A stretch of 64,000 bases of DNA from a candidate division FCPU426 bacterium. Its GTDB lineage: Bacteria > Oederibacteriota > Muellerivitia > Muellerivitales > Muellerivitaceae. The number at the start of each line of letters is the position of its first letter. Positions within the stretch are counted from its first letter, which is position 1. The position numbers were made by a program, and so were the translations under genes. Below, one piece after another: positions 1 through 64,000 of the stretch. Location: contig CAVTWJ010000020.1 of the NCBI GenBank assembly GCA_963738405.1, positions 1 through 64,000 on the forward strand, written 5' to 3'. The notes under the pieces were generated by a model. The model was not told where the DNA came from, searched no databases, and was given only the letters and a program-made list of their open reading frames with translations.

Positions 1-19
1 GCTTCTTAAAATTTCCCCG

Positions 20-1342
20 ATGTTCCAACGAATCACCTGCCCTTATCAAGTTCAGCAGGAAGAAGCTGTTAATTTAGAGTTTGGCCGCATCCTTTTAGAG
101 GGCGGGAATCTTTACCCCGACATCCGCCAGGGTGGACCCTATATCCATTCTTCCTATCCTCCCCTTTATCCATTCCTTCTTTCCCTTTGCATGAGAATCC
201 TGCCTGGGCCTTGGCTTCCAGGGCGTTTGCCGGCATTTCTGGGTTATCTGACGGCCGGACTGTTGCTGTTGGCTTGGGGCTGGGGAAAATGGGGCCCGAT
301 CCCGGCGACCGTTCTTGCTGGGTGCCTTTGGCTTTTCCCGACCTGGCTGACATGGGGTTCCATGGCGCGGATGGACACGGTCCTGGTGGCGTTAAACCTT
401 TTGGGCTTGATGGTTCTTTTGCGGGAGATGGAAACAAACCCGGAGAATAGGCTCCGCTTCTGGTCGATGGCAGGCTTGATTAACGCGGCCGCGTTATTGA
501 TGAAACCCAGCGCCTGCACCCTCACCTTGGCTGTGGCCCTTTTCATGTTTTTGAAAAGACAGTGGAAAGAAGGGCGCGTTTTTTTGGCGGCAGCACTGGT
601 TCCAGTCCTTTTAGTGACGGCCTATTGGCAGTGGAAAACGACAGGCTTTTACCTGATCCATACGGTTCAATGGGCGGCGCAGGATTTTCATCTATCCAAT
701 CTTTGGGGATTTCTTTCCAGATCCTTTTTAAAGGAAGGAGGATGGCTTGTTTTGGGGGTCGGCCTAACCCTTTTCAAAAGGCCTTTACCTTTACTGTTGA
801 AACTTCAATTATTGTTTTCGGCCCTTTGGCTCCTGGCCCTTTCCCGGGATGGTGCGGCGGAGAATTACTACATGGAATTTCTGGCGGTGGGAATGGTGGT
901 TTTAGGCGAAGGGTGGTTTGTAAATAAGAAAAATCCATCCGCAAAATCCAATGCGCCCTTGATCTGTCTAGCCCTGGCGGGGCTTTATTTGGGATTGCAA
1001 CCAGGACCCTTGAGCCCTGACCCCTCGCAAATGGCCGCTGAAGCCCGTGTTTTACCTTTCTTCGCGGTTCCGGGGGAATATCTAACGATGGATAGCAATC
1101 TTCCCTACCAGACAGGCCGCCGGATTTGGTATCAGCATTCGGGGCTCCTGCCCTTGTTGAATCAGGGGAAATGGGACCCTTCGCCTCTGATTCGCGACAT
1201 CACGGCCAAGAAATTTTTAAAGATCGAGATGTACGATTTGCCAAGCCAGTATCTTTGGCCCGATTCGGTGACGAAAGCAGTGGAAGGGAACTACAAGATT
1301 TTTGCCGTTGACTCGGGCCGAAGGTGGTACCTGCCCCGTTAG
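20..1342 (+). CDS. GT-C superfamily (ArnT/PMT-like) polytopic membrane glycosyltransferase, probably 5'-truncated by the window edge
   Basis: Acidic motif QQEE followed by YPPLYP, then RMD and LLMK-type motifs, many hydrophobic segments and a soluble C-terminal domain. Confidence 0.55.
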   Translation: MFQRITCPYQVQQEEAVNLEFGRILLEGGNLYPDIRQGGPYIHSSYPPLYPFLLSLCMRILPGPWLPGRLPAFLGYLTAGLLLLAWGWGKWGPIPATVLAGCLWLFPTWLTWGSMARMDTVLVALNLLGLMVLLREMETNPENRLRFWSMAGLINAAALLMKPSACTLTLAVALFMFLKRQWKEGRVFLAAALVPVLLVTAYWQWKTTGFYLIHTVQWAAQDFHLSNLWGFLSRSFLKEGGWLVLGVGLTLFKRPLPLLLKLQLLFSALWLLALSRDGAAENYYMEFLAVGMVVLGEGWFVNKKNPSAKSNAPLICLALAGLYLGLQPGPLSPDPSQMAAEARVLPFFAVPGEYLTMDSNLPYQTGRRIWYQHSGLLPLLNQGKWDPSPLIRDITAKKFLKIEMYDLPSQYLWPDSVTKAVEGNYKIFAVDSGRRWYLPR

Positions 1343-1451
1343 GGAAAGCCTTCAATTTTGTCGTAGGGATCTTTAGGCTCCATTTTGGATTTGAATTCAC
1401 CCTAGCCCCTCTGCACAATAGGTGGACTTCATCCCGCCCCATGAGGATTTA

Positions 1452-3905
1452 ATGCCAACCGCTTTAGTCATCCACGGACATTTTTACCAACCCCCCCGGG
1501 AAAACCCCTGGACGGGCGTCATTGACGACCAGCCCAGCGCCCAGCCCTATCCCAATTGGAACGACCGGGTCTATTACGAATGTTACCGGCCCAACGCATT
1601 CGCGCGGGTGTTCGATCTTCGAAGCGGCCGCATTGAAAACATCACCAACAATTACGAGTTTATCAGCTTCAATATGGGCCCCACGCTTTTCTCCTGGATG
1701 GAGGTTTACCATCCAGGCACTTACAAGAAAATCTTGGCTTCTGATCAGGAAAGCCGCAAACGCAACGGGGGCCATGGCAACGCCATTGCCCAGGGCTACA
1801 ACCACACCATCCTGCCCCTCTGCAACGACGCGGACCGGGTGACCCAGGTGAAATGGGGCATCGCGGACTTTCAATACCGCTTTGGCCGGGAACCGGAATC
1901 CCTTTGGTGCCCGGAAACCGCCTGCGACGATGCCACCCTCTCGGTTCTAATTGACGAGGGCTTGAAATACCTCATCCTTTCGCCGGAACAGGCCCAAAGG
2001 ATTCGGCCGATTGGAGGCGGTGATTGGCACGATGTTTCCAACGGCAGTATCGACCCAGGCCAAGCCTACCGTTATTTCCATCGGGACGGGTCGGGGCGTT
2101 CGATCGACATTTTCTTCTACGACATGAATATCGCCCGTTCCATCGCCTTCGAGGGGGCCCTCATCAGTTCGCAAGCCCTGTTGGAACGCATCGGCCGCGC
2201 GGGCGGGGGCGAGGGGCGCATCATCCAGGCCGCCACCGACGGCGAATCCTACGGCCACCACACGAAGTTTGGAGACCGGAGTCTGGCCTATGCCCTGGAA
2301 GTCGAGGCGGCCAACCACAATTACTGGGTCACCAACTACGGGGCCTTTCTGGAGAAAAATCCTCCCCACATGGAAGTTGAAATAAAAGTCGGCGAGGACG
2401 GAAAGGGAACCTCCTGGAGCTGCGCCCATGGCGTGGGCCGGTGGTTCCGGGATTGCGGCTGTCAAACGGGGGGACGGGAAGGCTGGAACCAAAAATGGCG
2501 GGGCCCCTTACGCAAGGCCTTTGATTATGTCCGGGATACGGTTAACAAATATTTCGAGGCGGAAAGGGGAAAATTATTCATCGACCCCTGGGCCGCCCGC
2601 AACGACTACATCCAACTAATCCTCGATCCGAACGCTTCCCGGGAGGATTTTTTGGAACGCCACGCAGGAAGGCCACTCAACACCGAAGAAAGGGTTCGAG
2701 CCCTGACCCAGCTAGAAATCCAACGCAACTCGATGCTGATGTACACCAGCTGCGGCTGGTTTTTTACCGAGATCTCGGGCATTGAGACCACCCAGGTTTT
2801 GAAATACGCCGCCCGCATATTCGACTTTCTCGTGGACTTGGGCCTCCCATCCTGTGAAAAACCTTTTCTCGATATTCTGGAGGAGGCCAAAAGCAACATT
2901 CCCGAATACGGCACGGGCGCGGATGTTTACCGCCGTTTCGCCCACTGCTCACGGGTAACTCCTGAGGGCGTCGCTGCCCATCTGGCCATTTCCTCCCTCG
3001 TGAATCATCCGCCTTCCAAGGACCGGGTCGGGGGTTACTCCTACGAATTGAAAGACCTGCGCAAGGAAACCCACGGCCGATATACCCTTATTACCGCAAG
3101 CGTCACTCTGGAAGAAACCATGTGTCTTCGCCAATTCCGATTGGCGGTTGCCGGACTGCACCTGGGGGGCATCGATTTTTACGGGGCGGTGAAACCCTAT
3201 CCGGGGGATGGCCCTTTCTTGATGGCCGCCGAGAAGCTTTGGGATGAGTTTTATGTTGTATCCCTTCCCAAGCTCTTAAGGCTGATCCAGGAACAGTTTG
3301 GGCCCAATGAGTTTGGCGTTGAACAACTGCTGCCCGAGTCCAAACAGCGTATTTTCCAGGAAATCTATGGCTCTTTGGTGGAGCGTTTCGCCGAACAATA
3401 CGTGCGTCTATATGAAGACAACCGCCGGAACCTGGAAATGCTCCAATCCGTGGGTTTTGAGCTGCCCAAAGAAATAAGGGCCGCCGCGGAATTCACCTTT
3501 GGAAAGCTTTTCGAGGAGCAGATCCAGAAAAAAGAATGGTTCAAAGACCCGGAAGCCTACCGCAATCTTCTGGAACTGGCGGACCAGGTCACCCAGCACG
3601 GCTATCAGGTCGACCGTTTCGTGGCCGAACACACCTTCCGGAACCTCATCACCGAAATCGTCGAAAAGTCTGTGGCCGAACCCACTGAAGAGAATCTGGG
3701 GGCGGCTTTGGCCGTGGTCAACTTGACCAAAAAATTGGGGCTTCACCACAACCTTTACCTAGCCCAGGAGGCGGTTTTTGAGGCCGCTGAGAAACCCACC
3801 GAATTCTCCAAGTTTGTCCCTCTTTCCGACATGCTGGATTTGAAGACCGACTTTTTGCTGACGAAAAACAAGGAACACTTGATTCAGCTGGTTCCCACGG
3901 CCTAA
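1452..3905 (+). CDS. GH57-family glycoside hydrolase with DUF3536 C-terminal region
   Basis: IHGHFYQPPRENPW, HTILPL, WCPETA, ATDGESYGHH, SWSCAHGVGRW and MYTSCGWFF motifs; ATG at 1452 follows GAGG; adjacent to glgB. Confidence 0.88.
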   Translation: MPTALVIHGHFYQPPRENPWTGVIDDQPSAQPYPNWNDRVYYECYRPNAFARVFDLRSGRIENITNNYEFISFNMGPTLFSWMEVYHPGTYKKILASDQESRKRNGGHGNAIAQGYNHTILPLCNDADRVTQVKWGIADFQYRFGREPESLWCPETACDDATLSVLIDEGLKYLILSPEQAQRIRPIGGGDWHDVSNGSIDPGQAYRYFHRDGSGRSIDIFFYDMNIARSIAFEGALISSQALLERIGRAGGGEGRIIQAATDGESYGHHTKFGDRSLAYALEVEAANHNYWVTNYGAFLEKNPPHMEVEIKVGEDGKGTSWSCAHGVGRWFRDCGCQTGGREGWNQKWRGPLRKAFDYVRDTVNKYFEAERGKLFIDPWAARNDYIQLILDPNASREDFLERHAGRPLNTEERVRALTQLEIQRNSMLMYTSCGWFFTEISGIETTQVLKYAARIFDFLVDLGLPSCEKPFLDILEEAKSNIPEYGTGADVYRRFAHCSRVTPEGVAAHLAISSLVNHPPSKDRVGGYSYELKDLRKETHGRYTLITASVTLEETMCLRQFRLAVAGLHLGGIDFYGAVKPYPGDGPFLMAAEKLWDEFYVVSLPKLLRLIQEQFGPNEFGVEQLLPESKQRIFQEIYGSLVERFAEQYVRLYEDNRRNLEMLQSVGFELPKEIRAAAEFTFGKLFEEQIQKKEWFKDPEAYRNLLELADQVTQHGYQVDRFVAEHTFRNLITEIVEKSVAEPTEENLGAALAVVNLTKKLGLHHNLYLAQEAVFEAAEKPTEFSKFVPLSDMLDLKTDFLLTKNKEHLIQLVPTA

Positions 3906-3987
3906 GGGTCTTGGCTCTTTCATCTTGTCCGACCTCTTCTGTGTTAATCTGTTGTTCCTAAGAACAGCTCGATTCAGGAGTCTTTCA

Positions 3988-6264
3988 TTGCCGGCCCCAA
4001 GAAAAAAAGAAAAAACCGCCAAACCCCCAAAGGTTTCGAAGGCGTCTGTCTCAGGTAAGAAGGCGGAAAAATCCCCGCTCGGCAAAGGACCGGCGCTACC
4101 TTCTTCCGCCAACGCCATTCTTCAATTCCATCAAAGGGACCCCCATTCCTACCTGGGGCTGCATCCGACGAAGGGTGAGGCGGTGATCCGGGTCTACCGG
4201 CCCGAGGCCCTGGCGGTCCATATCCTCTTTTCGAATGATCCGCCTGTTTCCTTGAAACCCATCGGTCGCGATTTTTTTGAGGGTACCCTTAAAACGAAAA
4301 AGGACTTGGGGCCCTACCAGGTGGAAGTGACCTATCCCCAAAACCGGACCTTTCAATACTGGGACCCCTACGCTTTTTGGCCCACCCTGGGTGAAATGGA
4401 CCTTTATTTGTTGGGCGAAGGAAACCACGAGCGTCTTTACGAAAAGATGGGCGCCCACGTCATTGAATGGCAGGGTGTGACCGGGGTGGCTTTCGCGGTC
4501 TGGGCCCCCGGAGCCAAGAGCGTCAGCCTGGTAGGGGATTTCAACGGTTGGGACGGGCGCCTGCACCAAATGCGGTGCCTGGGCTCTTCGGGCATTTGGG
4601 AAATTTTCATGCCCGAGCTAAAGGCCGAGGATAAATACAAGTTTGAAATACGACCCTCCAATGGCGGTTATCTTTTAAAAGCCGATCCTTATGCCTTTGA
4701 GGCCGAAAAGCCCCCCAAGACCGCTTCCGTCATTTACCAAAGCAAATACCAGTTCAAGGACGCGGAATGGATGGGCCGCAGGGCCCAGGACAACAGCATC
4801 AAAAAAGCCGTTTCCATCTATGAGATGCACTTGGAATCCTGGAAAAAGGTCCCGGAAGAAGAGGATCGGCCCCTCACCTACCGCGAAACGGCGGATGACC
4901 TGGCGGTTTACTTAAACGAACTGGGCTTCACCCATGTGGAACTGATGCCGGTGATGGAACATCCTTTCGGGGGGTCCTGGGGATATCAGGTTTCGTCCTA
5001 CTACGCCCCGACCTCCCGTTTCGGCACCCCCGACGATTTTAAGTATTTCGTGGATACCCTGCATCAAAAGGGGATCGGGGTCATCTTGGATTGGGTACCG
5101 GCCCATTTCCCCAAGGACGATTTCGCCCTTGGACGTTTTGACGGCTCCGGGCTTTACGAGCACATTGACCCCCGGCAGGGCGAACACCCCGACTGGGGGA
5201 CCTACGTTTTCAATTTTGGCCGCAATGAAGTTCGCAACTTCCTGCTTTCCAACGCCCTTTACTGGCTTTCGGAGTTCCATGTGGACGGACTACGGCTGGA
5301 TGCGGTGGCTTCCATGCTTTACCTGGATTACAGCCGGGAAGAGGGGGAGTGGATACCCAACCAGTTTGGCGGAAATGAAAACCTTGAAGCGATCACCTTT
5401 CTCAAAAAGCTAAATGAACTGGCCCACGCCAAGTTCCCCGGCGTGTTGATGATCGCCGAGGAGTCTACCGCCTGGCCGGGAGTAAGCAAACCCACTTACA
5501 CGGGCGGCCTGGGGTTTGGTTATAAATGGAACATGGGCTGGATGCACGACACCCTGGATTACTTCAGCCACGACCCCATCCACCGGCGTTATCATCACAA
5601 CAATCTGACCTTTGGTTTTCTTTACGCCTGGAGCGAAAACTTCATCCTGCCTTTTTCCCACGATGAGGTGGTGCACGGTAAATGCTCCATGATTGACAAG
5701 ATGCCGGGGGACCGCTGGCAAAAATTCGCGAACCTGCGTTCCCTCTACGGTTACATGTGGGCCCACCCGGGCAAGAAGCTGTTGTTTATGGGAAGTGAAT
5801 TCGGCCAGTTCAGCGAATGGAATCATAATGTGAGTATGGATTGGCACCTGACCCAGTATGCCGATCACTGGCGCCTCCAGGATCTCATTCGAGACCTCAA
5901 CAAACTTTATAAAGAATACCCGGCTTTGCACGAGGCCGACTCGGATCCGGCGGGTTTCCAATGGGTGGACGCGAATAATGCGGACGAGAATATCGTGGCG
6001 TTCCTGCGTAAATCCCCTTCGACGGGACGGCAAATTCTTTGCGTTGGGAATTTTTCGCCGGTGATTCGCTATAACTACCGGGTGGGCCTGCCCAAATGGG
6101 GATATTACAAAGAAATCATGAACACCGATTCCCACATTTATGGCGGGAGCAATTTTGGAAACAACGGGGGGGTTCATTCCGAGGATAAGCCTTACCAAGG
6201 CCAACCCCATTCGGCCATACTGAATTTGCCTCCCCTGTCGATGCTTTGGTTTGAAGCGCCTTAA
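3988..6264 (+). CDS. glgB: 1,4-alpha-glucan branching enzyme
   Basis: FAVWAP, WGYQ, DWVPAHF, GLRLDAVASMLY, AEEST, WNMGWMHD and SHDEVVHGK motifs; likely TTG start after AGGAG (ORF track starts at 3925). Confidence 0.96.
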   Translation: MPAPRKKEKTAKPPKVSKASVSGKKAEKSPLGKGPALPSSANAILQFHQRDPHSYLGLHPTKGEAVIRVYRPEALAVHILFSNDPPVSLKPIGRDFFEGTLKTKKDLGPYQVEVTYPQNRTFQYWDPYAFWPTLGEMDLYLLGEGNHERLYEKMGAHVIEWQGVTGVAFAVWAPGAKSVSLVGDFNGWDGRLHQMRCLGSSGIWEIFMPELKAEDKYKFEIRPSNGGYLLKADPYAFEAEKPPKTASVIYQSKYQFKDAEWMGRRAQDNSIKKAVSIYEMHLESWKKVPEEEDRPLTYRETADDLAVYLNELGFTHVELMPVMEHPFGGSWGYQVSSYYAPTSRFGTPDDFKYFVDTLHQKGIGVILDWVPAHFPKDDFALGRFDGSGLYEHIDPRQGEHPDWGTYVFNFGRNEVRNFLLSNALYWLSEFHVDGLRLDAVASMLYLDYSREEGEWIPNQFGGNENLEAITFLKKLNELAHAKFPGVLMIAEESTAWPGVSKPTYTGGLGFGYKWNMGWMHDTLDYFSHDPIHRRYHHNNLTFGFLYAWSENFILPFSHDEVVHGKCSMIDKMPGDRWQKFANLRSLYGYMWAHPGKKLLFMGSEFGQFSEWNHNVSMDWHLTQYADHWRLQDLIRDLNKLYKEYPALHEADSDPAGFQWVDANNADENIVAFLRKSPSTGRQILCVGNFSPVIRYNYRVGLPKWGYYKEIMNTDSHIYGGSNFGNNGGVHSEDKPYQGQPHSAILNLPPLSMLWFEAP

Positions 6265-6284
6265 GTCTTGATTTAAGTCATAAG

Positions 6285-6314
6285 TTGCGGCTCCAGGAGC
6301 CATCCCCCTATAAT
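6285..6314 (+). promoter_or_regulatory. Putative sigma70 promoter for accA
   Basis: TTGCGG-18 nt-TATAAT in the glgB-accA gap. Confidence 0.35.
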
Positions 6315-6352
6315 GACCCGGTTTTGAAGCCCATTTGAACCACAAGGAAGCC

Positions 6353-7213
6353 ATGAAGACCAAGACCGCTCCCAAAAAAACTCTTCCGAAAGCTCAGCCC
6401 AAGACCCAAAAAGCCTTAACCCCTTGGGATCGGGTCCAGTTGGCGCGGCATGCCGAGCGCCCTTTCTCGTTAGATTACATTCCCCGCATCTTTACTGATT
6501 TTGTGGAAATTCACGGGGACCGCGCCTTCGGGGATGACCCGGCCACCGTAACCGGTTTTGCCATGTTGGAGGGCCATTCGGTGGCTCTCGTGGGTCAACA
6601 AAAGGGCCATGACACCAAGGAAAATCTCCGGCGAAATTTCGGAATGTCCCAGCCGGAAGGCTACCGCAAGGCTTTGCGGGTGATGAAACTGGCTGAAAAA
6701 TTCCATAAACCCGTAATTACCCTGATTGATACCGCCGGGGCCTATCCGGGCCTGGGCGGGGAAGAAAGGGGCCAAGCGGAAGCCATCGCCCGCAACCTCC
6801 TGGAAATGGCCCGGCTCCGCACCCCGATTATTTCCGTGATTTTAGGGGAAGGCGGCAGCGGCGGGGCCATCGGTATTGGGGTCGCCAACAAGGTTTTGAT
6901 GATGGAAAACGCCTGGTATTCGGTCATTTCGCCCGAGGGATGCGCGGCGATCCTTTGGAACGATCGGGAAAAGATACAGCAGGCGGCGGAGGTCCTGAAA
7001 CTTTCGGCTTCCGAATTGTTAAAGTTCAAGATCGTTGATGAAATTATCCCCGAACCCGTTGGCGGCGCCCAAAACGATTACGAACAAACGGCGGCCAGCT
7101 TGAAAAACGCCCTATTGAAACACCTTAAGCCGCTTTTAAAAATGAAACCGAACGCTCTGGAAGACCAACGCTACAAGAAGTTCCGCGCCATGGGCTTCTT
7201 CAAGGAAAAATAA
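6353..7213 (+). CDS. accA: Acetyl-CoA carboxylase carboxyltransferase alpha subunit
   Basis: [45 protein letters not shown] and [14 protein letters not shown]. Confidence 0.97.
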
Positions 7214-7239
7214 AAGCGGTTTTTCCGAAGGATTCCCCC

Positions 7240-7968
7240 ATGCTCAGTCCCGGTCGATCCATTCTTCTCCCCTTTTGGTTTCTTTTTTTTGTGTTTGGTT
7301 TTCCCCTAAATGGAGAAGCCTCTCCTCGAATTGTGATCTATGCGGCCCATGGCGGGGAAGATACCGGCGTAAGCGGGAATGGGCAGGAGGAGAAGGTATG
7401 GAACCTTCGGGTGGCCCAATCCCTTCAAAAGGCTCTCGCGGCGGGCGGATATGATGTGGTAATGGTTCGAACCAAAGATGATACCCTTCCGTTGGATCAA
7501 TGGGTGAATACGGTGAATGTGTCTGGGGCGTCGGTCGCGTTGATTATTCACGCGGACCGCGAATGGACCGGAAGAATAAGGGGTCCCTTTGCGGTGGTGG
7601 AGCCGCCAGCGGGTTCCGCAGTGCCTGAGGGCCCGGAAATCCAGAGGTGGGGAAATATCCCGAACTTCCAATTTCGTCAAAGCCTCCGCCTGGCCAAGGC
7701 CTTGGCCCAGGCATGGGAAGTGAGCCCTCAGCTTTCACCTCTTTCGGATAGCAGGGCCCTGCCGGGTGAGCAGACCTCTTCCGAAGGAAGGATCTTGGCC
7801 TCTCCCCACCAATCCCTGAGATACCTGGTGATCCCATCCGTGGTGATCGAACCGCTCTTTTTGACTTCCTCCCAGGACCTGAAAAGATTTTCAACCGATG
7901 AGGGAATACAGGATTTCACCTCGAAAACGGTGAGAGGCCTTAAGACCTATTTCCAGTCGTCTCCCTGA
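7240..7968 (+). CDS. N-acetylmuramoyl-L-alanine amidase (Amidase_3), secreted
   Basis: Signal peptide; HGGEDTG..EEK, IIHAD and VVIEP supply the Zn/catalytic His, Glu, His, Glu. Confidence 0.8.
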   Translation: MLSPGRSILLPFWFLFFVFGFPLNGEASPRIVIYAAHGGEDTGVSGNGQEEKVWNLRVAQSLQKALAAGGYDVVMVRTKDDTLPLDQWVNTVNVSGASVALIIHADREWTGRIRGPFAVVEPPAGSAVPEGPEIQRWGNIPNFQFRQSLRLAKALAQAWEVSPQLSPLSDSRALPGEQTSSEGRILASPHQSLRYLVIPSVVIEPLFLTSSQDLKRFSTDEGIQDFTSKTVRGLKTYFQSSP

Positions 7969-7980
7969 AAGGTTTCCGCA

Positions 7981-8637
7981 ATGGTATCCAACGGCAGACA
8001 AAAATTTTATCGGCAGGATAAACGTCTCGGAAATCCGTGGCTGTTTTTGGGAGCGGCATTACTTTTGGCCGTTCTGGTCCTCTGGGGCGGATGGCATTGG
8101 AAGAAAAGAATATCCGCGGCTTCGAGCGAGGCCCCGGTCCCGATTTCAGCCCAAGCCCCGCTTTTTGACCCCCATGACAAACCCATGACGGTTGTCTTGA
8201 AAGGGATCGACGTATCCTCTGGAAAGGTGGTGGGTTATAAGACCGTCATCCGGGAAAGTAAAACCCGTTACAACCAGATGAAACAGGTTGTGTTAGCTTA
8301 TTTGGGGGGCCCTCGGGAGGGCAAAATCCAGGTACCTGTGCCCTCGGGGATGGGCCTCAATCAGTTCTACTTGACGGCGGAGGGAAGCGCAGTAATTGAC
8401 CTTTCGTTGAACGGCGTCAAACCGGAATCTTTTGGGTTTTATGAAGAGGTTCTTTTCGTCCGTGGAATGATCGAAGCCCTGACCGGAAATTTTTTCGAAG
8501 TAAAGCAAGTCAAACTCTTGGCGGACGGACAGGACGCGCTCGTTTTAGGCGGGCATTACGCCTTGGGGACCTCGGAGGCGAATAGGCCCCCATCCCTTGC
8601 GGTTTCGAAGGATGTGCCTCCGTCGACAGCGCCCTAA
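7981..8637 (+). CDS. GerMN-domain membrane-anchored protein
   Basis: N-terminal TM helix; LGGP, AVIDLS and VKQVKLLADG pattern; typical position next to an amidase. Confidence 0.7.
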   Translation: MVSNGRQKFYRQDKRLGNPWLFLGAALLLAVLVLWGGWHWKKRISAASSEAPVPISAQAPLFDPHDKPMTVVLKGIDVSSGKVVGYKTVIRESKTRYNQMKQVVLAYLGGPREGKIQVPVPSGMGLNQFYLTAEGSAVIDLSLNGVKPESFGFYEEVLFVRGMIEALTGNFFEVKQVKLLADGQDALVLGGHYALGTSEANRPPSLAVSKDVPPSTAP

Positions 8638-8715
8638 AACCGGCGCCTTCTTCGCTTGAAAAGGGATTCGATCCCCGTTATTTTCAATGCCTCAATTAAA
8701 AACCCAGGAATCAAA

Positions 8716-11370
8716 TTGGAAAACTCCAAAGACAGCCCATTGCCCAACGCTTACAACCCCAAAGAGGTGGAGGACCGCTGGTACGCCGTTTGGGAACAAT
8801 CGGGGGATTTCACCGCCAAGGCTGTTTCAGAAAAACCCTTCAGCATCGTTGCGCCCCCGCCCAATGTGACGGGAAGGCTCCATATGGGGCACGCCTTGAC
8901 CTACACCCTCCAAGACCTGGTCACCCGGTTTAAACGGATGCAGGGATTCAACATGCTTTGGCTTCCAGGCACGGACCATGCCGGCATTGCCACTCAAAAT
9001 GTGGTGGAGAAGGAACTAAAAAAAGAGGGAAAGAGCCGCCACGATTTCGGGCGGGAGGGTTTTGTTCAGCGGGTTTGGGAGTGGAAGGAACAGTACGGCG
9101 CCATCATTACAAAGCAACTGCGCAAGTTGGGAGCCTCCTGCGACTGGAGCCGAGAACGGTTCACGATGGACGAGGGCCTTTCCAAGGCCGTGCAGGAAGT
9201 TTTCATCACCCTTTACAACGAAAAACTAATCTACCAGGACTATTACCTCATCAACTGGTGCCCCCGCTGCCAAACCGCCCTATCGGATATCGAGGTGGAG
9301 CATAAGACGGTTCAGGGAAGCTTTTACCACTTGCGCTATCCCTTTGCGGATGACCCATCCCAAGGCCTGGAAGTGGCCACCACCCGCCCTGAGACCCTTT
9401 TGGGGGATACGGCGGTGGCGGTGCATCCTGAGGATGAGCGTTACCAAAATCTGGTGGGGAAATCGGTGGTCTTGCCTCTGCTGAACCGAAAGATCCCGAT
9501 CATCGCGGATACCTATGTGGACAGGGAATTTGGGACAGGGGTCGTGAAAATAACTCCGGCCCACGACTTCAATGACTTTCAGGTTGGCAACCGCCACAAG
9601 CTGGAGCGCATCAATATCCTCAACCCGGACGCGACCTTGAACGAGAACGCGGGCCCCTACCAAGGGCTGGACCGGTTCGAAGCCCGAAAGAAAATTGTGG
9701 CGGACCTTGAAGCCGCCGGTCTTTTGCTCAAAGTCGAACCCCACGAACACAATGTGGGGCATTGCTACCGCTGCGGCACGGTGGTGGAACCTTATTTTTC
9801 TAAACAATGGTTTGTGCGTATGAAACCCCTGGCGGAAACTGCCTTGAAGGCCGTAGCGGAGGGAAAAACCCGATTTATCCCCGAAATGTGGCGGGGCGAG
9901 TTCGAGAAATGGCTGAACAACATTCAGGACTGGTGCATTAGCCGGCAAATTTGGTGGGGACACCGGATTCCGGTATACAACTGCCAATCCTGCGGCAACC
10001 AGGTGGCGGACAAAGAAAAACCCTCTACCTGTTCCCGATGCCAAAAGAACCAATGGGAGCAGGATCCGGATGTGCTGGACACCTGGTTTTCCTCCGGTCT
10101 CTGGCCCTTTTCGACCTTGGGATGGCCCGACAAATCCAGCTTGGATTTGAAAGTCTTTTATCCCACCTCGGTCATGGTGACTTCCTGGGACATTCTCTTC
10201 TTCTGGGTGGCCCGTATGATGATGATGGGGCTGAAGTTCATGGGCGAGGTTCCCTTTAAGGAAGTTTACCTGCATTCGCTGGTGACGGACGCGGATGGGA
10301 AGAAAATGAGCAAGTCCAAGGGAAACGTCGTCGATCCTTTGGACCTCATCGAACAGTTCGGATGCGACGCCCTTCGGTTCACCCTGACTTCCATTGAAAC
10401 CAAACAGCGCTACGTGGCCTTGACGCCCCAAAAGCTCGAGTCTTCCCGCAATTTCGTGAACAAGCTTTACAACGCGACCCGTTTTGTTTTGATAGGCCTT
10501 TCGGACGGGACGGAGGTCAGGGAACTATCGCCCAATGACTTTCCGAATCTCAAGATAGAAGATAAATGGATTTGGCACCGCCTTTATCAAGTAACGGAGG
10601 AAGTGACGCAAGACTATGAACATTACCGGGTCGCTGAGCTTTCACAGACTCTTTACCGCTTTGTTTGGAATGATTTTTGTGATTGGTACCTGGAGTGCAT
10701 CAAGCCGAGGCTTTACGCCGAGACCCATTCCCTCGAGAAAAAACTGGCCGCCTCGGTGGTGGTGGCGGTTTTGGATCGAATCTTGCGACTTCTTCACCCC
10801 GTGATGCCTTTCGTGACGGAGGAATTGTGGCACAAGCTTCCGAACCGGTCCCAAACCATCATGAAAGCCCCATGGCCCCAGCCGGATAGGGAAAATGTTT
10901 TTTCACGGGAGTCGGATGAATTCAAAGAGCTGCAGGAAATGGTGACGGCCATCCGAACCAGCCGGAGCGAATTGAATGTCTCCCCAAAGGCCCAGGTGAT
11001 TGTCTCTACCAAGGATTTTGATCTCCCGGAAAGCTCGGAGGGAAACCGCCTCGTGAAAATACTCTGTCGGGCCTCTGAAATTAACGAGGTGAAGACCCGT
11101 CCCCCCAAAACGGCTCTTGCGGTTGTGGCGCGCGGGGAAATGTATATCCACTTGGAAGGGTTGATTGATTTGAAGGCCGAGGCCGCTAAACAGCAGAGGG
11201 AAAGACAAAAACTTCAAAACTACATCCGATCCATCGAGGGGAAATTATCCAACGAACAGTTCGCCAAGAACGCTCCGGCGGAACTCGTCGATGGAGAAAA
11301 GGCCAAGTTAAGGGAAACGAGTGAGAAAATAGCCCGCATTGAGGGCAATTTGAGTTTTCTTGAAAGCTAA
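8716..11370 (+). CDS. valS: Valine--tRNA ligase
   Basis: PPPNVTGRLHMGH, DHAGIATQ, DWCISRQIWWGH, DVLDTWFSS, KMSKS and a C-terminal coiled coil; likely TTG start at 8716. Confidence 0.98.
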   Translation: MENSKDSPLPNAYNPKEVEDRWYAVWEQSGDFTAKAVSEKPFSIVAPPPNVTGRLHMGHALTYTLQDLVTRFKRMQGFNMLWLPGTDHAGIATQNVVEKELKKEGKSRHDFGREGFVQRVWEWKEQYGAIITKQLRKLGASCDWSRERFTMDEGLSKAVQEVFITLYNEKLIYQDYYLINWCPRCQTALSDIEVEHKTVQGSFYHLRYPFADDPSQGLEVATTRPETLLGDTAVAVHPEDERYQNLVGKSVVLPLLNRKIPIIADTYVDREFGTGVVKITPAHDFNDFQVGNRHKLERINILNPDATLNENAGPYQGLDRFEARKKIVADLEAAGLLLKVEPHEHNVGHCYRCGTVVEPYFSKQWFVRMKPLAETALKAVAEGKTRFIPEMWRGEFEKWLNNIQDWCISRQIWWGHRIPVYNCQSCGNQVADKEKPSTCSRCQKNQWEQDPDVLDTWFSSGLWPFSTLGWPDKSSLDLKVFYPTSVMVTSWDILFFWVARMMMMGLKFMGEVPFKEVYLHSLVTDADGKKMSKSKGNVVDPLDLIEQFGCDALRFTLTSIETKQRYVALTPQKLESSRNFVNKLYNATRFVLIGLSDGTEVRELSPNDFPNLKIEDKWIWHRLYQVTEEVTQDYEHYRVAELSQTLYRFVWNDFCDWYLECIKPRLYAETHSLEKKLAASVVVAVLDRILRLLHPVMPFVTEELWHKLPNRSQTIMKAPWPQPDRENVFSRESDEFKELQEMVTAIRTSRSELNVSPKAQVIVSTKDFDLPESSEGNRLVKILCRASEINEVKTRPPKTALAVVARGEMYIHLEGLIDLKAEAAKQQRERQKLQNYIRSIEGKLSNEQFAKNAPAELVDGEKAKLRETSEKIARIEGNLSFLES

Positions 11371-12220
11371 ACTGGAATTGAAAACGAATCTTTCGTGGGC
11401 GGTCATTCGGCCGTTGTTAAGGCAGGCCCTTGAGGAAGACGGGGCTTTTAACGACCGAACGACCCTGGCGACCCTGCCTGGGACGCTTAAGGGAAGCGGG
11501 ATCATCCTCGCGAAGCAGGCGGGTGTTTTAGCCGGTATGCCGATCGTTGATGAAATGTTCCGGATGATTGACCCCAAATGTAAGGCGAAGGCTCTTGTTT
11601 CAGAGGGGAAGAGCGTAAAACCCGGTCAAAAAGTAGCGCAACTTTCCGGTCCCGCCAGGGGGTTACTTTCTGGGGAGCGGACGGCTCTCAACTTATTGGG
11701 CCGCTTATCAGGAATAGCCACCTTGGCCCGCGAAATGAGGCGTTTGATCGGCGTCGACAAGCTTTATGACACCCGCAAGACGACTCCTTTACTGAGGCCC
11801 TTCGAAAGGTATGCGGTGCGCGTCGGGGGTGGTCACAACCACCGGTACAACTTACAAAGCCATGTTTTAATTAAGGACAACCATTTGAAACTCGGGGGCG
11901 GGGTCTACGCTTGCGTCACCGCGGCCCGAAAAAAATACGGCCCTAAAGAATTTATTGAAGTGGAAGTTGAAACGTTTGACGAGGCGGCCGATGCTCTTCG
12001 CGCCGGGGCGGATATTCTTCTGGTCGATAATTCATCCCCCGCACTGGTAAAGCGTATCCTCAAACTGGTTGTGGGAAAGGCCCAAGTGGAAATTTCAGGC
12101 GGGCTCACGAAGGCAAATATCCTGAAATACAAAGGGCTGGCGGTCGACCGTTATTCCTCCGGTGCCTTGACCCATTCAGCGCCTTCCATCGATTTTTCGC
12201 TCGAAATGAACAGACCTTGA
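11360..12220 (+). CDS. nadC: Nicotinate-nucleotide diphosphorylase (quinolinate phosphoribosyltransferase)
   Basis: ERTALNLL, DTRKTTP, HRYNL, LIKDNH, EVEVE and EISGG motifs. Confidence 0.95.
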   Translation: MKAKLELKTNLSWAVIRPLLRQALEEDGAFNDRTTLATLPGTLKGSGIILAKQAGVLAGMPIVDEMFRMIDPKCKAKALVSEGKSVKPGQKVAQLSGPARGLLSGERTALNLLGRLSGIATLAREMRRLIGVDKLYDTRKTTPLLRPFERYAVRVGGGHNHRYNLQSHVLIKDNHLKLGGGVYACVTAARKKYGPKEFIEVEVETFDEAADALRAGADILLVDNSSPALVKRILKLVVGKAQVEISGGLTKANILKYKGLAVDRYSSGALTHSAPSIDFSLEMNRP

Positions 12221-13071
12221 GCCCTTCCGCGCGGCCGACTCGCGCCCTCACCCCCGAGGCCGTGCGAAAGGGACTCTTCACCCGTTTATTTGGAAAACCT
12301 CTTTACTGTTTTAATCAATTAACATCCACTAACGATCTGGCCAACGAGTTGGCCCGGGGTGGCGCTTCCGAAGGCACGACGGTTCTTGCGGAGACCCAAA
12401 CTAAAGGACGAGGACGCCAGGGACGCAAATGGATTTCTCAGGAGGGGAAGTCGCTGACTTTCTCGATTGTTTTAAGACCCTCTCTGCCACAAGAGCGTTT
12501 TTCCGAACTGACCCTTACCGCCGCAGTGGGAATGGCGAAAGCCTTGGAAAAACATGGGTTTCACCCTTCCATTAAATGGCCCAACGATCTGCTCCTTTCA
12601 GGGCGGAAAGTTTGCGGCATATTGACCGAAATTGGGCCCAAAAAAGATAAAATGACCTCGGCCATCCTTGGAATCGGCCTAAACTTAACCCAAAGACGGG
12701 GGGATTTTCCGTCCGATCTCCAGTCCACCGCCACCAGCCTTAAGATCCACAAGGGAAGAGCGCCTTCCCGTGAGGTTCTTTTGCGGGATATCCTTTTCCG
12801 TCTCGAGGAGGCTTACGGATGGGTGCGGGAGGGTAGGTTTCATCGAGTCTTAACCGAATGGCGAAAAAGATCGGTCCTTAACGGGAAACAAGTAAGAGTG
12901 GTTTTGGGTGGAAAGGCTTTTTTTGCCCAGGCTCTGGACGTGGATGAACGGGGTGCTTTGCTTGTGCGCACGGATGTCGGAACCGTTGAACGGTTGACGG
13001 TGGGGGAAGTTGAGGCTTTGCGTTTGAAGCCGGCCAAGCGCCAACCCATAAACAAAACAAAGAGAAAATAA
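12217..13071 (+). CDS. birA: Biotin--[acetyl-CoA-carboxylase] ligase, no N-terminal HTH seen
   Basis: STND, QTKGRGRQGRKW, KWPND, KVCGIL and GIGLN motifs. Confidence 0.94.
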   Translation: MSPSARPTRALTPEAVRKGLFTRLFGKPLYCFNQLTSTNDLANELARGGASEGTTVLAETQTKGRGRQGRKWISQEGKSLTFSIVLRPSLPQERFSELTLTAAVGMAKALEKHGFHPSIKWPNDLLLSGRKVCGILTEIGPKKDKMTSAILGIGLNLTQRRGDFPSDLQSTATSLKIHKGRAPSREVLLRDILFRLEEAYGWVREGRFHRVLTEWRKRSVLNGKQVRVVLGGKAFFAQALDVDERGALLVRTDVGTVERLTVGEVEALRLKPAKRQPINKTKRK

Positions 13072-13824
13072 ATGATCATCGCGGTTGATATCGGCAACAG
13101 CCGGACGGTCTCCGGGAAATTGATTAGCCAAAAGGTCTTGGGAAGGATTGTGGTCCCGACCCGTGATCTTTTAAACCTCTCCAAAGCTCAAAAATGGGCT
13201 CGATCTCTCGCGATGGTCTGGGGCCAAGGGGATGTGGTTATCTCCAGTGTGGTCCCCGAGGTGGATTTAAATGTCAAAAGGACCTGCCGTGAAATTTTTA
13301 ATCATTCACCCCTTTTCGTGGATGTCCAACAAAACCCAGGACTGCCGATCCATTACAAAAAACCATCCGAAATTGGGGCGGACAGGGTGGTAAATGCCTT
13401 GGCCGCAAAGACCCTTTATGGTGCGCCGGTGATTGTGGTGGATTACGGCACTGCGACAACCTTCGACATCGTGGATTCTCGGGGAGGTTACAAAGGGGGT
13501 GTGATCCTTCCCGGAATTGGGATATCCCTCCAGGCGCTTCACGAAAAAACCTCCAAGCTTCCCATGGTGCGTTTTGCCAAAGTCAAAAGACCTATCGGGC
13601 TTTCAACCCAAGAGGGGATTCGGTCCGGAATCTATTTCGGAACTTTGGGAGCGACCAGGGAAATTCTTTCGGGAATCCGCAAGCAATTAGGGAAGTCCGC
13701 TCCGGCGGTTGCGACCGGCGGTTGGTGCGGTGTTTTTCGCGGGAATTCTATTTTTCGCCATGTCAATCGGGACCTGACTCTTATTGGCCTCGCCCTTTAT
13801 TGGAAAAAACTGAAAAATGCCTAA
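13072..13824 (+). CDS. coaX: Type III pantothenate kinase
   Basis: DIGNS, SSVVP, IGADR, VVDYGTATTFD, GGVILPG and ATGG motifs. Confidence 0.95.
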   Translation: MIIAVDIGNSRTVSGKLISQKVLGRIVVPTRDLLNLSKAQKWARSLAMVWGQGDVVISSVVPEVDLNVKRTCREIFNHSPLFVDVQQNPGLPIHYKKPSEIGADRVVNALAAKTLYGAPVIVVDYGTATTFDIVDSRGGYKGGVILPGIGISLQALHEKTSKLPMVRFAKVKRPIGLSTQEGIRSGIYFGTLGATREILSGIRKQLGKSAPAVATGGWCGVFRGNSIFRHVNRDLTLIGLALYWKKLKNA

Positions 13825-16174
13825 CATCGAACAATTGGCGGCCGAGGCGGAGGCTTTATCGGGAATGCGTCAAAGGGAGTATGCCCGACATTTTTTTGTG
13901 TTTCTGGGCCTGGCAGCCTTTTTTGGGGGGTGGGTTGATTTCGTTTTTGGAAACCAGGGGCTCGGGGCGGCCGGGATTCTCTTTTCGTTTCTGATCATGG
14001 CGGGGTTGAACGGTGTTTTCCAACTTTGGGAGAAAACCAACCTGCTTTCTCTTTTCGCGGGGCTTTTGACCGGCGGGATGGCGTTTGCTTTATACCATTC
14101 GAGCCATTGTCCTTCCTTTTACTGGGGGGCAGACCCTTCCTTTTGGCTTTCAGTCCATGCGGGAGCCGTCACCCAGCCACCTTGGACGCCCCTTGCCACT
14201 CTTTTGGGGCAAGCGGCATGTTTCTTTTTTCCGCGTCATCAGTTCAGCATTCTTCCGGAACTATCCTCGCTTCTCATGTCCGCTTCGGTTGTTATGGCCC
14301 TGTTGCAAATGTTTCAAAATTTGCGCAATAAAAACCTCTTGAATGGGTTCGTCATATTTTTAGTTTGCCTTGTGATGACGGTTAGCCGGCCCTGGTGGGA
14401 CGCGGCAACCCGGGGCTCAGGATTGGTCGTTTCACTGGGGCTCTTTTTGGCGATTTCGCAGAGGGCCCTATTAAGATTAGAGGATAAACCCTGGGGCGCA
14501 CTGCACCTTATTTTGGGACTTTTGTTTTCAACCCATCCCCTCTGGGGTTTTTTGGGACTCTTTAACCACCTCACCCACCTCGAAACGGCGAACCCGCGCT
14601 TTAAAAGTCTCGTGATTCCATTCACGGCGGGGTTTTCACCCTATCTTTGGATCGCTCTTCGCGCGGGAAAATATTTTCCATCCTGGGGCGGGGGGGACCC
14701 TTTTGGCCAATCCTTCAAAGATTGGCGGAAGATTTGGGAAGACCATTTTTTCACGGACTGGGATTTGAGCTTTGCCTTTTATGGATTGGGATGGACGGTG
14801 GGCGTTTTGTTCCTGGTTCTAATATTTCTTTGGATATTACAATTTATCGCCTGGTCCTCCGGGAAAAGGCATTCGACCTCCCCGGCGGAGGTATGGTCAT
14901 TGGTTTTGGCTTCGGGATTGGGCTTGTTTTTCTTTTCCCTTTCCGGAAATCAGACGGCCTGCGTGGCGGCATGGGTTCCTTTTTCCCTGGGGTCCCTGAT
15001 TCTGAACTACGCTGAAAAGGGGTTGGAAAGGCCTTCTTCTAATTTTTTTTCGGGAGGTTTTCTGGCGGTTCTTCTAACGGTTTTGTTCGGTTTGGCCGGC
15101 ATGGTTGCTTTTTCCCAAGGCCAAAGCTGCTGGAGGCAAAAAGAAGACTTCCCGCTTCAACACGCGTTTAATTTGCTGAGATCCTTGGACCGCCGGACCG
15201 TTCTTTTCTTGGAAGATCCCTTTGAGGCCGCCGCTTGCCGGGAGGCCCTTTTGATCGAACCTCTTCAGACGCAAGCCGTACTTCTGGATACAAAGTATTT
15301 GAGCCAGCGGTGGTATGCCGCCCAATGTTTTCAAAAGGTTCCGGAATTGCTTTGGACGGACTTCGCTTCATCCCCTGGAAATGTGATGGAAAGCCTTGTG
15401 ACAACCAACCGGGACGATTGGAATCTCCAATGGGCGCTTTCCCAGGCGCCAGCTTCTTGGACCGGACCCAAAGTCGATCCGACGGTTTTAACCCTTTTGT
15501 TCGAGGGAAAGGGCGCGAAAGGCATGAAAGCGGAGGAAACCCAATACCGACTTGATCTTTCCTCAGTTCCGCAGGGTGCGGCTGTGGATCCTCAAGAAAA
15601 GCCCTATCTTGAAAGATATGCCCTGGGGTTCGAGGCCTTGGGACGATATCTTTTATCCCAGAGCCGGTTTTCGCTGGCGATCAAGTCGTTGGAACGCTCG
15701 GAGAACCTTGATCCAAGCCGGAATGAGCCGCGGGCGCTGTTATCACAAATCTATTCCCAGGACAACGTGTTGGAAGCCGCCCGCCTGGAAATGGAAAAAA
15801 CGGTCAAGGAACATCCCTCCCGCATCAAGATTCTGATGTCGATGGTGGAGGAATCCCAAAAGGAAGGGAACGAGTCCAAAACAGTGGCCCTGCTGGATGA
15901 AATGATCCGCCTGAACGCCGAACTTTCCGATGCGGAATACCAGTTGTCCCTTATCTACGATAAGTTGGGATATCCGGAAAAGGCCAAGGCGCTTTTGGAA
16001 GCGTCGGTAGAGTTGAACCCGCAGAAAGTGGATGCCCAGTTAAGGTACGGAAAATGGATGGCCAAACTGGGCAACCGATTGAACGCCGAAGAGGCCTTCC
16101 GCTCGGTTTTGGCGGTGGATCCGGTTAACAAGGAAGCCCAGGTGGAGTTGTGGAAGCTTTTAAACCAAGAATAA
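13817..16174 (+). CDS. Polytopic membrane protein, degenerate DUF2723/TMEM260-like, with C-terminal TPRs
   Basis: Many TM segments; TQPPWTPLATLLG resembles the HPPGYPLY motif of the next gene; C-terminal TPR-like repeats. Confidence 0.55.
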   Translation: MPNIEQLAAEAEALSGMRQREYARHFFVFLGLAAFFGGWVDFVFGNQGLGAAGILFSFLIMAGLNGVFQLWEKTNLLSLFAGLLTGGMAFALYHSSHCPSFYWGADPSFWLSVHAGAVTQPPWTPLATLLGQAACFFFPRHQFSILPELSSLLMSASVVMALLQMFQNLRNKNLLNGFVIFLVCLVMTVSRPWWDAATRGSGLVVSLGLFLAISQRALLRLEDKPWGALHLILGLLFSTHPLWGFLGLFNHLTHLETANPRFKSLVIPFTAGFSPYLWIALRAGKYFPSWGGGDPFGQSFKDWRKIWEDHFFTDWDLSFAFYGLGWTVGVLFLVLIFLWILQFIAWSSGKRHSTSPAEVWSLVLASGLGLFFFSLSGNQTACVAAWVPFSLGSLILNYAEKGLERPSSNFFSGGFLAVLLTVLFGLAGMVAFSQGQSCWRQKEDFPLQHAFNLLRSLDRRTVLFLEDPFEAAACREALLIEPLQTQAVLLDTKYLSQRWYAAQCFQKVPELLWTDFASSPGNVMESLVTTNRDDWNLQWALSQAPASWTGPKVDPTVLTLLFEGKGAKGMKAEETQYRLDLSSVPQGAAVDPQEKPYLERYALGFEALGRYLLSQSRFSLAIKSLERSENLDPSRNEPRALLSQIYSQDNVLEAARLEMEKTVKEHPSRIKILMSMVEESQKEGNESKTVALLDEMIRLNAELSDAEYQLSLIYDKLGYPEKAKALLEASVELNPQKVDAQLRYGKWMAKLGNRLNAEEAFRSVLAVDPVNKEAQVELWKLLNQE

Positions 16175-18357
16175 ATACGACCGGTCCCCAAACCGTCCCC
16201 AGCAAGGGTTTTGGCTGGCCTGTGGCTTATCTTTTTTTCTTGGCGCTTTGGTTCATTCTTTTGCGCGCTCAAAATCCCGGGTTGATGTCCGACGACAGCG
16301 GGGAAATGGTAGCCGCTTCCTACTGTTTGGGGCTGCCCCACCCCCCCGGTTATCCTCTTTATTGCCTTCTCGGTAGGATTTTTTCATTTCTCCCGGTTGG
16401 AAGCGTGGCTTTTCGTTTCAACCTTTTAAGCGGCTTTATCGGTCTTTTTTCCGTTTATTGGTTCGCCAAATCTTGCGTGGAATTAACTCGCTTAAAAGGT
16501 TTGGGTTTTCCCGATGAATTCAGATATTTGGAAGTTCTTGTGGGATTGGCGTCCCTGAGCCTTTTTTTCAATCGAAGCTTTTTCGCTCAGTGCATGACGG
16601 CCAAGGGCCTGGTTTACATGATTTCTTTCCTTGGACTTTCGGTTTTGACCTGGCTCAGGATTAAAACCGTCGAGGATAGGAGCGGCGTCTTTTTTAAGCG
16701 CAAGAAATTCTTTATTTTTTTTGTTTTTTTTCTTGGTTTTGACAACCACTGGCAAACCCAGATCCTGATTCTTCCTTTTATGGCCCTTTGGTTTTTGTTT
16801 GAACGGAAAAATTGGAATAGCGCCGAAATCATGACCTTCATCACGATTGCCATCATTCCCCTTTCGATTTATCTCTACCTCCCCTTGCGGTCTCAAAGGC
16901 TTTTGGAACCTAAGTGGGGGGATCCGGTCACCCTCCATCGGTTTCTTTGGGTGGTGGAACGCAGACTTTCTTCCCAGTCGGAAACCTTTATTCGGGGAAT
17001 CGACCATTGGCGGCTTTGGGGAGGAGAATATCTTCATTGGATGACGGATTATTGGTGGCCTGGTTTTTGGGCCTTGGGGCTCTTGGGAATGGGGGTTTGG
17101 GCCTATCGCGGGAAAAATCAATTATTGGCTTCGTTCTTGGCTTTCTACTTGGTCGTGCTTTATTCCTTGATGACGGTAGCCCGGGACGAGGTGATTTTTC
17201 TCCTGAATGTATATTTAATCGCGATTGCCGGGGTGTTCGCTCTTTGGGGTTTCACGGGCATGGTTTTTTGGGTAAGCCGATTTGAAAAACGATCAAAGCT
17301 ATTTCACGGGTTAACACTTCTTTTTTTAACCGCGGGAGTGGCATGGGGAGCCGTACGAACTTTCAATCTGGAAAATAAAAGCCGGTACACCCTGGCTGAG
17401 GATTTTGGGATCAACGTCTTGCAAGCTGTGCCGCTCGATTCAGTTTTGTTGGCCGACGGCGACCACTATGTCATGCCGATCTGGTATGAAAAGTATACCT
17501 GCGGTTTGAGGCCTGACATCCTTTTTGAACCCTCGGTATTTCTTTACCACGATTGGGGGTGGAAAGAACTATCCCTGGTTTCTGGGATGAAAGGCCAAAA
17601 ACCCATTCAGTACTCTAGCGACAACCTGCCTGGGAGAATCCGAGAACTGATCAGCCAACCTAGTCATCCCATCTGCTATTCGCTTGGAAGGGAAGATTTG
17701 GAACCGATACTCAAGGAAATAAAAGGTAAATGGATTCCTTCTGGACTCGTTTCGCGATGGGCTACCTCATCGCTTGAACCCTGGAATTCCATGGATGACC
17801 GGGTCAGCTTGGGGGAAATTCAACGCTTGAGGGGAGTCACCGAATGGCGATTGGATCCAGGCTTGGATTTTTCCAGCGGCGAGATATTGCGTTATTACGC
17901 CCGGCAGCATTATGAGGCGTCCCGTTTTTATCGGGATAGGAACCAAAGCTGGACCGCACTGCGTGAATTAAATCAGGGGTTGGAAATGCACGAGGAATCC
18001 TTCGCCTTGTGCGACGCGGGCGTCATTCTAGGCGAAATGGGCTGCGCCGATGCGGCAAGGTTATTGTGCCTGAGGGCCCTGGCCTTAGATTCGGACTATG
18101 TTCCGGGATATACAAACTTGGCAAAAAGTTATTTTGATGAGAACCGCTACGCAGAGGCCGCGCAAACCTACAAGAATTCGATCGAACGCTTCGGGGACGA
18201 TAAAATTTGGGAGGATGGACTCAAAAGAGCACAGTTCTTGATGGGGCCGGGAAAACGAAAACCGGCAGTCATCACAAACCGGGTCTGTGCTGATTTGGAA
18301 GTAAGGCTTCGACGGGACGGGATGGGATTCCTCGTCTCCGTTTTAAAAAACGAGTGA
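16150..18357 (+). CDS. DUF2723/TMEM260-like putative protein O-glycosyltransferase (GT-C) with TPRs
   Basis: DDSGEM..LGLPHPPGYPLY..RFNLLS and YLYLPLRS..WGDP motifs; exact start uncertain. Confidence 0.8.
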   Translation: MEAFKPRINTTGPQTVPSKGFGWPVAYLFFLALWFILLRAQNPGLMSDDSGEMVAASYCLGLPHPPGYPLYCLLGRIFSFLPVGSVAFRFNLLSGFIGLFSVYWFAKSCVELTRLKGLGFPDEFRYLEVLVGLASLSLFFNRSFFAQCMTAKGLVYMISFLGLSVLTWLRIKTVEDRSGVFFKRKKFFIFFVFFLGFDNHWQTQILILPFMALWFLFERKNWNSAEIMTFITIAIIPLSIYLYLPLRSQRLLEPKWGDPVTLHRFLWVVERRLSSQSETFIRGIDHWRLWGGEYLHWMTDYWWPGFWALGLLGMGVWAYRGKNQLLASFLAFYLVVLYSLMTVARDEVIFLLNVYLIAIAGVFALWGFTGMVFWVSRFEKRSKLFHGLTLLFLTAGVAWGAVRTFNLENKSRYTLAEDFGINVLQAVPLDSVLLADGDHYVMPIWYEKYTCGLRPDILFEPSVFLYHDWGWKELSLVSGMKGQKPIQYSSDNLPGRIRELISQPSHPICYSLGREDLEPILKEIKGKWIPSGLVSRWATSSLEPWNSMDDRVSLGEIQRLRGVTEWRLDPGLDFSSGEILRYYARQHYEASRFYRDRNQSWTALRELNQGLEMHEESFALCDAGVILGEMGCADAARLLCLRALALDSDYVPGYTNLAKSYFDENRYAEAAQTYKNSIERFGDDKIWEDGLKRAQFLMGPGKRKPAVITNRVCADLEVRLRRDGMGFLVSVLKNE

Positions 18358-18409
18358 ACTGTAGGGGCCCATTAAAGCGTTAAAAGGCTGGGTTTTCCCT
18401 TTGTCGCAT

Positions 18410-18418
18410 TGCTATAAT
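18410..18418 (+). promoter_or_regulatory. Putative extended -10 promoter of the pilT-che region
   Basis: TGcTATAAT about 45 nt upstream of the ATG. Confidence 0.4.
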
Positions 18419-18461
18419 AGGCCCGCAACAGGTGGTACTTTCCCGAAATCTAGGAGATGGA

Positions 18462-20765
18462 ATGGAACTTCAGCCCATCTTGATCTCAATGGTGGAAAAA
18501 AAGGCTTCCGACGTTCATATGAAGGCCGGAGCCCCTCCCATGTTCCGTATTGATGGAGACCTTCAGCCCCAAAGCGAAACCCCCCTGACGCCTCAAGAAT
18601 TGGCCGAAGTAGCCTCCTACCTGATGGATGAAAAACAACAACACATTTTTTTTGATGAACACCGTGAGGTGGACTTGGCCTATGCGGTGGAAGGTCTAGC
18701 CCGTTTTCGGACCAATGCCATGTGGCAAAGAGGGCTTCCGGAAATAATCATGCGGGTCATTCCGCAAATCATCCCCCGGATTGAAGACATCAATATGCCA
18801 ACAGCGATATTAAAACAAATCGCCTCAGAACAAAGAGGCTTGATCTTGGTAACGGGTATTACGGGGTCGGGAAAAAGCACCACCTTGGCTTCCCTCATTA
18901 ATGAGATCAACCTCAACCGCTCGGCACATATTGTCACCATCGAGGACCCGATTGAATTCGTGCACCAGGATAAAAAATGCAGCGTCACCCAAAGGGAGGT
19001 GGGGCTGGATACCGAAAGTTTCAAGTCGGCCCTAAAATACGTCCTGCGGCAGGACCCCGACGTCATCCTGATCGGGGAAATGCGGGACGTGGAGACGGTT
19101 TCAGCCGCCATTTCCGCCGCGGAGACGGGCCATTTGGTACTTTCGACCCTTCATACCATGGACTCCATCCAAACGATTGAGCGAATTCTCGATTTTTTTC
19201 CCCCCACACAGCAAAACCAAATCCGGGTTCAGCTATCAGGAACGATTCGGGCGATCATTTCCCAACGGCTGGTGGGGAAAGCCGACGGCGTGGGCGTGGT
19301 GCCGGCTTGTGAGATTCTTATTGCCACTCCCACCATCAAATCACTGATCGGGGAAGGCAAAATCAGCTCGATCCGAGGTTTCATCGCGGAAGGCCATAGC
19401 CAATATGGTATGCAAACTTTTGATCAATCCCTCATCGAGCTGGTTCGAAAGGGCATGATCACCAAAGAAAACGCCATGGAGCAAGCCACTTCCCCAAGCG
19501 AAATTGACCTTGGTTTGAAGGGTATCTCTTCCTCTAAAGCCTCGGCCCAATCCCTCATCTCCCAAATGGAAAACAGCCAGCAGAAGGAACGCTTGGGCGG
19601 CTGGTTGAAGCGAGCCCAGGAACTATACGAAAAGCGAAGGGTTGACGAGACTCGAGCTGAATTGAAGCGCATCCTTCAGGAACAGCCCGATCATAAGGAA
19701 GCCAACGCCTTGATGGCAAAAATCAGGGAAGCGGATGACCAGACGGAAAAGAAAAAGGATGTTTCGGGGATTATCAAAACGGCCCTTCAAATGTACCGGG
19801 AAGGAAAACAAGAAGCCTCTATCCTGGAATTTCAAAAGGCGCTGGAAGTGGATCCCGCCAACAAACAAGCCGAGGGGTACATCCGTTCGATACGTGGGGA
19901 AATGGAAAACCAAACTCAAGCCCGGGAGGCCTTCCAGGCGGCGGTTCAGGCTCAGCGATCGGGTGATTTGAACGCGGCCTTGGGACAGGTGGAGCAGGCC
20001 TTGGCATTGGACCCCTCGCACGAACAGGCAAAGGTTTTGCGCCGTGATTTGAAACTGGCGTCGCAAAAAGAACATGCTAGGGCGAAAGCTGCAGAATTCA
20101 GCCAGTCGGCCGTCGATTTGTACAAATCGGGGGATCTCTTGGGGGCCCTTGTGGCTTGGAACCGAGCCTACGAACTTAACCCAGATTTGGAAGACGTGGC
20201 CCGATATCTCCAGCAGGGAATTCAGAAACTCCTATCCTTTGGAGTGGAAGGCGTTGAGTTGAACCCCGAAAAAGAAAATGTTTTAGGCCTTTTCGAACAA
20301 GGGGTGCGTAGTTATGTTCGGGGTGATTTTCAGACCGCGATGGAGTTTTTCAAAAAAGCCTCTGGTAAAGCGGATGGAAACAGCTATTTGGGAGCCTATC
20401 TTCAAAAGTCCTCCCAAATGCTGGAAGATCAGATCAACGAAATTTTCCAAGAAGGCTGGCGGGCCCATCAGGCGGGGGAATTGCTGAGCGCCCAAAAGGA
20501 ATATAACAAAGTACTGCGTCTTTCCCCTGGCCACCCTGAGGTGGTTCGGCAATTGGGAACCTTGAAAACCCAAGTTCTGCAGGAGTCCGAAAGGCTTTAT
20601 AACGAAGGAAAAAAATTCTTTGATCAAAATGACATGGATCAAGCGGTGAGGGTTTGGGAGAAAATCCTGGAATTGGATCCACAGAATGAGCGGGCGCAGA
20701 AAAAAATTGAAGAAGCCAAAATAAAGAAGAATACCCTTAGCGGTATCTTCTCGAAGATCGGATAG
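18462..20765 (+). CDS. pilT: PilT/PilU-family type IV pilus ATPase fused to about 400 aa of TPR repeats
   Basis: ASDVH, GITGSGKST (Walker A), TIEDPIE, LRQDPDVILIGEMRD, AETGHLVLSTLH and GMQTFDQ; repeated AL(E/A)LDP TPR motifs follow. Confidence 0.88.
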   Translation: MELQPILISMVEKKASDVHMKAGAPPMFRIDGDLQPQSETPLTPQELAEVASYLMDEKQQHIFFDEHREVDLAYAVEGLARFRTNAMWQRGLPEIIMRVIPQIIPRIEDINMPTAILKQIASEQRGLILVTGITGSGKSTTLASLINEINLNRSAHIVTIEDPIEFVHQDKKCSVTQREVGLDTESFKSALKYVLRQDPDVILIGEMRDVETVSAAISAAETGHLVLSTLHTMDSIQTIERILDFFPPTQQNQIRVQLSGTIRAIISQRLVGKADGVGVVPACEILIATPTIKSLIGEGKISSIRGFIAEGHSQYGMQTFDQSLIELVRKGMITKENAMEQATSPSEIDLGLKGISSSKASAQSLISQMENSQQKERLGGWLKRAQELYEKRRVDETRAELKRILQEQPDHKEANALMAKIREADDQTEKKKDVSGIIKTALQMYREGKQEASILEFQKALEVDPANKQAEGYIRSIRGEMENQTQAREAFQAAVQAQRSGDLNAALGQVEQALALDPSHEQAKVLRRDLKLASQKEHARAKAAEFSQSAVDLYKSGDLLGALVAWNRAYELNPDLEDVARYLQQGIQKLLSFGVEGVELNPEKENVLGLFEQGVRSYVRGDFQTAMEFFKKASGKADGNSYLGAYLQKSSQMLEDQINEIFQEGWRAHQAGELLSAQKEYNKVLRLSPGHPEVVRQLGTLKTQVLQESERLYNEGKKFFDQNDMDQAVRVWEKILELDPQNERAQKKIEEAKIKKNTLSGIFSKIG

Positions 20766-20776
20766 AAAGGGAAAAA

Positions 20777-21178
20777 ATGAAACCACTTCTTATTGGAGGA
20801 GGATTGATCATTTTGCTTTTTGTGACGGCGCTTAATACCGGTATGATTTCCGATCAAGCGAACCAATGGATTCAAAAAAACCCCAAGGACCCCAATGCCC
20901 CACAGGTTCTTTATGACGTGGCCCGCTACTGTGATATTTTGGGGGATAACAACAGAGCTCAGTCTCTTTACGATGAGTTTTATCATTTATATCCAGAGAA
21001 CTCCTCCCTTTGCGCCGCCGCTCTTTATTACGAAGCCGACAATAAAGTCGAAACTTCAGCCGTTACCAAGGCTTACGCCGTTCCCATATTGGATACGATC
21101 ATCAACCAATATCCCAACGAAGAAAAATGGGTGACGAAAGCCAAAGCGCTGAGAGATGAGGTCACCTATGTTCATTAA
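20777..21178 (+). CDS. Small membrane-anchored TPR-like (BamD/CpoB-like) protein
   Basis: N-terminal hydrophobic anchor; NPKDPNAPQVLY, LYPENS and QYPNE helical-repeat signatures. Confidence 0.5.
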   Translation: MKPLLIGGGLIILLFVTALNTGMISDQANQWIQKNPKDPNAPQVLYDVARYCDILGDNNRAQSLYDEFYHLYPENSSLCAAALYYEADNKVETSAVTKAYAVPILDTIINQYPNEEKWVTKAKALRDEVTYVH

Positions 21179-22166
21179 GAATGATTGGATTCGTTTAATC
21201 GCTTTGTGTCTGATGCTGGCCGCTTTTCCTCAAGGTTCGGTGTCGGCCAAGACGATCGAAATTGAGGAAAATGTCCAAAACCCAACAACGGCGCCAGCGT
21301 CCTCCGCCCCCTTGACGTTGGCGCCCGTCACAACTTCCTCCACATCGGCGGTTGTTCATGAAACGGCCCCGTTAGCGACCGCTCCGGTTTCGAGCCCGGA
21401 AACGGTCATTGCGGCTTCCGCTACAGGTTCTTCGAACGTGGAGAATGGAGATTTACCCCAAAGCCCAAAGGTGCGGGCACCCCAAGATTTAAGTTTTTAC
21501 TCATTCCTTATGTCAGGCTTTGTGGTTCAAGACGGGGAAAGAGTAGAGGCCTTGGGAAAGGTGGCCGTCCCATCGGATGGTTCCTTGGGCTATGCTCCGC
21601 CTCAAAAGGCCCAGGTTTTGCTCGCAGATACCTCGAAATGCAAGGTTGGCGATATTTGGACGGTTTATCATCTTGAGGAAAATATCCTTGATGAACCTGA
21701 ATTAAATTTTCAGGGATCCTTGGGCGATATTCGAGCGGTAATTCAAGTGGAGGAAATTACTAAGAACTTTGCGACGGTCAATATCATTCAGAGTTTCAGG
21801 CCCTTCGAGCCGGAGGATCAGGTCCGGGACTATGCTCTTGACGTCAAGCGTTGGAAGAGGGCACAGACGAAGAAGCCGCTTCCTTCGGCGGAGATCCGTT
21901 GTTTTGTGGCGGGCGGATCCAGAATAAAAGATTCGTATGACCAGTTGGACACTGTTATTTTAACCGCAGGGACCCGTAAGGGTTTGGTTGAAGGAATGAA
22001 ATTTGATTTGGATCAAAAAACCGATGAGGGCGCGATGGGGGGGGTGCGATTTAATAAGATTGGTACTGCAGAAGTGTTTTATTGCGGAACGACCTATAGC
22101 CTTGCCCGGATTCTTCAGTCGCAGGATGGAATCCAAAAGGGGTTTACGGCCATTTACCGGCCGTGA
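21168..22166 (+). CDS. Secreted protein with an S/T/P-rich linker and two TsaP-C/FlgT-C-like beta domains
   Basis: Signal peptide ending VSA; repeated pattern G..F/W.v......g...V......s.a.I.qS at VGDIWTV..IIQS and VEGMKFDL..ILQS; no LysM domain visible. Confidence 0.5.
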   Translation: MFIKNDWIRLIALCLMLAAFPQGSVSAKTIEIEENVQNPTTAPASSAPLTLAPVTTSSTSAVVHETAPLATAPVSSPETVIAASATGSSNVENGDLPQSPKVRAPQDLSFYSFLMSGFVVQDGERVEALGKVAVPSDGSLGYAPPQKAQVLLADTSKCKVGDIWTVYHLEENILDEPELNFQGSLGDIRAVIQVEEITKNFATVNIIQSFRPFEPEDQVRDYALDVKRWKRAQTKKPLPSAEIRCFVAGGSRIKDSYDQLDTVILTAGTRKGLVEGMKFDLDQKTDEGAMGGVRFNKIGTAEVFYCGTTYSLARILQSQDGIQKGFTAIYRP

Positions 22167-22172
22167 AAAAAA

Positions 22173-23060
22173 TTGTCACCCACTCCATCCACCAACGGGC
22201 CGATACGACTTGGAGCGGAAGAGGATCCTTTTTTTCATGCCGTACTAAGCTATCTGCTTTCGGCGAAGGGTTTTGACGCTTCCCGATACAAGCGAAACTA
22301 TATCAAGCGCCGTATAGCGGTCAGAATGAGGGCCACAGGCTCGGCGACCTACGAAGCCTATGGGAAACTCTTGACCCAAAAAAAAGATGAAGCGGGTTTG
22401 CTTTTGGACCGGCTCACGATTCATGTAACCGAGTTTTTTCGGGATTCCTCGGTGTTTCATGCGTTGAGAGAAAAGGTTTTCTCAAAACCGGCGGGGGAAG
22501 ATCTTTTCCATGTCTGGTCGGCGGGTTGCAGCACCGGTGAAGAAGCCTATTCGGCGGCGATCACTCTTAAAGACTGGGCGCTTCAGCATCCACCCTTTCC
22601 TTTTGAAATTTGGGCTACCGATATCGATCCCCAAAGCGTCAAAACCGCGGAGAAGGCTCAATATTCGGTTAGCGCACTAGCCAAAATGAGCAAAGCCCAC
22701 CAATCACGCTGGTTTTATTTTCATGAGGAAAAGGCATCGGTTGTGGAGGATTTAAAAAAACATGTCTGGTTCCGGACCCATGACCTGTTAGGGGACTGGT
22801 CGGTTGACTTGGCCCGGTTCGATATGATCTTTTGCCGAAACGTCATGATTTATATGACGGCTCCCCAACAGCAGATCCTTTATCAAAAGTTCGCCCAATC
22901 TCTCAAGGTTGGGGGCTTTTTGGTGTTAGGACTCACCGAAACGCTGATGGGCAAGGCCAGGAGTTTTTACAGGTGTGTGGACGTCAGGCACCGTATTTAC
23001 CAAACTCTTTCTGATCCGTCGTCAAAGGACTCGGCTCAAGTGGAGGCACCGATTGGATAA
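22173..23060 (+). CDS. cheR: Chemotaxis methyltransferase
   Basis: VTEFFRD, WSAGCSTGEEAYS, ATDID and IFCRNVMIY motifs. Confidence 0.93.
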   Translation: MSPTPSTNGPIRLGAEEDPFFHAVLSYLLSAKGFDASRYKRNYIKRRIAVRMRATGSATYEAYGKLLTQKKDEAGLLLDRLTIHVTEFFRDSSVFHALREKVFSKPAGEDLFHVWSAGCSTGEEAYSAAITLKDWALQHPPFPFEIWATDIDPQSVKTAEKAQYSVSALAKMSKAHQSRWFYFHEEKASVVEDLKKHVWFRTHDLLGDWSVDLARFDMIFCRNVMIYMTAPQQQILYQKFAQSLKVGGFLVLGLTETLMGKARSFYRCVDVRHRIYQTLSDPSSKDSAQVEAPIG

Positions 23061-24231
23061 AGCGCAAGACCATATCAACCTTGGAACCGCTTTTTCGATT
23101 TCCAAGCGATACGATGACGCGATCGTGGAATTCCGGAAGGCGCTTGAATTAAGCCCCTCCGACGGCGAAATTCTCTTTCAACTGGGTGGCCTTTGCACCA
23201 ATTTGGGCCGGTATGGGGAAGCCCAGGAATACTACCGCCGGGCCCTCCAGATCAATCCGATGAATCTCAATGCCCATTGTAAGTTAGGATTATTATTGGA
23301 GGCGGAGGGGAAGTACCAAGAGGCGGTTCTTGAATTTGAAAAAGCGCTTGAGTTAAACCCTTCGGATGCCGGCCTCTACAACAATTTGGGAAATGTTCTT
23401 GTGAAAATGGGGAACTATTCACAAGCGTTGGATCAATACCGGCGATATATCGGTATCAATCCGAAAAACGCTGAAATTTATTTTAAAATGGGTTTCGCTC
23501 ATGAACAAACCGGGGAATGGGATTCGGCTGTTGAGGATTATACCCTGGCCCTTCAAATCAATCCCCGCCACGCCGCGGTGCACGCCATTTTGGGAAACGC
23601 CCTCTCTAAACGGGGTAAATTTACCGAGGCCTTGGCTTGTTATGAGGAGGCCTTAAGGCTGAATCCCCACGAACCGGAAGTTCATTTCCGGATGGGCGTG
23701 GTTTTGATGAATCTTGGACATTATGACCGCGCCCAAGAAATCCTGGAACAAGCCTTGCAAAAGAATCCGTTAAACGCGGAAGTTTATCTGAAGCTGGGAA
23801 TGATTCACGCCGGAAGGGGCCGCCATGAGGACGCCATCCGGATGTATAAAAAAGTGATGGAAATCAATCCTCATGACGCGAGCGTTCATAACGTGCTGGG
23901 ATACATTTACGACAAGCAGGGGGATTCCCCAAGAGCCATGGAAGAATACCAGGCCGCCAAGGCCTTGAATCCGCACGATCTGTTGATTCTCGACAATCTG
24001 GGGAACCTTCTTTACAAAAGCGGTAAGGTGGATGAGGCCGTGGAGAATTATTCGCAAGTCGTGGCGCTCAATCCTTCCCACGGGGACGCCCACGCGAAGC
24101 TCGGGAACCTGTATCTCAAAAAGGGCGAGAAGGCCCTCGCCATTGCCCATTGGGAAAAGGCCTTGGCTTTGGAACCGCAAAACGAGATCTTGAAAAACAA
24201 CCTGAAATTTTTCAAGGAAAACGCCCAGTGA
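23053..24231 (+). CDS. All-TPR cytoplasmic protein (about 11 repeats)
   Basis: Continuous 34-aa repeats (AL.INP...LG); TTG start after GGAGG, overlapping the cheR stop. Confidence 0.9.
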   Translation: MDKAQDHINLGTAFSISKRYDDAIVEFRKALELSPSDGEILFQLGGLCTNLGRYGEAQEYYRRALQINPMNLNAHCKLGLLLEAEGKYQEAVLEFEKALELNPSDAGLYNNLGNVLVKMGNYSQALDQYRRYIGINPKNAEIYFKMGFAHEQTGEWDSAVEDYTLALQINPRHAAVHAILGNALSKRGKFTEALACYEEALRLNPHEPEVHFRMGVVLMNLGHYDRAQEILEQALQKNPLNAEVYLKLGMIHAGRGRHEDAIRMYKKVMEINPHDASVHNVLGYIYDKQGDSPRAMEEYQAAKALNPHDLLILDNLGNLLYKSGKVDEAVENYSQVVALNPSHGDAHAKLGNLYLKKGEKALAIAHWEKALALEPQNEILKNNLKFFKENAQ

Positions 24232-24866
24232 TTTCTCAACGCCAGGAAAAATCACTCGGTGAACTGCTTCGGCAGGCGGGAAAAATCACCTCCCGGCAAA
24301 TTCAGGTGGCGTTGGCGGAACAGCGAAAGAGCCATGAGCCCATCGGGAAAGTTTTGGTGCGCTTAGGGTTTGTGGAAGAAAGAGACATCCTCCAGGTTTT
24401 ACAGGGGCTTTCCGCCTTGACTTTTGTTTTAGGTCGGGAACTTTTCGGGGTTGAAACCTTCCGTGCCCGTGAAGTGATGAAATACAGCCCCTACAAATCC
24501 TCGGAAGCTCCCGGGAGCTGGGTTGGCAGCTGTCTTTTGCGTTCGAGGGAACTTCCATTGTTGTCTCTGAGGCGGGTTCTGGGGATGGAGGACCCTGTTC
24601 AGCCGACCTCCACTTGGTATATTGTTTTGGAGGTCAGGGGTCTGCCTTTCCTACTGTGGGTTGACGCAGTGAAGGAAGTGACCCGGTTTAAGGTGGATCA
24701 AATCGAGTCCCCGCCGACCTATCTCTTTGGAAAAAAGTCCGATTTATTTTATTGTTTGGGTAAAATAAAGGATGATTTGTACTCTATTTTGAATCCCGAA
24801 AAACTGCTCGAAGAGGGGCCTCTTCCTCCCTCTTTCCCAAGAGGAAACCATGCCGACCCGCCCTGA
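24228..24866 (+). CDS. MshEN-like N-terminal domain fused to a CheW domain
   Basis: SLGELLRQAGKITSRQIQVALAEQ..PIGKVLVRLGFV, then FGVETFRAREV, LRSRELPLLSLRRVLG, WVDAVKEV and ILNPEKLL; GTG start overlaps the upstream stop. Confidence 0.8.
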   Translation: MISQRQEKSLGELLRQAGKITSRQIQVALAEQRKSHEPIGKVLVRLGFVEERDILQVLQGLSALTFVLGRELFGVETFRAREVMKYSPYKSSEAPGSWVGSCLLRSRELPLLSLRRVLGMEDPVQPTSTWYIVLEVRGLPFLLWVDAVKEVTRFKVDQIESPPTYLFGKKSDLFYCLGKIKDDLYSILNPEKLLEEGPLPPSFPRGNHADPP

Positions 24867-27060
24867 TATCAAAACTATCCGCGAAATGGCCAATGGGTCA
24901 GACCAGGGGGATGCCTCCACCCATAACAATTTGGGCGTTTTTTATTATTCCAAGGGCATGTCCGCGGAGGCTTTGAAAGAGTTTCGCACCGCCCTGGAGG
25001 TGGATCCCGAAAACAATCAAGCTCTTGAGAATTTAAAGGCGGTCAACCGCCAGACGGGTCTTTATGACAGGACCCTGGAAGCCTTTAAAAAATCAGTCCA
25101 GATGTTCCCGTCCGACGCCGAGGCGGTTTATAACTTGGCCAACGCCTACCGCTATACGGGCCAGTTTGACAAGGCTGTGGAGGAATACCGTAAAACCCTG
25201 GAGCTCAACCCGGAGCATCCCTTCGCGCGAAATTATCTGGGCATTTGTTTCAAATGCTTGGGTTTGTTGGACGACGCGGTAAGGGAATTTAAGAAAGCCA
25301 TTGAAGCCAATCCCTATTTCGCTGATTTGCACAATAATTTAGGCGAGGTTTATTACAAGAAGGCCATGATCAATGAGGCCTTGATCGAATTTAAAAAGGC
25401 CGTCTCTCTGAGTCCCGAATATCCGGGGGCCCATTACAACCTAAGTTTTGTTTACGGCGATAAGAACATGCTGGAGGAAGCGGAAAGGGAATTCAAAAGG
25501 GCGGTGGACCTGAACCCCAATTTCGGACAGGGCGCCCAGGCCCTTTTATCCATCGAGCGGCCCAAGACCATGGAAGAAAGGGTGGCGGAACAGGTGGCGG
25601 CCCAACCCTCTGTTTCCTCGATCGAAACCTACCTCAGCTTGGCGGCCGCCTATCGAGGCAAAGGTCTTTTGGACGAGGCAATCCGGGAATACAAAAGGGC
25701 CATCGAGATAAACCCCCGCGAAGAAAAGCTTTACCGCTCTATGGGGGAGATTCTTTTACAAAAGGGGCTGTTGGAAGACGCCCTTCAAGCCTTTCAAAGA
25801 GCCGTATCCCTGGCGCCGGATAACGTCGATAACCACATTCAATGCGGTGTCGCCTTACGGGAACTCAATCGGAACGAAGAGGCCGCCTTTGAATTCCAAA
25901 AAGCCGTTGAGATCATGCCGGGTTCCAGCATGGCTCATTTTGAAATGGGCGTCACCTATTTCAAAATGGGGGAAAGCGAAAGAGCGACCCGCGAGGTAAG
26001 GGGCGCCTTGGAATTGGACCCTCAAAACGCCGAGGCTCATTATTACCTGGGCGTTTATTACTATAAGGTCAACCTGTTCGATGAGGCCATCCGTGAGATT
26101 ACTCTGGCCATGGAGCAGAACGTTTCGATCGCCTCCAGCGCGGAAGCCCTGACTTATTTGGGGCTGGCTCTGGCCGACAAGGGGCGCTTCGATGAGGCGA
26201 TCGCCGAGTATAAGAAAGCTTTGGAGTTCGACCCTAAAAACCCCATCATCCATAATTCCTTGGGAGTGGCTTACAAGAACGCGGGCCAGATGCCCGATGC
26301 CATCCGCTGTTACCAGCGCGCGATTGCCTTGAATCCGCGTTATGCCAAGGCCTACAACAACTTGGGCGTGGTTTACTTCAAACAAAGTCAGTATGAAAAG
26401 GCCATTGAAGGGTTCCAAAAGGCTGTCGAGATTGAGCCGGATTATAAGACCGCCCAAAATAATTTGACGGTCGCCCTTAAAAAGAAAAACGTTCTAACGG
26501 AGGCCTCCGAGGTCCTCATTAAGCAGATTATGGCAGAACCCGAGAATGCCGGGTTGCACCAGAATTTAGGGATTCTTTACAAAAACACAGGCCAATACCC
26601 GGAGGCCGTGCGGGAGTTTACCGAAACCATCCGGATTTCCCCTAAAAACCGGGACGCATTGACTCATCTTGGGGAAACCCATCTGCTTTTAGGACAGATG
26701 GATGATGCGGTTAAAATCCTGGCCAAGGCCGTCGCCTGCGATCCATCCCATCCCGACGCCCACCTTCAGCTGGGCAAGGTTTATATCCGCCGAGGATGGT
26801 GGGACGAGGCGCAAGTCGAAATGAAAAAAGCCCAAGAACTCAAACCCGATCTTTCTGAGATCCATTTCCACTTAGGACAAATTTACCGGTCCAAAAGCTG
26901 GTGGGATGAGGCCCTTAAAGAGTTTCAACTTTATCTGGATACCCCGACCCCGGATGAAGAAAAGGGAGCTCAAGCGATCGATTGGATACGCCAAATTCAG
27001 GTTTGGAAAGCGGAACTTCAGATTTCGCCTTCGGCCGGCCGCTCCAAGCTGATTAAATGA
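24850..27060 (+). CDS. Large all-TPR protein (roughly 19-20 repeats)
   Basis: Repeated HNNLG..Y...G..DEA..EFK.A..LNP units; no signal peptide. Confidence 0.92.
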   Translation: MPTRPDIKTIREMANGSDQGDASTHNNLGVFYYSKGMSAEALKEFRTALEVDPENNQALENLKAVNRQTGLYDRTLEAFKKSVQMFPSDAEAVYNLANAYRYTGQFDKAVEEYRKTLELNPEHPFARNYLGICFKCLGLLDDAVREFKKAIEANPYFADLHNNLGEVYYKKAMINEALIEFKKAVSLSPEYPGAHYNLSFVYGDKNMLEEAEREFKRAVDLNPNFGQGAQALLSIERPKTMEERVAEQVAAQPSVSSIETYLSLAAAYRGKGLLDEAIREYKRAIEINPREEKLYRSMGEILLQKGLLEDALQAFQRAVSLAPDNVDNHIQCGVALRELNRNEEAAFEFQKAVEIMPGSSMAHFEMGVTYFKMGESERATREVRGALELDPQNAEAHYYLGVYYYKVNLFDEAIREITLAMEQNVSIASSAEALTYLGLALADKGRFDEAIAEYKKALEFDPKNPIIHNSLGVAYKNAGQMPDAIRCYQRAIALNPRYAKAYNNLGVVYFKQSQYEKAIEGFQKAVEIEPDYKTAQNNLTVALKKKNVLTEASEVLIKQIMAEPENAGLHQNLGILYKNTGQYPEAVREFTETIRISPKNRDALTHLGETHLLLGQMDDAVKILAKAVACDPSHPDAHLQLGKVYIRRGWWDEAQVEMKKAQELKPDLSEIHFHLGQIYRSKSWWDEALKEFQLYLDTPTPDEEKGAQAIDWIRQIQVWKAELQISPSAGRSKLIK

Positions 27061-27070
27061 CAGGAAAAAT

Positions 27071-27409
27071 ATGAAACTTCTCTTATGTATGTTCTCGACG
27101 AAAAAACTGGAACCCGTTAAAAAGGCCCTTTGGGAAGCGGGGGTCCGGGGTGTGACCCTATCCGACGGCTCGGGATACGGCTACCAGAGGGTCCAGGTGG
27201 AATCCGTGCAAGGGGCGGATTATAAGGTACAATACCAGGACCGTTTGAGGCTTGAGATTGTCCTTCCCGACAATGAGGTTGAGAGGGTGGTGGATATTCT
27301 CTTAGAGGTTATACGAACGGGCCGTATTGGAGACGGAAAAATATTCGTCCTACCGGTGGATGAGGCGATTCGGATCCGGACGGGCGAACGGGGCGAGAAT
27401 GCCCTTTAA
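27071..27409 (+). CDS. Divergent P-II family signal transduction protein (GlnB/GlnK-like)
   Basis: 112 aa; G35-Y-G37-Y-Q39, Y51, TGRIGDGKIFV and RIRTGE align without gaps to canonical GlnB. Confidence 0.93.
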   Translation: MKLLLCMFSTKKLEPVKKALWEAGVRGVTLSDGSGYGYQRVQVESVQGADYKVQYQDRLRLEIVLPDNEVERVVDILLEVIRTGRIGDGKIFVLPVDEAIRIRTGERGENAL

Positions 27410-27512
27410 GATTTCGAGACACAACTATTTTGACGCCCCACATATTTCGGCGTCGTTTTTAACGGGGTTCAAAGTTGTGAGGGGATGAAATAGACCTAAA
27501 TAGGAGGTTTTT

Positions 27513-27875
27513 GTGGCTCAGAAAATTCTTTTGGTCGATGACGCTTCCTTCATGCGCATGATGCTTAAAAACATCCTGGCGGGGGCGGGCTACGAAGTGG
27601 CGGGGGAAGCGGAAAACGGAGCCAAAGCTATCGAACAATACAAAACCCTTAAACCGGATCTGGTCATCATGGATATCATCATGCCCGAAATGGGCGGCAT
27701 CGACGCGGTGAGGGAAATCGTTAAGGCCAATCCCGGGGCCAAAATTCTGATGTGCAGCTCCATGGGACAGCAATCCCTGGTGGTGGAAGCCATTCAGGCC
27801 GGCGCCAAGGATTTCATCGTCAAGCCCTTCCAGCCTTCCAATGTGTTGGAAGCCGTGAAAAAGGTTCTCGGTTAG
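27513..27875 (+). CDS. cheY: Chemotaxis response regulator
   Basis: VDD, MDIIMP (phospho-Asp), SSMGQ and FIVKPF; Bacillus/Thermotoga-type CheY. Confidence 0.93.
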   Translation: MAQKILLVDDASFMRMMLKNILAGAGYEVAGEAENGAKAIEQYKTLKPDLVIMDIIMPEMGGIDAVREIVKANPGAKILMCSSMGQQSLVVEAIQAGAKDFIVKPFQPSNVLEAVKKVLG

Positions 27876-27964
27876 GTTCCGGCGTTGTTTTTGACCTTCT
27901 AAGCCGAAGGGTTCGAACAAAGGCGCAAAAGGGTTCTTGGGCCGTGTGAAAGGGAATATCCTCC

Positions 27965-28600
27965 GTGGAATCAAGCTCCCCATCCTTTTCTGAGTTTCAA
28001 TTGGACGCCCTGCGTGAAGTCGGGAATGTGGGAGCCGGCCACGCGGCCACGGCCCTTTCCCAAATGGTGGGGCGCCCCATCGGCATGTCCATCACACAAG
28101 TCATGATCCTTCCCACGGACCAGATCGCGGGTTTTTTGGGCGGGGAAAAGGCCGATGTGGCGGCTGTTTATATGCCGGTCTACGGGGACCTATGCGGTGT
28201 GGTCTTAATTTTTTTTCCATTGGATCTCCTTCCTGATTTGGCCGGGCTGCTCTTGAAAAGGGACCCCCAATCACCCGAATTGTCTGAAATGGACCACTCG
28301 GCCATCAAAGAACTGGGGAGCATCCTCACCGGGTCTTATTTGAGTGCCCTTTACCGTTTCATCCATGTCCAAATGATTCACGGCGTACCAACCCTGGTCG
28401 TGGATATGGCCCAGGCCATTTTGGACACCGTTTTTGTGGATCTGGAACAAAAAGATGACATGGCCATCGTGATTGAATCCAGCTTGACGGAGAACGAACG
28501 AAAGTTAACGGGCAGGTTTTTTCTTCTTCCCGAGGCCGGAACCCTGCCGAAACTTTTTAAGGCCTTTACCCAGTCAATTGAAATGTCGGGCAATGCCTGA
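27965..28600 (+). CDS. cheC: CheY-P phosphatase CheC
   Basis: DALREVGNVGAGHAATALS; the second site reads SAIKELGS. Confidence 0.92.
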   Translation: MESSSPSFSEFQLDALREVGNVGAGHAATALSQMVGRPIGMSITQVMILPTDQIAGFLGGEKADVAAVYMPVYGDLCGVVLIFFPLDLLPDLAGLLLKRDPQSPELSEMDHSAIKELGSILTGSYLSALYRFIHVQMIHGVPTLVVDMAQAILDTVFVDLEQKDDMAIVIESSLTENERKLTGRFFLLPEAGTLPKLFKAFTQSIEMSGNA

Positions 28601-29078
28601 GTCGGAATGGCCTGTCGGAATCGCAGAAATCAAAACCGCCCGGAGTCCCGATCGGCTCTCGGCCATCGGTCTTGGGTCTTGCGTGGGGGTGGCGGTCTGG
28701 GATGGTGAATCCGGTTGGGGTGCCCTGGCCCATGTGATGCTGCCGGCTCAAAATGGACTCTCCAGTGTTCCCGTTCGCGGTAAGTTTGCCGATACCGCCG
28801 TCGAGTGGTTATTGGCCGAATTAGTCCAAAGGGGGGCTGATTTGGGAAGGTTGAAAGCCAAACTGGTGGGAGGGGCGAATATGTTTAACTCGATTCATCA
28901 TAACCCCCTGCCGGTAGGATTGCGCAATGTCATGGCCTGCCGGGAGGAATTGTCCCAAAGGGGAATTCCCATTGTGGCGGAGGATATCGGGGGGAGCAAG
29001 GGCCGTTCCATCCTGTTTCATCCGGAAGACGGACGAATCTTGATTCGTTCACTGAAACAGCCCGAAAGGTGGATCTAA
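28593..29078 (+). CDS. cheD: Chemoreceptor glutamine deamidase
   Basis: GLGSCVGV, AHVMLP, KFADTA, KLVGGANMF and EDIGG..GR motifs. Confidence 0.94.
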   Translation: MPESEWPVGIAEIKTARSPDRLSAIGLGSCVGVAVWDGESGWGALAHVMLPAQNGLSSVPVRGKFADTAVEWLLAELVQRGADLGRLKAKLVGGANMFNSIHHNPLPVGLRNVMACREELSQRGIPIVAEDIGGSKGRSILFHPEDGRILIRSLKQPERWI

Positions 29079-29079
29079 C

Positions 29080-29652
29080 ATGACGGCCGAGGAGCCTCCC
29101 GCCGGGAATCCCGTTATGACCCCGTCTTTCGGGGCTGGCGAAGGCCTGGAAATTCCCGGCGACACCCCCGCTCCGGAGGATCCGCAGGCCCAACTGATCA
29201 TTTTTACGCTGGCGGGCTGCTCTTTTGGCATCGCCATCCGGCAAGTGCGTGAGATTTTGAGGCTGACCAACATTACCCGAATGCCCAAGGCGCCTTCCTT
29301 TTTGGAGGGGATCATCCACCTTCGGGGCCGTATTACCCCCGTGCTGGATCCCAAAAAAAGGCTTGGATTGCCCCTGACGGACCGCACGGGGGACAGCCGG
29401 ATTTTAGTGGTGGAATGGAAAGAGTTGATGCTGGGGCTGTTGGTGGACCGGGTCGTGGAGACCCTCAAGATTTACCGTTCTGAACTCAAATCCGTTCCTC
29501 CTGAGGGTGGACTGGGCGTGGACCCCTCTTTTTTTTCGGGCCTTTGGGAAGGGCCCTCTCGCGAGGTGCTGTTGTTGAGCTTGGAAAACCTCATCCGGCT
29601 GGAAGAACCCAATTCGGAGCCAGGCTTTCGGCCTGGTTCCCAGGAGGAATAA
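29080..29652 (+). CDS. cheW: CheW adaptor
   Basis: FGIAIRQVREI, P.APSFLEGIIHLRGRITPVLD and GLLVDRV motifs. Confidence 0.92.
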   Translation: MTAEEPPAGNPVMTPSFGAGEGLEIPGDTPAPEDPQAQLIIFTLAGCSFGIAIRQVREILRLTNITRMPKAPSFLEGIIHLRGRITPVLDPKKRLGLPLTDRTGDSRILVVEWKELMLGLLVDRVVETLKIYRSELKSVPPEGGLGVDPSFFSGLWEGPSREVLLLSLENLIRLEEPNSEPGFRPGSQEE

Positions 29653-29655
29653 GCC

Positions 29656-30018
29656 TTGGCGATCAAAGTTTTGTTCGCGGACGATTCATCTTTTATGCGG
29701 GGAATATTAAAAGGCATTATCTTAAAAGACCCTTACGTTCTCGCGGGGGAAGCGGAAAACGGCAAGCAAGCGGTGGAACAATTCCAGGCCTTGAAACCCG
29801 ACCTGGTCACCATGGACATCGTAATGCCTGAAATGGACGGCATCGAAGCGGTTAAGAAAATCCGAGAAATAAATCCTTCCGCCCGAATCATCATGGTATC
29901 GGCCATGGGCCAACAGGCCATGGTCATTGAGGCCATCCAGGCAGGCGCCAGGGATTTTATTATCAAGCCTTTCCAGCCGCCTCGGGTTCACGAATCCTTA
30001 AAAAGGGTCATGGGGTAG
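29656..30018 (+). CDS. cheY: Second CheY response regulator
   Basis: ADD, MDIVMP, SAMGQ and FIIKPF; close paralog of the first cheY. Confidence 0.92.
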   Translation: MAIKVLFADDSSFMRGILKGIILKDPYVLAGEAENGKQAVEQFQALKPDLVTMDIVMPEMDGIEAVKKIREINPSARIIMVSAMGQQAMVIEAIQAGARDFIIKPFQPPRVHESLKRVMG

Positions 30019-30019
30019 C

Positions 30020-31114
30020 ATGGGTCCAACGGACGCAAATACCAAGCCACCCATCCGCGTTCTCGTGGTTGATGATTCTTTTTTCATGAGAAAAATGATC
30101 GCGGAGGCTCTCGACGCGCCCGGCACGGGAATGAGGGTAGTGGAAACGGCCTCCGACGGCCTGGAGGCGCTGGCGAAAGTTAAAACCATCAAGCCGGATG
30201 TTCTGACCCTCGATGTGGAAATGCCCAAGTTGGACGGGATTGCCACGCTGGAGCGGCTCATGGTCGAGTATCCCCTGCCGGTGGTGATGCTTTCCAGCCA
30301 TACGGGAAAGGGCACCGAGGCGACCCTCAAGGCCTTGGAACTGGGAGCGGTCGAATGCGTCTTGAAACCAGCCGGCGGCGTTCCCGGTTCTCTCAAGGGC
30401 ATCGAGCAAGAGCTGGTCGAAAAAATACGTTTGGCCTCCCAATGCACCCCCCGGCCCGGCCGGGTTTCCTTAGCGCGGGCGTTTGCCCCCAGCCACGCGT
30501 CTTCTCAACCGAGGGAAGGGCGCACGTCCAATTCAGCCCGATTTTTGGTCTGTGTGGCTTCCTCGACGGGCGGACCCAGGGCCTTAAATGAATTTTTCTC
30601 GGGATTGATTCCTCATCCCCTGGCCGCCCTTCTGGTGGTTCAGCATATCTCCGTGGGTTTTACCCAAGCCCTGGCCCGCCGCCTATCCGAAGCTGGTCCC
30701 ATGCTTGTCACCGAAGCCGTCAAGGGAGAAAGGGTTTTGGGAGGCAGGGGATATGTCGCCCCCGCCGGAAATCATTTGGTGGTGGAAGGGAAGGCCGGAG
30801 AATTTATTTTTCAATTCAGCGATTTGCCTCCGCGGTTAGGGGTCAAGCCCTCCGCTGATGTCCTGATGAGCTCGGCGGCCAAGGCGGCAGGCCCCAAATG
30901 CCTGGGAGTCGTCTTGACGGGCATGGGGAGAGATGGCACCCAGGGCCTCAAGGATATCCGTTCAGTGGGGGGGAAAACTTTCGCTCAGATCCCTGAATCC
31001 TGCGTGGTTTACGGCATGCCCAAATCGGCGGTGGAGGCGGGGGTTGTTTCCCGCCAATTGGACCTGCAGCCTATGGCCCTTGAAATCAACCATTTGTTAT
31101 CCAATGAGGCTTAG
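30020..31114 (+). CDS. cheB: Chemotaxis methylesterase with REC domain
   Basis: LDVEMP; catalytic SSTGGP, VQH and LTGMGRDG; CVVYGMP. Confidence 0.95.
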   Translation: MGPTDANTKPPIRVLVVDDSFFMRKMIAEALDAPGTGMRVVETASDGLEALAKVKTIKPDVLTLDVEMPKLDGIATLERLMVEYPLPVVMLSSHTGKGTEATLKALELGAVECVLKPAGGVPGSLKGIEQELVEKIRLASQCTPRPGRVSLARAFAPSHASSQPREGRTSNSARFLVCVASSTGGPRALNEFFSGLIPHPLAALLVVQHISVGFTQALARRLSEAGPMLVTEAVKGERVLGGRGYVAPAGNHLVVEGKAGEFIFQFSDLPPRLGVKPSADVLMSSAAKAAGPKCLGVVLTGMGRDGTQGLKDIRSVGGKTFAQIPESCVVYGMPKSAVEAGVVSRQLDLQPMALEINHLLSNEA

Positions 31115-31188
31115 CTTAATAACGAGTGAAATTTTAACTAAGCTAATATGACGGATAATCTGAAGATGCGAAGGGAATTGGGATCTAT

Positions 31189-33273
31189 ATGATGGAAAAA
31201 TCAGTTACCCGTTCATTTTTAATGCTTGTTTTGTTGACGATTCCTTCCTGTTGTTTGGCCTTTGGCCCTTTAATGCAATACAACGATCTGGTGGCGGGGG
31301 AGGGCGATCCCGGTTTTGAGGATGGAAACTTTTATTCAGCGCAGTTTAATCAACCAGAAGGTTTGGCTCTCAATGAGGATGGATCGATTCTCTATGTGGC
31401 CGATCGTGAAAACAACCGTGTCCGGGCAGTGGACCTCAACAACGAAAATGCAGTTCTAACGATTGCTGGAACTGGTAAAGCCGGTAATCTGAACGGTCCA
31501 ATTTCGACCGCCACACTCAACCACCCCAACTGTTTGGCGGTTTTGCCCGGTGGGCAGATTGCGGTCGGAGAGGAGGCTGGAACCAAGGAATCGTTGATTC
31601 GTTTGATTGATCTGAAAACTAAAACAGTTACGACTTTGGCTGGCGGCGGAGGTTCTAAAGCCGATGGCCCCGCCTTAGAAGTGCGATTGAGTGGTCTTTG
31701 GAATATGGCTTACCGTCCTTCGGATCAAGGCCTTTATTTTACGGAGCCGGGGGAGGGCGCCCTCCGAAGGCTGAACCTCAAGACGGGATGGGTTGAAACC
31801 GTCCTTCAAAACAATGGGTTGATCCCCAATCCGATGGCGCTTTGTGTGAGCGGCGATAAACTTTACGTGGCCGATGAAGATTTGGGCCTGCTCCATGGCC
31901 AGGTTTTTCGCCTGGAAGGGCTTGAAAACATAACTGAACACTCGGTCGATTTGAATTCAAATGCCCCGGTTACACCCACCCCGGGCACGCCCAATTTTAG
32001 GGTAGGGCTTCAACCGGTGGGCAATGCCCGTGGGGCTGTCGCTTTGACGGGAACCCCCAGCGATCTTTACGCGTACGAAGGCCTACCCGATCCGAACTCG
32101 CCCTCCCCTATCCTGTGTTTAACCGCCCCTTCCCGCTCAGTGACTTTCGTTTCGGTTTGGGGCGAACCTATCGCGAACGCCACAAGCGTAATGCCTTATT
32201 TTAAGAGAATGGATGCTTTTCGTTCGGTTGGGTTTATTGCCGATCCCCGATCGGAGGGCCGATTTTATGTCACGAATCCTCCTAATCACCTCATAGCGGC
32301 TTTCCGTGACCTTGAATTTGCCAGTCACTTAAGTGATTGCCAGAATTTCAATTATCCCCAAAAGAAACCCTTTCGAACCTTCAGGATATTTATTGTCGGA
32401 AGGTCTTATCCCTGCATTCAAGCCGATTGCAACTACGATGGGAAAGGGACACCCACCACCTCATACAACACGATGACGACATTCCCCGCAAAACTCGAAT
32501 TGGAACTAAATACCCAGGCCGCCTTGGATGACGTCCCCGTTCATTTTGAAGTTATGAACGCCCATGTGGTTACGAGTGTGCCCATCTGGACTTGGCCTTA
32601 TACCGTCGTGCCCCCGTTCGTCAAGTCGAGAAACATTGATTTGGTCCTTATCACGGTCGATCCGTCCCAGTCCGATCTCGAGGATTTTTATTTAGGGCCT
32701 TTCACCCCGGATGGTCGGCCACCTGAAGAGGCGGACCCGGAATTTGTGTTAAAACCGGATTCGGAGAAGTTCGCGAAAGAACCGCTGCATTCATTTTTTG
32801 AACTTTGCCGTAATAAGAAACTCCTCACGGTGGCGGAGGATAAAAAATGGACACTGGCGCCGTTTTCACAGTTGATCTCGGATGCTGAAGTTGAAATTAA
32901 ATTGATTAGCCTGGTTGGGGCCTCCTTGGGAGGCCTGAAAAAAGAGTTGGATTCAATTTTGACCAGCGCGGGCGTTCCCTGCCGGTTGGGCATCTGCTAT
33001 TTTTTTACACCGGAGATGACTTATTTTCCCACGAAAATCGATAGGCGGTTTTGGCGGGACCTGTGCGCAACTACCGGAATGTCGTTCCTGGATATGACGG
33101 ATATACAGTTAGTAACCCGATTGACTTATTCCCCCTATTCGGACGTTTTTTCAAAAGGGGGGCATTTTAGTACGGATGGCCATGCTTTTTTTGGGCGTTT
33201 GCTGGCTCATGAGTTGATCAGGCAAAATTTGATTCCCTTTAAGAAAAAAGACCAAGATCTACTTCCTAAATGA
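31189..33273 (+). CDS. Secreted NHL-repeat protein with an SGNH-hydrolase-like C-terminal domain
   Basis: Signal peptide; FNQPEGLAL..LYVADRENNRVR NHL repeats; IFIVGRSY and GGHFSTDGH resemble SGNH blocks I and V. Confidence 0.6.
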   Translation: MMEKSVTRSFLMLVLLTIPSCCLAFGPLMQYNDLVAGEGDPGFEDGNFYSAQFNQPEGLALNEDGSILYVADRENNRVRAVDLNNENAVLTIAGTGKAGNLNGPISTATLNHPNCLAVLPGGQIAVGEEAGTKESLIRLIDLKTKTVTTLAGGGGSKADGPALEVRLSGLWNMAYRPSDQGLYFTEPGEGALRRLNLKTGWVETVLQNNGLIPNPMALCVSGDKLYVADEDLGLLHGQVFRLEGLENITEHSVDLNSNAPVTPTPGTPNFRVGLQPVGNARGAVALTGTPSDLYAYEGLPDPNSPSPILCLTAPSRSVTFVSVWGEPIANATSVMPYFKRMDAFRSVGFIADPRSEGRFYVTNPPNHLIAAFRDLEFASHLSDCQNFNYPQKKPFRTFRIFIVGRSYPCIQADCNYDGKGTPTTSYNTMTTFPAKLELELNTQAALDDVPVHFEVMNAHVVTSVPIWTWPYTVVPPFVKSRNIDLVLITVDPSQSDLEDFYLGPFTPDGRPPEEADPEFVLKPDSEKFAKEPLHSFFELCRNKKLLTVAEDKKWTLAPFSQLISDAEVEIKLISLVGASLGGLKKELDSILTSAGVPCRLGICYFFTPEMTYFPTKIDRRFWRDLCATTGMSFLDMTDIQLVTRLTYSPYSDVFSKGGHFSTDGHAFFGRLLAHELIRQNLIPFKKKDQDLLPK

Positions 33274-33484
33274 ACAACCTCGGTTGGGTCTTGGGCCTCT
33301 CCAAGTGGCGCCATGGCTCATGGGAAAAACCTGTTAATAACCGATCAAGTTTAACCGCCGATTTCCCGGCTTTTCCCCTAAAATAAAGCGAAACCGGACT
33401 TTTCTTTTTGGGCCCTTCGTCTTGCCCGAAGCATGATTCCTTAACGGGTCAAAGTCCCGCGTTTCAAACGGGGGAAGCGGAAAA

Positions 33485-35545
33485 TTGAACACTCAGGACT
33501 ATAAAGATTTATTTCTCACCGAAGCCCGCGATTACCTCTCTACCTTGAACAACGCCTTGGTAGCCCTTGAAAAAGATCCTGCCCATTCGGAGGCGGTGAA
33601 GGAAATTTTCCGCGCCGCCCACACCCTTAAGGGCATGTCCGCCACCATGGGGTATACCCCCCTGACGACCCTGACCCATCAGATGGAAAGCGCCATGGAA
33701 CCCGTTCGATCCGGTTTAACCCCCCTTTCCCCCGATTTGGTGGACACCCTTTTTGCCTGTTTGGACCGGCTGGAATCCTGGGTAAAGACCCTCGAGTCGG
33801 GCGAGGAAATAAACGAAGAGTCCATTGGAAATCTAGTGGAGAGGCTTTCTTCCTCGTTGGGGGTTCCGGTTGCCCCCGGGTCGGGCTCGGCACCATCGGT
33901 AACCCTTCCTACCCCCTCTTTTGTTTTTGACGAAAATGAAAAGAGCATCCTGGCCCAGGCTAGGGTCAACGGTTTTTCGATCTTTCGAATCCTTGTCCGA
34001 GTTGAGCCGGGTTGTGTTTTCAAGGAAGTGCGGGCCTTCATGGTTTTGAAAAATCTTAATGACTTGGGGGAGGTGGTCAAGTCTAATCCCCCGGGGACGG
34101 TGGTGGAAAAGGGGGAGTTTGACCGGTCTTTTGAGTTGATCCTGGTCACGGAAAATTCCGCACAAAAGATTCAAGCGGCGGTTCTTTCGGTGGTTGAGGT
34201 GGAGGCCGCGGTGGTAACGCCCTTTGACCCTTCTGCACCCGAAACAGGGGCATCCGTCCTGGCCGCCGAGGCGCAGACACCGAAACCTTCCGAGTTCGGC
34301 GCCCCGGGGGAGGATAAAAACATCGCCTTCCCTACGATTCGTGTCCACACCAGCAAACTGGATAAGCTCATGACCCTGGTGCAGGAGCTGGTGATTTCCA
34401 AGATACGCTTTGAGATGGTGGCCGCCAACGGCGAGGTCAAGGAACTGCGGGAACCTTTAAATCAGCTGCACCATATCACCGACGAGCTTCAAGATGAAAT
34501 TATGAAAGTGCGCCTCATCCCCGTCAAACAGGTCTTTGACCGGTTTCCCCGCATGGTCCGGGATCTGGCGAAGAAACTTGGGAAACAAGTCAATCTTGAG
34601 ATGGACGGCGCGGAGGTTGAGCTGGATCGCACCGTGATTGATGAGATCGGGGAGCCCCTGGTCCATCTCTTGCGAAACGCCGTTGATCACGGCGTCGAGG
34701 ACCCGGAAGAGAGGGCCCGGGACGGTAAAGACCCCTTCGGCACCATACGGCTTCAGGCCAAGAGGGAAAGATCCTCGGTGGTTTTATCTGTCATTGACGA
34801 CGGAAAGGGAATCGACCCCGAAAAGGTGCGCCAGCGGTCGGTGAGCAAGGGGCTCATGACGGCGGAAGAGGCGGGGAAACTTTCCGATGAGGAGGCGGTC
34901 CGGCTCATCAGCCTTCCTGGATTTTCCCTCGCGGAAAGGGCCACCGAGGTTTCAGGGCGCGGGGTGGGCGTGGACGCGGCCAAGGCGAAGGTCGAATCGA
35001 TGGGTGGCAGTTTCCGAATCCAGAGCCGAAAGGGAGTGGGCACCACCTTCTTCCTGCGTTTTCCCCTGACCCTGGCTATCATCAAGGCTCTGCTTATCAA
35101 GGCCGGGGGCGAGACCTTTGCCCTTCCCGTGACGGGAGTTCTGGAGACCTTGGAGATCAACCCTTCCGAAAAACGCAGGCTCCAGTTGCAGGATACCCTA
35201 TTGCTGCGCGATGAGGTGCTGCCCCTCTATCACTTGGCGGAACTGCTCGAGTTAAAAAACTCGCCGCCCCCCCAGGATTTGGAATCGGTGGTAGTTGTTG
35301 AGGTGGGAGAGTCGAAGGTGGGTCTTCTGGTGGACGCCATTGTGAGCCAGAACGAGATCGCCATTAAGCCCCTGGACCGCTTTTTGAAAAAAATCCGGGG
35401 GTTTGCCGGAGCCACGGTTTTAGGGGACGGCCATATCGCCCTCGTGCTGGATGTGAACAGCCTCATTGAGGATTTACGTGAACGCCGTCATCGAGCCGAT
35501 TATTCTCTTCCAGGTAAGGAAAACGCCCATGCTCTTGAATCTTGA
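33485..35545 (+). CDS. cheA: Chemotaxis histidine kinase
   Basis: IFRAAHTLKG (Hpt), a P2 domain, HLLRNAVDHG, DDGKGID, GRGVGVD, PLTLAII and a C-terminal CheW domain. Confidence 0.97.
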   Translation: MNTQDYKDLFLTEARDYLSTLNNALVALEKDPAHSEAVKEIFRAAHTLKGMSATMGYTPLTTLTHQMESAMEPVRSGLTPLSPDLVDTLFACLDRLESWVKTLESGEEINEESIGNLVERLSSSLGVPVAPGSGSAPSVTLPTPSFVFDENEKSILAQARVNGFSIFRILVRVEPGCVFKEVRAFMVLKNLNDLGEVVKSNPPGTVVEKGEFDRSFELILVTENSAQKIQAAVLSVVEVEAAVVTPFDPSAPETGASVLAAEAQTPKPSEFGAPGEDKNIAFPTIRVHTSKLDKLMTLVQELVISKIRFEMVAANGEVKELREPLNQLHHITDELQDEIMKVRLIPVKQVFDRFPRMVRDLAKKLGKQVNLEMDGAEVELDRTVIDEIGEPLVHLLRNAVDHGVEDPEERARDGKDPFGTIRLQAKRERSSVVLSVIDDGKGIDPEKVRQRSVSKGLMTAEEAGKLSDEEAVRLISLPGFSLAERATEVSGRGVGVDAAKAKVESMGGSFRIQSRKGVGTTFFLRFPLTLAIIKALLIKAGGETFALPVTGVLETLEINPSEKRRLQLQDTLLLRDEVLPLYHLAELLELKNSPPPQDLESVVVVEVGESKVGLLVDAIVSQNEIAIKPLDRFLKKIRGFAGATVLGDGHIALVLDVNSLIEDLRERRHRADYSLPGKENAHALES

Positions 35546-36146
35546 TGATTTGACCCCATCCCAGGTGGATGCCCTAAAGGAGGTCGGCAATATCGGGGCG
35601 GGCCACGGCGCCACGGCCCTTTCCCAAATGCTGGGGAAAAAGATCAAAATTACCGTTCCCCGGGCGACCGTCCTTCCCTTAAGCGAAGTGCCGAATCTAG
35701 TGGGGGACCCCCAAACCCTGGTGGCGGGCCTTTGCCTCGCCATCCTGGGGGACGCGACGGGCAAGATATTCTTGCTCTTTCCCCGCACCTCGGCCCTCCA
35801 CCTGGCCGATTTGCTTTTGAAGCAGGAAGTGGGTACCAGCCAGATCCTTAACGAATTGGGGCATTCCGCCATTAAGGAGGCGGGCAACATCCTCGCGGGG
35901 GCTTACCTGAGCGCCTTGAATGAGTTTTTGGGGATGCTTCTTTTGATGTCCGTTCCCACGCTGGTTTTTGACATGGCCGGGGCGCTCTTGACCACTTTGG
36001 CCCAGGGGATGGAAAAAACCTCCAAAGTCATCGTGATTGAAACCCAATTTTTGGATGATAACGAGGTGGTGGGAGGCTATTTCATCCTTGCGCCCGATCC
36101 CGTTTCACTCCAGGCGATTTTCCAGGCTATCCGGGTCACTAAATAG
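35529..36146 (+). CDS. cheC: Second CheC phosphatase
   Basis: DALKEVGNIG and SAIKEAGNIL, both E-x-x-N sites intact. Confidence 0.92.
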   Translation: MLLNLDDLTPSQVDALKEVGNIGAGHGATALSQMLGKKIKITVPRATVLPLSEVPNLVGDPQTLVAGLCLAILGDATGKIFLLFPRTSALHLADLLLKQEVGTSQILNELGHSAIKEAGNILAGAYLSALNEFLGMLLLMSVPTLVFDMAGALLTTLAQGMEKTSKVIVIETQFLDDNEVVGGYFILAPDPVSLQAIFQAIRVTK

Positions 36147-36225
36147 GCTGTTGCCCATGTTAAGATAGTTTTGTTTTTTGGCACCCTTATCTAAATGAAT
36201 TCAAATCCCTGAAAGGATTTGTAGG

Positions 36226-37434
36226 ATGAATGAAAACCTTATTTTATTAACCCAAATCAACGAACTTTGTCTTTCTCCCCATCCCACCCCGGCCCATATC
36301 GCCTATGCCTGTTTGAAATGGCGTGAAAAGTACGACTTTGACACGGTATTCATGGCGGTTTCCGGCGCGCCAGAGGAACCTATTACCGCCTTAGCCTTCG
36401 ACGGCAAGGATGAACTGATGGATACGGGACTTTACCGTCTTGGTGTTGAGGAGCGTCTCGCCCTCAGCCGGGGCTCTTACTCTTATAAAACCTATTCGGA
36501 CATTACGGGCAAACCCGTTTTCAACAAATACGGGTCCCTCCGCATGCAAAAACCCAACGGCGGAACTTTTATCGCTGCCTTCCAGCCCCAGGTCCGCTTC
36601 ATCCTCTTTGGCTTGATGCACGAGGTGCCTAAACCCTACCCGGATGATCTGCTCAAGGAAATGGCGGCCCTTTGGAAGGATTGGCAGGAACCCCTCAATA
36701 AATCTTTGGACAAGATATTAGCCTCCGGGTATCCCTCGAGCGCGGTCAAGGCCGAATCGACGCCGCCGTCGAATGAACCGCCCGCCCCCATTCCCGCCGC
36801 GAAGCCCGATGATAAAAAGGCGGAGCATCCAACCGCCCAAATCCATGCCGCGGTTTCGCCTGTTCATCCGGAAACCAGAATCGTCGATCAACCTCTGCCA
36901 GTGAGCGTCCCTTCCGCGGAGGGGCCAATCCCTTCCGTTGAAAATAACGGCAAGCACCGCAGGCCCGTGATGCTGGTCGATGAGGTCACGAGGCTTTTTA
37001 ATAAGAGCTATTTTGAGGAAAGCCTTCTCATTGAGGTGGAGAGGGCTAAAAGATATGGTCGAAGCGTCAGCCTGATGTTCCTTGAGGTCACCCCCTTGGC
37101 GCCTCTGGGCCCTAAGGAAAACGAAGTCGCGACCCAAGTAGCCGAGATATTATCCAACAGCCTCCGCCGGGTGGATGTCATCTGCCGGCTGAGCGCCAAC
37201 CGCTACGGAATCGTCCTGCCCGACACCGCCAACCACACCTACGGCATCATCGGAAAAAGGATTTTTAAGTATTACAAACAACTGATGGGGGACCAGCCGC
37301 CGGTGTTTATCAATTTAAGCGCCTCTACCTATCCCGAGCACGTGGGGAACCACCTGGAATTATATGAGAATGCCGATAAACTTTTAGCGCAGGCCAAGGC
37401 CGCCGGCCCCAACAAAGCCGTTTTGCCGGAATAA
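36226..37434 (+). CDS. Degenerate GGDEF-domain protein with an unrecognised N-terminal domain and a Pro-rich linker
   Basis: DEVTRLFN..EVERAKRY; RRVD (RxxD I-site) followed by RLSANRY in place of RYGGDEF. Confidence 0.8.
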   Translation: MNENLILLTQINELCLSPHPTPAHIAYACLKWREKYDFDTVFMAVSGAPEEPITALAFDGKDELMDTGLYRLGVEERLALSRGSYSYKTYSDITGKPVFNKYGSLRMQKPNGGTFIAAFQPQVRFILFGLMHEVPKPYPDDLLKEMAALWKDWQEPLNKSLDKILASGYPSSAVKAESTPPSNEPPAPIPAAKPDDKKAEHPTAQIHAAVSPVHPETRIVDQPLPVSVPSAEGPIPSVENNGKHRRPVMLVDEVTRLFNKSYFEESLLIEVERAKRYGRSVSLMFLEVTPLAPLGPKENEVATQVAEILSNSLRRVDVICRLSANRYGIVLPDTANHTYGIIGKRIFKYYKQLMGDQPPVFINLSASTYPEHVGNHLELYENADKLLAQAKAAGPNKAVLPE

Positions 37435-37436
37435 TC

Positions 37437-38549
37437 ATGGATGACCGCTCCGCCCTCCTTGCCCTCCATTTGACCGGTGTCATTGGACCCCGCCGCCTGA
37501 AATCCGCAAAGGAAGCCTTTCCCCAACTGGAAGATGTTTTTGGGGCGAAAGAAGAACGTCTTTACGAACTTCCCGATTGGACTTTAACCTGCGCGAAAAA
37601 AGTCCTAAGCCTTGAAAATCCCGCCCGGAGGGTTGAACAGGAGATGGAGGAGGCGGACCGGTTTGGCATCCGGGTTTTTGTGGAGGGAGATTCTGATTTT
37701 CCCTCCGTCTTTCAAAACCTCTACGACCCTCCATTTGTTTTGTGGGCCAAAGGCGAACTGTTTAAAGAAGATGAAAATGCCATCGCCATCATCGGCTGCC
37801 GCCGTCCCACCCCCTACGGAAAGCACGCGGCCTTGCATTTGGCGGAAGGCGTGGCAAGGGCGGGCTACCGGGTCGTCTCGGGGCTAGCCCGGGGTATTGA
37901 TTCTCTGGCCCATCGGGGAGCGCTTAAATTTCCCCAGGGAAGAACCTTGGCTTTTTTAGGAAGCGGACTTTTGAATATGTACCCGCCTGAAAACCGGGAA
38001 CTGGCCGAGGAAATCACCCAACGGGGCGCGGTTTTAAGCGAATATCCCCTCCACGCCAAGCCCCTGGCCCTTCACTTTCCCCAGCGAAACCGCCTCATTA
38101 GCGGGGCGTCCCGGGGAGTATTGGTGGTGGAGGCCAATAAGGACAGCGGGTCTTTTATTACCGTGGATCACGCCCTGGAACAGGGCAGGCCCGTATTCGC
38201 GGTGCCGGGTCCCATCGACCATCCCCAATCGGAAGGCACCCATGCCTTGATTCAGCAGGGAGCCCGGCTGGTCACGGGGGTGGAGGATATCTTTCACGAA
38301 CTGGGAGATTTAAGGGCGGAAACCCTTTTTAAATCGGGAGGCGGAAAGGGAAGGGTCCCGCCGAACCGGGAATTGCTTTCAGCGGAGGAACAACTTCTTC
38401 TCGAAAAAATGTCCCACGAGCCTCTGCATGTGGACCAACTGGCCCGTGAAACCCAGTCGGACCTGCGTAAACTCAACGAGCTTTTGCTTTTTTTGGAAAT
38501 GAAGGGCTTTGTCCAGCAGACCCCCGGGCATTGTTATTTCAAGTTATAG
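37437..38549 (+). CDS. dprA: DNA processing protein DprA
   Basis: DPPFVL, IAIIGCR, VSGLARGID, FPQRNRLISG, VVEA..SGS.IT and FAVPG motifs; winged-helix C-terminus. Confidence 0.96.
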   Translation: MDDRSALLALHLTGVIGPRRLKSAKEAFPQLEDVFGAKEERLYELPDWTLTCAKKVLSLENPARRVEQEMEEADRFGIRVFVEGDSDFPSVFQNLYDPPFVLWAKGELFKEDENAIAIIGCRRPTPYGKHAALHLAEGVARAGYRVVSGLARGIDSLAHRGALKFPQGRTLAFLGSGLLNMYPPENRELAEEITQRGAVLSEYPLHAKPLALHFPQRNRLISGASRGVLVVEANKDSGSFITVDHALEQGRPVFAVPGPIDHPQSEGTHALIQQGARLVTGVEDIFHELGDLRAETLFKSGGGKGRVPPNRELLSAEEQLLLEKMSHEPLHVDQLARETQSDLRKLNELLLFLEMKGFVQQTPGHCYFKL

Positions 38550-38617
38550 TCGAAGATCCCGACTTAAGTGTGTTGATGCCAGAGGGTAAATCCATAAAAA
38601 CAACCTAATGAAAATGC

Positions 38618-40168
38618 TTAGGGTGTTTGTGTTTGGCTAGGTGTGGCCTGCTGGCTTGGTCCGGTTGTTTGAGACTGAGACACCGGGGCTTCTGAGGAAG
38701 TCGATTTATCTTTTTGATCCGGTGAAACCGATTCGTCCGGAGCCTCTTTGGAGGCCGGGCCCTTTTCATGGGGGTTGTCCCATTGGCGGTTGGGATTAAC
38801 CTGGGGAGCCTTTTGGTCGTCGCCTTCCGTGCCGTGCTGGTGCCTTGGGGATTGGTTTTTCGGGGAAGATGCGGTGTCGGGGGTGTTATCGGTTTGGGCC
38901 TGGTTTGGGTTGGCGTTGTTGGTTGCTGCGGGTTCCGATGCTGGCCCAGGCACTTGGTCGGAGCTGGGGTTTTCTTGGTTATGTCCAGCTCTCCGGCGCC
39001 CCCGTGTGAAATCGGAAGAAGACTGCCCTTTATTATTCATATCATGTTGGTTAGGCGATTGAGCCGCAGTCACAGGCGTGACTTCAGGGCGATGGTCCGA
39101 TGGGGGGGCAGTGGTCGGCTGGTTTGGGGCTGAGGGTTGGGGAATCGGCGTGGGAGCGAAGAGATGAGCCGGTGGAGCTTGGGGCATCGGGGTGGGAGTT
39201 GGGATGGGGGCTTGGACTTGAGGCAGGGGTGTGGCGGTCGGGATGATTTTATTCCAGCCGCGCGCCGGGGGATTGCCGCCCTGAGGCGCCGTGGAATTAT
39301 TTTGGGCCGAGGGTTGCCAGATTTGGCCGGCGTTGCGGGGCGGAGGGTAATTGCCTTGCGGGGCTGTGGAGGGGCGGGAAGTGTTCGCGGTCCAGGCGGG
39401 CGGCTGATTCCAGCTTGAAACATAAGGGTTGGGTTGTTGGTTCATTTGGGTATCCCAGCTGTCATAGTGGTCTCGGTTCCAATCGCTATGGGCGTGTCGG
39501 GCCCTGAAATCCATATAGCGGTAGTTGTCGTCGATCATCCGGCGTAGGTCGTAGATCTGGTCCGCGGTCAAATAGAGCCTGCTGTTTTGACGGTAATCGT
39601 CCATTTCCATATTCCGCACGATCTGGAGGCGTTCGTTGATGTCCTGCGCCTGATCGGGGGACCATTTACCGGACTCCACGGCTTGATCCAAGCGGGCCTG
39701 CTGCCGGCGGATGTGGATATCCAAGTAGCATTGGCTGAGGCTTTCGTTAGATCCCTCGAATTTTGAATCCCATTTGTTTTGGAAGGTTTGCGACCATTGG
39801 GTGTTGTTAGAAACAGCATCCCTGATCATGCCGGCGTTATCCCTCAACATGGCGGTGAGGATGGTGGTTTGGCCGGGATTGAGGTCTTGGGGCGGGTTGA
39901 CGGCGTTTTGATCCTGTTGGGCCAGCCATTGGATCCTCAAGTCGTTGTCCTTCAACACGGCGGCCATGTCCGCATTCAAGATGTTGTTTTGCCAGTCGGT
40001 ATTAATCGTGTTGATCTGGTTTCGAATTTGATTTTGGACCCATTGGGCGTTGGGAAAAGCGGAGGGCGTCCGCTGCAACTGCACAAAGGTCACGTTACAG
40101 CCCTGAAGACCAAAGAATGACAAACCGAGTCCCAGCGTGATGGAAAGATTTAAAAGATTTCTGTTCAT
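38618..40168 (-). CDS. Putative lipoprotein with a helical N-terminal region and a long P/Q/S/T-rich disordered tail
   Basis: Lipobox LQGC at residues 20-23; low-complexity C-terminal half. Confidence 0.7.
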   Translation of the reverse strand: MNRNLLNLSITLGLGLSFFGLQGCNVTFVQLQRTPSAFPNAQWVQNQIRNQINTINTDWQNNILNADMAAVLKDNDLRIQWLAQQDQNAVNPPQDLNPGQTTILTAMLRDNAGMIRDAVSNNTQWSQTFQNKWDSKFEGSNESLSQCYLDIHIRRQQARLDQAVESGKWSPDQAQDINERLQIVRNMEMDDYRQNSRLYLTADQIYDLRRMIDDNYRYMDFRARHAHSDWNRDHYDSWDTQMNQQPNPYVSSWNQPPAWTANTSRPSTAPQGNYPPPRNAGQIWQPSAQNNSTAPQGGNPPARGWNKIIPTATPLPQVQAPIPTPTPMPQAPPAHLFAPTPIPQPSAPNQPTTAPPSDHRPEVTPVTAAQSPNQHDMNNKGQSSSDFTRGRRRAGHNQENPSSDQVPGPASEPAATNNANPNQAQTDNTPDTASSPKNQSPRHQHGTEGDDQKAPQVNPNRQWDNPHEKGPASKEAPDESVSPDQKDKSTSSEAPVSQSQTTGPSQQATPSQTQTP

Positions 40169-40319
40169 GTGAGATATCCTTGCCGCTTTAAACGTCTAAT
40201 GATTGGACGAACGACGGCGTTTATTTGTTTTCATCAACGGTCTTATTGTAATCAGGCTGGAGGGAGGTATGAAAATTCATTTCTTGAAGCCTTTTCAGGG
40301 GCGCGGGTATGATGCCCCG

Positions 40320-41114
40320 GTGCGTAAATACTTTGCAAAACTACTTCTTTTTATCTGCTTTTTCAGCCCATTAGCGCCCCTTTGGGCGGGAACCGAACTC
40401 AAGGCTTATGTGGAATGTTATGCCGATAAACAGGCCTGGGTGAATTTGCGGGTTTCCATCAGCGACGACCACTTGAAGATCCATTTTAACGGGCCCTGGT
40501 GCCTGGGGGCATTGGTTTACGACCGTGAAACATCTGAAATTACCGTGATGGATGACATCAAGAAAACTGTTTTTACCCTGACCCATGACAACCAAGCGGC
40601 CCTTAAGTTCATGGCCAACTTGGCCTCTGGAAAACTTATCGCGGGGATTGCCGGCTCCACCCCCAGCGCCAAGAAAACTTATGCCATGGTCACAGAAAAC
40701 GCCCGGTCCTTTTTTAATGGGGTTCCGGTATTGAAAGAAAAAGGCGATTCGAAGGGTAATTTTACCTGCGATCTATATGAAACTGATATCGACGGGGTCA
40801 AGGCCCGCGAGGTATGGGTGACGAGTCCAGAGGACGCTGGCATCGGCGGGGAAGACCTCGATACTTTCCGCAGTTTAGTCCACTTAATGGTGGATCTTTG
40901 CGGGGACGAATTATCCCAATTGGGCGCGGACACCACGACCTTTCAACAGGTCCTTTCCTCTTCCGCCCTGCCGGTTTACGCGAACCTTTACGCTAAGGGC
41001 AAGCGTTCCTGCAACTTTCAGATGCTGGGGGTCCGTACCCGTACTTTTGACCCCAACGATTTTGTCCCGCCCGCCAATTACCGCGTCCTGACCTTGTTGG
41101 ATATGATCAAGTAA
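40320..41114 (+). CDS. Secreted hypothetical protein (DUF4412-like pattern)
   Basis: Signal peptide ending LWA; CDLYE..EVWVT and FVPPANY motifs; start uncertain (ORF is open from 40203). Confidence 0.5.
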   Translation: MRKYFAKLLLFICFFSPLAPLWAGTELKAYVECYADKQAWVNLRVSISDDHLKIHFNGPWCLGALVYDRETSEITVMDDIKKTVFTLTHDNQAALKFMANLASGKLIAGIAGSTPSAKKTYAMVTENARSFFNGVPVLKEKGDSKGNFTCDLYETDIDGVKAREVWVTSPEDAGIGGEDLDTFRSLVHLMVDLCGDELSQLGADTTTFQQVLSSSALPVYANLYAKGKRSCNFQMLGVRTRTFDPNDFVPPANYRVLTLLDMIK

Positions 41115-41138
41115 GATTCTTGAATCCTCGGGATAAAA

Positions 41139-41843
41139 ATGATGCCCTTTAAATTTTCCCTCTTGTTGCTTTTGGTTTCCGTCCCTTGGCTTTCCGGTTG
41201 CGGGCCCCTCGCCAACCATTACAACGACCTGGGCGCCCAGGCTTTTGGTCTAAAGGACTTATCGGCGGCCCGGGAAAATTTCAAAAAGGCTGTTTGGTTC
41301 GACGGCGGTAATGCAACCTTTCATAACAACCTGGGTTATTGCCTCTACCAGTTAAAAGACTTCAATGGCGCGGAAGGGGAGTTTCAAAAGGCGCTTTTGG
41401 ATTCGCCTTCGGAAAGTTTGATCCGCCAAATCAAAATCAATCAAGTTCTCCTCTATTGCGACGGACCAATCAATAGGTCTCTCGCCAGTAAGGAGTGGGA
41501 CAACAAGGGGATTGGAATTCTTAACGAGCTATTAAAAGAAGACCCGAATAACGCCGAGTTCCATATGCGGTTGGGATTCGCTTATTTCCAGGCCGCCAAT
41601 CCGGGCGGAGGGTTCATCGAACTTGATAAGGCGGTTCAATTGGCCACTCCCGCTGTTGTTGCCGGATACACCCAGGACCCCTTGGCGGGAAGTCTCCTGA
41701 TCCTCCAGCAGATTCAGCAGTTTTATGTCGGTGTCCATTTTTTAAAAAAATCCACTGAGGTGAGTGACAAGATCGCCAAAATACTCAGAATGAGTAAAAG
41801 TCCTCCCAAGGCCGCCAAAACCCGCCCAAAACTACAAAATTAG
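41139..41843 (+). CDS. TPR lipoprotein
   Basis: Lipobox LSGC; HNNLGYCLY and DPNNAEFHMRLG TPR motifs. Confidence 0.75.
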   Translation: MMPFKFSLLLLLVSVPWLSGCGPLANHYNDLGAQAFGLKDLSAARENFKKAVWFDGGNATFHNNLGYCLYQLKDFNGAEGEFQKALLDSPSESLIRQIKINQVLLYCDGPINRSLASKEWDNKGIGILNELLKEDPNNAEFHMRLGFAYFQAANPGGGFIELDKAVQLATPAVVAGYTQDPLAGSLLILQQIQQFYVGVHFLKKSTEVSDKIAKILRMSKSPPKAAKTRPKLQN

Positions 41844-42059
41844 CTCCCTTTTCACCATGGAATCGTTTTGACTGCCTTCGGTTTAAGCGTTAAAATTCAG
41901 TGCAAAATTAGCCAAAAGGCATTTGTCAATTTCTTGCTTTGAGATCAAACCTTTTGGCGCCGCTTTTTCCGGATGACCCCGGGTCTGAAAGCCGGTCTCT
42001 TTTCCTCAAAAAAAGTAACAAATCGCCGAATCCAATTTCGGTATAGACCCGGGGTTTGA

Positions 42060-45000
42060 GTGCGAAAATTCATTCGTGTCATAGGGCTGTTTTTGTTGAC
42101 CGCGGGCGCGGCGTTTCTTTGCGCCTTCGGGGGCAATCAAAGCGCGAATGTGGTCATCGGCCACCAGGTTTTTACCAACGGAAATTTCAACAACGTCTCC
42201 GTTAGCGGGTCCGGCTTGGGCAACCCGGTCGCCATGGATTACGACGGCACCAACCTTTATATCGCCGATTACACCACCAGCCGGGTCCTGGTTTATACCG
42301 GTATTCCCACATCCTTTAACGCCTCGGCGGCTTGGGTTTTCGGCCAGCCCAATTTGACCTCTTCGGGCGAAAATCAGAGCCTGGGGGCCCCGACCAACCA
42401 AACCCTCGACCTGCCCAACGACGTTTATAGCGACGGCACCAACCTGTACATCGCTGATACGGGCAACAACCGGGTGCTGGTCTACGGCCTGCCGGTAACC
42501 GCCAACGACGAGCCTGCCGGCATCGTGATCGGCCAATCCAGTTTCACGGCGGCGGTTACGGCCGCTTCCAAAAAAGGCCTGAACGGTCCTACTGGGGTTT
42601 ATTCCTTCGGCGGGAATCTTTACGTCACGGACGGCGATAACAACCGTGTCATGGTTTACACCATTTCCAGCCTGGCTACAACCAGCACGAGCGCCGCCAA
42701 CGAGTTAGGGCAGGCGAGCGGCGGAAGCGCCTTCACCTCATTCGCCCCTAACCAGGGGGGCACCCCCTCGGCGGGAACGTTGTACTATCCTACGGGCGTC
42801 TGCGCGGCGGGCACCACTTTGGCCGTGTGCGACGACGCCAACAACCGGGTGTTGCTTTACACCCTGCCCGTTTCCAACGGCCAAAACGCCTCGGTGGTCA
42901 TTGGCCAGGGCAGCATGGCCACCACCACTTTGAGCGCTCCCACCTCCACGAGCCTGGATTTTCCCGAAAGGGTCGCCAGCGACGGTACTAAAATTTTCAT
43001 CACGGATACCGAAAACAACCGGGTTCTTATTTTTAACAGTTTCCCCGCCTCCTCCGGGGCGGCCGCGAATGAGGTTGTAGGCCAAGGCTCCATGACGAGC
43101 AATTCCTTCAACCAGGGGACCCTCAGCGCCAGCGCCAACGAGCTTTACAAGCCCTTCGGCGCCTTCAGCACTGGAACCACCCTCATGATTGCCGATACCT
43201 ACAACAACCGGGCTTTGATTTACGGCGGTATTCCTGTCACCAACAACGCCCCCGCCGTTCTCGCCATCGGCCAGCCGGACATCGTCAGCAGCAACCAGTA
43301 TCAGCAGGTGCCCCAGCAGTGGTCTCCCGGTTCCATCATGGTAGACCCGAACAACAAAGTGATTGTGGCGGATAATTTCAACAACCGGGTTCTCATCTAC
43401 AACGGCATACCGGTCACCAATTACGCCCAGCCCAACGTGATCTTGGGCCAGCCCAACGGAACCTACCTGGGCACCGGGTGCAGTGTCAGCCAGTTGGACG
43501 GGCCGGTCGGCGCTTACAGTAACGGCAGTCAGCTGTTCGTGTCGGACACGAACAACCACCGCGTCCTTGTTTTCGGCCCCCCCTTTCCCACCTCCAATGG
43601 CGCATCCGCCAGCACCGTTTTGGGACAGACGAGTTTTACAGCAGGGCTCCCCAACCAAAACGGCTCCTCGACTTGCGGTCAAACGACATTGGATGAACCC
43701 AAGGGGATCTGGGCAAACAATAATGGAACCACGATCGCGGTGGCAGATTACGGGAACAACCGGGTCTTGATCTACGAAAACCCCGCCACCACCACCAACG
43801 CTCCGGCCGCCATCGAAATTGGAGAAAAGAACTTCACAGACAATACAACCGGTAGCACCGGTGCCGATACCGGTGTCACAACCCTTTACGCGCCGGATTC
43901 GGTTCAATTCGACGGCACCCGCCTGATCGTCGGGGACGCGGGCGACAACCGCGTCATGATTTGGAACAGCATGCCAGCTTCCAGTAACGCGCCGTCCAAT
44001 GTGATCCTTGGACAATCCTCGATCTCCGGTTTTAACCCCAACCAGGGCAACGCGGCCCCCACATCCCAAACACTGGCTTTTTGCAACGCGTCTTATGTCA
44101 TTGGGTCGTCGGTTTATAGCGATGGCGTCAGTTTGTACATAGGCGATTCAGTCAATAACCGTGTATTGATTTACAACAACCTTGCCACCCTGCCAGCGCT
44201 GAACGGGGCGGCCACCGCTGTTTTGGGCCAGGCCAACATGGGCGCCTCCATCTTGAATGCCCCATCGGGGCTCACCAACAGTCAGGGCTTTTACCAGCCT
44301 TCCGGGGTGAATTTCCACTCCGGGTACCTTGCCGTGGAAGACCTGGGCAACAACCGGTCCCTCATCTTTGACCCGCCTACGCCCGTTCCCAACAGCACCC
44401 CCTGCGTTCAAAGCCTGGTTTACGACAGCGGGGGTGCGGATACGGCCTCCGCCATCGCGGTGGATTCGAGCGGCAACGTTTATGTGGGCGGAACCTCCCC
44501 GAATGGGGCGAACACCCAGTTTAGGATCATCAAATACGGCCCCACGGGAAATACGGTCTGGAACAACACCTTTTATCCGGCGGCCAACGCCATTTTGAAC
44601 GGGCTGACCCTGGATTCCAGCGGCGACGTTTTCGCCGTGGGCTCCCAGCAGGGGGCCAACGGGCGTCTTTACCTGACGTTGAAACTTAATTCGGCGGGTG
44701 TATCCCAATGGGCCCAAACCTACGACGGCACCGGCAACGCGCACGATAACGACGCCTTCGGGGCCTGGGTGGACCCCACGAATACCTACGTCTACGTCAC
44801 AGGCCGGTCCTGGACCACCTCCAACTGGGACATCATGACCGTCAAATACAACATGTCCGGGACCCTGCAGGGCGGCTATCCGGTCAAATACGATTCGGGA
44901 GGCAACCATGACCAGGCTTTCGCCATCGCCGGGGACGCCGGCGGTAATTTTTACGTGGGCGGGGAATCGGACTTGGCCGGAGTTAACCAGGACCGGCTGA

Positions 45001-48000
45001 TCAAATACAGCTCGGCGGGGGCAGCGCTGTGGAACATGGAAGTGACGGCGTCAAACGGCGAAATGATCCAGGGCCTGGCCCTGGACCCCACCGGAACCTG
45101 GGTTTATTCCAACGGCTATTTCAACAACGGCGGCCACAACGTCGGGCGATTGCTGGAGTGGAACGCATCCTCAGGGGTCACCGTATGGGATACCGATTAT
45201 CCAGTTAACACCCTATCCACCTCCGGGACCGGCGTGGCGGTGGACGCCCAGGGCAATGTTTACACCGTATTGCAGGACAGCACGAACAACAAATTCCACA
45301 CCGTGAAATATGACCCCTACGGCAATTTGATATGGGACCTCCAATTTACCCGGGGCTTGGGGGTGGACCAATCGAACGCCCTGGCCTTGAACGGCTACGA
45401 CCTTTGGGTCACGGGCCAATCCTCCAATGGGGCCAACAATGACTTTTTAACGATGAAATATCAATTCAACAGCAGCTGCCCCTACACCGCTACCGTTACC
45501 ACTACCCCGACTGGCACGCCAACAGCCACGGCCACTTCCGTGCCCGTTTGCCCTGTTTCCCTGGTCAGCGCAGCCGCCACCTATACCAGCGCGGGCTCTG
45601 CCGTGACGCTCAACAGCGTCACCGTCAGCGGTACCAACCCTTTGCTTTTAGTCCAGGTGATTTTACAAACCAGTTCATCCATCGTGTCCTCGGCCAATTG
45701 GGGCTCTGCGCCGATGAGCCTGGTCCAGCGCAATTCGGCCAATGGGTTCGATCACGAGGTTTGGAAGATAGTGAATCCCAACCCCGGCACGGCCTCGGTC
45801 ACCATCCAATGCTCCAGCGGAGGGAATCCCTATGTGGGCGCCCTGGTTTACGCGGGGGTCAATGAAGCCAGCCCCATTGGGACCGTTAATTTTGTTACCG
45901 GAACCGGACCAAGCGCCACGGTCAACCTGACGGCCACCCAAAATTACAGCACTATCCTCGACCTTTTCAATTTCTATTTCGTCGGGTCCTCCACCCTGGC
46001 GGCGGGTCAAACCCAGCGTTGGACTGAGAATTTCGGGGGCTATACAAGCCTTGGGGACGACAAGTCCGCCGGGGTTTCCGGGGTTTATTCCATGGGTTAT
46101 ACCATCAGCGGCAGCACGCCCTGGGAAGCCCTGGCGGTCGAAGTTGAAGCGGCGGGCTGCGCAACCAACACGCCGACCCAAACACCCAGTCCAACAGTCA
46201 CCATTACTCCCACCATCACCCCAACCAGCGGCTCCAGTTGTTACGGCCCCATGGGCTATAACCAGCCTTCCGGAGGTTTTACCAATGCCGGCGGTTACAT
46301 CAATTGTTACGCGGTAAGCCTTTTGTCGGCTGTGACGGTGGTGGATTTTAATATCGATTTGGGACCCACGGTGCCGGCGACCATGGGGATAGGACTTTAC
46401 ACCAACGGGGCTTCCCAGCCCCTCAGCCTGCTGGCCAGTGTGGCCTTTGCGCCCAACGCCAATTCTTGGAATTCCGTTCCCATCGCCAACGTCACCCTTA
46501 ATCCGGGTCTTTACTGGTTGGCCTACAACATCACCAGTTCGGCAAGCGTTTCCTATGGGTCCTCGACTCCGGTGAGTGTTTACCAAATGTCCCAGTCTAT
46601 CTACGGCGCCTTGCCCACGACCATTTCCAACGGGGGTAATCCGGGTTTGATCGACCCGCCCGGCATTTACATGGATACCTATTGCTCCACCACGCCTACC
46701 CCCACCCTCACCAATACGCCTACTATCACCCCAAGTCCCGTAAACACCGCTACGCCGGGGTGTCCGGGCCCGATCGGGTTCAGCCAAACCCTCACCCCAG
46801 TGAACAATTTCAGCGGTAATTACATCGATTGCTACGCTGTGACGCTGGCCTATGGTGTGACCGTGACAGACTTTCAGTTTTACGTGGGCGCGACAGCCCC
46901 TGCTTCCATGATTTTAGGTCTGTACAACGACAACGGATTTTCCGAACCGCTCAACCTTCAAACAAGCGTGACCATCGCGCCTACGGCCAATTCGTGGAAC
47001 ACGGCACCCATTGGCAGTCTGACCCTAAACAGTGGTACTTACTGGCTAGCCTATAACGTCCCAAGTCTAGTCAATGATGACTATGGGGCTACCGGTTCCG
47101 TGACTTTCTATCAATTATCCCAGACTTTCGGTCCCGTCTTTCCCGCGACGATGCCGGTCACGGGAAATCACGGGTCAATCCAACCGCCTTCTTTCTATAT
47201 GGATACCTACTGCAACGTCACCGCGACCCCCACGCCGACGGTGACACTAACCGCTACGTTGACCCCCACGCTTACCCCCCTGCCGTCACTGGGCGTCAAT
47301 AACGCCTCCTCGAACGAGGGAAGCCCCCTGAATTTCATCATCTCCATTTTCCCGGCCGCATCGCAGGATGTGACCTTCCTTTGTTCTACAGCGGATGGGA
47401 CGGCTTTGGCGGGTACGAATTACACTCCCCTCAGTAATTTTCCGGTGACGATTCTGGCGGGGAACGCCAACGCTTTGGTGAACGTATTTACAACCTATAC
47501 GGCCGGGCAAAGCGCCCAATTGGCCATGACCTTGACCATTAGCAATGTCTCTTCCGACGCCTCCATCGGCACGGGAAGCGGGACTGGATTTATCAATTAT
47601 TTGGCGCCCACCGCCACCGGTACCCCCACGGTCACGCCGACCACAACGCCGACTGCAACCCTCACCCCCACCTGCGTCACAATGCCCCTTTCCGGCGTCA
47701 CTTATCCCAACCAGCCCTATGTCAACGTCATCACCTCCATCTCCGGCACGGGCACAGCCTATTGCGGGAGCCTGACCAACGTGCAAATCACGCTCCAGCG
47801 GCTTTCGGACAATTTTTATTGGAACCCGGTCATCCCCGGCTGGCAGTCGTCCCTCCTTTATTTGGCCACGTCGGGTTCTCCCTCCAACTGGAACTTTAAC
47901 AGTTCATCCATACCCTTCGTGAATGGCGCTTCCTATGAGGTCACTTCCCGGGCGCAGGACAGCTACAACAATACCCAAACCGTCTTCGCCCCCGTCAGCT

Positions 48001-50333
48001 TCACCCTTTGCAATACCCTGCCATTTCAAAACATCACCGCTCCCGTCAACGGCAATTCCTATTTGGCGTTGCTTTCCATTCAGGGCACGGCGGCCTCCTG
48101 CGCGCCGATCCCGACGCCCCAGATATTCATTCAGCGCCAAAGCGACGGATATTATTGGAACGGGGTCGCCTGGAGCCCCGCGGGCCCCCTCTGGAACCCA
48201 GTTTCCGGCTCAACCTCCTGGACCTACGGCAGTGTCCCTCTCTGGACACCGGATAATTACATTACCCAAACCAATATCTTGGTGGACGCGGCGGGGAATA
48301 CCGGTCCCCCCAGCGCGGCGGTGACCTTCTCCATCATCTTGCCGACAGCCACACCTACCGACACACCAACAGCGACCCTGACATTCACTCAGACCGCCAC
48401 GCCGACCTTTACTCAAACCGCTACACCGACGTTTACTCAGACTGCTACGCCCACCTTCACTCAAACCACAACCCCGACTTTCACGCAGACGGCAACCCCG
48501 ACTTTCACTCAAACGGCAACGCCGACCTTCACCCAGACGGCAACCCCGACATTTACCCAGACAGACACTCCGACCTTTACGCAAACCGCAACCCCGACTT
48601 TCACGCAGACGGCTACACCCACTTTCACTCAAACGGCAACGCCGACCTTCACCCAGACGGCAACCCCGACATTTACTCAAACCGCAACCCCCACATTTAC
48701 GCAAACGGCCACTCCGACCTTCACGCAGACTGCAACTGCAACCTTTACCCAAACTGCAACACCTACTTTTACTCAGACCGCCACTCCGACGTTTACTCAG
48801 ACCGCTACACCCACGTTCACTCAAACGGCCACACCGACCTTTACTCAGACGGCAACTCCCACCTTCACGCAGACTGCTACGCCTACTTTCACTCAAACAG
48901 CCACCCCGACCTTTACACAGACGGCAACTCCCACGTTTACACAAACAGCTACACCTACATTTACTCAGACCGCTACACCCACGTTCACTCAAACGGCGAC
49001 ACCAACCTTCACCCAAACAGCCACCCCGACCTTCACACAGACTGCCACTCCGACATTTACTCAGACCGCTACACCGACACAAACCCAAACCTTCACTCAA
49101 ACGGCCACACAGACCTTTACACAAACAGCCACACCCACCGCTACCCAGACCGCCACTCCGACGTTTACTCAGACGGCAACCCCCACATTCACCCAGACAG
49201 CTACACCGACACAAACCCAGACCTTTACACAGACATTCGTATTCACCGCGACGAAAACCGCGACGCTCACTTTCACGCAAACGGCCACTCCAACGTTCAC
49301 GCAGACTACTACCCCCACCTTTACCCAAACGGCAACACCTACTTTTACGCAAACAGCGACGCCAACCTTTACTCAGACCGCGACCACTACATCCACCCAA
49401 ACGGCGACACCTACTTTTACACAGACCGCCACTCCGACATTCACCCGGACGGCAACCCCCACCTTTACGCAAACGGCTACACCTACCTTTACTCAAACTT
49501 CAACACCGACCGCCACTCAAACGGCTACTCCAACCTTCACGCAAACGGCCACACCCACCGTTACCAAAACGGCGACCTTGACCTTTACCCAAACACAAAC
49601 CCCTACGGCTACCCAGACCGCCACAACCACCAGCACCCCGACTAACACCGGTACCGCCACCTCGACCTTTACCACTACTTCCACGCCCACGAATTCGCCC
49701 ACCGTGACTTCAACCAGTACGGTCACCTCTTCCCCCACGGTCACCCCCACGGCAACCCAAACCGCCACACTGACCGCGACCCAGACTCAAACCACGACCT
49801 TTACCCAGACTTCCACCTTTACGGCCGTTTTTTCTGCCACCCCCACTTGGACCCCGTCGCCCACCGGCACACCCACTCCCAGCTTTACGATTACACCTTC
49901 CCCAACTTACACCTCCACGGCCACGCCCACCGCCACTGGAACCCCGACCATTACCAATACTTCAACCTTCACCCCCACGATCACCTTTACGCCTACCATT
50001 ACCCTGTCGCCCACCGTTACCGGGTCGGTCACCAATACCCCCACGCCGGATGTGCCCATGTACCTGTCGGATAACTATTTCGACCCCAAGACGGGGGCGA
50101 CTTTGGGGATCGACGTGCTGATAACCCAGGGCGGGGGAGTGAAGATCATCGTTTGCAATATGCTGGGAGAAGAGGTGGATAAGCTGGTGGACCAGAGCCT
50201 GAGCCCCGGCAGTTTCCATTTCACCTGGGATGGGCGCAACCGCATGGGGGATATGGTGGGGAACGGCGTTTATCTGGTGGTGATTGAACAGCCTTCGGGC
50301 AATTTCATAAGAAAATGTATTATTTTGAAGTAG
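42060..50333 (+). CDS. 2757-aa secreted surface protein: NHL propellers, SBBP-like propeller, repeated beta domains, Calx-beta-like and Ig-like domains, Thr-rich stalk, FlgD/T9SS-CTD-like tail
   Basis: Signal peptide; [13 protein letters not shown] repeats; [13 protein letters not shown] repeats; [12 protein letters not shown]; (TFTQTATP)n; WDGRN..G..VGNGVY..KCIILK. Confidence 0.9.
48381..49076 (+). repeat. Coding tandem repeat of 29 consecutive 24-nt units (consensus TFTQTATP); degenerate units continue to about 49620
   Basis: 696 nt divided by 24 nt per unit; synonymous codons vary between units. Confidence 0.95.
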
Positions 50334-50433
50334 GCTGGTACTCTAAAAGTCTCCGAATTAAAAATCTTCAAAAAATCCTTATTTTTGGTGCTTAGCGGCT
50401 AAGCATTAAAAATAAGGGAATTTGGGCTCTTGT

Positions 50434-50729
50434 CCCTAATTGTCCCCTAGGAAGACAATTCAAGGTCTCCTCGCGTCCAATTAAATCCTCCGGGCCAATT
50501 TAATTGGTCGGGAGATGGTTGAATTGTTAGTAATACTAACAATTCAAATAATGGAATTTGGCCATTTTCCAGCGACAGAACAAAACCCACCAGTACTTGA
50601 CCCCTAATTGATAGCATTGCTAGCAATTCAAGGTCTCGTCGCGGTCAATTAAATCCTCCCGGCAAACTTAATTGGCCGCGAGATCGTTGAATTGAAAGCA
50701 TTGCTTTCAATTCAAATAAGGGAATTTGG
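50434..50729. repeat. Two imperfect direct copies (about 128 nt, offset 168 nt) of a nested-palindrome element
   Basis: Copies at 50434-50561 and 50602-50729; perfect 14-bp inverted repeats at 50519-50547 and 50687-50715. Confidence 0.9.
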
Positions 50730-50762
50730 GGTGTATTTGGGAAACCAGGTCTGAAGCCGGGG

Positions 50763-50785
50763 GGGTGGCCAGCCGTTGGCCACCC
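50763..50785. other. GC-rich stem-loop downstream of the minus-strand SRPBCC gene
   Basis: GGGTGGCCA-gccgt-TGGCCACCC, a perfect 9-bp stem with no clear U-tract. Confidence 0.45.
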
Positions 50786-50807
50786 TAACTTAGTTATGGG
50801 GGTTCAA

Positions 50808-51251
50808 TTACCCCTTTTCGGCCAGATCCTTGATCTTGGGAAGCACCATGGCCCAGCCCTTAAGGGTTTCCTGGTAGCGTTTCTCCCCATCCGCCACCCC
50901 CGCGAAGTCGCCTTGGCTGACCTCCAGGTAGGTGCCGCTATCCTTGGGGGTGAGGGTATAGACCACGGTCAGGTAGTTGGAGGGGATGTCTTCCAGCTTA
51001 CCGTTTGGGTCGAAGGTGGTGTATTCCAGAGTCTTTTCCTTCTCGATTCCCTTGATATGGCCTGAAACGAACACCCTTTCCGTGGCGCCCAGGGACCCTT
51101 TCCAAAGGATGGGGCTACCAACCTTCCAGTCGGTATCGGCCCGGCACCCAAACATATATTGGGCGGTCAAATCCGACCGGGTAAGGACATCCCACACTCT
51201 GGCGGTCGTGGCTTGGATTTGGACTGAGTTTCTAACGATCATTGTTTCCAT
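50808..51251 (-). CDS. SRPBCC/AHSA1 (START-like) domain protein
   Basis: IQATTARVWDVLT, TDWKVGSPI and GWAMVLPKIK motifs. Confidence 0.85.
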   Translation of the reverse strand: METMIVRNSVQIQATTARVWDVLTRSDLTAQYMFGCRADTDWKVGSPILWKGSLGATERVFVSGHIKGIEKEKTLEYTTFDPNGKLEDIPSNYLTVVYTLTPKDSGTYLEVSQGDFAGVADGEKRYQETLKGWAMVLPKIKDLAEKG

Positions 51252-51428
51252 GGCTCCCCTCCAACTTGGCTTTCAACGGAACATATTTACCACGAAGGTA
51301 ACAAAGTCCCAAGGGGGACCAGATAAGTTGAGTAATTTGTTGGGGAAAAACAGCCGAAAGTGGACAATGTCTATCAGGCGCTTTTACAAAAATAAAGGTC
51401 TAAGGCTTCGTGATTAAGGGGGCTGGAT

Positions 51429-52208
51429 ATGGAAGGTTTCGCCAAATGGGTTCAGGATGAATTGACTGCCACCCCTCCACCCCGGAGTGTGCGATTAAGA
51501 GATTTCGGTGATGCCTGGAAGGAATGGGCTTGGGTCTTGTTTTTTCTCGGATACGCCGTTTTCCTTGGCTATTTCTTCGTGGAGAAAACCATCATGGCCC
51601 TGGCCCCGGATTATGGGCTTGCGGTTTCCGCAAAAATTAAAGGCCATTCGATTGGGGGTAGCAAGTCTGGCCGAAATTATTTCCTCCATGTCGCCTTTAC
51701 AGACCCGCATGGCAATCCGCAGGTTTCAGAGATGTGTGCTGGTCGCCCATTTTATGATGCGAATCCTGATGGGGGCTCCGTCTCCATCAAATATATCGAT
51801 GGATTTCCCCAGTGGGCTGTTTGGGACGGAGATGGAGCTGATCTATACGATATATGTGGAATGGGATTACTAGGCCTCCTGGCTTTATTTTTTGTTTTTA
51901 TCCCCGTAAACCTTTTGTACCGGGAGTACAAAATTTTTAAAAATGGAGTTTTTGTGGAGGGGACTGTGACGGATGCCCACGACAAGGCGAATGGCAGGAA
52001 CCCATTGGAAATCATAACCGTTCAATATTCCGTGGATGGAGTTCCCTACGAAAAGGTGGTCAAGCGAGGTGTTGCAAGTGGCGACTTGGAAAAAGATGCG
52101 GCGGTAGTTGTAATCCCAGGTCATCCAGGTAAAACCGGGGTTTATTTCAGCAACAGCAATAAGACTATATTTAAGGTCGGCGTGCCGGATAGTTACTATC
52201 AAACATAG
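51429..52208 (+). CDS. Membrane protein with two DUF3592-like modules
   Basis: TM-beta-TM-beta layout; GLAVSAKI..VAFTD and GVFVEGTV..VQYSVDG. Confidence 0.5.
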   Translation: MEGFAKWVQDELTATPPPRSVRLRDFGDAWKEWAWVLFFLGYAVFLGYFFVEKTIMALAPDYGLAVSAKIKGHSIGGSKSGRNYFLHVAFTDPHGNPQVSEMCAGRPFYDANPDGGSVSIKYIDGFPQWAVWDGDGADLYDICGMGLLGLLALFFVFIPVNLLYREYKIFKNGVFVEGTVTDAHDKANGRNPLEIITVQYSVDGVPYEKVVKRGVASGDLEKDAAVVVIPGHPGKTGVYFSNSNKTIFKVGVPDSYYQT

Positions 52209-52364
52209 GATTTATCCTGAAAAAGAATTTTAAACACGAGCTACGAATAGTTCACGTTAAAGCTTAAATCCTTCGAAATTTCCTGAAGCGTCTTAATGCG
52301 TGTGGTGCATATAATATCTCTATTGGTCCGAGGTTCTTCGTGAACCATTCATCAAGGAGGCGTT

Positions 52365-52991
52365 ATGAAACTCTGGAGCGACACCTTTAGTGAGGCTTCC
52401 CGCCTGCGGGACGAATACTGCTTTATCAAACCCCACCCCACCCAGCACGCGATCCTGTCCGGCAATAAAAATCCCCATTTCGCCTGGGGTGAAGTATCCC
52501 GCGACGCCAAATCCCTGGTCTTGATCATGCACGATAACGACGCCCCATCCAGCAAAGACACGGTGAACAAGACCGACAAGACTGTTCCATATGATCTGCC
52601 GAGAATTCGATTTATCCATTGGGTGTTGGTAGATATCCCGACCAGCGGGTCGCCGATTCACCCTGGCGAATTCAGCAAAGAAGTAACGGCCAAGGGAAAA
52701 CCCGGACCAGCCGCGCCGAGGGGCATGAGGCAGGGTTTGAATGACTACTGCGAATGGTTCAAGGGCAATCCCTCTATGGAAGGGAACTATTTCGGCTACG
52801 ACGGCCCGGCGCCGCCTTGGAATGACGAAAAAATTCATAAATACAATTTCACGCTTTTGGCCATTAAAGATAAGAAGTGCCCGGTGGAAGGAAACTTCAC
52901 CGGCAAAGACGTCTTGAACGCTCTCAACGGCAAGGTGATTGAGAAGGCCATGATGTCTTGCACCTATGCTCTGAACCCCAAGGCGAGATAG
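52365..52991 (+). CDS. YbhB/YbcL family (PEBP) protein
   Basis: NKNPHFAW, HDNDAP, FIHWVLVDIP, GYDGPAPPWND and H.Y.F motifs. Confidence 0.9.
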   Translation: MKLWSDTFSEASRLRDEYCFIKPHPTQHAILSGNKNPHFAWGEVSRDAKSLVLIMHDNDAPSSKDTVNKTDKTVPYDLPRIRFIHWVLVDIPTSGSPIHPGEFSKEVTAKGKPGPAAPRGMRQGLNDYCEWFKGNPSMEGNYFGYDGPAPPWNDEKIHKYNFTLLAIKDKKCPVEGNFTGKDVLNALNGKVIEKAMMSCTYALNPKAR

Positions 52992-53000
52992 TCAAAAATA

Positions 53001-53033
53001 TTTTCACCACCAAGACACCAAGGCACCAAGAAA
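53001..53033. repeat. Orphan left arm of the CACCAAGN repeat element
   Basis: TTTTCACCACCAAGACACCAAGGCACCAAGAAA with no matching right arm before the next gene. Confidence 0.75.
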
Positions 53034-53084
53034 TCGGTTCAATTAAAGCTGAACCGTTAATTTCGAACACCCACCATAAACTGG

Positions 53085-53130
53085 GATTGCTTCGTCGCCA
53101 ACCGTCCCGATTGGGACGGCTCCTCGCATG
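53085..53130. repeat. REP-like half element with an internal hairpin
   Basis: GATTGCTTCGTCGC..CCGTCCC-gatt-GGGACGG-CTCCTCGCATG. Confidence 0.55.
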
Positions 53131-53330
53131 CCGACCTTCTTCAAAGCATTTAAAGAGGTCGGTATAGTACCGATTTCCATTTTTGCTTTTAATTGTAAAT
53201 CGGCACAATGACATCGAAACTGAGACACCGTTGGCATTTTTTCTACACCTTGAAAGAACCGACGGTTTTAGGCCATAGTGCACCCATCTTTTTAGGCCGT
53301 TTCATATTTCATTGTTAGTAGGGGGAGCAG

Positions 53331-53687
53331 ATGGCGGAGACCTCAGGCTTTATTGAGAAAAGAGCCAATTCCCGGGTTGAAGTGAAGATCCCCGTCCAGT
53401 ACCGGCTGGTGGACGATAAAAAAGAATTGGAAAAGGTGCGTGGCCGCCACGCCCTGGCCAAAGACCTAAGTCTGAACGGCATGTTCATCAAGACCGACAA
53501 GGCCGTGAACAAGGGCGACGTTTTCGCGCTGGATGTTTCCATGCCCGACAAAAAATCCAAACACGTTTTCGCCTTCGCTGAGGTGGTTCGAATCACCAGC
53601 AAGGGCGCTGGGATTAAACTGTTGTTGATGCCGGATGAAGATAGGTCGGCCCTGCAGGATTATTTAGAGAACTCCGAAAAAGACTAA
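53331..53687 (+). CDS. Stand-alone PilZ-domain protein
   Basis: EKRANSR (RxxxR) and DLSLNG (DxSxxG) c-di-GMP motifs; AEVVR. Confidence 0.88.
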   Translation: MAETSGFIEKRANSRVEVKIPVQYRLVDDKKELEKVRGRHALAKDLSLNGMFIKTDKAVNKGDVFALDVSMPDKKSKHVFAFAEVVRITSKGAGIKLLLMPDEDRSALQDYLENSEKD

Positions 53688-53702
53688 ACCCCGAAAACAA
53701 AG

Positions 53703-53864
53703 ATTTACCACCAAGACACCAAGTCACCAAGAAAACCATTTTATTGTTCCCCCAAAAAACGTAATTGGAACCACCTAAACCCCAAGAACAACGAAAAGCG
53801 TAAAACTTGAAATCCTAATTTTCTTTTGCCTTTCTTGGTGGCTTGGTGACTTGGTGGTGAAAAT
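53703..53864. repeat. Inverted-repeat element with (CACCAAGN)3 arms
   Basis: Left arm 53703-53734; right arm TTTCTTGGTGGCTTGGTGACTTGGTGGTGAAAAT at 53831-53864. Confidence 0.85.
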
Positions 53865-53936
53865 GTTTTGCTTCAAAAAGCACCGTAAAATCAGCACAAA
53901 GACTGCCCCCACCGCTAGTGGCTAGACCCCCAAAAC

Positions 53937-53965
53937 TTGACAAAGGGTAGATGGCTACCTATTCT
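53937..53965 (+). promoter_or_regulatory. Putative sigma70 promoter of topA
   Basis: TTGACA-17 nt-TATTCT. Confidence 0.6.
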
Positions 53966-54033
53966 TCCACCACGCAACAAATGGCGAGAGCCTTCTATAT
54001 ATACAGCTATCAAAAACATTTGGAGACCTATTC

Positions 54034-56604
54034 GTGGCAACCGACAATCTACCTGAAGCTCCAGTAACCGCCGAGAACCCGGTCATTACGGAGATTCCTC
54101 CCATCACCGAAACCCCTGCGGCCACGGAACCCTCCGAAACAGCCGAAACTCCCAAGAAAGCTAAAAAACCCAGGACGCCCAAGGCGCCTAAAGACCCCAA
54201 CGCTCCCGAGAAGCCCAAGGCCAAAAAAGCCCCGAAACCTAAGAAAAACGAAAACAAGAAACTGGTCATTGTGGAGTCGCCTTCCAAGGCGAAAACTATC
54301 AACAAGTACCTCGGGTCGGACTTTGTGGTTTTGGCCTCCAAAGGCCATTTGGTCGATCTGCCCAAGAGCAAACTGGGCGTGGATTTGGAACACAACTTCG
54401 ATCCCCAATACATCAATATTCGGGGCAAGGCCCCCATTATTCGGGAACTCAAAAAGGCCTCACAAAAGGCCGAAGTTATCTTCCTAGCCACGGACCCGGA
54501 CCGTGAAGGCGAGGCCATCAGCTGGCATATCAAGAATTTTCTGACCGGCCTGGCCAAACAGCCTCCCATGTACCGCCTTCGCTTAAACGAAATCACCAAA
54601 CCCGCGATTGAAGAAGCCATCCTCAACCCGCAGCAAATCGACCAGAACATGGTGGATGCCCAGCAGGCCCGAAGGATTCTCGACCGGCTGGTGGGATACG
54701 GCATTTCGCCCCTGCTTTGGCAAAACATCCGCCGGGGCTTGTCCGCAGGCCGGGTGCAGTCCGTAGCCCTGCGCCTCATTTACGAGCGGGAAAAGGAAAT
54801 CGAGGGGTTTAAGCCGGTCGAGTATTGGACCCTGGAAGCCGACTTCTTAACTGAAGCCAACAAGATCATCCGCACCAAACTGGCCAAGGTGAATGGGGAA
54901 AAGCCCGACCTGAAAACCCAGGACGAAACCCAGGCCCTTCTGGAAAAGCTGGAAAAGGCCGATTTCAAGGTTTCTGCCGTTTTGCACCGGGAAAAAAGCA
55001 AGAAACCCCCCATGCCTTTCACGACCTCCAAGCTCCAGCAGGAATCCTATAAACAACTGCGGTTCGGGGCCCGAAAGACCATGTCGATCGCCCAGGGCCT
55101 TTATGAAGGTATTGAAGTAGGCGAGTCGGCGCCGGTTGGGTTGATTACCTATATGCGTACCGATTCCAAGCGTATTTCGCCCGAAGCCAAAGCGGAGGCC
55201 ACCAAATTTATCGTGGAAACCTATGGTGAAAAGTACAAGGGCCCCGGGGACCGGGACACGTCGAGCAAGGGCAAGATTCAGGACGCCCATGAGGCCATCA
55301 GGCCGACTTCCGTTTTCCGTACCCCTGAAAAGATGAAGGGCTACCTGACCCCCGAACAGTTCAAACTTTACCAGCTCATCTGGGAAGACTTTTTGGCCAG
55401 CCAAATGTCGAACGCCCTCTACCGGGAAACCTCGGTTGAGATTTCAGGCGACATCGCGGTTTTTCGGGTTTCCGGCACTGAGACCCTCTTTGAGGGCTAC
55501 ACCAAGGTTTATGAGGAAGCAGCCGACGAGGACAAAAAAGAAGGCGACCCCGGCACGGATGGGGAAGTGACCGGAAAGGTCAACTCGAACAAGCTATCCG
55601 GCATCGAGGAAAACCAGAAGATGATCTGGAAAGAACCGATCAAGGAACAGCATTTCACCCAGCCGCCCCCGAGGTTTACCGACGCTTCCATGATCAAGAC
55701 TCTGGAAGAAATGGGCATTGGACGCCCTTCGACCTATGCCCCGACTTTGGAAACCATTCAGAACCGGCGGTATGTGAAGAAAGAAAGCGGAAGGTTCTTT
55801 TTGGCCGAATTGGGCAACCTGGTGCTGGGGCTTTTGATGAAAAATTTCCCCACGATCTTGGATTACGAATTCACCGCCAAGATGGAAGGTGAATTGGACC
55901 AGGTCGAGGCGGGGGAACAAGAATGGCGCAAGGTGATTGGCGAGTTTTACGTTCCCTTTAAAGACGTTTTGGCCGCGGCGGAAAAGCTGATGGGCGAGGA
56001 AAAGGCGAAGATTGAGATCGTCACCGACATCCCCTGCGAAAAATGCGGGCAGATGATGATTGTGAAGTGGGGAAGACACGGCAAATTTTTGGCCTGTTCC
56101 AAATACCCCGAATGCCAATCCACCAAGAGCCTGAAGGAAACCGCCGATGGTTCGATTCAGGTGGATGCCGATACCGTTACCGATGAAAAATGCCCCAAGT
56201 GCAGCGCCCCGATGATTGTGAAGATGGGACGGTTTGGAAAATTTTTGGCCTGTTCCAAGTATCCCGAATGCAAAACCGCCAAGCCTATACCTTTGGGCAT
56301 CAAATGCCCCCTCTGCCCCGACGGGCAGGTGGTTTCAAGAGGTTCCCAGCGGGGCGTGTTTTACGGATGCAACAACTACCCCAACTGCAAATTCATTTCC
56401 TGGTACAAACCGCTAAACCGGCCCTGCCCCCAATGCGGAAGCCCCTACCTGACGGACAAGTATTTGAAGACGCTGGGGCCGCATGTTTCCTGCCCCAACA
56501 AGGAATGCGACTACAAGGAAATGCCGAATTCCGAAGGCAACCCGAACGCCCCGGCTGTGGCCGCGCCCCCTGCGATGCCGCCCCCAGCACCGAGCTTTGA
56601 TTAG
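54034..56604 (+). CDS. topA: DNA topoisomerase I (type IA) with four C4 zinc ribbons and an N-terminal low-complexity extension
   Basis: LVIVESPSK, ATDPDREGE, SAGRVQS, LITYMRTDS, AHEAIRPT and GIGRPSTYA motifs. Confidence 0.98.
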   Translation: MATDNLPEAPVTAENPVITEIPPITETPAATEPSETAETPKKAKKPRTPKAPKDPNAPEKPKAKKAPKPKKNENKKLVIVESPSKAKTINKYLGSDFVVLASKGHLVDLPKSKLGVDLEHNFDPQYINIRGKAPIIRELKKASQKAEVIFLATDPDREGEAISWHIKNFLTGLAKQPPMYRLRLNEITKPAIEEAILNPQQIDQNMVDAQQARRILDRLVGYGISPLLWQNIRRGLSAGRVQSVALRLIYEREKEIEGFKPVEYWTLEADFLTEANKIIRTKLAKVNGEKPDLKTQDETQALLEKLEKADFKVSAVLHREKSKKPPMPFTTSKLQQESYKQLRFGARKTMSIAQGLYEGIEVGESAPVGLITYMRTDSKRISPEAKAEATKFIVETYGEKYKGPGDRDTSSKGKIQDAHEAIRPTSVFRTPEKMKGYLTPEQFKLYQLIWEDFLASQMSNALYRETSVEISGDIAVFRVSGTETLFEGYTKVYEEAADEDKKEGDPGTDGEVTGKVNSNKLSGIEENQKMIWKEPIKEQHFTQPPPRFTDASMIKTLEEMGIGRPSTYAPTLETIQNRRYVKKESGRFFLAELGNLVLGLLMKNFPTILDYEFTAKMEGELDQVEAGEQEWRKVIGEFYVPFKDVLAAAEKLMGEEKAKIEIVTDIPCEKCGQMMIVKWGRHGKFLACSKYPECQSTKSLKETADGSIQVDADTVTDEKCPKCSAPMIVKMGRFGKFLACSKYPECKTAKPIPLGIKCPLCPDGQVVSRGSQRGVFYGCNNYPNCKFISWYKPLNRPCPQCGSPYLTDKYLKTLGPHVSCPNKECDYKEMPNSEGNPNAPAVAAPPAMPPPAPSFD

Positions 56605-56682
56605 TTTCACCCGCCTGGTCAAAGCCTTGCAAAGTGAAACTTTGAACCGCATTGTCTAAGACACAAACCAAAGGCATCTATA

Positions 56683-56755
56683 GCCACAGATACATGGGAT
56701 TCATGGGATGTTAAAGCCTTAAATCTTATCTGTGTGCATCCAATGCATCTGTGGC
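56683..56755. repeat. Inverted-repeat element with CCACAGAT-type arms
   Basis: GCCACAGAT..CATGGGAT repeated / ATCTGTGTGCATCC..ATCTGTGGC. Confidence 0.6.
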
Positions 56756-56849
56756 AAAATCTTGTTTCTGTTTTCCTTGCGGTTTTTGGTTGAGTAGCTT
56801 CTGAGCTATAATTGCCGTGCTTATCTATTTTGTTTCGCGAGGAAGTCAC

Positions 56850-57713
56850 TTGGTTAATCCAGCCCAAAAAGCCCAAATCTTAGTCGAGGCCTTTCCCTTT
56901 ATCCGCAAGTGGTACGGCGCCACGGTGGTGGTGAAGTACGGGGGAAGCACCCGAAGCGGCGACGCTGAACTAAAACAAACCCTTCAAGACATTGTGTTGA
57001 TGAAATTCGCCGGGATGCGCCCGCTGGTGGTGCATGGCGGGGGAAAAGACATTACGAAAGTCACCGAAAAGCTGGGAATCCATTCCCGGTTCGTGGACGG
57101 CTTAAGGGTGACGGACCTGCCCACCATGGAAGTGGTGGAAATGGTTCTGGGCGGGAAGATTAATAAAGAACTGGTAAGCACGATCCAGCAGTTGGGCGGG
57201 CAGGCGGTGGGCTTGTCCGGCAAGGACGGTGGGATGCTGGAAGCCTCACGGGTGAAATCCAAGACCGGCAAAGACATCGGCTTCGTGGGCAAGGTTTCCA
57301 AGGTCAACACGGCCGTTTTGGACATTTTAGATAAAGAACAATTCATCCCCGTGATCGCTCCCTTGGGGCTGGGGAAAGACGGCAAGACCTATAACGTGAA
57401 CGCGGATGAGGCGGCCGGGGCTATCGCGGGCGCATTGAAAGCCGAAAAGCTGGTCTTTTTGACCGATGTGCCGGGAATTTGTAAGAAGAAAGAAGACCCC
57501 AAGAGCCTCTTTTCAACCATCAAGGCTAAGGAAGTGGCCAAACTCATTAAAAGCGGAGTGATTTCGGGGGGCATGATCCCCAAAGTTCAAGCCTGTCTGC
57601 ATGCCTTGAAGGCGGGTGTTCGAAAGACTCACATTATTGACGGCACCCAGCCCCACGCCCTTTTATTGGAAATATTCACCCCCGAAGGCATCGGAACCGA
57701 ACTCATACCTTAG
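56850..57713 (+). CDS. argB: Acetylglutamate kinase
   Basis: VVKYGG, VHGGG, GLRVTD, GLSGKDG, NVNAD, LTDVPG and GGMIPK motifs. Confidence 0.96.
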   Translation: MVNPAQKAQILVEAFPFIRKWYGATVVVKYGGSTRSGDAELKQTLQDIVLMKFAGMRPLVVHGGGKDITKVTEKLGIHSRFVDGLRVTDLPTMEVVEMVLGGKINKELVSTIQQLGGQAVGLSGKDGGMLEASRVKSKTGKDIGFVGKVSKVNTAVLDILDKEQFIPVIAPLGLGKDGKTYNVNADEAAGAIAGALKAEKLVFLTDVPGICKKKEDPKSLFSTIKAKEVAKLIKSGVISGGMIPKVQACLHALKAGVRKTHIIDGTQPHALLLEIFTPEGIGTELIP

Positions 57714-57754
57714 TTTTTCACGCTTGTCTCTCTGCGTTTCATTGCCCCTACCTA

Positions 57755-57763
57755 TGGTATAAT
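57755..57763 (+). promoter_or_regulatory. Putative extended -10 promoter of nrdR
   Basis: TGgTATAAT about 40 nt upstream of the ATG. Confidence 0.45.
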
Positions 57764-57800
57764 CCCGCCCGTTGTATTTATTTTCCCAAGGAGCCTCTGG

Positions 57801-58256
57801 ATGAAGTGTCCTTTTTGCGGTCACCAAGAAGATAAGGTGATGGATTCACGGCCTTCCAAGGGCGGCTCGGCCATCCGCCGTCGCAGGGAATGCTTGAAGT
57901 GCGAGAAGCGTTTCACGACCTACGAACAAATTGAAGAAATTTTACCCATGGTTGTGAAGCGGGACGGGCGCAGGGAACCTTTTGACCGTTTGAAAATCGT
58001 CTCAGGCATACGAAAAGCGGTAGAGAAGCGTCCGGTTTCCTCCGAGAAGATTGAGGCGGCGGTGGACGATATCGAGAGTATGTTGATGGAGCGGGCGGCC
58101 AAGGAAATTAATTCCACCGAGATCGGCGAAATGGTGATTGGGCGCTTGAAAGACATGGATGATGTGGCCTATGTGCGCTTCGCCAGCGTTTACCGGCAGT
58201 TCAAGGATATCGGCGCCTTTATGGATGAAGTAAAAAAGCTGATGGCGAAGAAGTAA
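57801..58256 (+). CDS. nrdR: Transcriptional repressor NrdR
   Basis: [28 protein letters not shown] cone and AYVRFASVY. Confidence 0.98.
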
Positions 58257-58278
58257 TTTAAGAGACTTAAAACAAATA

Positions 58279-58386
58279 TTACCACCAAGACACCAAGTCA
58301 CCAAGAAAATCGAAAACAAACCGGGATTTACGGAAGTCTTTTTAAAGTTTTGCCGTTCTTGGCGTCTTAGCGTCTTGGCGGTGAAA
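58279..58386. repeat. Inverted-repeat element with (CACCAAGN)3 arms
   Basis: TTACCACCAAGACACCAAGTCACCAAGAAA / TTCTTGGCGTCTTAGCGTCTTGGCGGTGAAA. Confidence 0.82.
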
Positions 58387-58410
58387 AAATTCTTAATTGA
58401 AAGGTAAAAA

Positions 58411-59721
58411 ATGGCAAAGATTCGAGCCTATCGTGCTGTTCGTTATGGTTTATCTTCCCCGCAAGCCCTCAAAAAAGTGGTGGCCCCTCCCTACGACGTC
58501 ATTTCAACCCAGCAAAAAAAAGAACTCTTGGCTGCGGACCCCAAAAATGTGATCCGCTTGATCTTGGGAAACCCCAGCCACGAAACCCACAGCGCCTCCG
58601 ACTACTCAAAAGCCAAGCAAACTTTCCTGGCCTGGCAAAAGTCCAATGTGCTTAAGCGGGAGTCAAAGCCCGCCGTTTACATTTACCGCCAGTCCTTTGA
58701 CCTGGACGGCCGGGTGTTTCACCGTAGTGGATTTATCGCCCTCTCCCAACTGACCCCCTTCGGCAAGAAAAAGGGCGGCATCCTGGCCCACGAACATACC
58801 CTGGCAGGCCCTAAAGCTGACCGCTTGAAATTGACCCAGGCCACGAAGGCCAACTTCAGCTGTATCTTTTCCCTCTATCCCGACAAGAAGGGCGCGGGCA
58901 CCCTTTTAAAGAAAGCCTCTTCCCGCAAGCCGGACATGAGCGTGGAATACCCCAAGGGTATTCAAAACCAGGTTTGGGCCGTGACCGATGAAAAGTGGGT
59001 CAAGGGACTTCAGGCCAAAATGAAGGACGCCACCTTGTTTATCGCCGACGGGCACCACCGCTACGAGACGGCCCTGAACTACCAGGCGATCCAATCGAAA
59101 AAAACTAAGGGCGCCGTTGGAAGCAGGCCCTTTGATTTCGTGCAGATGATGTTTGTGGCAATGGAAGACCCGGGGCTTGTGATTTTGCCGACTCACCGGA
59201 TGCTGCCTTCCCGCATTGTTACCTCACCCGCTTTGCTTTTAAGCCGCCTGTCGTCCCTTGGTGAACTGCATGCCTACCCCAAAGCCATCGCCGGATCGGC
59301 CCCCTGGAAATGGATGGAGAAACTGGGGAAAACCCATTCCACTTTAGGAATATCCTTCGACGGGAAAAAACTCTACGCCCTTCAATTCTCCAAAGCCGTG
59401 GAAAAGAGCCCCTTGCTTCATGACGTTTCATCCGCCCAACGAAAACTGGATGTCACCCTCTTGCACCGCCTGATTTTGGAACCCTTTTTCGGCATCACGA
59501 AGGAAAAGGTGGAGCATGAGATTTCCTTCACCAGCCGGGCTGAGGAAGCGGTACAACGGCTTAAGAAAAAGGAATTCGCGGCGGTGTTTTTCTTGAACCC
59601 CACGCGCATTGACCAACTACGGGAAATCGCCATGAACCAGGAGCGGATGCCGCAAAAATCCACCTATTTCTACCCGAAGCTTGTCACAGGTCTTGTTTTC
59701 AACCGGTTGGATTCGTTTTAA
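58411..59721 (+). CDS. DUF1015 family protein
   Basis: APPYDVI, HEHT, IADGHHRYETA, ILPTHR and MPQKSTYFYPK motifs. Confidence 0.93.
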   Translation: MAKIRAYRAVRYGLSSPQALKKVVAPPYDVISTQQKKELLAADPKNVIRLILGNPSHETHSASDYSKAKQTFLAWQKSNVLKRESKPAVYIYRQSFDLDGRVFHRSGFIALSQLTPFGKKKGGILAHEHTLAGPKADRLKLTQATKANFSCIFSLYPDKKGAGTLLKKASSRKPDMSVEYPKGIQNQVWAVTDEKWVKGLQAKMKDATLFIADGHHRYETALNYQAIQSKKTKGAVGSRPFDFVQMMFVAMEDPGLVILPTHRMLPSRIVTSPALLLSRLSSLGELHAYPKAIAGSAPWKWMEKLGKTHSTLGISFDGKKLYALQFSKAVEKSPLLHDVSSAQRKLDVTLLHRLILEPFFGITKEKVEHEISFTSRAEEAVQRLKKKEFAAVFFLNPTRIDQLREIAMNQERMPQKSTYFYPKLVTGLVFNRLDSF

Positions 59722-59752
59722 GGTTTTCAACAAAATCTCTTAGCAAAGACAA

Positions 59753-59845
59753 TTTTCACCACTAAGGCACAAAGACACCAAGAAAACCCTTTGTTTTTTA
59801 ACCTGAGTTTTTGCTTTCCTTGGTGACTTGGTGTCTTGGTGGTTC
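59753..59845. repeat. Inverted-repeat element with (CACCAAGN)3 arms
   Basis: TTTTCACCACTAAGGCACAAAGACACCAAGAAAA / TTTCCTTGGTGACTTGGTGTCTTGGTGGTTC. Confidence 0.82.
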
Positions 59846-59965
59846 AAAGGGTTTGGTGGCGGGTTCATTAGTCCAACCGCAATTAACATGGAAAATCTTG
59901 CGGGTGTTTCAGGCCCAGCGTAGAATTTCCGCCTGTCATTCCCGTTTTCACCTTTATTACCTTGA

Positions 59966-61264
<1,299 letters not shown>

Positions 61265-61283
61265 TAGGCAGTGGCTTTAGGGT

Positions 61284-61318
61284 AAAAAAGGCGGGCCCCA
61301 AAGGGGCTCGCCTTTTTT
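61284..61318. terminator. Bidirectional rho-independent terminator after eno
   Basis: AAAAAAGGCGGGCCCC-aaa-GGGGCTCGCCTTTTTT. Confidence 0.85.
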
Positions 61319-61335
61319 ATTGACCGAGGTAATCC

Positions 61336-62244
61336 GTGGCCGAAACGAAGACCATTTTCGATAGCGTGACCGAACTGGTGGGAAAAACCCCGCTGATCGA
61401 AATCCATTGCCATGGGGTTTCGGGCGTCACCATCCTCGCCAAATTGGAAAGCTTCAACCCGGGCGGGTCAGTGAAGGACCGGCCGGCCCTGCGCATGATT
61501 GAGGAAGGCATCCGGCTGGGGAAATTGACAAAGGATAAGGCGATTCTTGACGCCACTTCGGGCAATACGGGAATCGCCTATGCCATGATCGGAGCAGCCC
61601 TGGGGTACAAGGTGGTCTTGGCCCTGCCCGCCAACGTCAGCGAAGAACGCAAACGCATCCTTGAAACTTATAACGTTGAGGTTCATTACTCCAGCGAGAT
61701 GGAAGGTTCGGATGGGGCCATTCGCTTGGCTCAGAAGTTGGCCCGGGAAAATCCGGACAAGTATTTCTTGCCGGATCAGTACAACAACCCCGAAAATCCC
61801 AAGGCCCATTACCTTTCAACTGCCGAGGAAATTATGGAACTGGCCGGGGACAGGATCACCCATTTCGCGGCAGGGATAGGCACCAGCGGAACCTTAATGG
61901 GAACGGGCAAGCGCATCAAGGAAATCAAACCTTCGGTCAAGCTGGTGGCGCTGGAGCCCGCGGAACCCTTTCACGGTTTGGAGGGTTGGAAACACATGGC
62001 TTCTTCCATCGTGCCGGGCATTTACGACAAGAGCGCTTATGACGAGAAGATCGCCATCGACACCGACGAAGCCTACGAGTGGGTGAAGGTTTTGGCCCGC
62101 AAGGAGGGACTGCTTCTTGGTTTGTCCTGCGGCGGGGCGCTTTCGGGCTGCGTCAAACTTGCGAAGAAAATAGGCTCCGGCTGTATCGTTACGGTTTTTC
62201 CGGATTCGGGGGACAAGTACCTATCCACCCGGGTGTGGGAATAA
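61336..62244 (+). CDS. cysM: PLP-dependent cysteine synthase (CysM-like)
   Basis: KLESFNPGGSVKDR, TSGNTG, DQYNNPEN, GTSGT and FPDSGDKYLS; adjacent to a Mec-like gene. Confidence 0.85.
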   Translation: MAETKTIFDSVTELVGKTPLIEIHCHGVSGVTILAKLESFNPGGSVKDRPALRMIEEGIRLGKLTKDKAILDATSGNTGIAYAMIGAALGYKVVLALPANVSEERKRILETYNVEVHYSSEMEGSDGAIRLAQKLARENPDKYFLPDQYNNPENPKAHYLSTAEEIMELAGDRITHFAAGIGTSGTLMGTGKRIKEIKPSVKLVALEPAEPFHGLEGWKHMASSIVPGIYDKSAYDEKIAIDTDEAYEWVKVLARKEGLLLGLSCGGALSGCVKLAKKIGSGCIVTVFPDSGDKYLSTRVWE

Positions 62245-62254
62245 AGGAAAGAAA

Positions 62255-62665
62255 ATGGTCCGTTTTACCCAGAAGGCTCAAACTGAAATGGTTGGAATTG
62301 GGGAAAGGGGCTACCCCCATGAGATTTGCGGATTGATGTTCGGCAAGGCTGGCGAAATCCGCGAGGTGACGGAGGTTTTTGAGTGCGGCAACCTGAACAA
62401 GCTCAAACCCGAGACTCGCTACGACATGGACCCCCATGATTACATGAAGGGAGAAGCCCTGGCCCGGAAAAAGGGGTTGGACGTCATCGGCATATTCCAT
62501 TCGCACCCAGACCATCCGGATAAGGCTTCGGAAACCGACCGGCAGGCGGCTTGGCAGGGTTTTTCCTATGTCATCATGTCCATTCAAAAAGGAAAGTTTG
62601 CCTCGATGAAGTCCTGGGTGCTGGATGGCCTGGAACAATTTCATGAGGAACCTATCGCGCCCTAA
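62255..62665 (+). CDS. JAB/M67 metallopeptidase (Mec, CysO-cysteine peptidase-like)
   Basis: YPHEICG and FHSHPDH...SETD JAMM motif. Confidence 0.88.
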   Translation: MVRFTQKAQTEMVGIGERGYPHEICGLMFGKAGEIREVTEVFECGNLNKLKPETRYDMDPHDYMKGEALARKKGLDVIGIFHSHPDHPDKASETDRQAAWQGFSYVIMSIQKGKFASMKSWVLDGLEQFHEEPIAP

Positions 62666-62719
62666 CGAAAATCGGCGGCCCCGCTTCAATTGGGCGGGAA
62701 TTCAGTTGAGGAGGTCCCT

Positions 62720-63133
62720 GTGAAATTCCACACCGAACACCTATGGTTTCAAACGAAAAAACACCGGGAATACATCAACATTACCGGTGATGTGGAAAAG
62801 GCCCTTCAAAAAAGCGGGATCAAGGAGGGGATGATATTGGTTTCCGCTATGCACATCACGGCGGGTGTCTATGTGAATGACGCGGAAGACGGCCTGATTG
62901 CCGATATCGACGAGTGGTTGGAAAAGCTGGCCCCCTTCCGGGAGGACTACCGCCATCACCGCACCGGGGAAACCAACGGCGATTCCCATTTGAAAAGTCT
63001 GCTGATTCATCATGAAGTCATCGTTCCCGTCAGCGATGGAAAACTCGATTTTGGACCCTGGCAGCAGGTCTATTACGCCGAGTTTGACGGGCAGAGAAAG
63101 AAACGCCTGCTCATTAAAGTCATGGGGGAATGA
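62720..63133 (+). CDS. YjbQ/UPF0047 family protein
   Basis: [28 protein letters not shown] motifs; GTG start after GAGGAGG. Confidence 0.9.
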
Positions 63134-63429
63134 TGGAATCCTCAAAGCCGGAATTTGAAAAATACCTCTTCGTCTGCGTCAACGAAAGACCGGAAGGGGA
63201 GAGGGTCTCTTGCGGGGGGACCCATTGCGGCAAGGAGCTGGCCGCCCGCCTGAAAGAGGAGGTTAAAAGGGCCGGGTTGGCCGGGAAGATCCGGGTTTCT
63301 AAGTCCTATTGCCTGGATGTCTGCGAGGAGGGGGCCAATGTGATTCTTTATCCCGACAATATCTGGTTTAAACATACCGAAATAAACGATGTTCCCGCCA
63401 TTCTTGCCAAACTGGGAATAGAGCCGTAA
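63130..63429 (+). CDS. Thioredoxin-like [2Fe-2S] ferredoxin
   Basis: [20 protein letters not shown] and YPDNIWF motifs. Confidence 0.85.
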
Positions 63430-63461
63430 AGTAAGCCGTTGTTAGTTATTTTTGAGAAAGT

Positions 63462-63804
63462 GGGGGTGACCGGTTTCGACTGGGAAGCTGAACTTTTGGG
63501 AGCGTGTCGAGGCGCCATCGCTCGTCAAACATGGCAACGGTTTAACTGCCGACAATCAGTTAGCTCTCGCCGCTTAAAGCGGCTAGCGTTTTACCCTTGA
63601 TGCCTATTAAGGGGATAAAACGTAAGCAGTAGGCTGGTCCGGATCAGGGTTGTTCCACCGATGGCCGGACGAGAAACAAAGGGACTGGCTCTCCGCCGGC
63701 GGCTCGGGAGCGAGCGGGGGGTGAGATACTTTCCGGAGCTACGCACGTAGGGCCCATTATGGATGTTTTTCAGGACGTGGGTTCGATTCCCACCACCTCC
63801 ACCA
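63462..63804 (+). ncRNA. ssrA: tmRNA with tag ORF ADNQLALAA* (63548-63577)
   Basis: 5' GGGGGTG..GGTTTCGAC; 3' GTGGGTTCGATTCCCAC-CACCTCC-ACCA; G3.U wobble in the acceptor stem; tag ends in ALAA. Confidence 0.96.
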
Positions 63805-64000
63805 TTTTTTTAGTGAACCGGTTTCTTTGTTTACTTGGACTGGTTTCCAATCTCCACTTCCCAAAACGGTCTATGATATTCGGCATAGTCCGGCCTTTAC
63901 CGCGATGTTTTCTTTTTAATCCCTGGAGCACTTAGAACTGCAGGATGTATTGAATGGTTTGTAAAATGAAACCTCCCGATGGATTTGTGGCAGAAGGCTG

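Follow-up and report, generated by a model that had tools for sequence, protein, structure and literature searches.

The run of chemosensory, TPR-protein, pilT-type and dprA genes in the window (the whole 64,000-nucleotide stretch analysed, from a candidate division FCPU426 bacterium) raises the question of whether it encodes one pathway leading from Che proteins to pilus retraction or DNA uptake, as an earlier note on this DNA proposed, or several things that happen to be neighbours. All 19 genes listed in that note were present as plus-strand open reading frames within 18432-38549 (Table 1), and 17 of them matched named Pfam families, in the order T2SSE with TPR, CheR, TPR, CheW, TPR, P-II, Response_reg, CheC, CheD, CheW, Response_reg, CheB, NHL, CheA, CheC, GGDEF and DprA; Pfam returned no match for the other two, at 20777-21178 (a TM-anchored YbgF-like TPR protein) and 21156-22166 (a secreted protein). 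Together with NCBIfam and fold matches this bore out the proposed gene content and order. The shared orientation was also as described but is not special, as all sizeable genes between base 20 and 38549, glgB, accA, valS, nadC, birA and coaX among them, lie on the plus strand. We conclude that the locus is no single che-pilus-competence machine; the genes for the pilus-type motor and for DNA uptake are separable neighbours. The reading we prefer, to which we give a probability of about one half, is that the 20-kb run comprises three separable things and that its signalling would have flagellar as well as non-flagellar targets. The first (18462-22166) would be an envelope module made up of a PilT/PilU-type ATPase-TPR protein, a small TPR protein anchored in the membrane and a TsaP-fold protein that is secreted; the second (22173-36146) a phylum-conserved F1-like (Thermotoga/Bacillus-type) operon with four extra genes and two CheY-CheC sets; and the third (36226-38549) a GAF/dead-GGDEF protein with neighbouring dprA.

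Table 1. Genes of the 19-gene run, with positions in the window and the principal evidence for each.
Feature	Position	Strand	Evidence
PilT-TPR: PilT/PilU-family ATPase with ~400 aa of TPR/coiled coil	18462..20765	+	TIGR01420
Small membrane-anchored TPR protein, 133 aa, YbgF-like	20777..21178	+	hydrophobic N-terminal helix; weak TIGR02795
Secreted TsaP-fold protein, 336 aa	21156..22166	+	fold match to 6ve2_O
CheR methyltransferase	22173..23060	+	PF01739 E 1.8e-49; PF03705
TPR418: TPR protein, about 390-418 aa, behind CheR	22975..24231	+	11 TPR repeats
MshEN-CheW, database form 212 aa (238-aa ORF)	24150..24866	+	NF053729 59 bits; PF01584 E 1.3e-20
TPR736: 736-aa TPR protein	24850..27060	+	Pfam TPR; alignment of 15 orthologues
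Divergent P-II protein	27071..27409	+	PF00543 80 bits
CheY1	27513..27875	+	PF00072; top NCBIfam model CheY_Halo
CheC1 phosphatase	27965..28600	+	PF04509; CheC_Thtogales E 1e-38
CheD deamidase	28578..29078	+	PF03975; CheD_Thtga E 1.5e-41
CheW	29080..29652	+	PF01584
CheY2	29656..30018	+	PF00072
CheB methylesterase with receiver domain	30020..31114	+	PF01339, PF00072
NHL-repeat protein, 694 aa	31189..33273	+	genome-specific insertion, outside the system
CheA: Hpt, P2, dimerisation, HATPase and CheW-like domains	33485..35545	+	Pfam; CheA_Halo 520 bits
CheC2 phosphatase	35466..36146	+	PF04509; CheC_Thtogales E 1e-48
GAF - linker - degenerate GGDEF protein, RxxD I-site intact	36226..37434	+	motif reading; folds
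DprA	37437..38549	+	TIGR00732 240 bits

The longest open reading frame for PilT-TPR starts at 18432, and the 767-residue forms in the databases fit a start at 18462. Residues 13-357 matched TIGR01420 (pilT_fam) at 465 bits against an NCBIfam cut-off of 319, and Walker A, Asp box, Walker B and His box are all intact; the AIRNLIRE motif of PilT, retained in the genome's canonical PilT, is replaced by TIKSLIGE. The best-scoring 63 relatives of the TPR half (23-86% identity) were PilT-TPR-type proteins or fragments. The small TPR protein matched the NCBIfam model TIGR02795 (YbgF) weakly (E-value 8e-7, under the cut-off), and its gene lies beside the TsaP-like gene in relatives as well. The secreted protein has a signal peptide, an A/S/T/P-rich linker and a C-terminal domain (residues 100-336) modelled at a pLDDT of about 90. 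That this gene is tsaP-like held up at the level of fold: Foldseek matched the protein to Pseudomonas aeruginosa TsaP (6ve2_O) with an E-value of 3.1e-5 and a TM-score of 0.66 on the target, and VIA-align gave Z 13.7 (rmsd 3.6, 205 of 225 residues aligned), the second-best fold match being a flagellar LPHT-ring chain (VIA-align Z 9.7). While its C-terminal 230 residues share the fold of TsaP of type IVa pili (PDB 6ve2), the protein is 9-14% identical to TsaP, no LysM domain was detected in it by Pfam, and its gene covaries with flagella and PilT-TPR, not with PilQ. The source genome has one copy. Homologues lay 5' of CheR in 18 of 33 loci scanned; the gene stands immediately before the che operon in nine families, preceded by PilT-TPR in three, and a profile search did not find it in genomes G024 and G057.

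The che operon is conserved phylum-wide. We surveyed 99 genomes of the phylum, examined the core order in 13 families, and took separability counts from 60 genomes at least 90% complete (near-complete, below). The core CheR-TPR-MshEN/CheW-TPR-P-II-CheY-CheC-CheD-(MCP)-CheW-CheY-CheB-CheA-CheC was found in 12 of the 13 families (f1, f2, f3, f7, f8, f10, f16, f17, f18, f19, f21 and f23). Top NCBIfam models for CheA, CheC, CheD and CheY were Thermotogales or haloarchaeal, every match falling under its equivalog cut-off, and CheA scored 520 bits against CheA_Halo versus 362 bits against the E. coli-type model. These matches support the earlier assignment, in that the CheA/CheC/CheD set appears to be of the Thermotoga/archaeal (F1-like) type, which we take to be class F1 of the Wuichet-Zhulin classification. 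As in the F1 systems of Thermotoga maritima, Bacillus subtilis and archaea, there are a P2-bearing CheA, CheW, single-domain CheY, CheB, CheR, CheC and CheD, and one MCP can be aligned nearly without gaps to T. maritima TM1143 (PDB 2ch7). The operon differs from those systems in its two CheY and two CheC paralogues, in four conserved proteins without counterpart in F1 operons (TPR418, MshEN-CheW, TPR736 and P-II), and in persisting in genomes that yielded no flagellar gene. CheY1 and CheY2, the only CheY-type proteins of the source genome, are 60% identical to each other (all other REC matches in the genome are at 36% or less) and represent two separate ancient clades across the phylum; the alpha4-beta5-alpha5 face is near-invariant in both, and a CheC gene lies one to three genes 3' of each.

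The extra proteins recur across the phylum. TPR418 orthologues come right after CheR in 12 families, and TPR736, conserved end to end (mean column identity 62% over 15 orthologues), is missing from the cluster in family f3 only. Residues 36-85 of MshEN-CheW matched NF053729, the NCBIfam model for the MshE-related c-di-GMP motif, at 59 bits against a cut-off of 38. As in MshE-type proteins, two 24-residue motifs with a 5-residue spacer lie at the N-terminus, and both are kept across 15 orthologues; here, however, they head a CheW, and their predicted c-di-GMP binding is read from the motifs, the first residue of motif 1 being S/T where the available text of Wang et al. 2016 (PMC5013675) gives a relaxed set of R/K/P/N. 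That text lists MshEN fusions for CheA and CheX; our literature search turned up no paper on an MshEN-CheW fusion, and those of its 464 relatives with a listed source name were only CheW or chemotaxis signal transduction proteins. The operon P-II is the fifth P-II paralogue of the source genome, at most 43% identical to the other four, all on contig C14. It shares with GlnB/GlnK the fold family, B-loop and C-terminal nucleotide-binding residues (B-loop and RxRTGE invariant in 15 orthologues), but it lies within the che operon phylum-wide, has a variable T-loop, with Tyr51 retained only within the source genome's family, and scores under the GlnB/GlnK equivalog cut-offs of NCBIfam. The accessible part of PMC7646526 ties P-II to c-di-GMP enzymes in Azospirillum, and a literature search for P-II inside a che cluster turned up no paper.

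The description of the system as receptor-less found no support beyond the window. MCP and flagellar genes are indeed absent from the 64 kb, but the genome has seven MCP genes, all outside the window, as well as FliM and FlhA, and contig C1 carries a complete flagellar cluster. In the source genome CheD abuts CheW, while elsewhere a 420-437-residue MCP separates the two; this in-cluster MCP occurs in 13 loci of nine other families, and not in the cluster of the source genome's own family. It has two N-terminal TM helices with nearly no loop between them, and its best match in the source genome lies at 216 kb on C1 (39% identity over 371 residues). We propose that short membrane-hairpin MCPs without a periplasmic sensor domain, whose genes lie within the operon in other families and outside it in the source genome, would form arrays with CheW, MshEN-CheW and CheA; that c-di-GMP would enter through the MshEN head and the GGDEF I-site, and ATP/ADP/2-oxoglutarate through P-II; that CheR/CheB and CheC/CheD would mediate adaptation; and that CheA would phosphorylate both CheY1 and CheY2.

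The most likely CheY target in the source genome would be the flagellar switch, reached through the N-terminus of FliM, which starts MDDLLSDGEVSALL, a CheY-binding peptide. As four genomes without this CheA (G015, G064, G023 and G026) also keep the peptide, it is permissive evidence only. It is possible, if rather unlikely, that the operon does nothing in the source genome but steer the flagellar motor, the TPR proteins, MshEN-CheW and P-II serving to tune or localise arrays, PilT-TPR and dprA being historical neighbours, and the flagella-less families having secondarily re-purposed the system. The full flagellar cluster and FliM peptide would fit this, as would the fact that, in a genome with three to four CheAs, no other che cluster has a P2-bearing CheA and single-domain CheYs (REC-REC proteins are used in its two remaining clusters); canonical FliM also occurs in 32 of the 46 near-complete genomes with this CheA, and PilT-TPR is unlinked from the operon in 15 genomes of seven families. 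Such a reading sits poorly, however, with the two ancient CheYs, a CheC close to each, that are kept even where flagellar genes were not found, and with how common flagella without this che system are: 8 of 40 near-complete genomes with canonical FliM do not have this CheA. In a search of four of these eight at E ≤ 1e-30, G015, G023 and G029 gave no CheA whatever and G022 gave only distant CheA paralogues. The link between che system and flagella is weak in both directions. FliM was not found in six genomes (G024, G051, G053, G055, G056 and G057; 91-100% complete) that all have the CheA orthologue, nor were FliG_C and FliP in the five examined for them (G024, G053, G055, G056 and G057); FlhA is absent from G024 and G057, and these two, whose loci were inspected, retain all 13 core che genes. 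Since the che core is kept without flagellar genes, a non-flagellar output, as the earlier note had argued, must exist somewhere in the phylum; this second target would most plausibly be type IV pili. Counting against pili, aroC, aroK, pta and a methyltransferase gene stand between CheA and the only pil genes close to che in the flagella-less families.

Whether that output runs through PilT-TPR is another matter. A dedicated pathway to pili or DNA uptake, with CheY-P acting via TPR adaptors on PilT-TPR and with P-II and c-di-GMP in place of receptors, appears improbable to us. PilT-TPR, small TPR, TsaP-fold gene and CheR form one uninterrupted run in 20 genomes (f1, f2 and f3), so the pilT-che adjacency is real, the TsaP fold hints at a pilus secretin, and in families f7 and f10, which keep che without flagella, some 4 kb separate CheA-CheC from pilQ. 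Yet PilT-TPR was present in none of the 15 genomes of f7 and f10, the profile search found no TsaP-like gene in G024 or G057, other families have an MCP of their own in the cluster, and the ATPase has lost the motif that the canonical PilT keeps. Nor do the two blocks behave as one system: che, canonical FliM and PilT-TPR occur together in 31 of the 60 near-complete genomes, che without PilT-TPR in 13 and PilT-TPR without che in 7, and PilT-TPR tracks FliM (38 of 40 genomes with the canonical protein, 2 of 20 without). In G015 and G064 the CheR-to-GGDEF block is gone and PilT-TPR, small TPR, TsaP-like gene, DprA and TopA are left; in one genus a clean loss of the che block left PilT-TPR, the TsaP-like gene and flagella in place; and in G024 prfA-prmC is followed directly by CheR, while prmC and CheR are separated by the PilT-TPR trio in G020. 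The che operon may still be functionally tied to PilT-TPR and the TsaP-like gene. The proposed link to DNA uptake found no support, as dprA adjoins topA in relatives and the pair remains where the che block is lost, which makes dprA a mere neighbour that belongs with topA. What we found thus cuts both ways for the earlier proposal, with full flagella and a CheY-binding FliM on one side and partly conserved pilT/TPR/dprA linkage on the other.

Known chemosensory pathways that control type IV pili, Pil-Chp of Pseudomonas and Frz of Myxococcus, resemble the locus in that a che-type pathway adjoins pilus genes, and differ in their parts. CheA here has one Hpt and a P2 domain and lacks a receiver domain, unlike ChpA and FrzE; the locus has CheC and CheD and is without regulators of the PilG/PilH or FrzZ type, and PilT-TPR is separable from the che genes. 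Frz does include a CheR-TPR protein (FrzF), with TPR proteins in the motility machinery, according to the available part of PMC3447774, which also describes CheR with a TPR partner as typical of alternative-cellular-function pathways. An output of the latter kind, in which the TPR proteins or, among relatives, an FtsA/PilM-like protein behind CheC2 would pass metabolic and c-di-GMP state on to targets outside motility, such as envelope or matrix production or cell-cycle events, seems to us quite unlikely. A gene for such a protein (~700 residues) follows CheC2 in 11 families, and c-di-GMP parts recur: MshEN-CheW everywhere, an HD_5/HD-GYP-type gene before CheR in f8 and f23, and the dead GGDEF here, with SANRY at the GGDEF position and an intact RRVD I-site that is invariant in six orthologues. 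Single-domain CheYs, P2-bearing CheA, CheC and CheD, however, mark taxis pathways, and Pfam found no multidomain response regulator within the cluster.

Returning to the three-part reading, two genes of the run are local. The GAF (residues 1-166, Z about 12) and GGDEF (251-402, Z 18.8) folds belong to a gene confined to the source genome's family and f2, and the protein, special to the source genome's order, looks c-di-GMP-receptor-like. The NHL gene, found in the source genome only, with no such gene between CheB and CheA in the relatives' loci examined, has paralogues on C2, C18 and C19 and is a recent insertion. The MshEN, P-II and dead-GGDEF modules that the earlier note had picked out are confirmed by motifs conserved across orthologues. 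The extra parts of the operon probably serve to sense the metabolic and second-messenger state of the cell itself, and the conserved P-II and c-di-GMP modules set this che operon apart among F1-type chemosensory systems.

Pfam gave 17 of the 19 ORFs in the run, all of which lie on the + strand, the same names as had been given in the earlier note, and the call of a TsaP-like gene was upheld by fold. Because the Pfam and NCBIfam matches and the fold matches agree, we consider that gene list correct, "tsaP-like" included, and the observation behind it largely right. The run is co-directional as described, but this is poor evidence of unity, since all sizeable genes between base 20 and 38549 share the + strand, those with housekeeping roles among them. 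A promoter and terminator scan of 18000-37999 gave counts close to the shuffled expectation, with no clear intergenic terminator. Upstream of the gene for the PilT/PilU-family ATPase fused to TPR (PilT-TPR) are genes for a TPR protein of 785 aa and for a TPR-containing membrane protein that is TMEM260-like (O-mannosyltransferase-type); at least one of the two also precedes PilT-TPR in relatives from the same family (f1). The NHL-repeat gene was found by tblastn at the locus in the genome under study (G000) only, and not at those of its relatives, and was for this reason rejected as a member of the system; its paralogues on contigs C2, C18 and C19 are 30-34% identical.

Features of the window and of related loci
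Feature	Location	Strand	Remarks
TPR and TMEM260-like genes	13817-18357		Upstream of PilT-TPR
Run of 19 ORFs	18432-38549	+	ORF call
PilT-TPR	18462-20765	+
Small TPR protein	Between PilT-TPR and TsaP-like genes	+	N-terminal membrane helix; weak YbgF-like TPR match (NCBIfam)
TsaP-like	21156-22166	+	Secreted
CheR	22173-23060	+
NHL-repeat gene	31189-33273	+	694 aa; between cheB and cheA
CheC2	35466-36146	+
GAF/dead-GGDEF	36226-37434	+
dprA	37437-38549	+
dprA-topA gap	38550-54033		About 15.5 kb
NHL-repeat protein	42060-50333		2757 aa; weak FlgD_ig-like C-terminus
MCP	L003:919-2196
HD_5 proteins	L042:2707-4116, L043:2906-4285		459-469 aa
FtsA/PilM-like proteins	L022:16828-19005, L023:975-3101, L044:16697-18838		About 700 aa; 8 more loci
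Second che cluster (L014)	G000:C1:1-12400		CheA cut by contig end, CheW, TonB-dependent receptor, YfiR/HmsC-like protein, CHASE8 MCP, CheW, MCP, CheR, CheD, CheB, REC-REC protein
Divergent FliM-like gene	G030:C2:965-972 kb; also G046:C169, G052:C2		Beside normal FlhA

CheA contains Hpt, P2, H-kinase_dim, HATPase_c and CheW domains (Pfam), which is the P1-P5 layout with P2 seen in the F1 class, and the cluster has two CheC and one CheD, again as in that class. CheA scored 520 bits with the NCBIfam model CheA_Halo vs 362 bits with the E. coli-type CheA model, both under cut-off and a proxy for class-specific models. The MCP at locus L003 aligns nearly gap-free over residues 201-422 with residues 89-309 of 2ch7, an MCP of the 44-heptad class. 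Pil-Chp-type systems of the Tfp class have a ChpA-like CheA that combines several Hpt domains with a receiver at its C-terminus, whereas the CheA of the window has a single Hpt and a P2 domain and lacks a receiver. We class the cluster as a predicted F1-type chemosensory system, of a new variant.

Ninety-nine phylum genomes (G000 included) were searched with CheA, FliM and PilT-TPR, flanking DNA was taken from 30 of them, and the order of the core was established by tblastn with the window proteins in 13 families. Twelve of the 13 had the common order CheR-TPR418-MshEN/CheW-TPR736-P-II-CheY-CheC-CheD-(MCP)-CheW-CheY-CheB-CheA-CheC, in which TPR418 is the TPR protein after CheR, TPR736 a 736-aa TPR protein, and MshEN-CheW a CheW headed by a MshE-type c-di-GMP-receptor motif pair. 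TPR736 is missing from the core in family f3, the second half of the core alone was seen at the locus examined in f22, and in f7 and f10 the core is split, with CheR to CheB at one site and CheA-CheC at another. The two CheYs form two clades, each spanning all families (FastTree, 48 sequences), with a near-invariant alpha4-beta5-alpha5 face in both; CheA falls into four deep clades, the branching among them having a support of 0.68. TPR736 is conserved over its full length (mean column identity 62%), and a search with its C-terminal 177 residues returned generic TPR proteins only, missing the known orthologues themselves. A search with a narrow MshEN-CheW alignment and pattern found 17 loci, 3 with the MshEN motif only and 14 full-length relatives. 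The MAGs that hold the full-length ones bear the titles Goldiibacteriota, Firestonebacteria, "uncultured Spirochaetia", "uncultured bacterium" and "bacterium"; titles of related MAG records were Goldiibacteriota/Goldbacteria, Firestonebacteria and "uncultured Spirochaetia". The same-genus genome G001 (L035, contig C20) has an internal stop in the MshEN-CheW frame and a frameshift-split TPR736, reflecting either assembly errors or decay. A protein of about 700 residues follows CheC2 in f2, f3, f7, f8, f10, f16-f19 and f21-f23. Its residues 1-350 adopt an actin fold of the FtsA/PilM-like kind, and the C-terminal half gave weak ThiS/MoaD-like beta-grasp matches in 3 of 5 proteins scanned. None was found in family f1, G000 included.

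The MshEN portion of the 238-aa CheW (residues 36-85) matched NF053729 (59 bits, cut-off 38), and consists of two 24-residue motifs set 5 residues apart, both conserved in 15 orthologues. Compared with the consensus of Wang et al. 2016 (PMC5013675), the Gly and most hydrophobic positions fit; the first residue of motif 1 (S/T) falls outside their relaxed motif, and motif 2 ends in L/M/I. MshEN fused to CheA and to CheX is known from that paper; we found no published MshEN-CheW fusion in the literature, although the supplementary tables of Wang et al. may list CheW-domain fusions. The MshEN head is a predicted c-di-GMP receptor. The P-II protein matched PF00543 (80 bits, cut-off 25), and its B-loop RTGRxGDGKxF and C-terminal RxRTGE are invariant in 15 orthologues, among which the T-loop is variable and Tyr51 occurs in family f1 only. 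It fails the GlnB/GlnK equivalog score (90 bits vs cut-offs of 181-202) and is the fifth P-II paralogue of G000, with at most 43% identity to the four on contig C14; we found no published case of a P-II inside a che cluster. After CheC2, the GAF/dead-GGDEF protein, found in the window and in f2, has a GAF fold in residues 1-166 and a GGDEF fold in residues 251-402 (Z 18.8). Its active site fails GG(D/E)EF (SANRY in G000, degenerate in 6/6 orthologues) and its RxxD I-site is kept as an invariant RRVD (6/6 orthologues). In f23 and f8 the gene directly before CheR, and after the TsaP-like gene, encodes an HD_5 (HD-GYP-type) protein. Parts related to c-di-GMP (MshEN-CheW, GAF/dead-GGDEF and HD_5) thus recur around the core. 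With family models passed and key motifs conserved across orthologues, the P-II and c-di-GMP modules that had been proposed as possible inputs are real, and MshEN-CheW, P-II and TPR736 are, to judge from their sequences, under selection.

PilT-TPR matches TIGR01420 over residues 13-357 (465 bits, cut-off 319) and continues with some 400 residues of TPR; its Walker A/B, Asp box and His box are intact. At the position of AIRNLIRE, a motif of bona fide PilT, it is degenerate (TIKSLIGE, vs AVRNLIRE in the canonical PilT on contig C23). No published PilT-TPR fusion was found in the literature. A survey of its neighbourhood was suggested earlier, and the linkage holds in part: PilT-TPR lies 11.4-13.9 kb from CheA on the same strand in 20 genomes (16 in f1, 1 in f2, 3 in f3), but is unlinked in 15 others (f8, f16, f17, f19, f21, f22, f23), on a different contig or, in G094, 570 kb away.

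Co-occurrence among 60 genomes with a completeness of 90% or more
CheA orthologue	Canonical FliM	PilT-TPR	Genomes
Yes	Yes	Yes	31
Yes	None	No	6
Yes	Weak FliM-like only	No	6
Yes	None	Yes	2
Yes	Yes	No	1
No	Yes	Yes	7
No	Yes	No	1
No	None	No	6

Canonical FliM was present in 38/40 near-complete genomes with PilT-TPR vs 2/20 without it, which, the relatives not being independent, is a pattern and not a test; as a pattern, PilT-TPR follows canonical FliM far better than it follows che. In genus g13 (G015:C3, 99% complete, and G064:C15) the entire CheR-to-GGDEF block is cleanly gone, leaving TMEM260/TPR - PilT-TPR - small TPR - TsaP-like - DprA - TopA, and FliM is kept. CheR directly follows prfA-prmC in G024 (f7), and in G020 (f3) prmC is separated from CheR by PilT-TPR, a small gene and the TsaP-like gene. 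The g13 loss, these two arrangements and the co-variation of PilT-TPR with FliM show that the che block and PilT-TPR are separable; that the two make up one system is not supported, each occurring without the other among the 60 genomes.

The C-terminal 230 residues of the TsaP-like protein had a high-confidence predicted fold (residues 22-98 are disordered in the model), whose sole strong PDB match was TsaP bound to PilQ (6ve2_O; Foldseek E 3.1e-5; VIA-align Z 13.7, rmsd 3.6, 205/225 residues aligned); the second-best was a flagellar LPHT-ring chain (Z 9.7). It is accordingly modelled as sharing the secretin-binding C-terminal fold of TsaP. TsaP carries an N-terminal LysM peptidoglycan-binding domain; no LysM was found here, nor any Pfam family at E ≤ 0.001. 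When 33 loci were scanned with an HMM built from 9 orthologues, the gene adjoined CheR or lay 1.4-1.5 kb upstream of it in 18 (f1, f2, f3, f8, f16, f18, f19, f21, f23), making it more faithful to the che operon than PilT-TPR. The same profile found none upstream of CheR in f7/f10 and none anywhere in G024, G057 and G028, and in the few genomes tested its presence co-varies with canonical FliM as does that of PilT-TPR. The envelope module made up of PilT-TPR, the small TPR protein and the TsaP-like protein may serve either pili or the flagellum.

DprA (TIGR00732, 240 bits, cut-off 191) lies downstream of CheC2 phylum-wide, usually followed by TopA, with the FtsA/PilM-like protein in between in most families. 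The two genes are adjacent in G015, G064, G025, G078 and G087; in the window they are separated by the gene for a 2757-aa NHL-repeat protein, along with several genes whose products match no Pfam family. Adjacency persists in g13 after loss of the che block, and dprA, keeping with topA there, was rejected as a member of the system. We read its position as frozen synteny, and found no support for the proposed tie to DNA uptake and competence.

Looking beyond the window to the rest of G000 (3.18 Mb in 23 contigs, 90.7% complete, the window being the first half of contig C20), the MCPs, fliM/fliN and pil genes that were to be checked for were all found, outside the 64 kb. There are 7 MCP genes (8 matches, two sharing one frame), FliM and FlhA, and a complete flagellar cluster on C1 (FlgBC, FliEFGHIJ, MotAB, FliLMN, FliOPQR, FlhBAFG, FliA, FapA) with no che genes among them, as well as a canonical pilB-pilT-pilMNO-pilQ locus on C23. 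Two more che clusters have REC-REC regulators and CheAs that are P2-less or truncated, and a fourth CheA-like gene, a weak match, is on C19. The second che cluster of the genome, L014, is laid out in the table. At 13 loci in 9 families the slot between CheD and CheW is taken by an MCP (420-437 aa) that has a pair of membrane helices at its N-terminus and hardly any loop; the slot is empty in f1, f2, f7 and f10, and the closest G000 relative of this MCP is at C1:216 kb (39% identity over 371 aa). The description of the cluster as receptor-less does not hold, and the absence of flagellar genes holds within the 64 kb but not genome-wide; because MCPs and a full flagellar cluster lie elsewhere in G000, both are traits of the stretch and not of the organism.

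FliM of G000 begins MDDLLSDGEVSALL, apparently a peptide of the CheY-P-binding type by the consensus for such FliM N-termini. Besides CheY1 and CheY2, G000 has no CheY-type protein (other receiver matches are at most 36% identical), and the flagellar switch is the evident candidate target there. However, canonical FliM occurs without a CheA orthologue in 8/40 near-complete genomes; among the four of these searched further, G015, G023 and G029 had no CheA at E ≤ 1e-30 and G022 distant paralogues only. The N-terminal peptide is kept in 9/9 readable canonical FliMs, 4 of them from genomes without a CheA orthologue (G029 and G022 were left out of this count), and G015 of g13 has kept flagella and a FliM with the CheY-binding type of peptide while losing the che block. 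Conversely, six near-complete f7/f10 genomes (G024, G051, G053, G055, G056, G057) have the CheA orthologue without FliM, and in five of them FliG_C and FliP are absent too. G024 and G057, both 100% complete, also lack FlhA and retain the full core of 13 genes, both CheYs, P-II and MshEN-CheW among them. In other f7/f10 genomes, a normal FlhA is accompanied by a very divergent FliM-like gene (E 1e-7 to 1e-16), and the CheY-binding peptide is absent from the N-termini of these proteins. A purely flagellar reading is weakened, since flagella without the system are common and the system is kept without FliM; since the core is kept in f7/f10 genomes in which no flagellar genes were found, the orthologous system must work without a flagellum somewhere in the phylum. 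By parsimony, flagella may have been lost secondarily in these families, where CheA-CheC lies beside pilT-pilMNO-pilQ, with four housekeeping genes (aroC, aroK, pta and a methyltransferase gene) in between. A second output to type IV pili is plausible. The non-flagellar output suggested in the earlier note is a real possibility given these flagella-less relatives, even though the flagellar switch is the evident candidate in G000; together with the P-II and c-di-GMP modules it is what stands of that interpretation, whereas the lack of receptors, unity with PilT-TPR and DNA uptake do not.

We give a probability of about one in five to a reading in which the array senses the cell interior and not the outside, through hairpin MCPs, P-II and a c-di-GMP-reading CheW, with TPR adaptors and two CheYs whose outputs are split. 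Under this tentative scheme the MCPs, having no ligand-binding domain, would be tuned by a dedicated P-II (ATP/ADP/2-oxoglutarate), c-di-GMP would be read directly by a CheW-type coupling protein, and TPR418 and TPR736 would be scaffolds or adaptors. The two ancient CheY paralogues would divide the signal, so that it reaches both the flagellar switch and a motor other than the flagellum (type IV pili), and the system would therefore outlive loss of flagella.

The adjacency of pilT and dprA is no evidence for a che-pilus-competence machine, and an attractive but over-extended reading is hereby corrected. Few signalling machines are as well understood as chemotaxis arrays, yet our literature searches found no description of one in which P-II and a c-di-GMP-reading CheW are fixed components throughout a phylum. 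The natural "knock-outs" (che without flagella, flagella without che, PilT-TPR without che) lead to testable predictions on CheY partners. If P-II and the c-di-GMP-reading CheW do work in this way, taxis would be biased directly, at the molecular level, by metabolic state and by the second messenger of the sessile/motile switch.

Follow-up and report, generated by a model that had tools for sequence, protein, structure and literature searches.

The gene at positions 27071 to 27409 on the forward strand of the window (the whole 64-kb stretch of DNA that was analysed) encodes a GlnB/GlnK-type member of the P-II family. It lies inside a chemosensory (che) gene cluster, and both the gene and its place in that cluster are conserved in 13 of 13 other genomes. 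Our best explanation, which we hold tentatively and at somewhat less than even chances, is that a lineage-specific P-II protein has been taken into the che cluster, where it would convey the ATP/ADP state of the cell to the pathway, perhaps via the 736-residue TPR protein (TPR736) encoded next to it. The conserved slot between the TPR gene and cheY suggests, as far as gene order and sequence can do so, that this P-II protein passes a metabolic signal to the chemosensory pathway.

Assignment to the family is straightforward. The 112-residue product of this ATG-started reading frame matches Pfam PF00543 with 80.3 bits (E 1.5e-22, cut-off 25) over profile positions 1–102 of 102, and all 41 PDB matches at E ≤ 0.001 are P-II, GlnB or GlnK proteins. 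Alignments to PDB chains were gapless in all four cases examined, and since residues 4–111 pair with 4–111 of Synechococcus 1qy7 and 5–111 with 5–111 of E. coli 1pil, canonical P-II numbering can be used directly. The AF2 monomer model (pLDDT 87) shows the beta-alpha-beta-beta-alpha-beta order, with strands at residues 2–9, 29–40, 51–65 and 91–95 and helices at 10–22 and 67–81; loop 41–50, the T-loop between strands 2 and 3, is modelled with low confidence. Foldseek comparison of the model with solved P-II structures gave TM-scores of 0.78–0.85 (0.85 to 1qy7), and an ESM Atlas search returned ordinary P-II clusters only. A homotrimer with nucleotide sites between subunits would be the expected assembly. 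The protein shares with canonical GlnB/GlnK (1qy7, Neisseria 2gw8, 1pil) its length, its ungapped alignment and its predicted fold, as well as the B-loop and RxRTGE signatures, all adenine-nucleotide contacts, and Q39, E44 and Y51. Unlike them, it is at most 54% identical to the canonical proteins, its 90 bits miss both NCBIfam equivalog cut-offs (202 for GlnB, NF008111; 181 for GlnK, NF007946), and its gene sits in a che cluster rather than beside amtB or glnA.

A separate che-linked P-II clade, for which the first-pass annotation had proposed to look by phylogeny, is set apart by an identity gap, by clustering and by a tree branch. The subfamily comprises 61 clusters that are 66–92% identical to the window protein, while the next P-II proteins reach 54% or less; it collapses into one 50% cluster in a set of 1.84 billion representatives, and only 2 of the 9212 matches among these representatives attain E ≤ 1e-30. 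In a 93-row tree the clade makes up one side of a branch with an SH-aLRT support of 87. Its possible sister group includes three proteins that share C6 and W21 and have a shortened T-loop, two of them also with a basic residue at 58. Purifying selection on the gene is strong, with a median dN/dS of 0.096 across those 61 of 91 pairs whose dS is below 3, and the gene's mean protein distance of 0.29 is lower than that of every compared cluster gene except the two cheY genes. A search of longer proteins for a fusion of this P-II to a TPR or Che protein found none: the 57 matches all fall outside the clade, with a best full-length identity of 49%, and partial matches in longer proteins show at most 65% identity and cover no more than 59% of the query.

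The residues described by the first-pass annotation can be read from the sequence and its alignment, both those kept (G35, G37, Q39, Y51, the B-loop RTGRIGDGKIF and RIRTGE) and those changed (S9, Y38, V41, Q47 and R58). The changes had been reported against E. coli GlnB, whereas our comparison rests on seven canonical sequences, which carry K/R9, R38, G41, R47 and K58 in the same alignment, and on the 148 nearest 50%-cluster representatives, in which K/R9 is found in 130, R38 in 138, G41 in 145, R47 in 143 and K58 in 144. Within the clade, R82–K90, R101, R103, T104, G105 and Y51 are invariant in all 62 sequences. The residues typical of the che-linked subfamily are S9 (or P9), K11, W21, Y38, V41, Q42, V43, K52, Q54, Y55, Q56, R58 and R60, to which K or Q at position 47 may be added as a difference from the canonical proteins; twelve non-canonical residues vary little or not at all across the clade. 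The T-loop, earlier called remodelled, is altered in sequence but not in length. Its base (38–43, 52–58) is invariant in the clade and its apex (44–49) is variable, and the clade-specific invariant residues gather at that part of the base which lines the effector cleft (38, 41–43, 52–58), together with positions 9 and 11. Two T-loop residues bear on conventional targets, namely R47, the AmtB plug, and Y51, the modification site. At position 47 the 62 clade sequences have K in 36 cases, Q in 18 (the window among them) and R in 7, while Y51 is retained together with its GA[D/E]Y context and E44.

The two ligand sites of the pocket have fared differently. ATP and ADP contacts described for GlnK structures (PMC8395244) comprise T29, Q39, G87, D88, K90, F92, R101 and R103, all of which are retained in 61–62 of the 62 clade sequences, and residue 64, given there as Val or Ala, which is A in 55 and V in 7 clade members. 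The same account places the 2-oxoglutarate contacts at the side chains of R9 and K58 and the backbone of Q39 and G41; here the clade has S or P at 9, V at 41 and R at 58, so that Q39 alone is kept, and the combination of a non-basic residue 9, a non-glycine 41 and a non-lysine 58 occurs in only 2 of 206 non-clade sequences. The statement that K58 and Q39 bind 2-oxoglutarate agrees with that description and with the report that the K58N variant of Synechococcus P-II no longer binds 2-oxoglutarate (PMC6908673). The R38Y change is present but weighs less than had been implied, because position 38 is Ile in the nucleotide-binding GlnK of Methanococcales, where it is listed among the residues hydrogen-bonding the nucleotide and where main-chain binders can vary (PMC8395244); we infer that this Ile38 binds through its main chain. 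By alignment, the changes touching the 2-oxoglutarate site are K9S, G41V and K58R, and this site is probably weakened or changed, although binding may still occur because R58 is still positively charged and Q39 is retained.

A set of forward-strand genes surrounds P-II. At its head stands a PilT/PilU-family ATPase with C-terminal TPR repeats (18432 to 20765; T2SSE domain; TIGR01420 465 bits, cut-off 319), which is found in every one of the 7 loci that extend to its position. It is followed, further on, by cheR (22173 to 23060; CheR 168 bits, with CheR_N) and by a Pfam-assigned TPR reading frame of 418 residues (22975 to 24231), whose true start probably lies near 23053 and overlaps the cheR stop, because most orthologs align from residue 27 and a few from residues 6–20. 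The first cheW (CheW1, 24150 to 24866, Pfam), to which orthologs align from residues 28–32 on, precedes the TPR736 gene (24850 to 27060), identified with Pfam and NCBIfam profiles. By eye TPR736 has no signal peptide; it contains two TPR blocks, a linker at about residues 235–262 and an invariant C-terminal tail, and its orthologs in the 13 other loci are 63–91% identical to the window copy. Downstream of P-II lie cheY (CheY1, 27513 to 27875; profile match, GTG start preceded by a GGAGG word), which at 88–97% identity is better conserved than any other gene of the cluster, the Pfam-assigned run cheC1, cheD, cheW2, cheY2 and cheB (27965 to 31114), which is syntenic in the other loci, and, by profile matches, cheA with Hpt, P2, dimerisation, HATPase_c and CheW-like domains together with cheC2 (33485 to 36146). 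A GGDEF-domain protein (36226 to 37434, profile match), whose motif, SANRY, looks degenerate by eye, comes next. A PilZ gene also lies inside the window, as does argB, 29 kb from P-II. A receptor was sought within the cluster by its MCP signalling domain, which was found neither in the window reading frames nor in 11 of the 12 unassigned reading frames of the other loci, the one left out being an antisense frame at L006 that overlaps the cheA match.

Coordinates confirm that P-II starts 10 nt past the large TPR gene and is followed by cheY. The TGA stop of TPR736 ends at 27060, and the spacer at 27061 to 27070 (caggaaaaat) contains AGGA, a Shine-Dalgarno-like word. The claim that amtB, glnA and nif genes are lacking nearby also holds, in that a Pfam scan of the 47 reading frames in the 64-kb window matched no ammonium transporter, glutamine synthetase or nitrogenase family. 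Between the P-II stop and the cheY start there are 103 nt, although in 2 of 11 genomes the gap shrinks to 31 nt, so that co-transcription is implied in those two. A hairpin followed by a T-run can be read just past the P-II stop (27432 to 27460 on the forward strand; GACGCC, an 11-nt loop, GGCGTC) and might be a partial terminator, but a terminator was rejected: the hairpin is not the minimum-energy fold, the region has a z-score of −1.83, and a consensus scan ran at chance level (34 terminator-like sites against 32.0 expected). Nor is the hairpin conserved in the other loci, where the spacer keeps just GGAGG and the cheY start codon, GTG.

A DNA motif from the T-loop of the clade retrieved the relatives compared, 13 species genomes (L001–L013), giving 14 with the window. 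The first-pass annotation had asked whether orthologs lie away from che genes, but the linkage holds throughout: TPR736 is directly upstream of P-II in 13 of 13 loci and cheY directly downstream in all 10 that reach far enough. The shared order runs from the PilT-TPR gene to cheR, TPR, cheW, TPR736, P-II, cheY, cheC, cheD, cheW, cheY, cheB and cheA, and it is kept although cheR, cheD and cheW2 fall to 42–55% identity in the more distant loci. Genes nearby come and go, with an NHL gene in the window only, an FtsA-like gene in L002, and cheA, which is found in 7 of the 8 loci extending beyond cheB, missing from L008, where P-II stays. The TPR736–P-II spacer is at most 12 nt in 9 of the 14 genomes and 46–140 nt in the other 5. 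The 14 genomes are syntenic over at least 20 kb, several of them as far as enolase, 33 kb away, and since all belong to one uncultured soil lineage the linkage counts as one evolutionary observation and not as 14; it could reflect inherited gene order and not functional coupling. In a search with enolase, about 46 clusters came out at 79–88% identity, and proteins from mixed phyla came next at 76%.

An alternative is that the protein is the lineage's general, perhaps only, nitrogen/carbon regulator, which works on targets far away, for example regulators of glutamine synthetase, AmtB or acetylglutamate kinase, and has come to lie in the che cluster by accident. In a single lineage, a neighbour that arrived by accident can be preserved when a whole block stays syntenic; every search places the protein as GlnB/GlnK-type, Y51, its sequence context and E44 persist, argB shares the window, and no second P-II gene was seen in the 234,518 bases examined. 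We nevertheless consider it unlikely. The equivalog scores fall far below both cut-offs, R47 and the K/R9–G41–K58 triad, kept in 130–145 of the 148 representatives, have all changed, and the twelve non-canonical residues are held (nearly) invariant in the clade; argB is far removed, and the exact position between TPR736 and cheY is maintained, tightly spaced in most genomes, despite gene gain and loss around it.

Under the explanation that we prefer, a dedicated P-II reporting adenine nucleotides to the che cluster, the protein would most likely form the usual trimer with ATP or ADP bound in its intersubunit clefts, and its 2-oxoglutarate sensing would have been lost or changed. The bound nucleotide would decide whether the rewritten T-loop docks on a protein of the che cluster, and the docked P-II would bias chemosensory output according to the energy or metabolic state of the cell. 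The first candidate partner is TPR736. Trimerization, nucleotide binding, altered 2-oxoglutarate sensing, binding to Che or TPR proteins and the direction of the effect are all steps that we infer.

A variant, which we regard as quite unlikely, keeps the che-dedicated role but has the rebuilt pocket read another small molecule, e.g., another nucleotide or a second messenger, instead of the ATP/ADP ratio. It would account for the clustering of clade-specific invariant residues around the effector cleft and at positions 9 and 11 while the apex varies, a GGDEF-domain and a PilZ gene are at hand in the window, and PstA is known as a P-II-like protein that reads c-di-AMP; set against this, every adenine-nucleotide contact of the solved GlnK structures is retained and the neighbouring GGDEF motif appears degenerate. 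The appearance of that motif makes local c-di-GMP synthesis doubtful, and sensing of c-di-GMP by the che-linked P-II is ranked low for the same reason.

The partner could also differ. GlnB acts on the histidine kinase NtrB, a known case of P-II control over such a kinase, and an ATP/ADP-sensing P-II dedicated to the cluster might likewise act directly on CheA, or on CheY or CheC, and not on the TPR protein. A histidine kinase is among the proteins pulled down with GlnZ (PMC7646526), and co-transcription with cheY is implied in the two genomes with the short gap. A mirror-tree (residual-distance) test, underpowered with 7 genomes carrying all ten genes, identified no partner for P-II (0.07 with TPR736, at most 0.42, with CheR), while in the same 7 genomes CheY2–CheC1 gave 0.89 and TPR736–CheW1 0.76. 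However, cheA lies 6 kb away and is missing at the L008 locus although P-II is retained, and TPR736 is the tightest and most constant neighbour of P-II; we give a direct action on CheA, CheY or CheC a similarly small probability.

Most improbable of all is that, in this receptor-less cluster, a P-II trimer on a TPR scaffold is the sensory input itself, the array reading ATP/ADP or another metabolite and steering the PilT-type motor or another output; if true, this would be a receptor-independent metabolic taxis built on P-II.

Known systems offer partial parallels. Iskhakova et al. 2022 reportedly describe PotN, in their title, as energy-state-sensing. PotN is described as a P-II subfamily of the Firmicutes linked to the potABCD polyamine transporter (PMC10945777), and it resembles the present case in being a P-II subfamily encoded together with its presumed, non-nitrogen target. 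It differs in lineage, gene neighbourhood and target class, and the Pfam scan found no pot genes among the reading frames of the 64-kb window. In Azospirillum brasilense, pull-downs with GlnZ are reported to contain a diguanylate cyclase, a c-di-GMP phosphodiesterase and the kinase mentioned above, and a glnZ mutant shows altered aerotaxis and flocculation (PMC7646526). GlnZ is thus another P-II protein influencing motility-related behaviour, but it is canonical, responsive to 2-oxoglutarate, has many targets and is not che-encoded, whereas the window protein is divergent and fixed in its cluster. TPR proteins encoded with che genes are familiar from WspC, FrzF and AglT/AgmK (CheR-TPR and TPR accessory proteins), and in Myxococcus large TPR proteins are described within a complex that binds the FrzCD chemoreceptor (PMC3447774). 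The window likewise has cheR directly followed by a TPR gene, with an apparent overlap of start and stop; in contrast to the window, those systems are without a P-II component, and the window has its TPR proteins as separate, far larger products (418 and 736 residues), in a cluster without a receptor gene. No report of a che-linked P-II was found in the literature searched.

Few metabolic sensors are as widespread as P-II proteins, whose known targets lie mostly in nitrogen and carbon metabolism and comprise enzymes, transporters and transcription regulators. The subfamily described here occurs in a single uncultured soil lineage only, which makes this a narrow case and one that is difficult to test in the native host. 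The altered effector pocket is nonetheless a natural experiment, with the adenine site kept and three of four 2-oxoglutarate contacts changed, and shows how ligand specificity can be retuned. A P-II subfamily fixed in a che cluster would add the control of behaviour to the outputs served by dedicated P-II proteins, and it would give the organism a simple route by which its energy or metabolic state could enter the Che pathway without a dedicated receptor.

The gene under study (27071-27409, forward strand) encodes from an ATG start a protein of 112 residues, whose sequence, fold and signatures place it in the P-II family. It covers the entire Pfam P-II profile PF00543 (80.3 bits, E 1.5e-22), and the 41 distinct PDB sequences that it matches at E <= 0.001 belong without exception to P-II, GlnB or GlnK proteins, with 2gw8 scoring highest (111 bits). 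The four PDB alignments inspected are gapless, and since those to 1qy7 and 1pil are in register with the window P-II, canonical numbering is usable directly. With 90 bits against the NCBI equivalog models for GlnB and GlnK (cut-offs 202 and 181, respectively), the protein fails the tests for a canonical equivalog. The first-pass annotation had listed G35, G37, Q39, Y51, the B-loop and RIRTGE as kept, and all are present; S9, Y38, V41, Q47 and R58, which it had listed as changed, do differ from the canonical sequences aligned. Among the 148 nearest 50%-cluster representatives, K or R9 occurs in 130, R38 in 138, G41 in 145, R47 in 143 and K58 in 144.

A word-indexed search returned 61 clusters that are 66-92% identical to the window P-II (126-223 bits), followed by a sharp drop to ordinary P-II proteins with at most 54% identity and 123 bits. 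Exhaustive searching of 1.84 billion 50%-identity representatives gave 9212 matches at E <= 0.001, and just two of these, one representative of the clade and one fragment, reached E <= 1e-30. A maximum-likelihood tree was computed from 93 rows, namely 19 of the 62 aligned clade sequences, 53 near non-clade matches and 21 representatives, the latter two sets of 105-125 aa, with remaining rows omitted for size or length. In it, the clade forms one side of a branch with an SH-aLRT of 87. Three long-branch proteins among the representatives of the exhaustive search, P0147, P0207 and P0217, adjoin it with support 87, a placement to be interpreted with caution as long branches meet there. These are divergent P-II proteins that have C6 and W21 in common and are without R38; residue 58 is basic in two and Q in the third, and their T-loops are 1-3 residues shorter.

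All or nearly all of the 62 clade sequences keep the canonical residues G24, G27, T29, G35, G37, Q39, Y51, E62, R82-K90, F92, R101, R103, T104, G105 and E106, and share as (nearly) invariant the non-canonical K11, W21, Y38, V41, Q42, V43, K52, Q54, Y55, Q56, R58 and R60. Unlike the invariant residues around it, the T-loop apex (44-49) varies within the clade, position 47 being K in 36 sequences, Q in 18 and R in 7. The alternation V-Q-V-E-S-V / Y-K-V-Q-Y-Q, judged by eye, suggests an amphipathic beta hairpin; in the AF2 model, strand 2 reaches residue 40 and strand 3 starts at 51, with 41-50 at low confidence.

The gene lies within a long run of forward-strand genes. Upstream are a TPR protein (start 13817), a TMEM260-like glycosyltransferase with TPRs (16150) and a PilT/PilU-family ATPase fused to TPRs (18432-20765; TIGR01420, 465 bits against a cut-off of 319). 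Two conserved genes for envelope proteins without family separate the last of these from cheR: one of 133 aa (20777-21178) that has a hydrophobic helix at its N-terminus and weakly resembles YbgF/TPR, and one of 336 aa (21156-22166) that carries a signal peptide as well as a linker rich in Pro, Ser, Thr and Ala. There follow cheR (22173), a TPR protein (418-aa ORF, 22975), cheW1 (24150-24866) and a 736-aa TPR protein, TPR736 (24850-27060), whose TGA stop is separated from the P-II ATG by 10 bases containing an AGGA word. The CheY-type response-regulator gene cheY1 begins with GTG at 27513, 103 nt from the P-II stop, so both neighbours proposed at first pass, the large TPR gene 10 nt upstream and cheY next, stand. 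Beyond them lie cheC1 (27965-28600), cheD (28578), cheW2 (29080), cheY2 (29656-30018), cheB (30020), a 694-aa NHL-repeat gene (31189-33273), cheA (33485), cheC2 (35466), a GGDEF-domain gene (36226-37434) and dprA (37437). Of 47 ORFs scanned with Pfam over the 64 kb, none matched an ammonium transporter, glutamine synthetase or nitrogenase family, in agreement with the earlier statement that amtB, glnA and nif genes are not nearby.

The products of cheR, cheB and cheD act on receptors; these genes are present, yet neither the cluster (20777-38549) nor 11 of the 12 unassigned ORFs of the 13 related loci (L001-L013) described below gave a match to a methyl-accepting receptor domain. In the PilT-TPR ATPase, the TPR repeats at the C-terminus make up about 400 residues; its gene heads the conserved che block and occurs in all seven loci that reach it (L001, L002, L004, L005, L012, L013 and, partly, L003), at 70-90% identity. 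From this position, the chemosensory system may control a pilus-type motor. The GGDEF-domain protein is probably not an active cyclase, its motif position seeming by eye to read SANRY in translation, and its first 250 residues show no match to any family. There is a PilZ gene at 53331-53687, and downstream of the NHL-repeat gene a 2757-aa NHL/FlgD-Ig protein is encoded (42060-50333, forward). Known targets of P-II proteins include the acetylglutamate kinase (NAGK) and acetyl-CoA carboxylase systems; argB (56817-57713, forward; TIGR00761, 264 bits against 151) lies 29 kb and accA (6335-7213, forward) 20 kb from the P-II gene, with no sign of linkage to it in the window.

We scanned the GTDB set, one genome per species, with a degenerate DNA pattern for the T-loop motif G-[YF]-G-Y-Q-[KR]-V-Q-V-[DE]. 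This yielded 13 loci, all from uncultured MAGs, each with a clade P-II 70-89% identical to that of the window. The orthologs are linked to che genes, as the earlier reading demanded: TPR736 lies immediately upstream in 13 of 13 loci (63-91% identical) and cheY immediately downstream in all ten that are long enough (88-97%). Seven of the eight loci reaching past cheB have cheA, which is absent in L008; the NHL gene that separates cheB from cheA is found in the window only, and in L002 an FtsA-like gene comes after cheC2. The spacer between TPR736 and P-II is <=12 nt in nine of the 14 genomes and 46-140 nt in the other five, while that between P-II and cheY measures 31-182 nt, is conserved in GGAGG and GTG only, and at 31 nt in two loci implies co-transcription in those two. 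Divergence in the cluster is uneven (cheR 45-71% and cheD 48-81% identical across loci). P-II is slow-evolving, with a mean distance of 0.29, below all compared genes but the two cheY genes, and a median dN/dS of 0.096 (61 of 91 pairs, those with dS < 3; window against L012, dN 0.061 and dS 1.06). For the window enolase, about 46 relatives at 79-88% identity are followed by mixed phyla at 76%; several of these relatives lie on contigs equal in length to those of the P-II loci, which points to broad synteny. The 14 genomes are one lineage, and their che linkage is to be taken as a single evolutionary event. Exactly one P-II copy per locus was present in 234,518 bases from the lineage, a count for the loci rather than for whole genomes. 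A housekeeping P-II residing in the cluster by accident seems to us unlikely.

In Methanococcales GlnK structures, nucleotide is contacted by Thr29', residue 38 (Ile), Gln39, residue 64', Gly87, Asp88, Lys90, Arg101' and Arg103', with Phe92 stacked on the adenine; Mg is bridged via the Gln39 side chain, and 2-oxoglutarate is bound by Gln39 and Gly41 backbone and forms salt bridges with Arg9 and Lys58 (PMC8395244). Side-chain binding residues are described there as well conserved, while main-chain binders may vary. By sequence comparison the clade retains every nucleotide contact, and ATP/ADP binding is probably retained; Y38 alone is uninformative, since GlnK has Ile at this position. The basic residue 9 is lost, Gly41 is replaced by Val and Lys58 by Arg, a triple departure seen in just 2 of 206 non-clade sequences. 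The K58N variant of Synechococcus P-II no longer binds 2-oxoglutarate, and its binding of ADP and of targets is weaker (PMC6908673). In the clade, canonical sensing of 2-oxoglutarate has probably become weaker or different, though not certainly, because Arg58 retains the charge. A P-II with a changed ligand is an alternative that we consider rather improbable.

We tentatively favour, at a little below an even chance, a P-II dedicated to the che pathway and giving it an energy input, a mechanism that we infer as a whole. The P-II trimer would bind ATP or ADP, with 2-oxoglutarate sensing altered, and the rebuilt, conserved T-loop base together with the loop would dock in an effector-dependent manner on a cluster protein. 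TPR736 would be the first candidate partner, as the constant, usually tightly spaced upstream neighbour that by eye looks cytoplasmic, and TPR grooves are known to accommodate extended peptides; CheA would be the second, by analogy with the action of GlnB on NtrB, a histidine kinase, and with the binding of a histidine kinase by GlnZ. A mirror-tree test across seven genomes, a small sample, gave no partner for P-II, and no fused forms of the clade P-II were found. The same test did recover two other pairs: with the shared background removed, pairwise distances correlate at 0.89 for CheY2-CheC1 and at 0.76 for TPR736-CheW1, within this small sample a hint that TPR736 and CheW1 act together. Residues 713-736 of TPR736, its C-terminal 24 (26989-27057), contain 12 invariant positions, including Q715, W719, K720, L723, S726-A729, K733, I735 and K736, and come after 50 residues with the lowest conservation in the protein; this C-terminal stretch could be a docking tail. 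Direct action of P-II on CheA, CheY or CheC appears doubtful to us.

For the dedicated che P-II, a precedent for P-II influence on motility behaviour is provided by Azospirillum GlnZ, which binds c-di-GMP enzymes and a histidine kinase, and whose mutant is altered in aerotaxis (PMC7646526); TPR proteins in receptor complexes likewise have a precedent (PMC3447774). In concept, the clade appears closest to specialised P-II subfamilies such as PotN. No description of a P-II gene inside a che cluster was found in the literature searched, with subscription journals mostly outside it. The clade is restricted to one uncultured lineage and its mechanism has so far been inferred throughout; the signal, clean and conserved, is still unexplained, and recombinant protein would allow the hypothesis to be tested.
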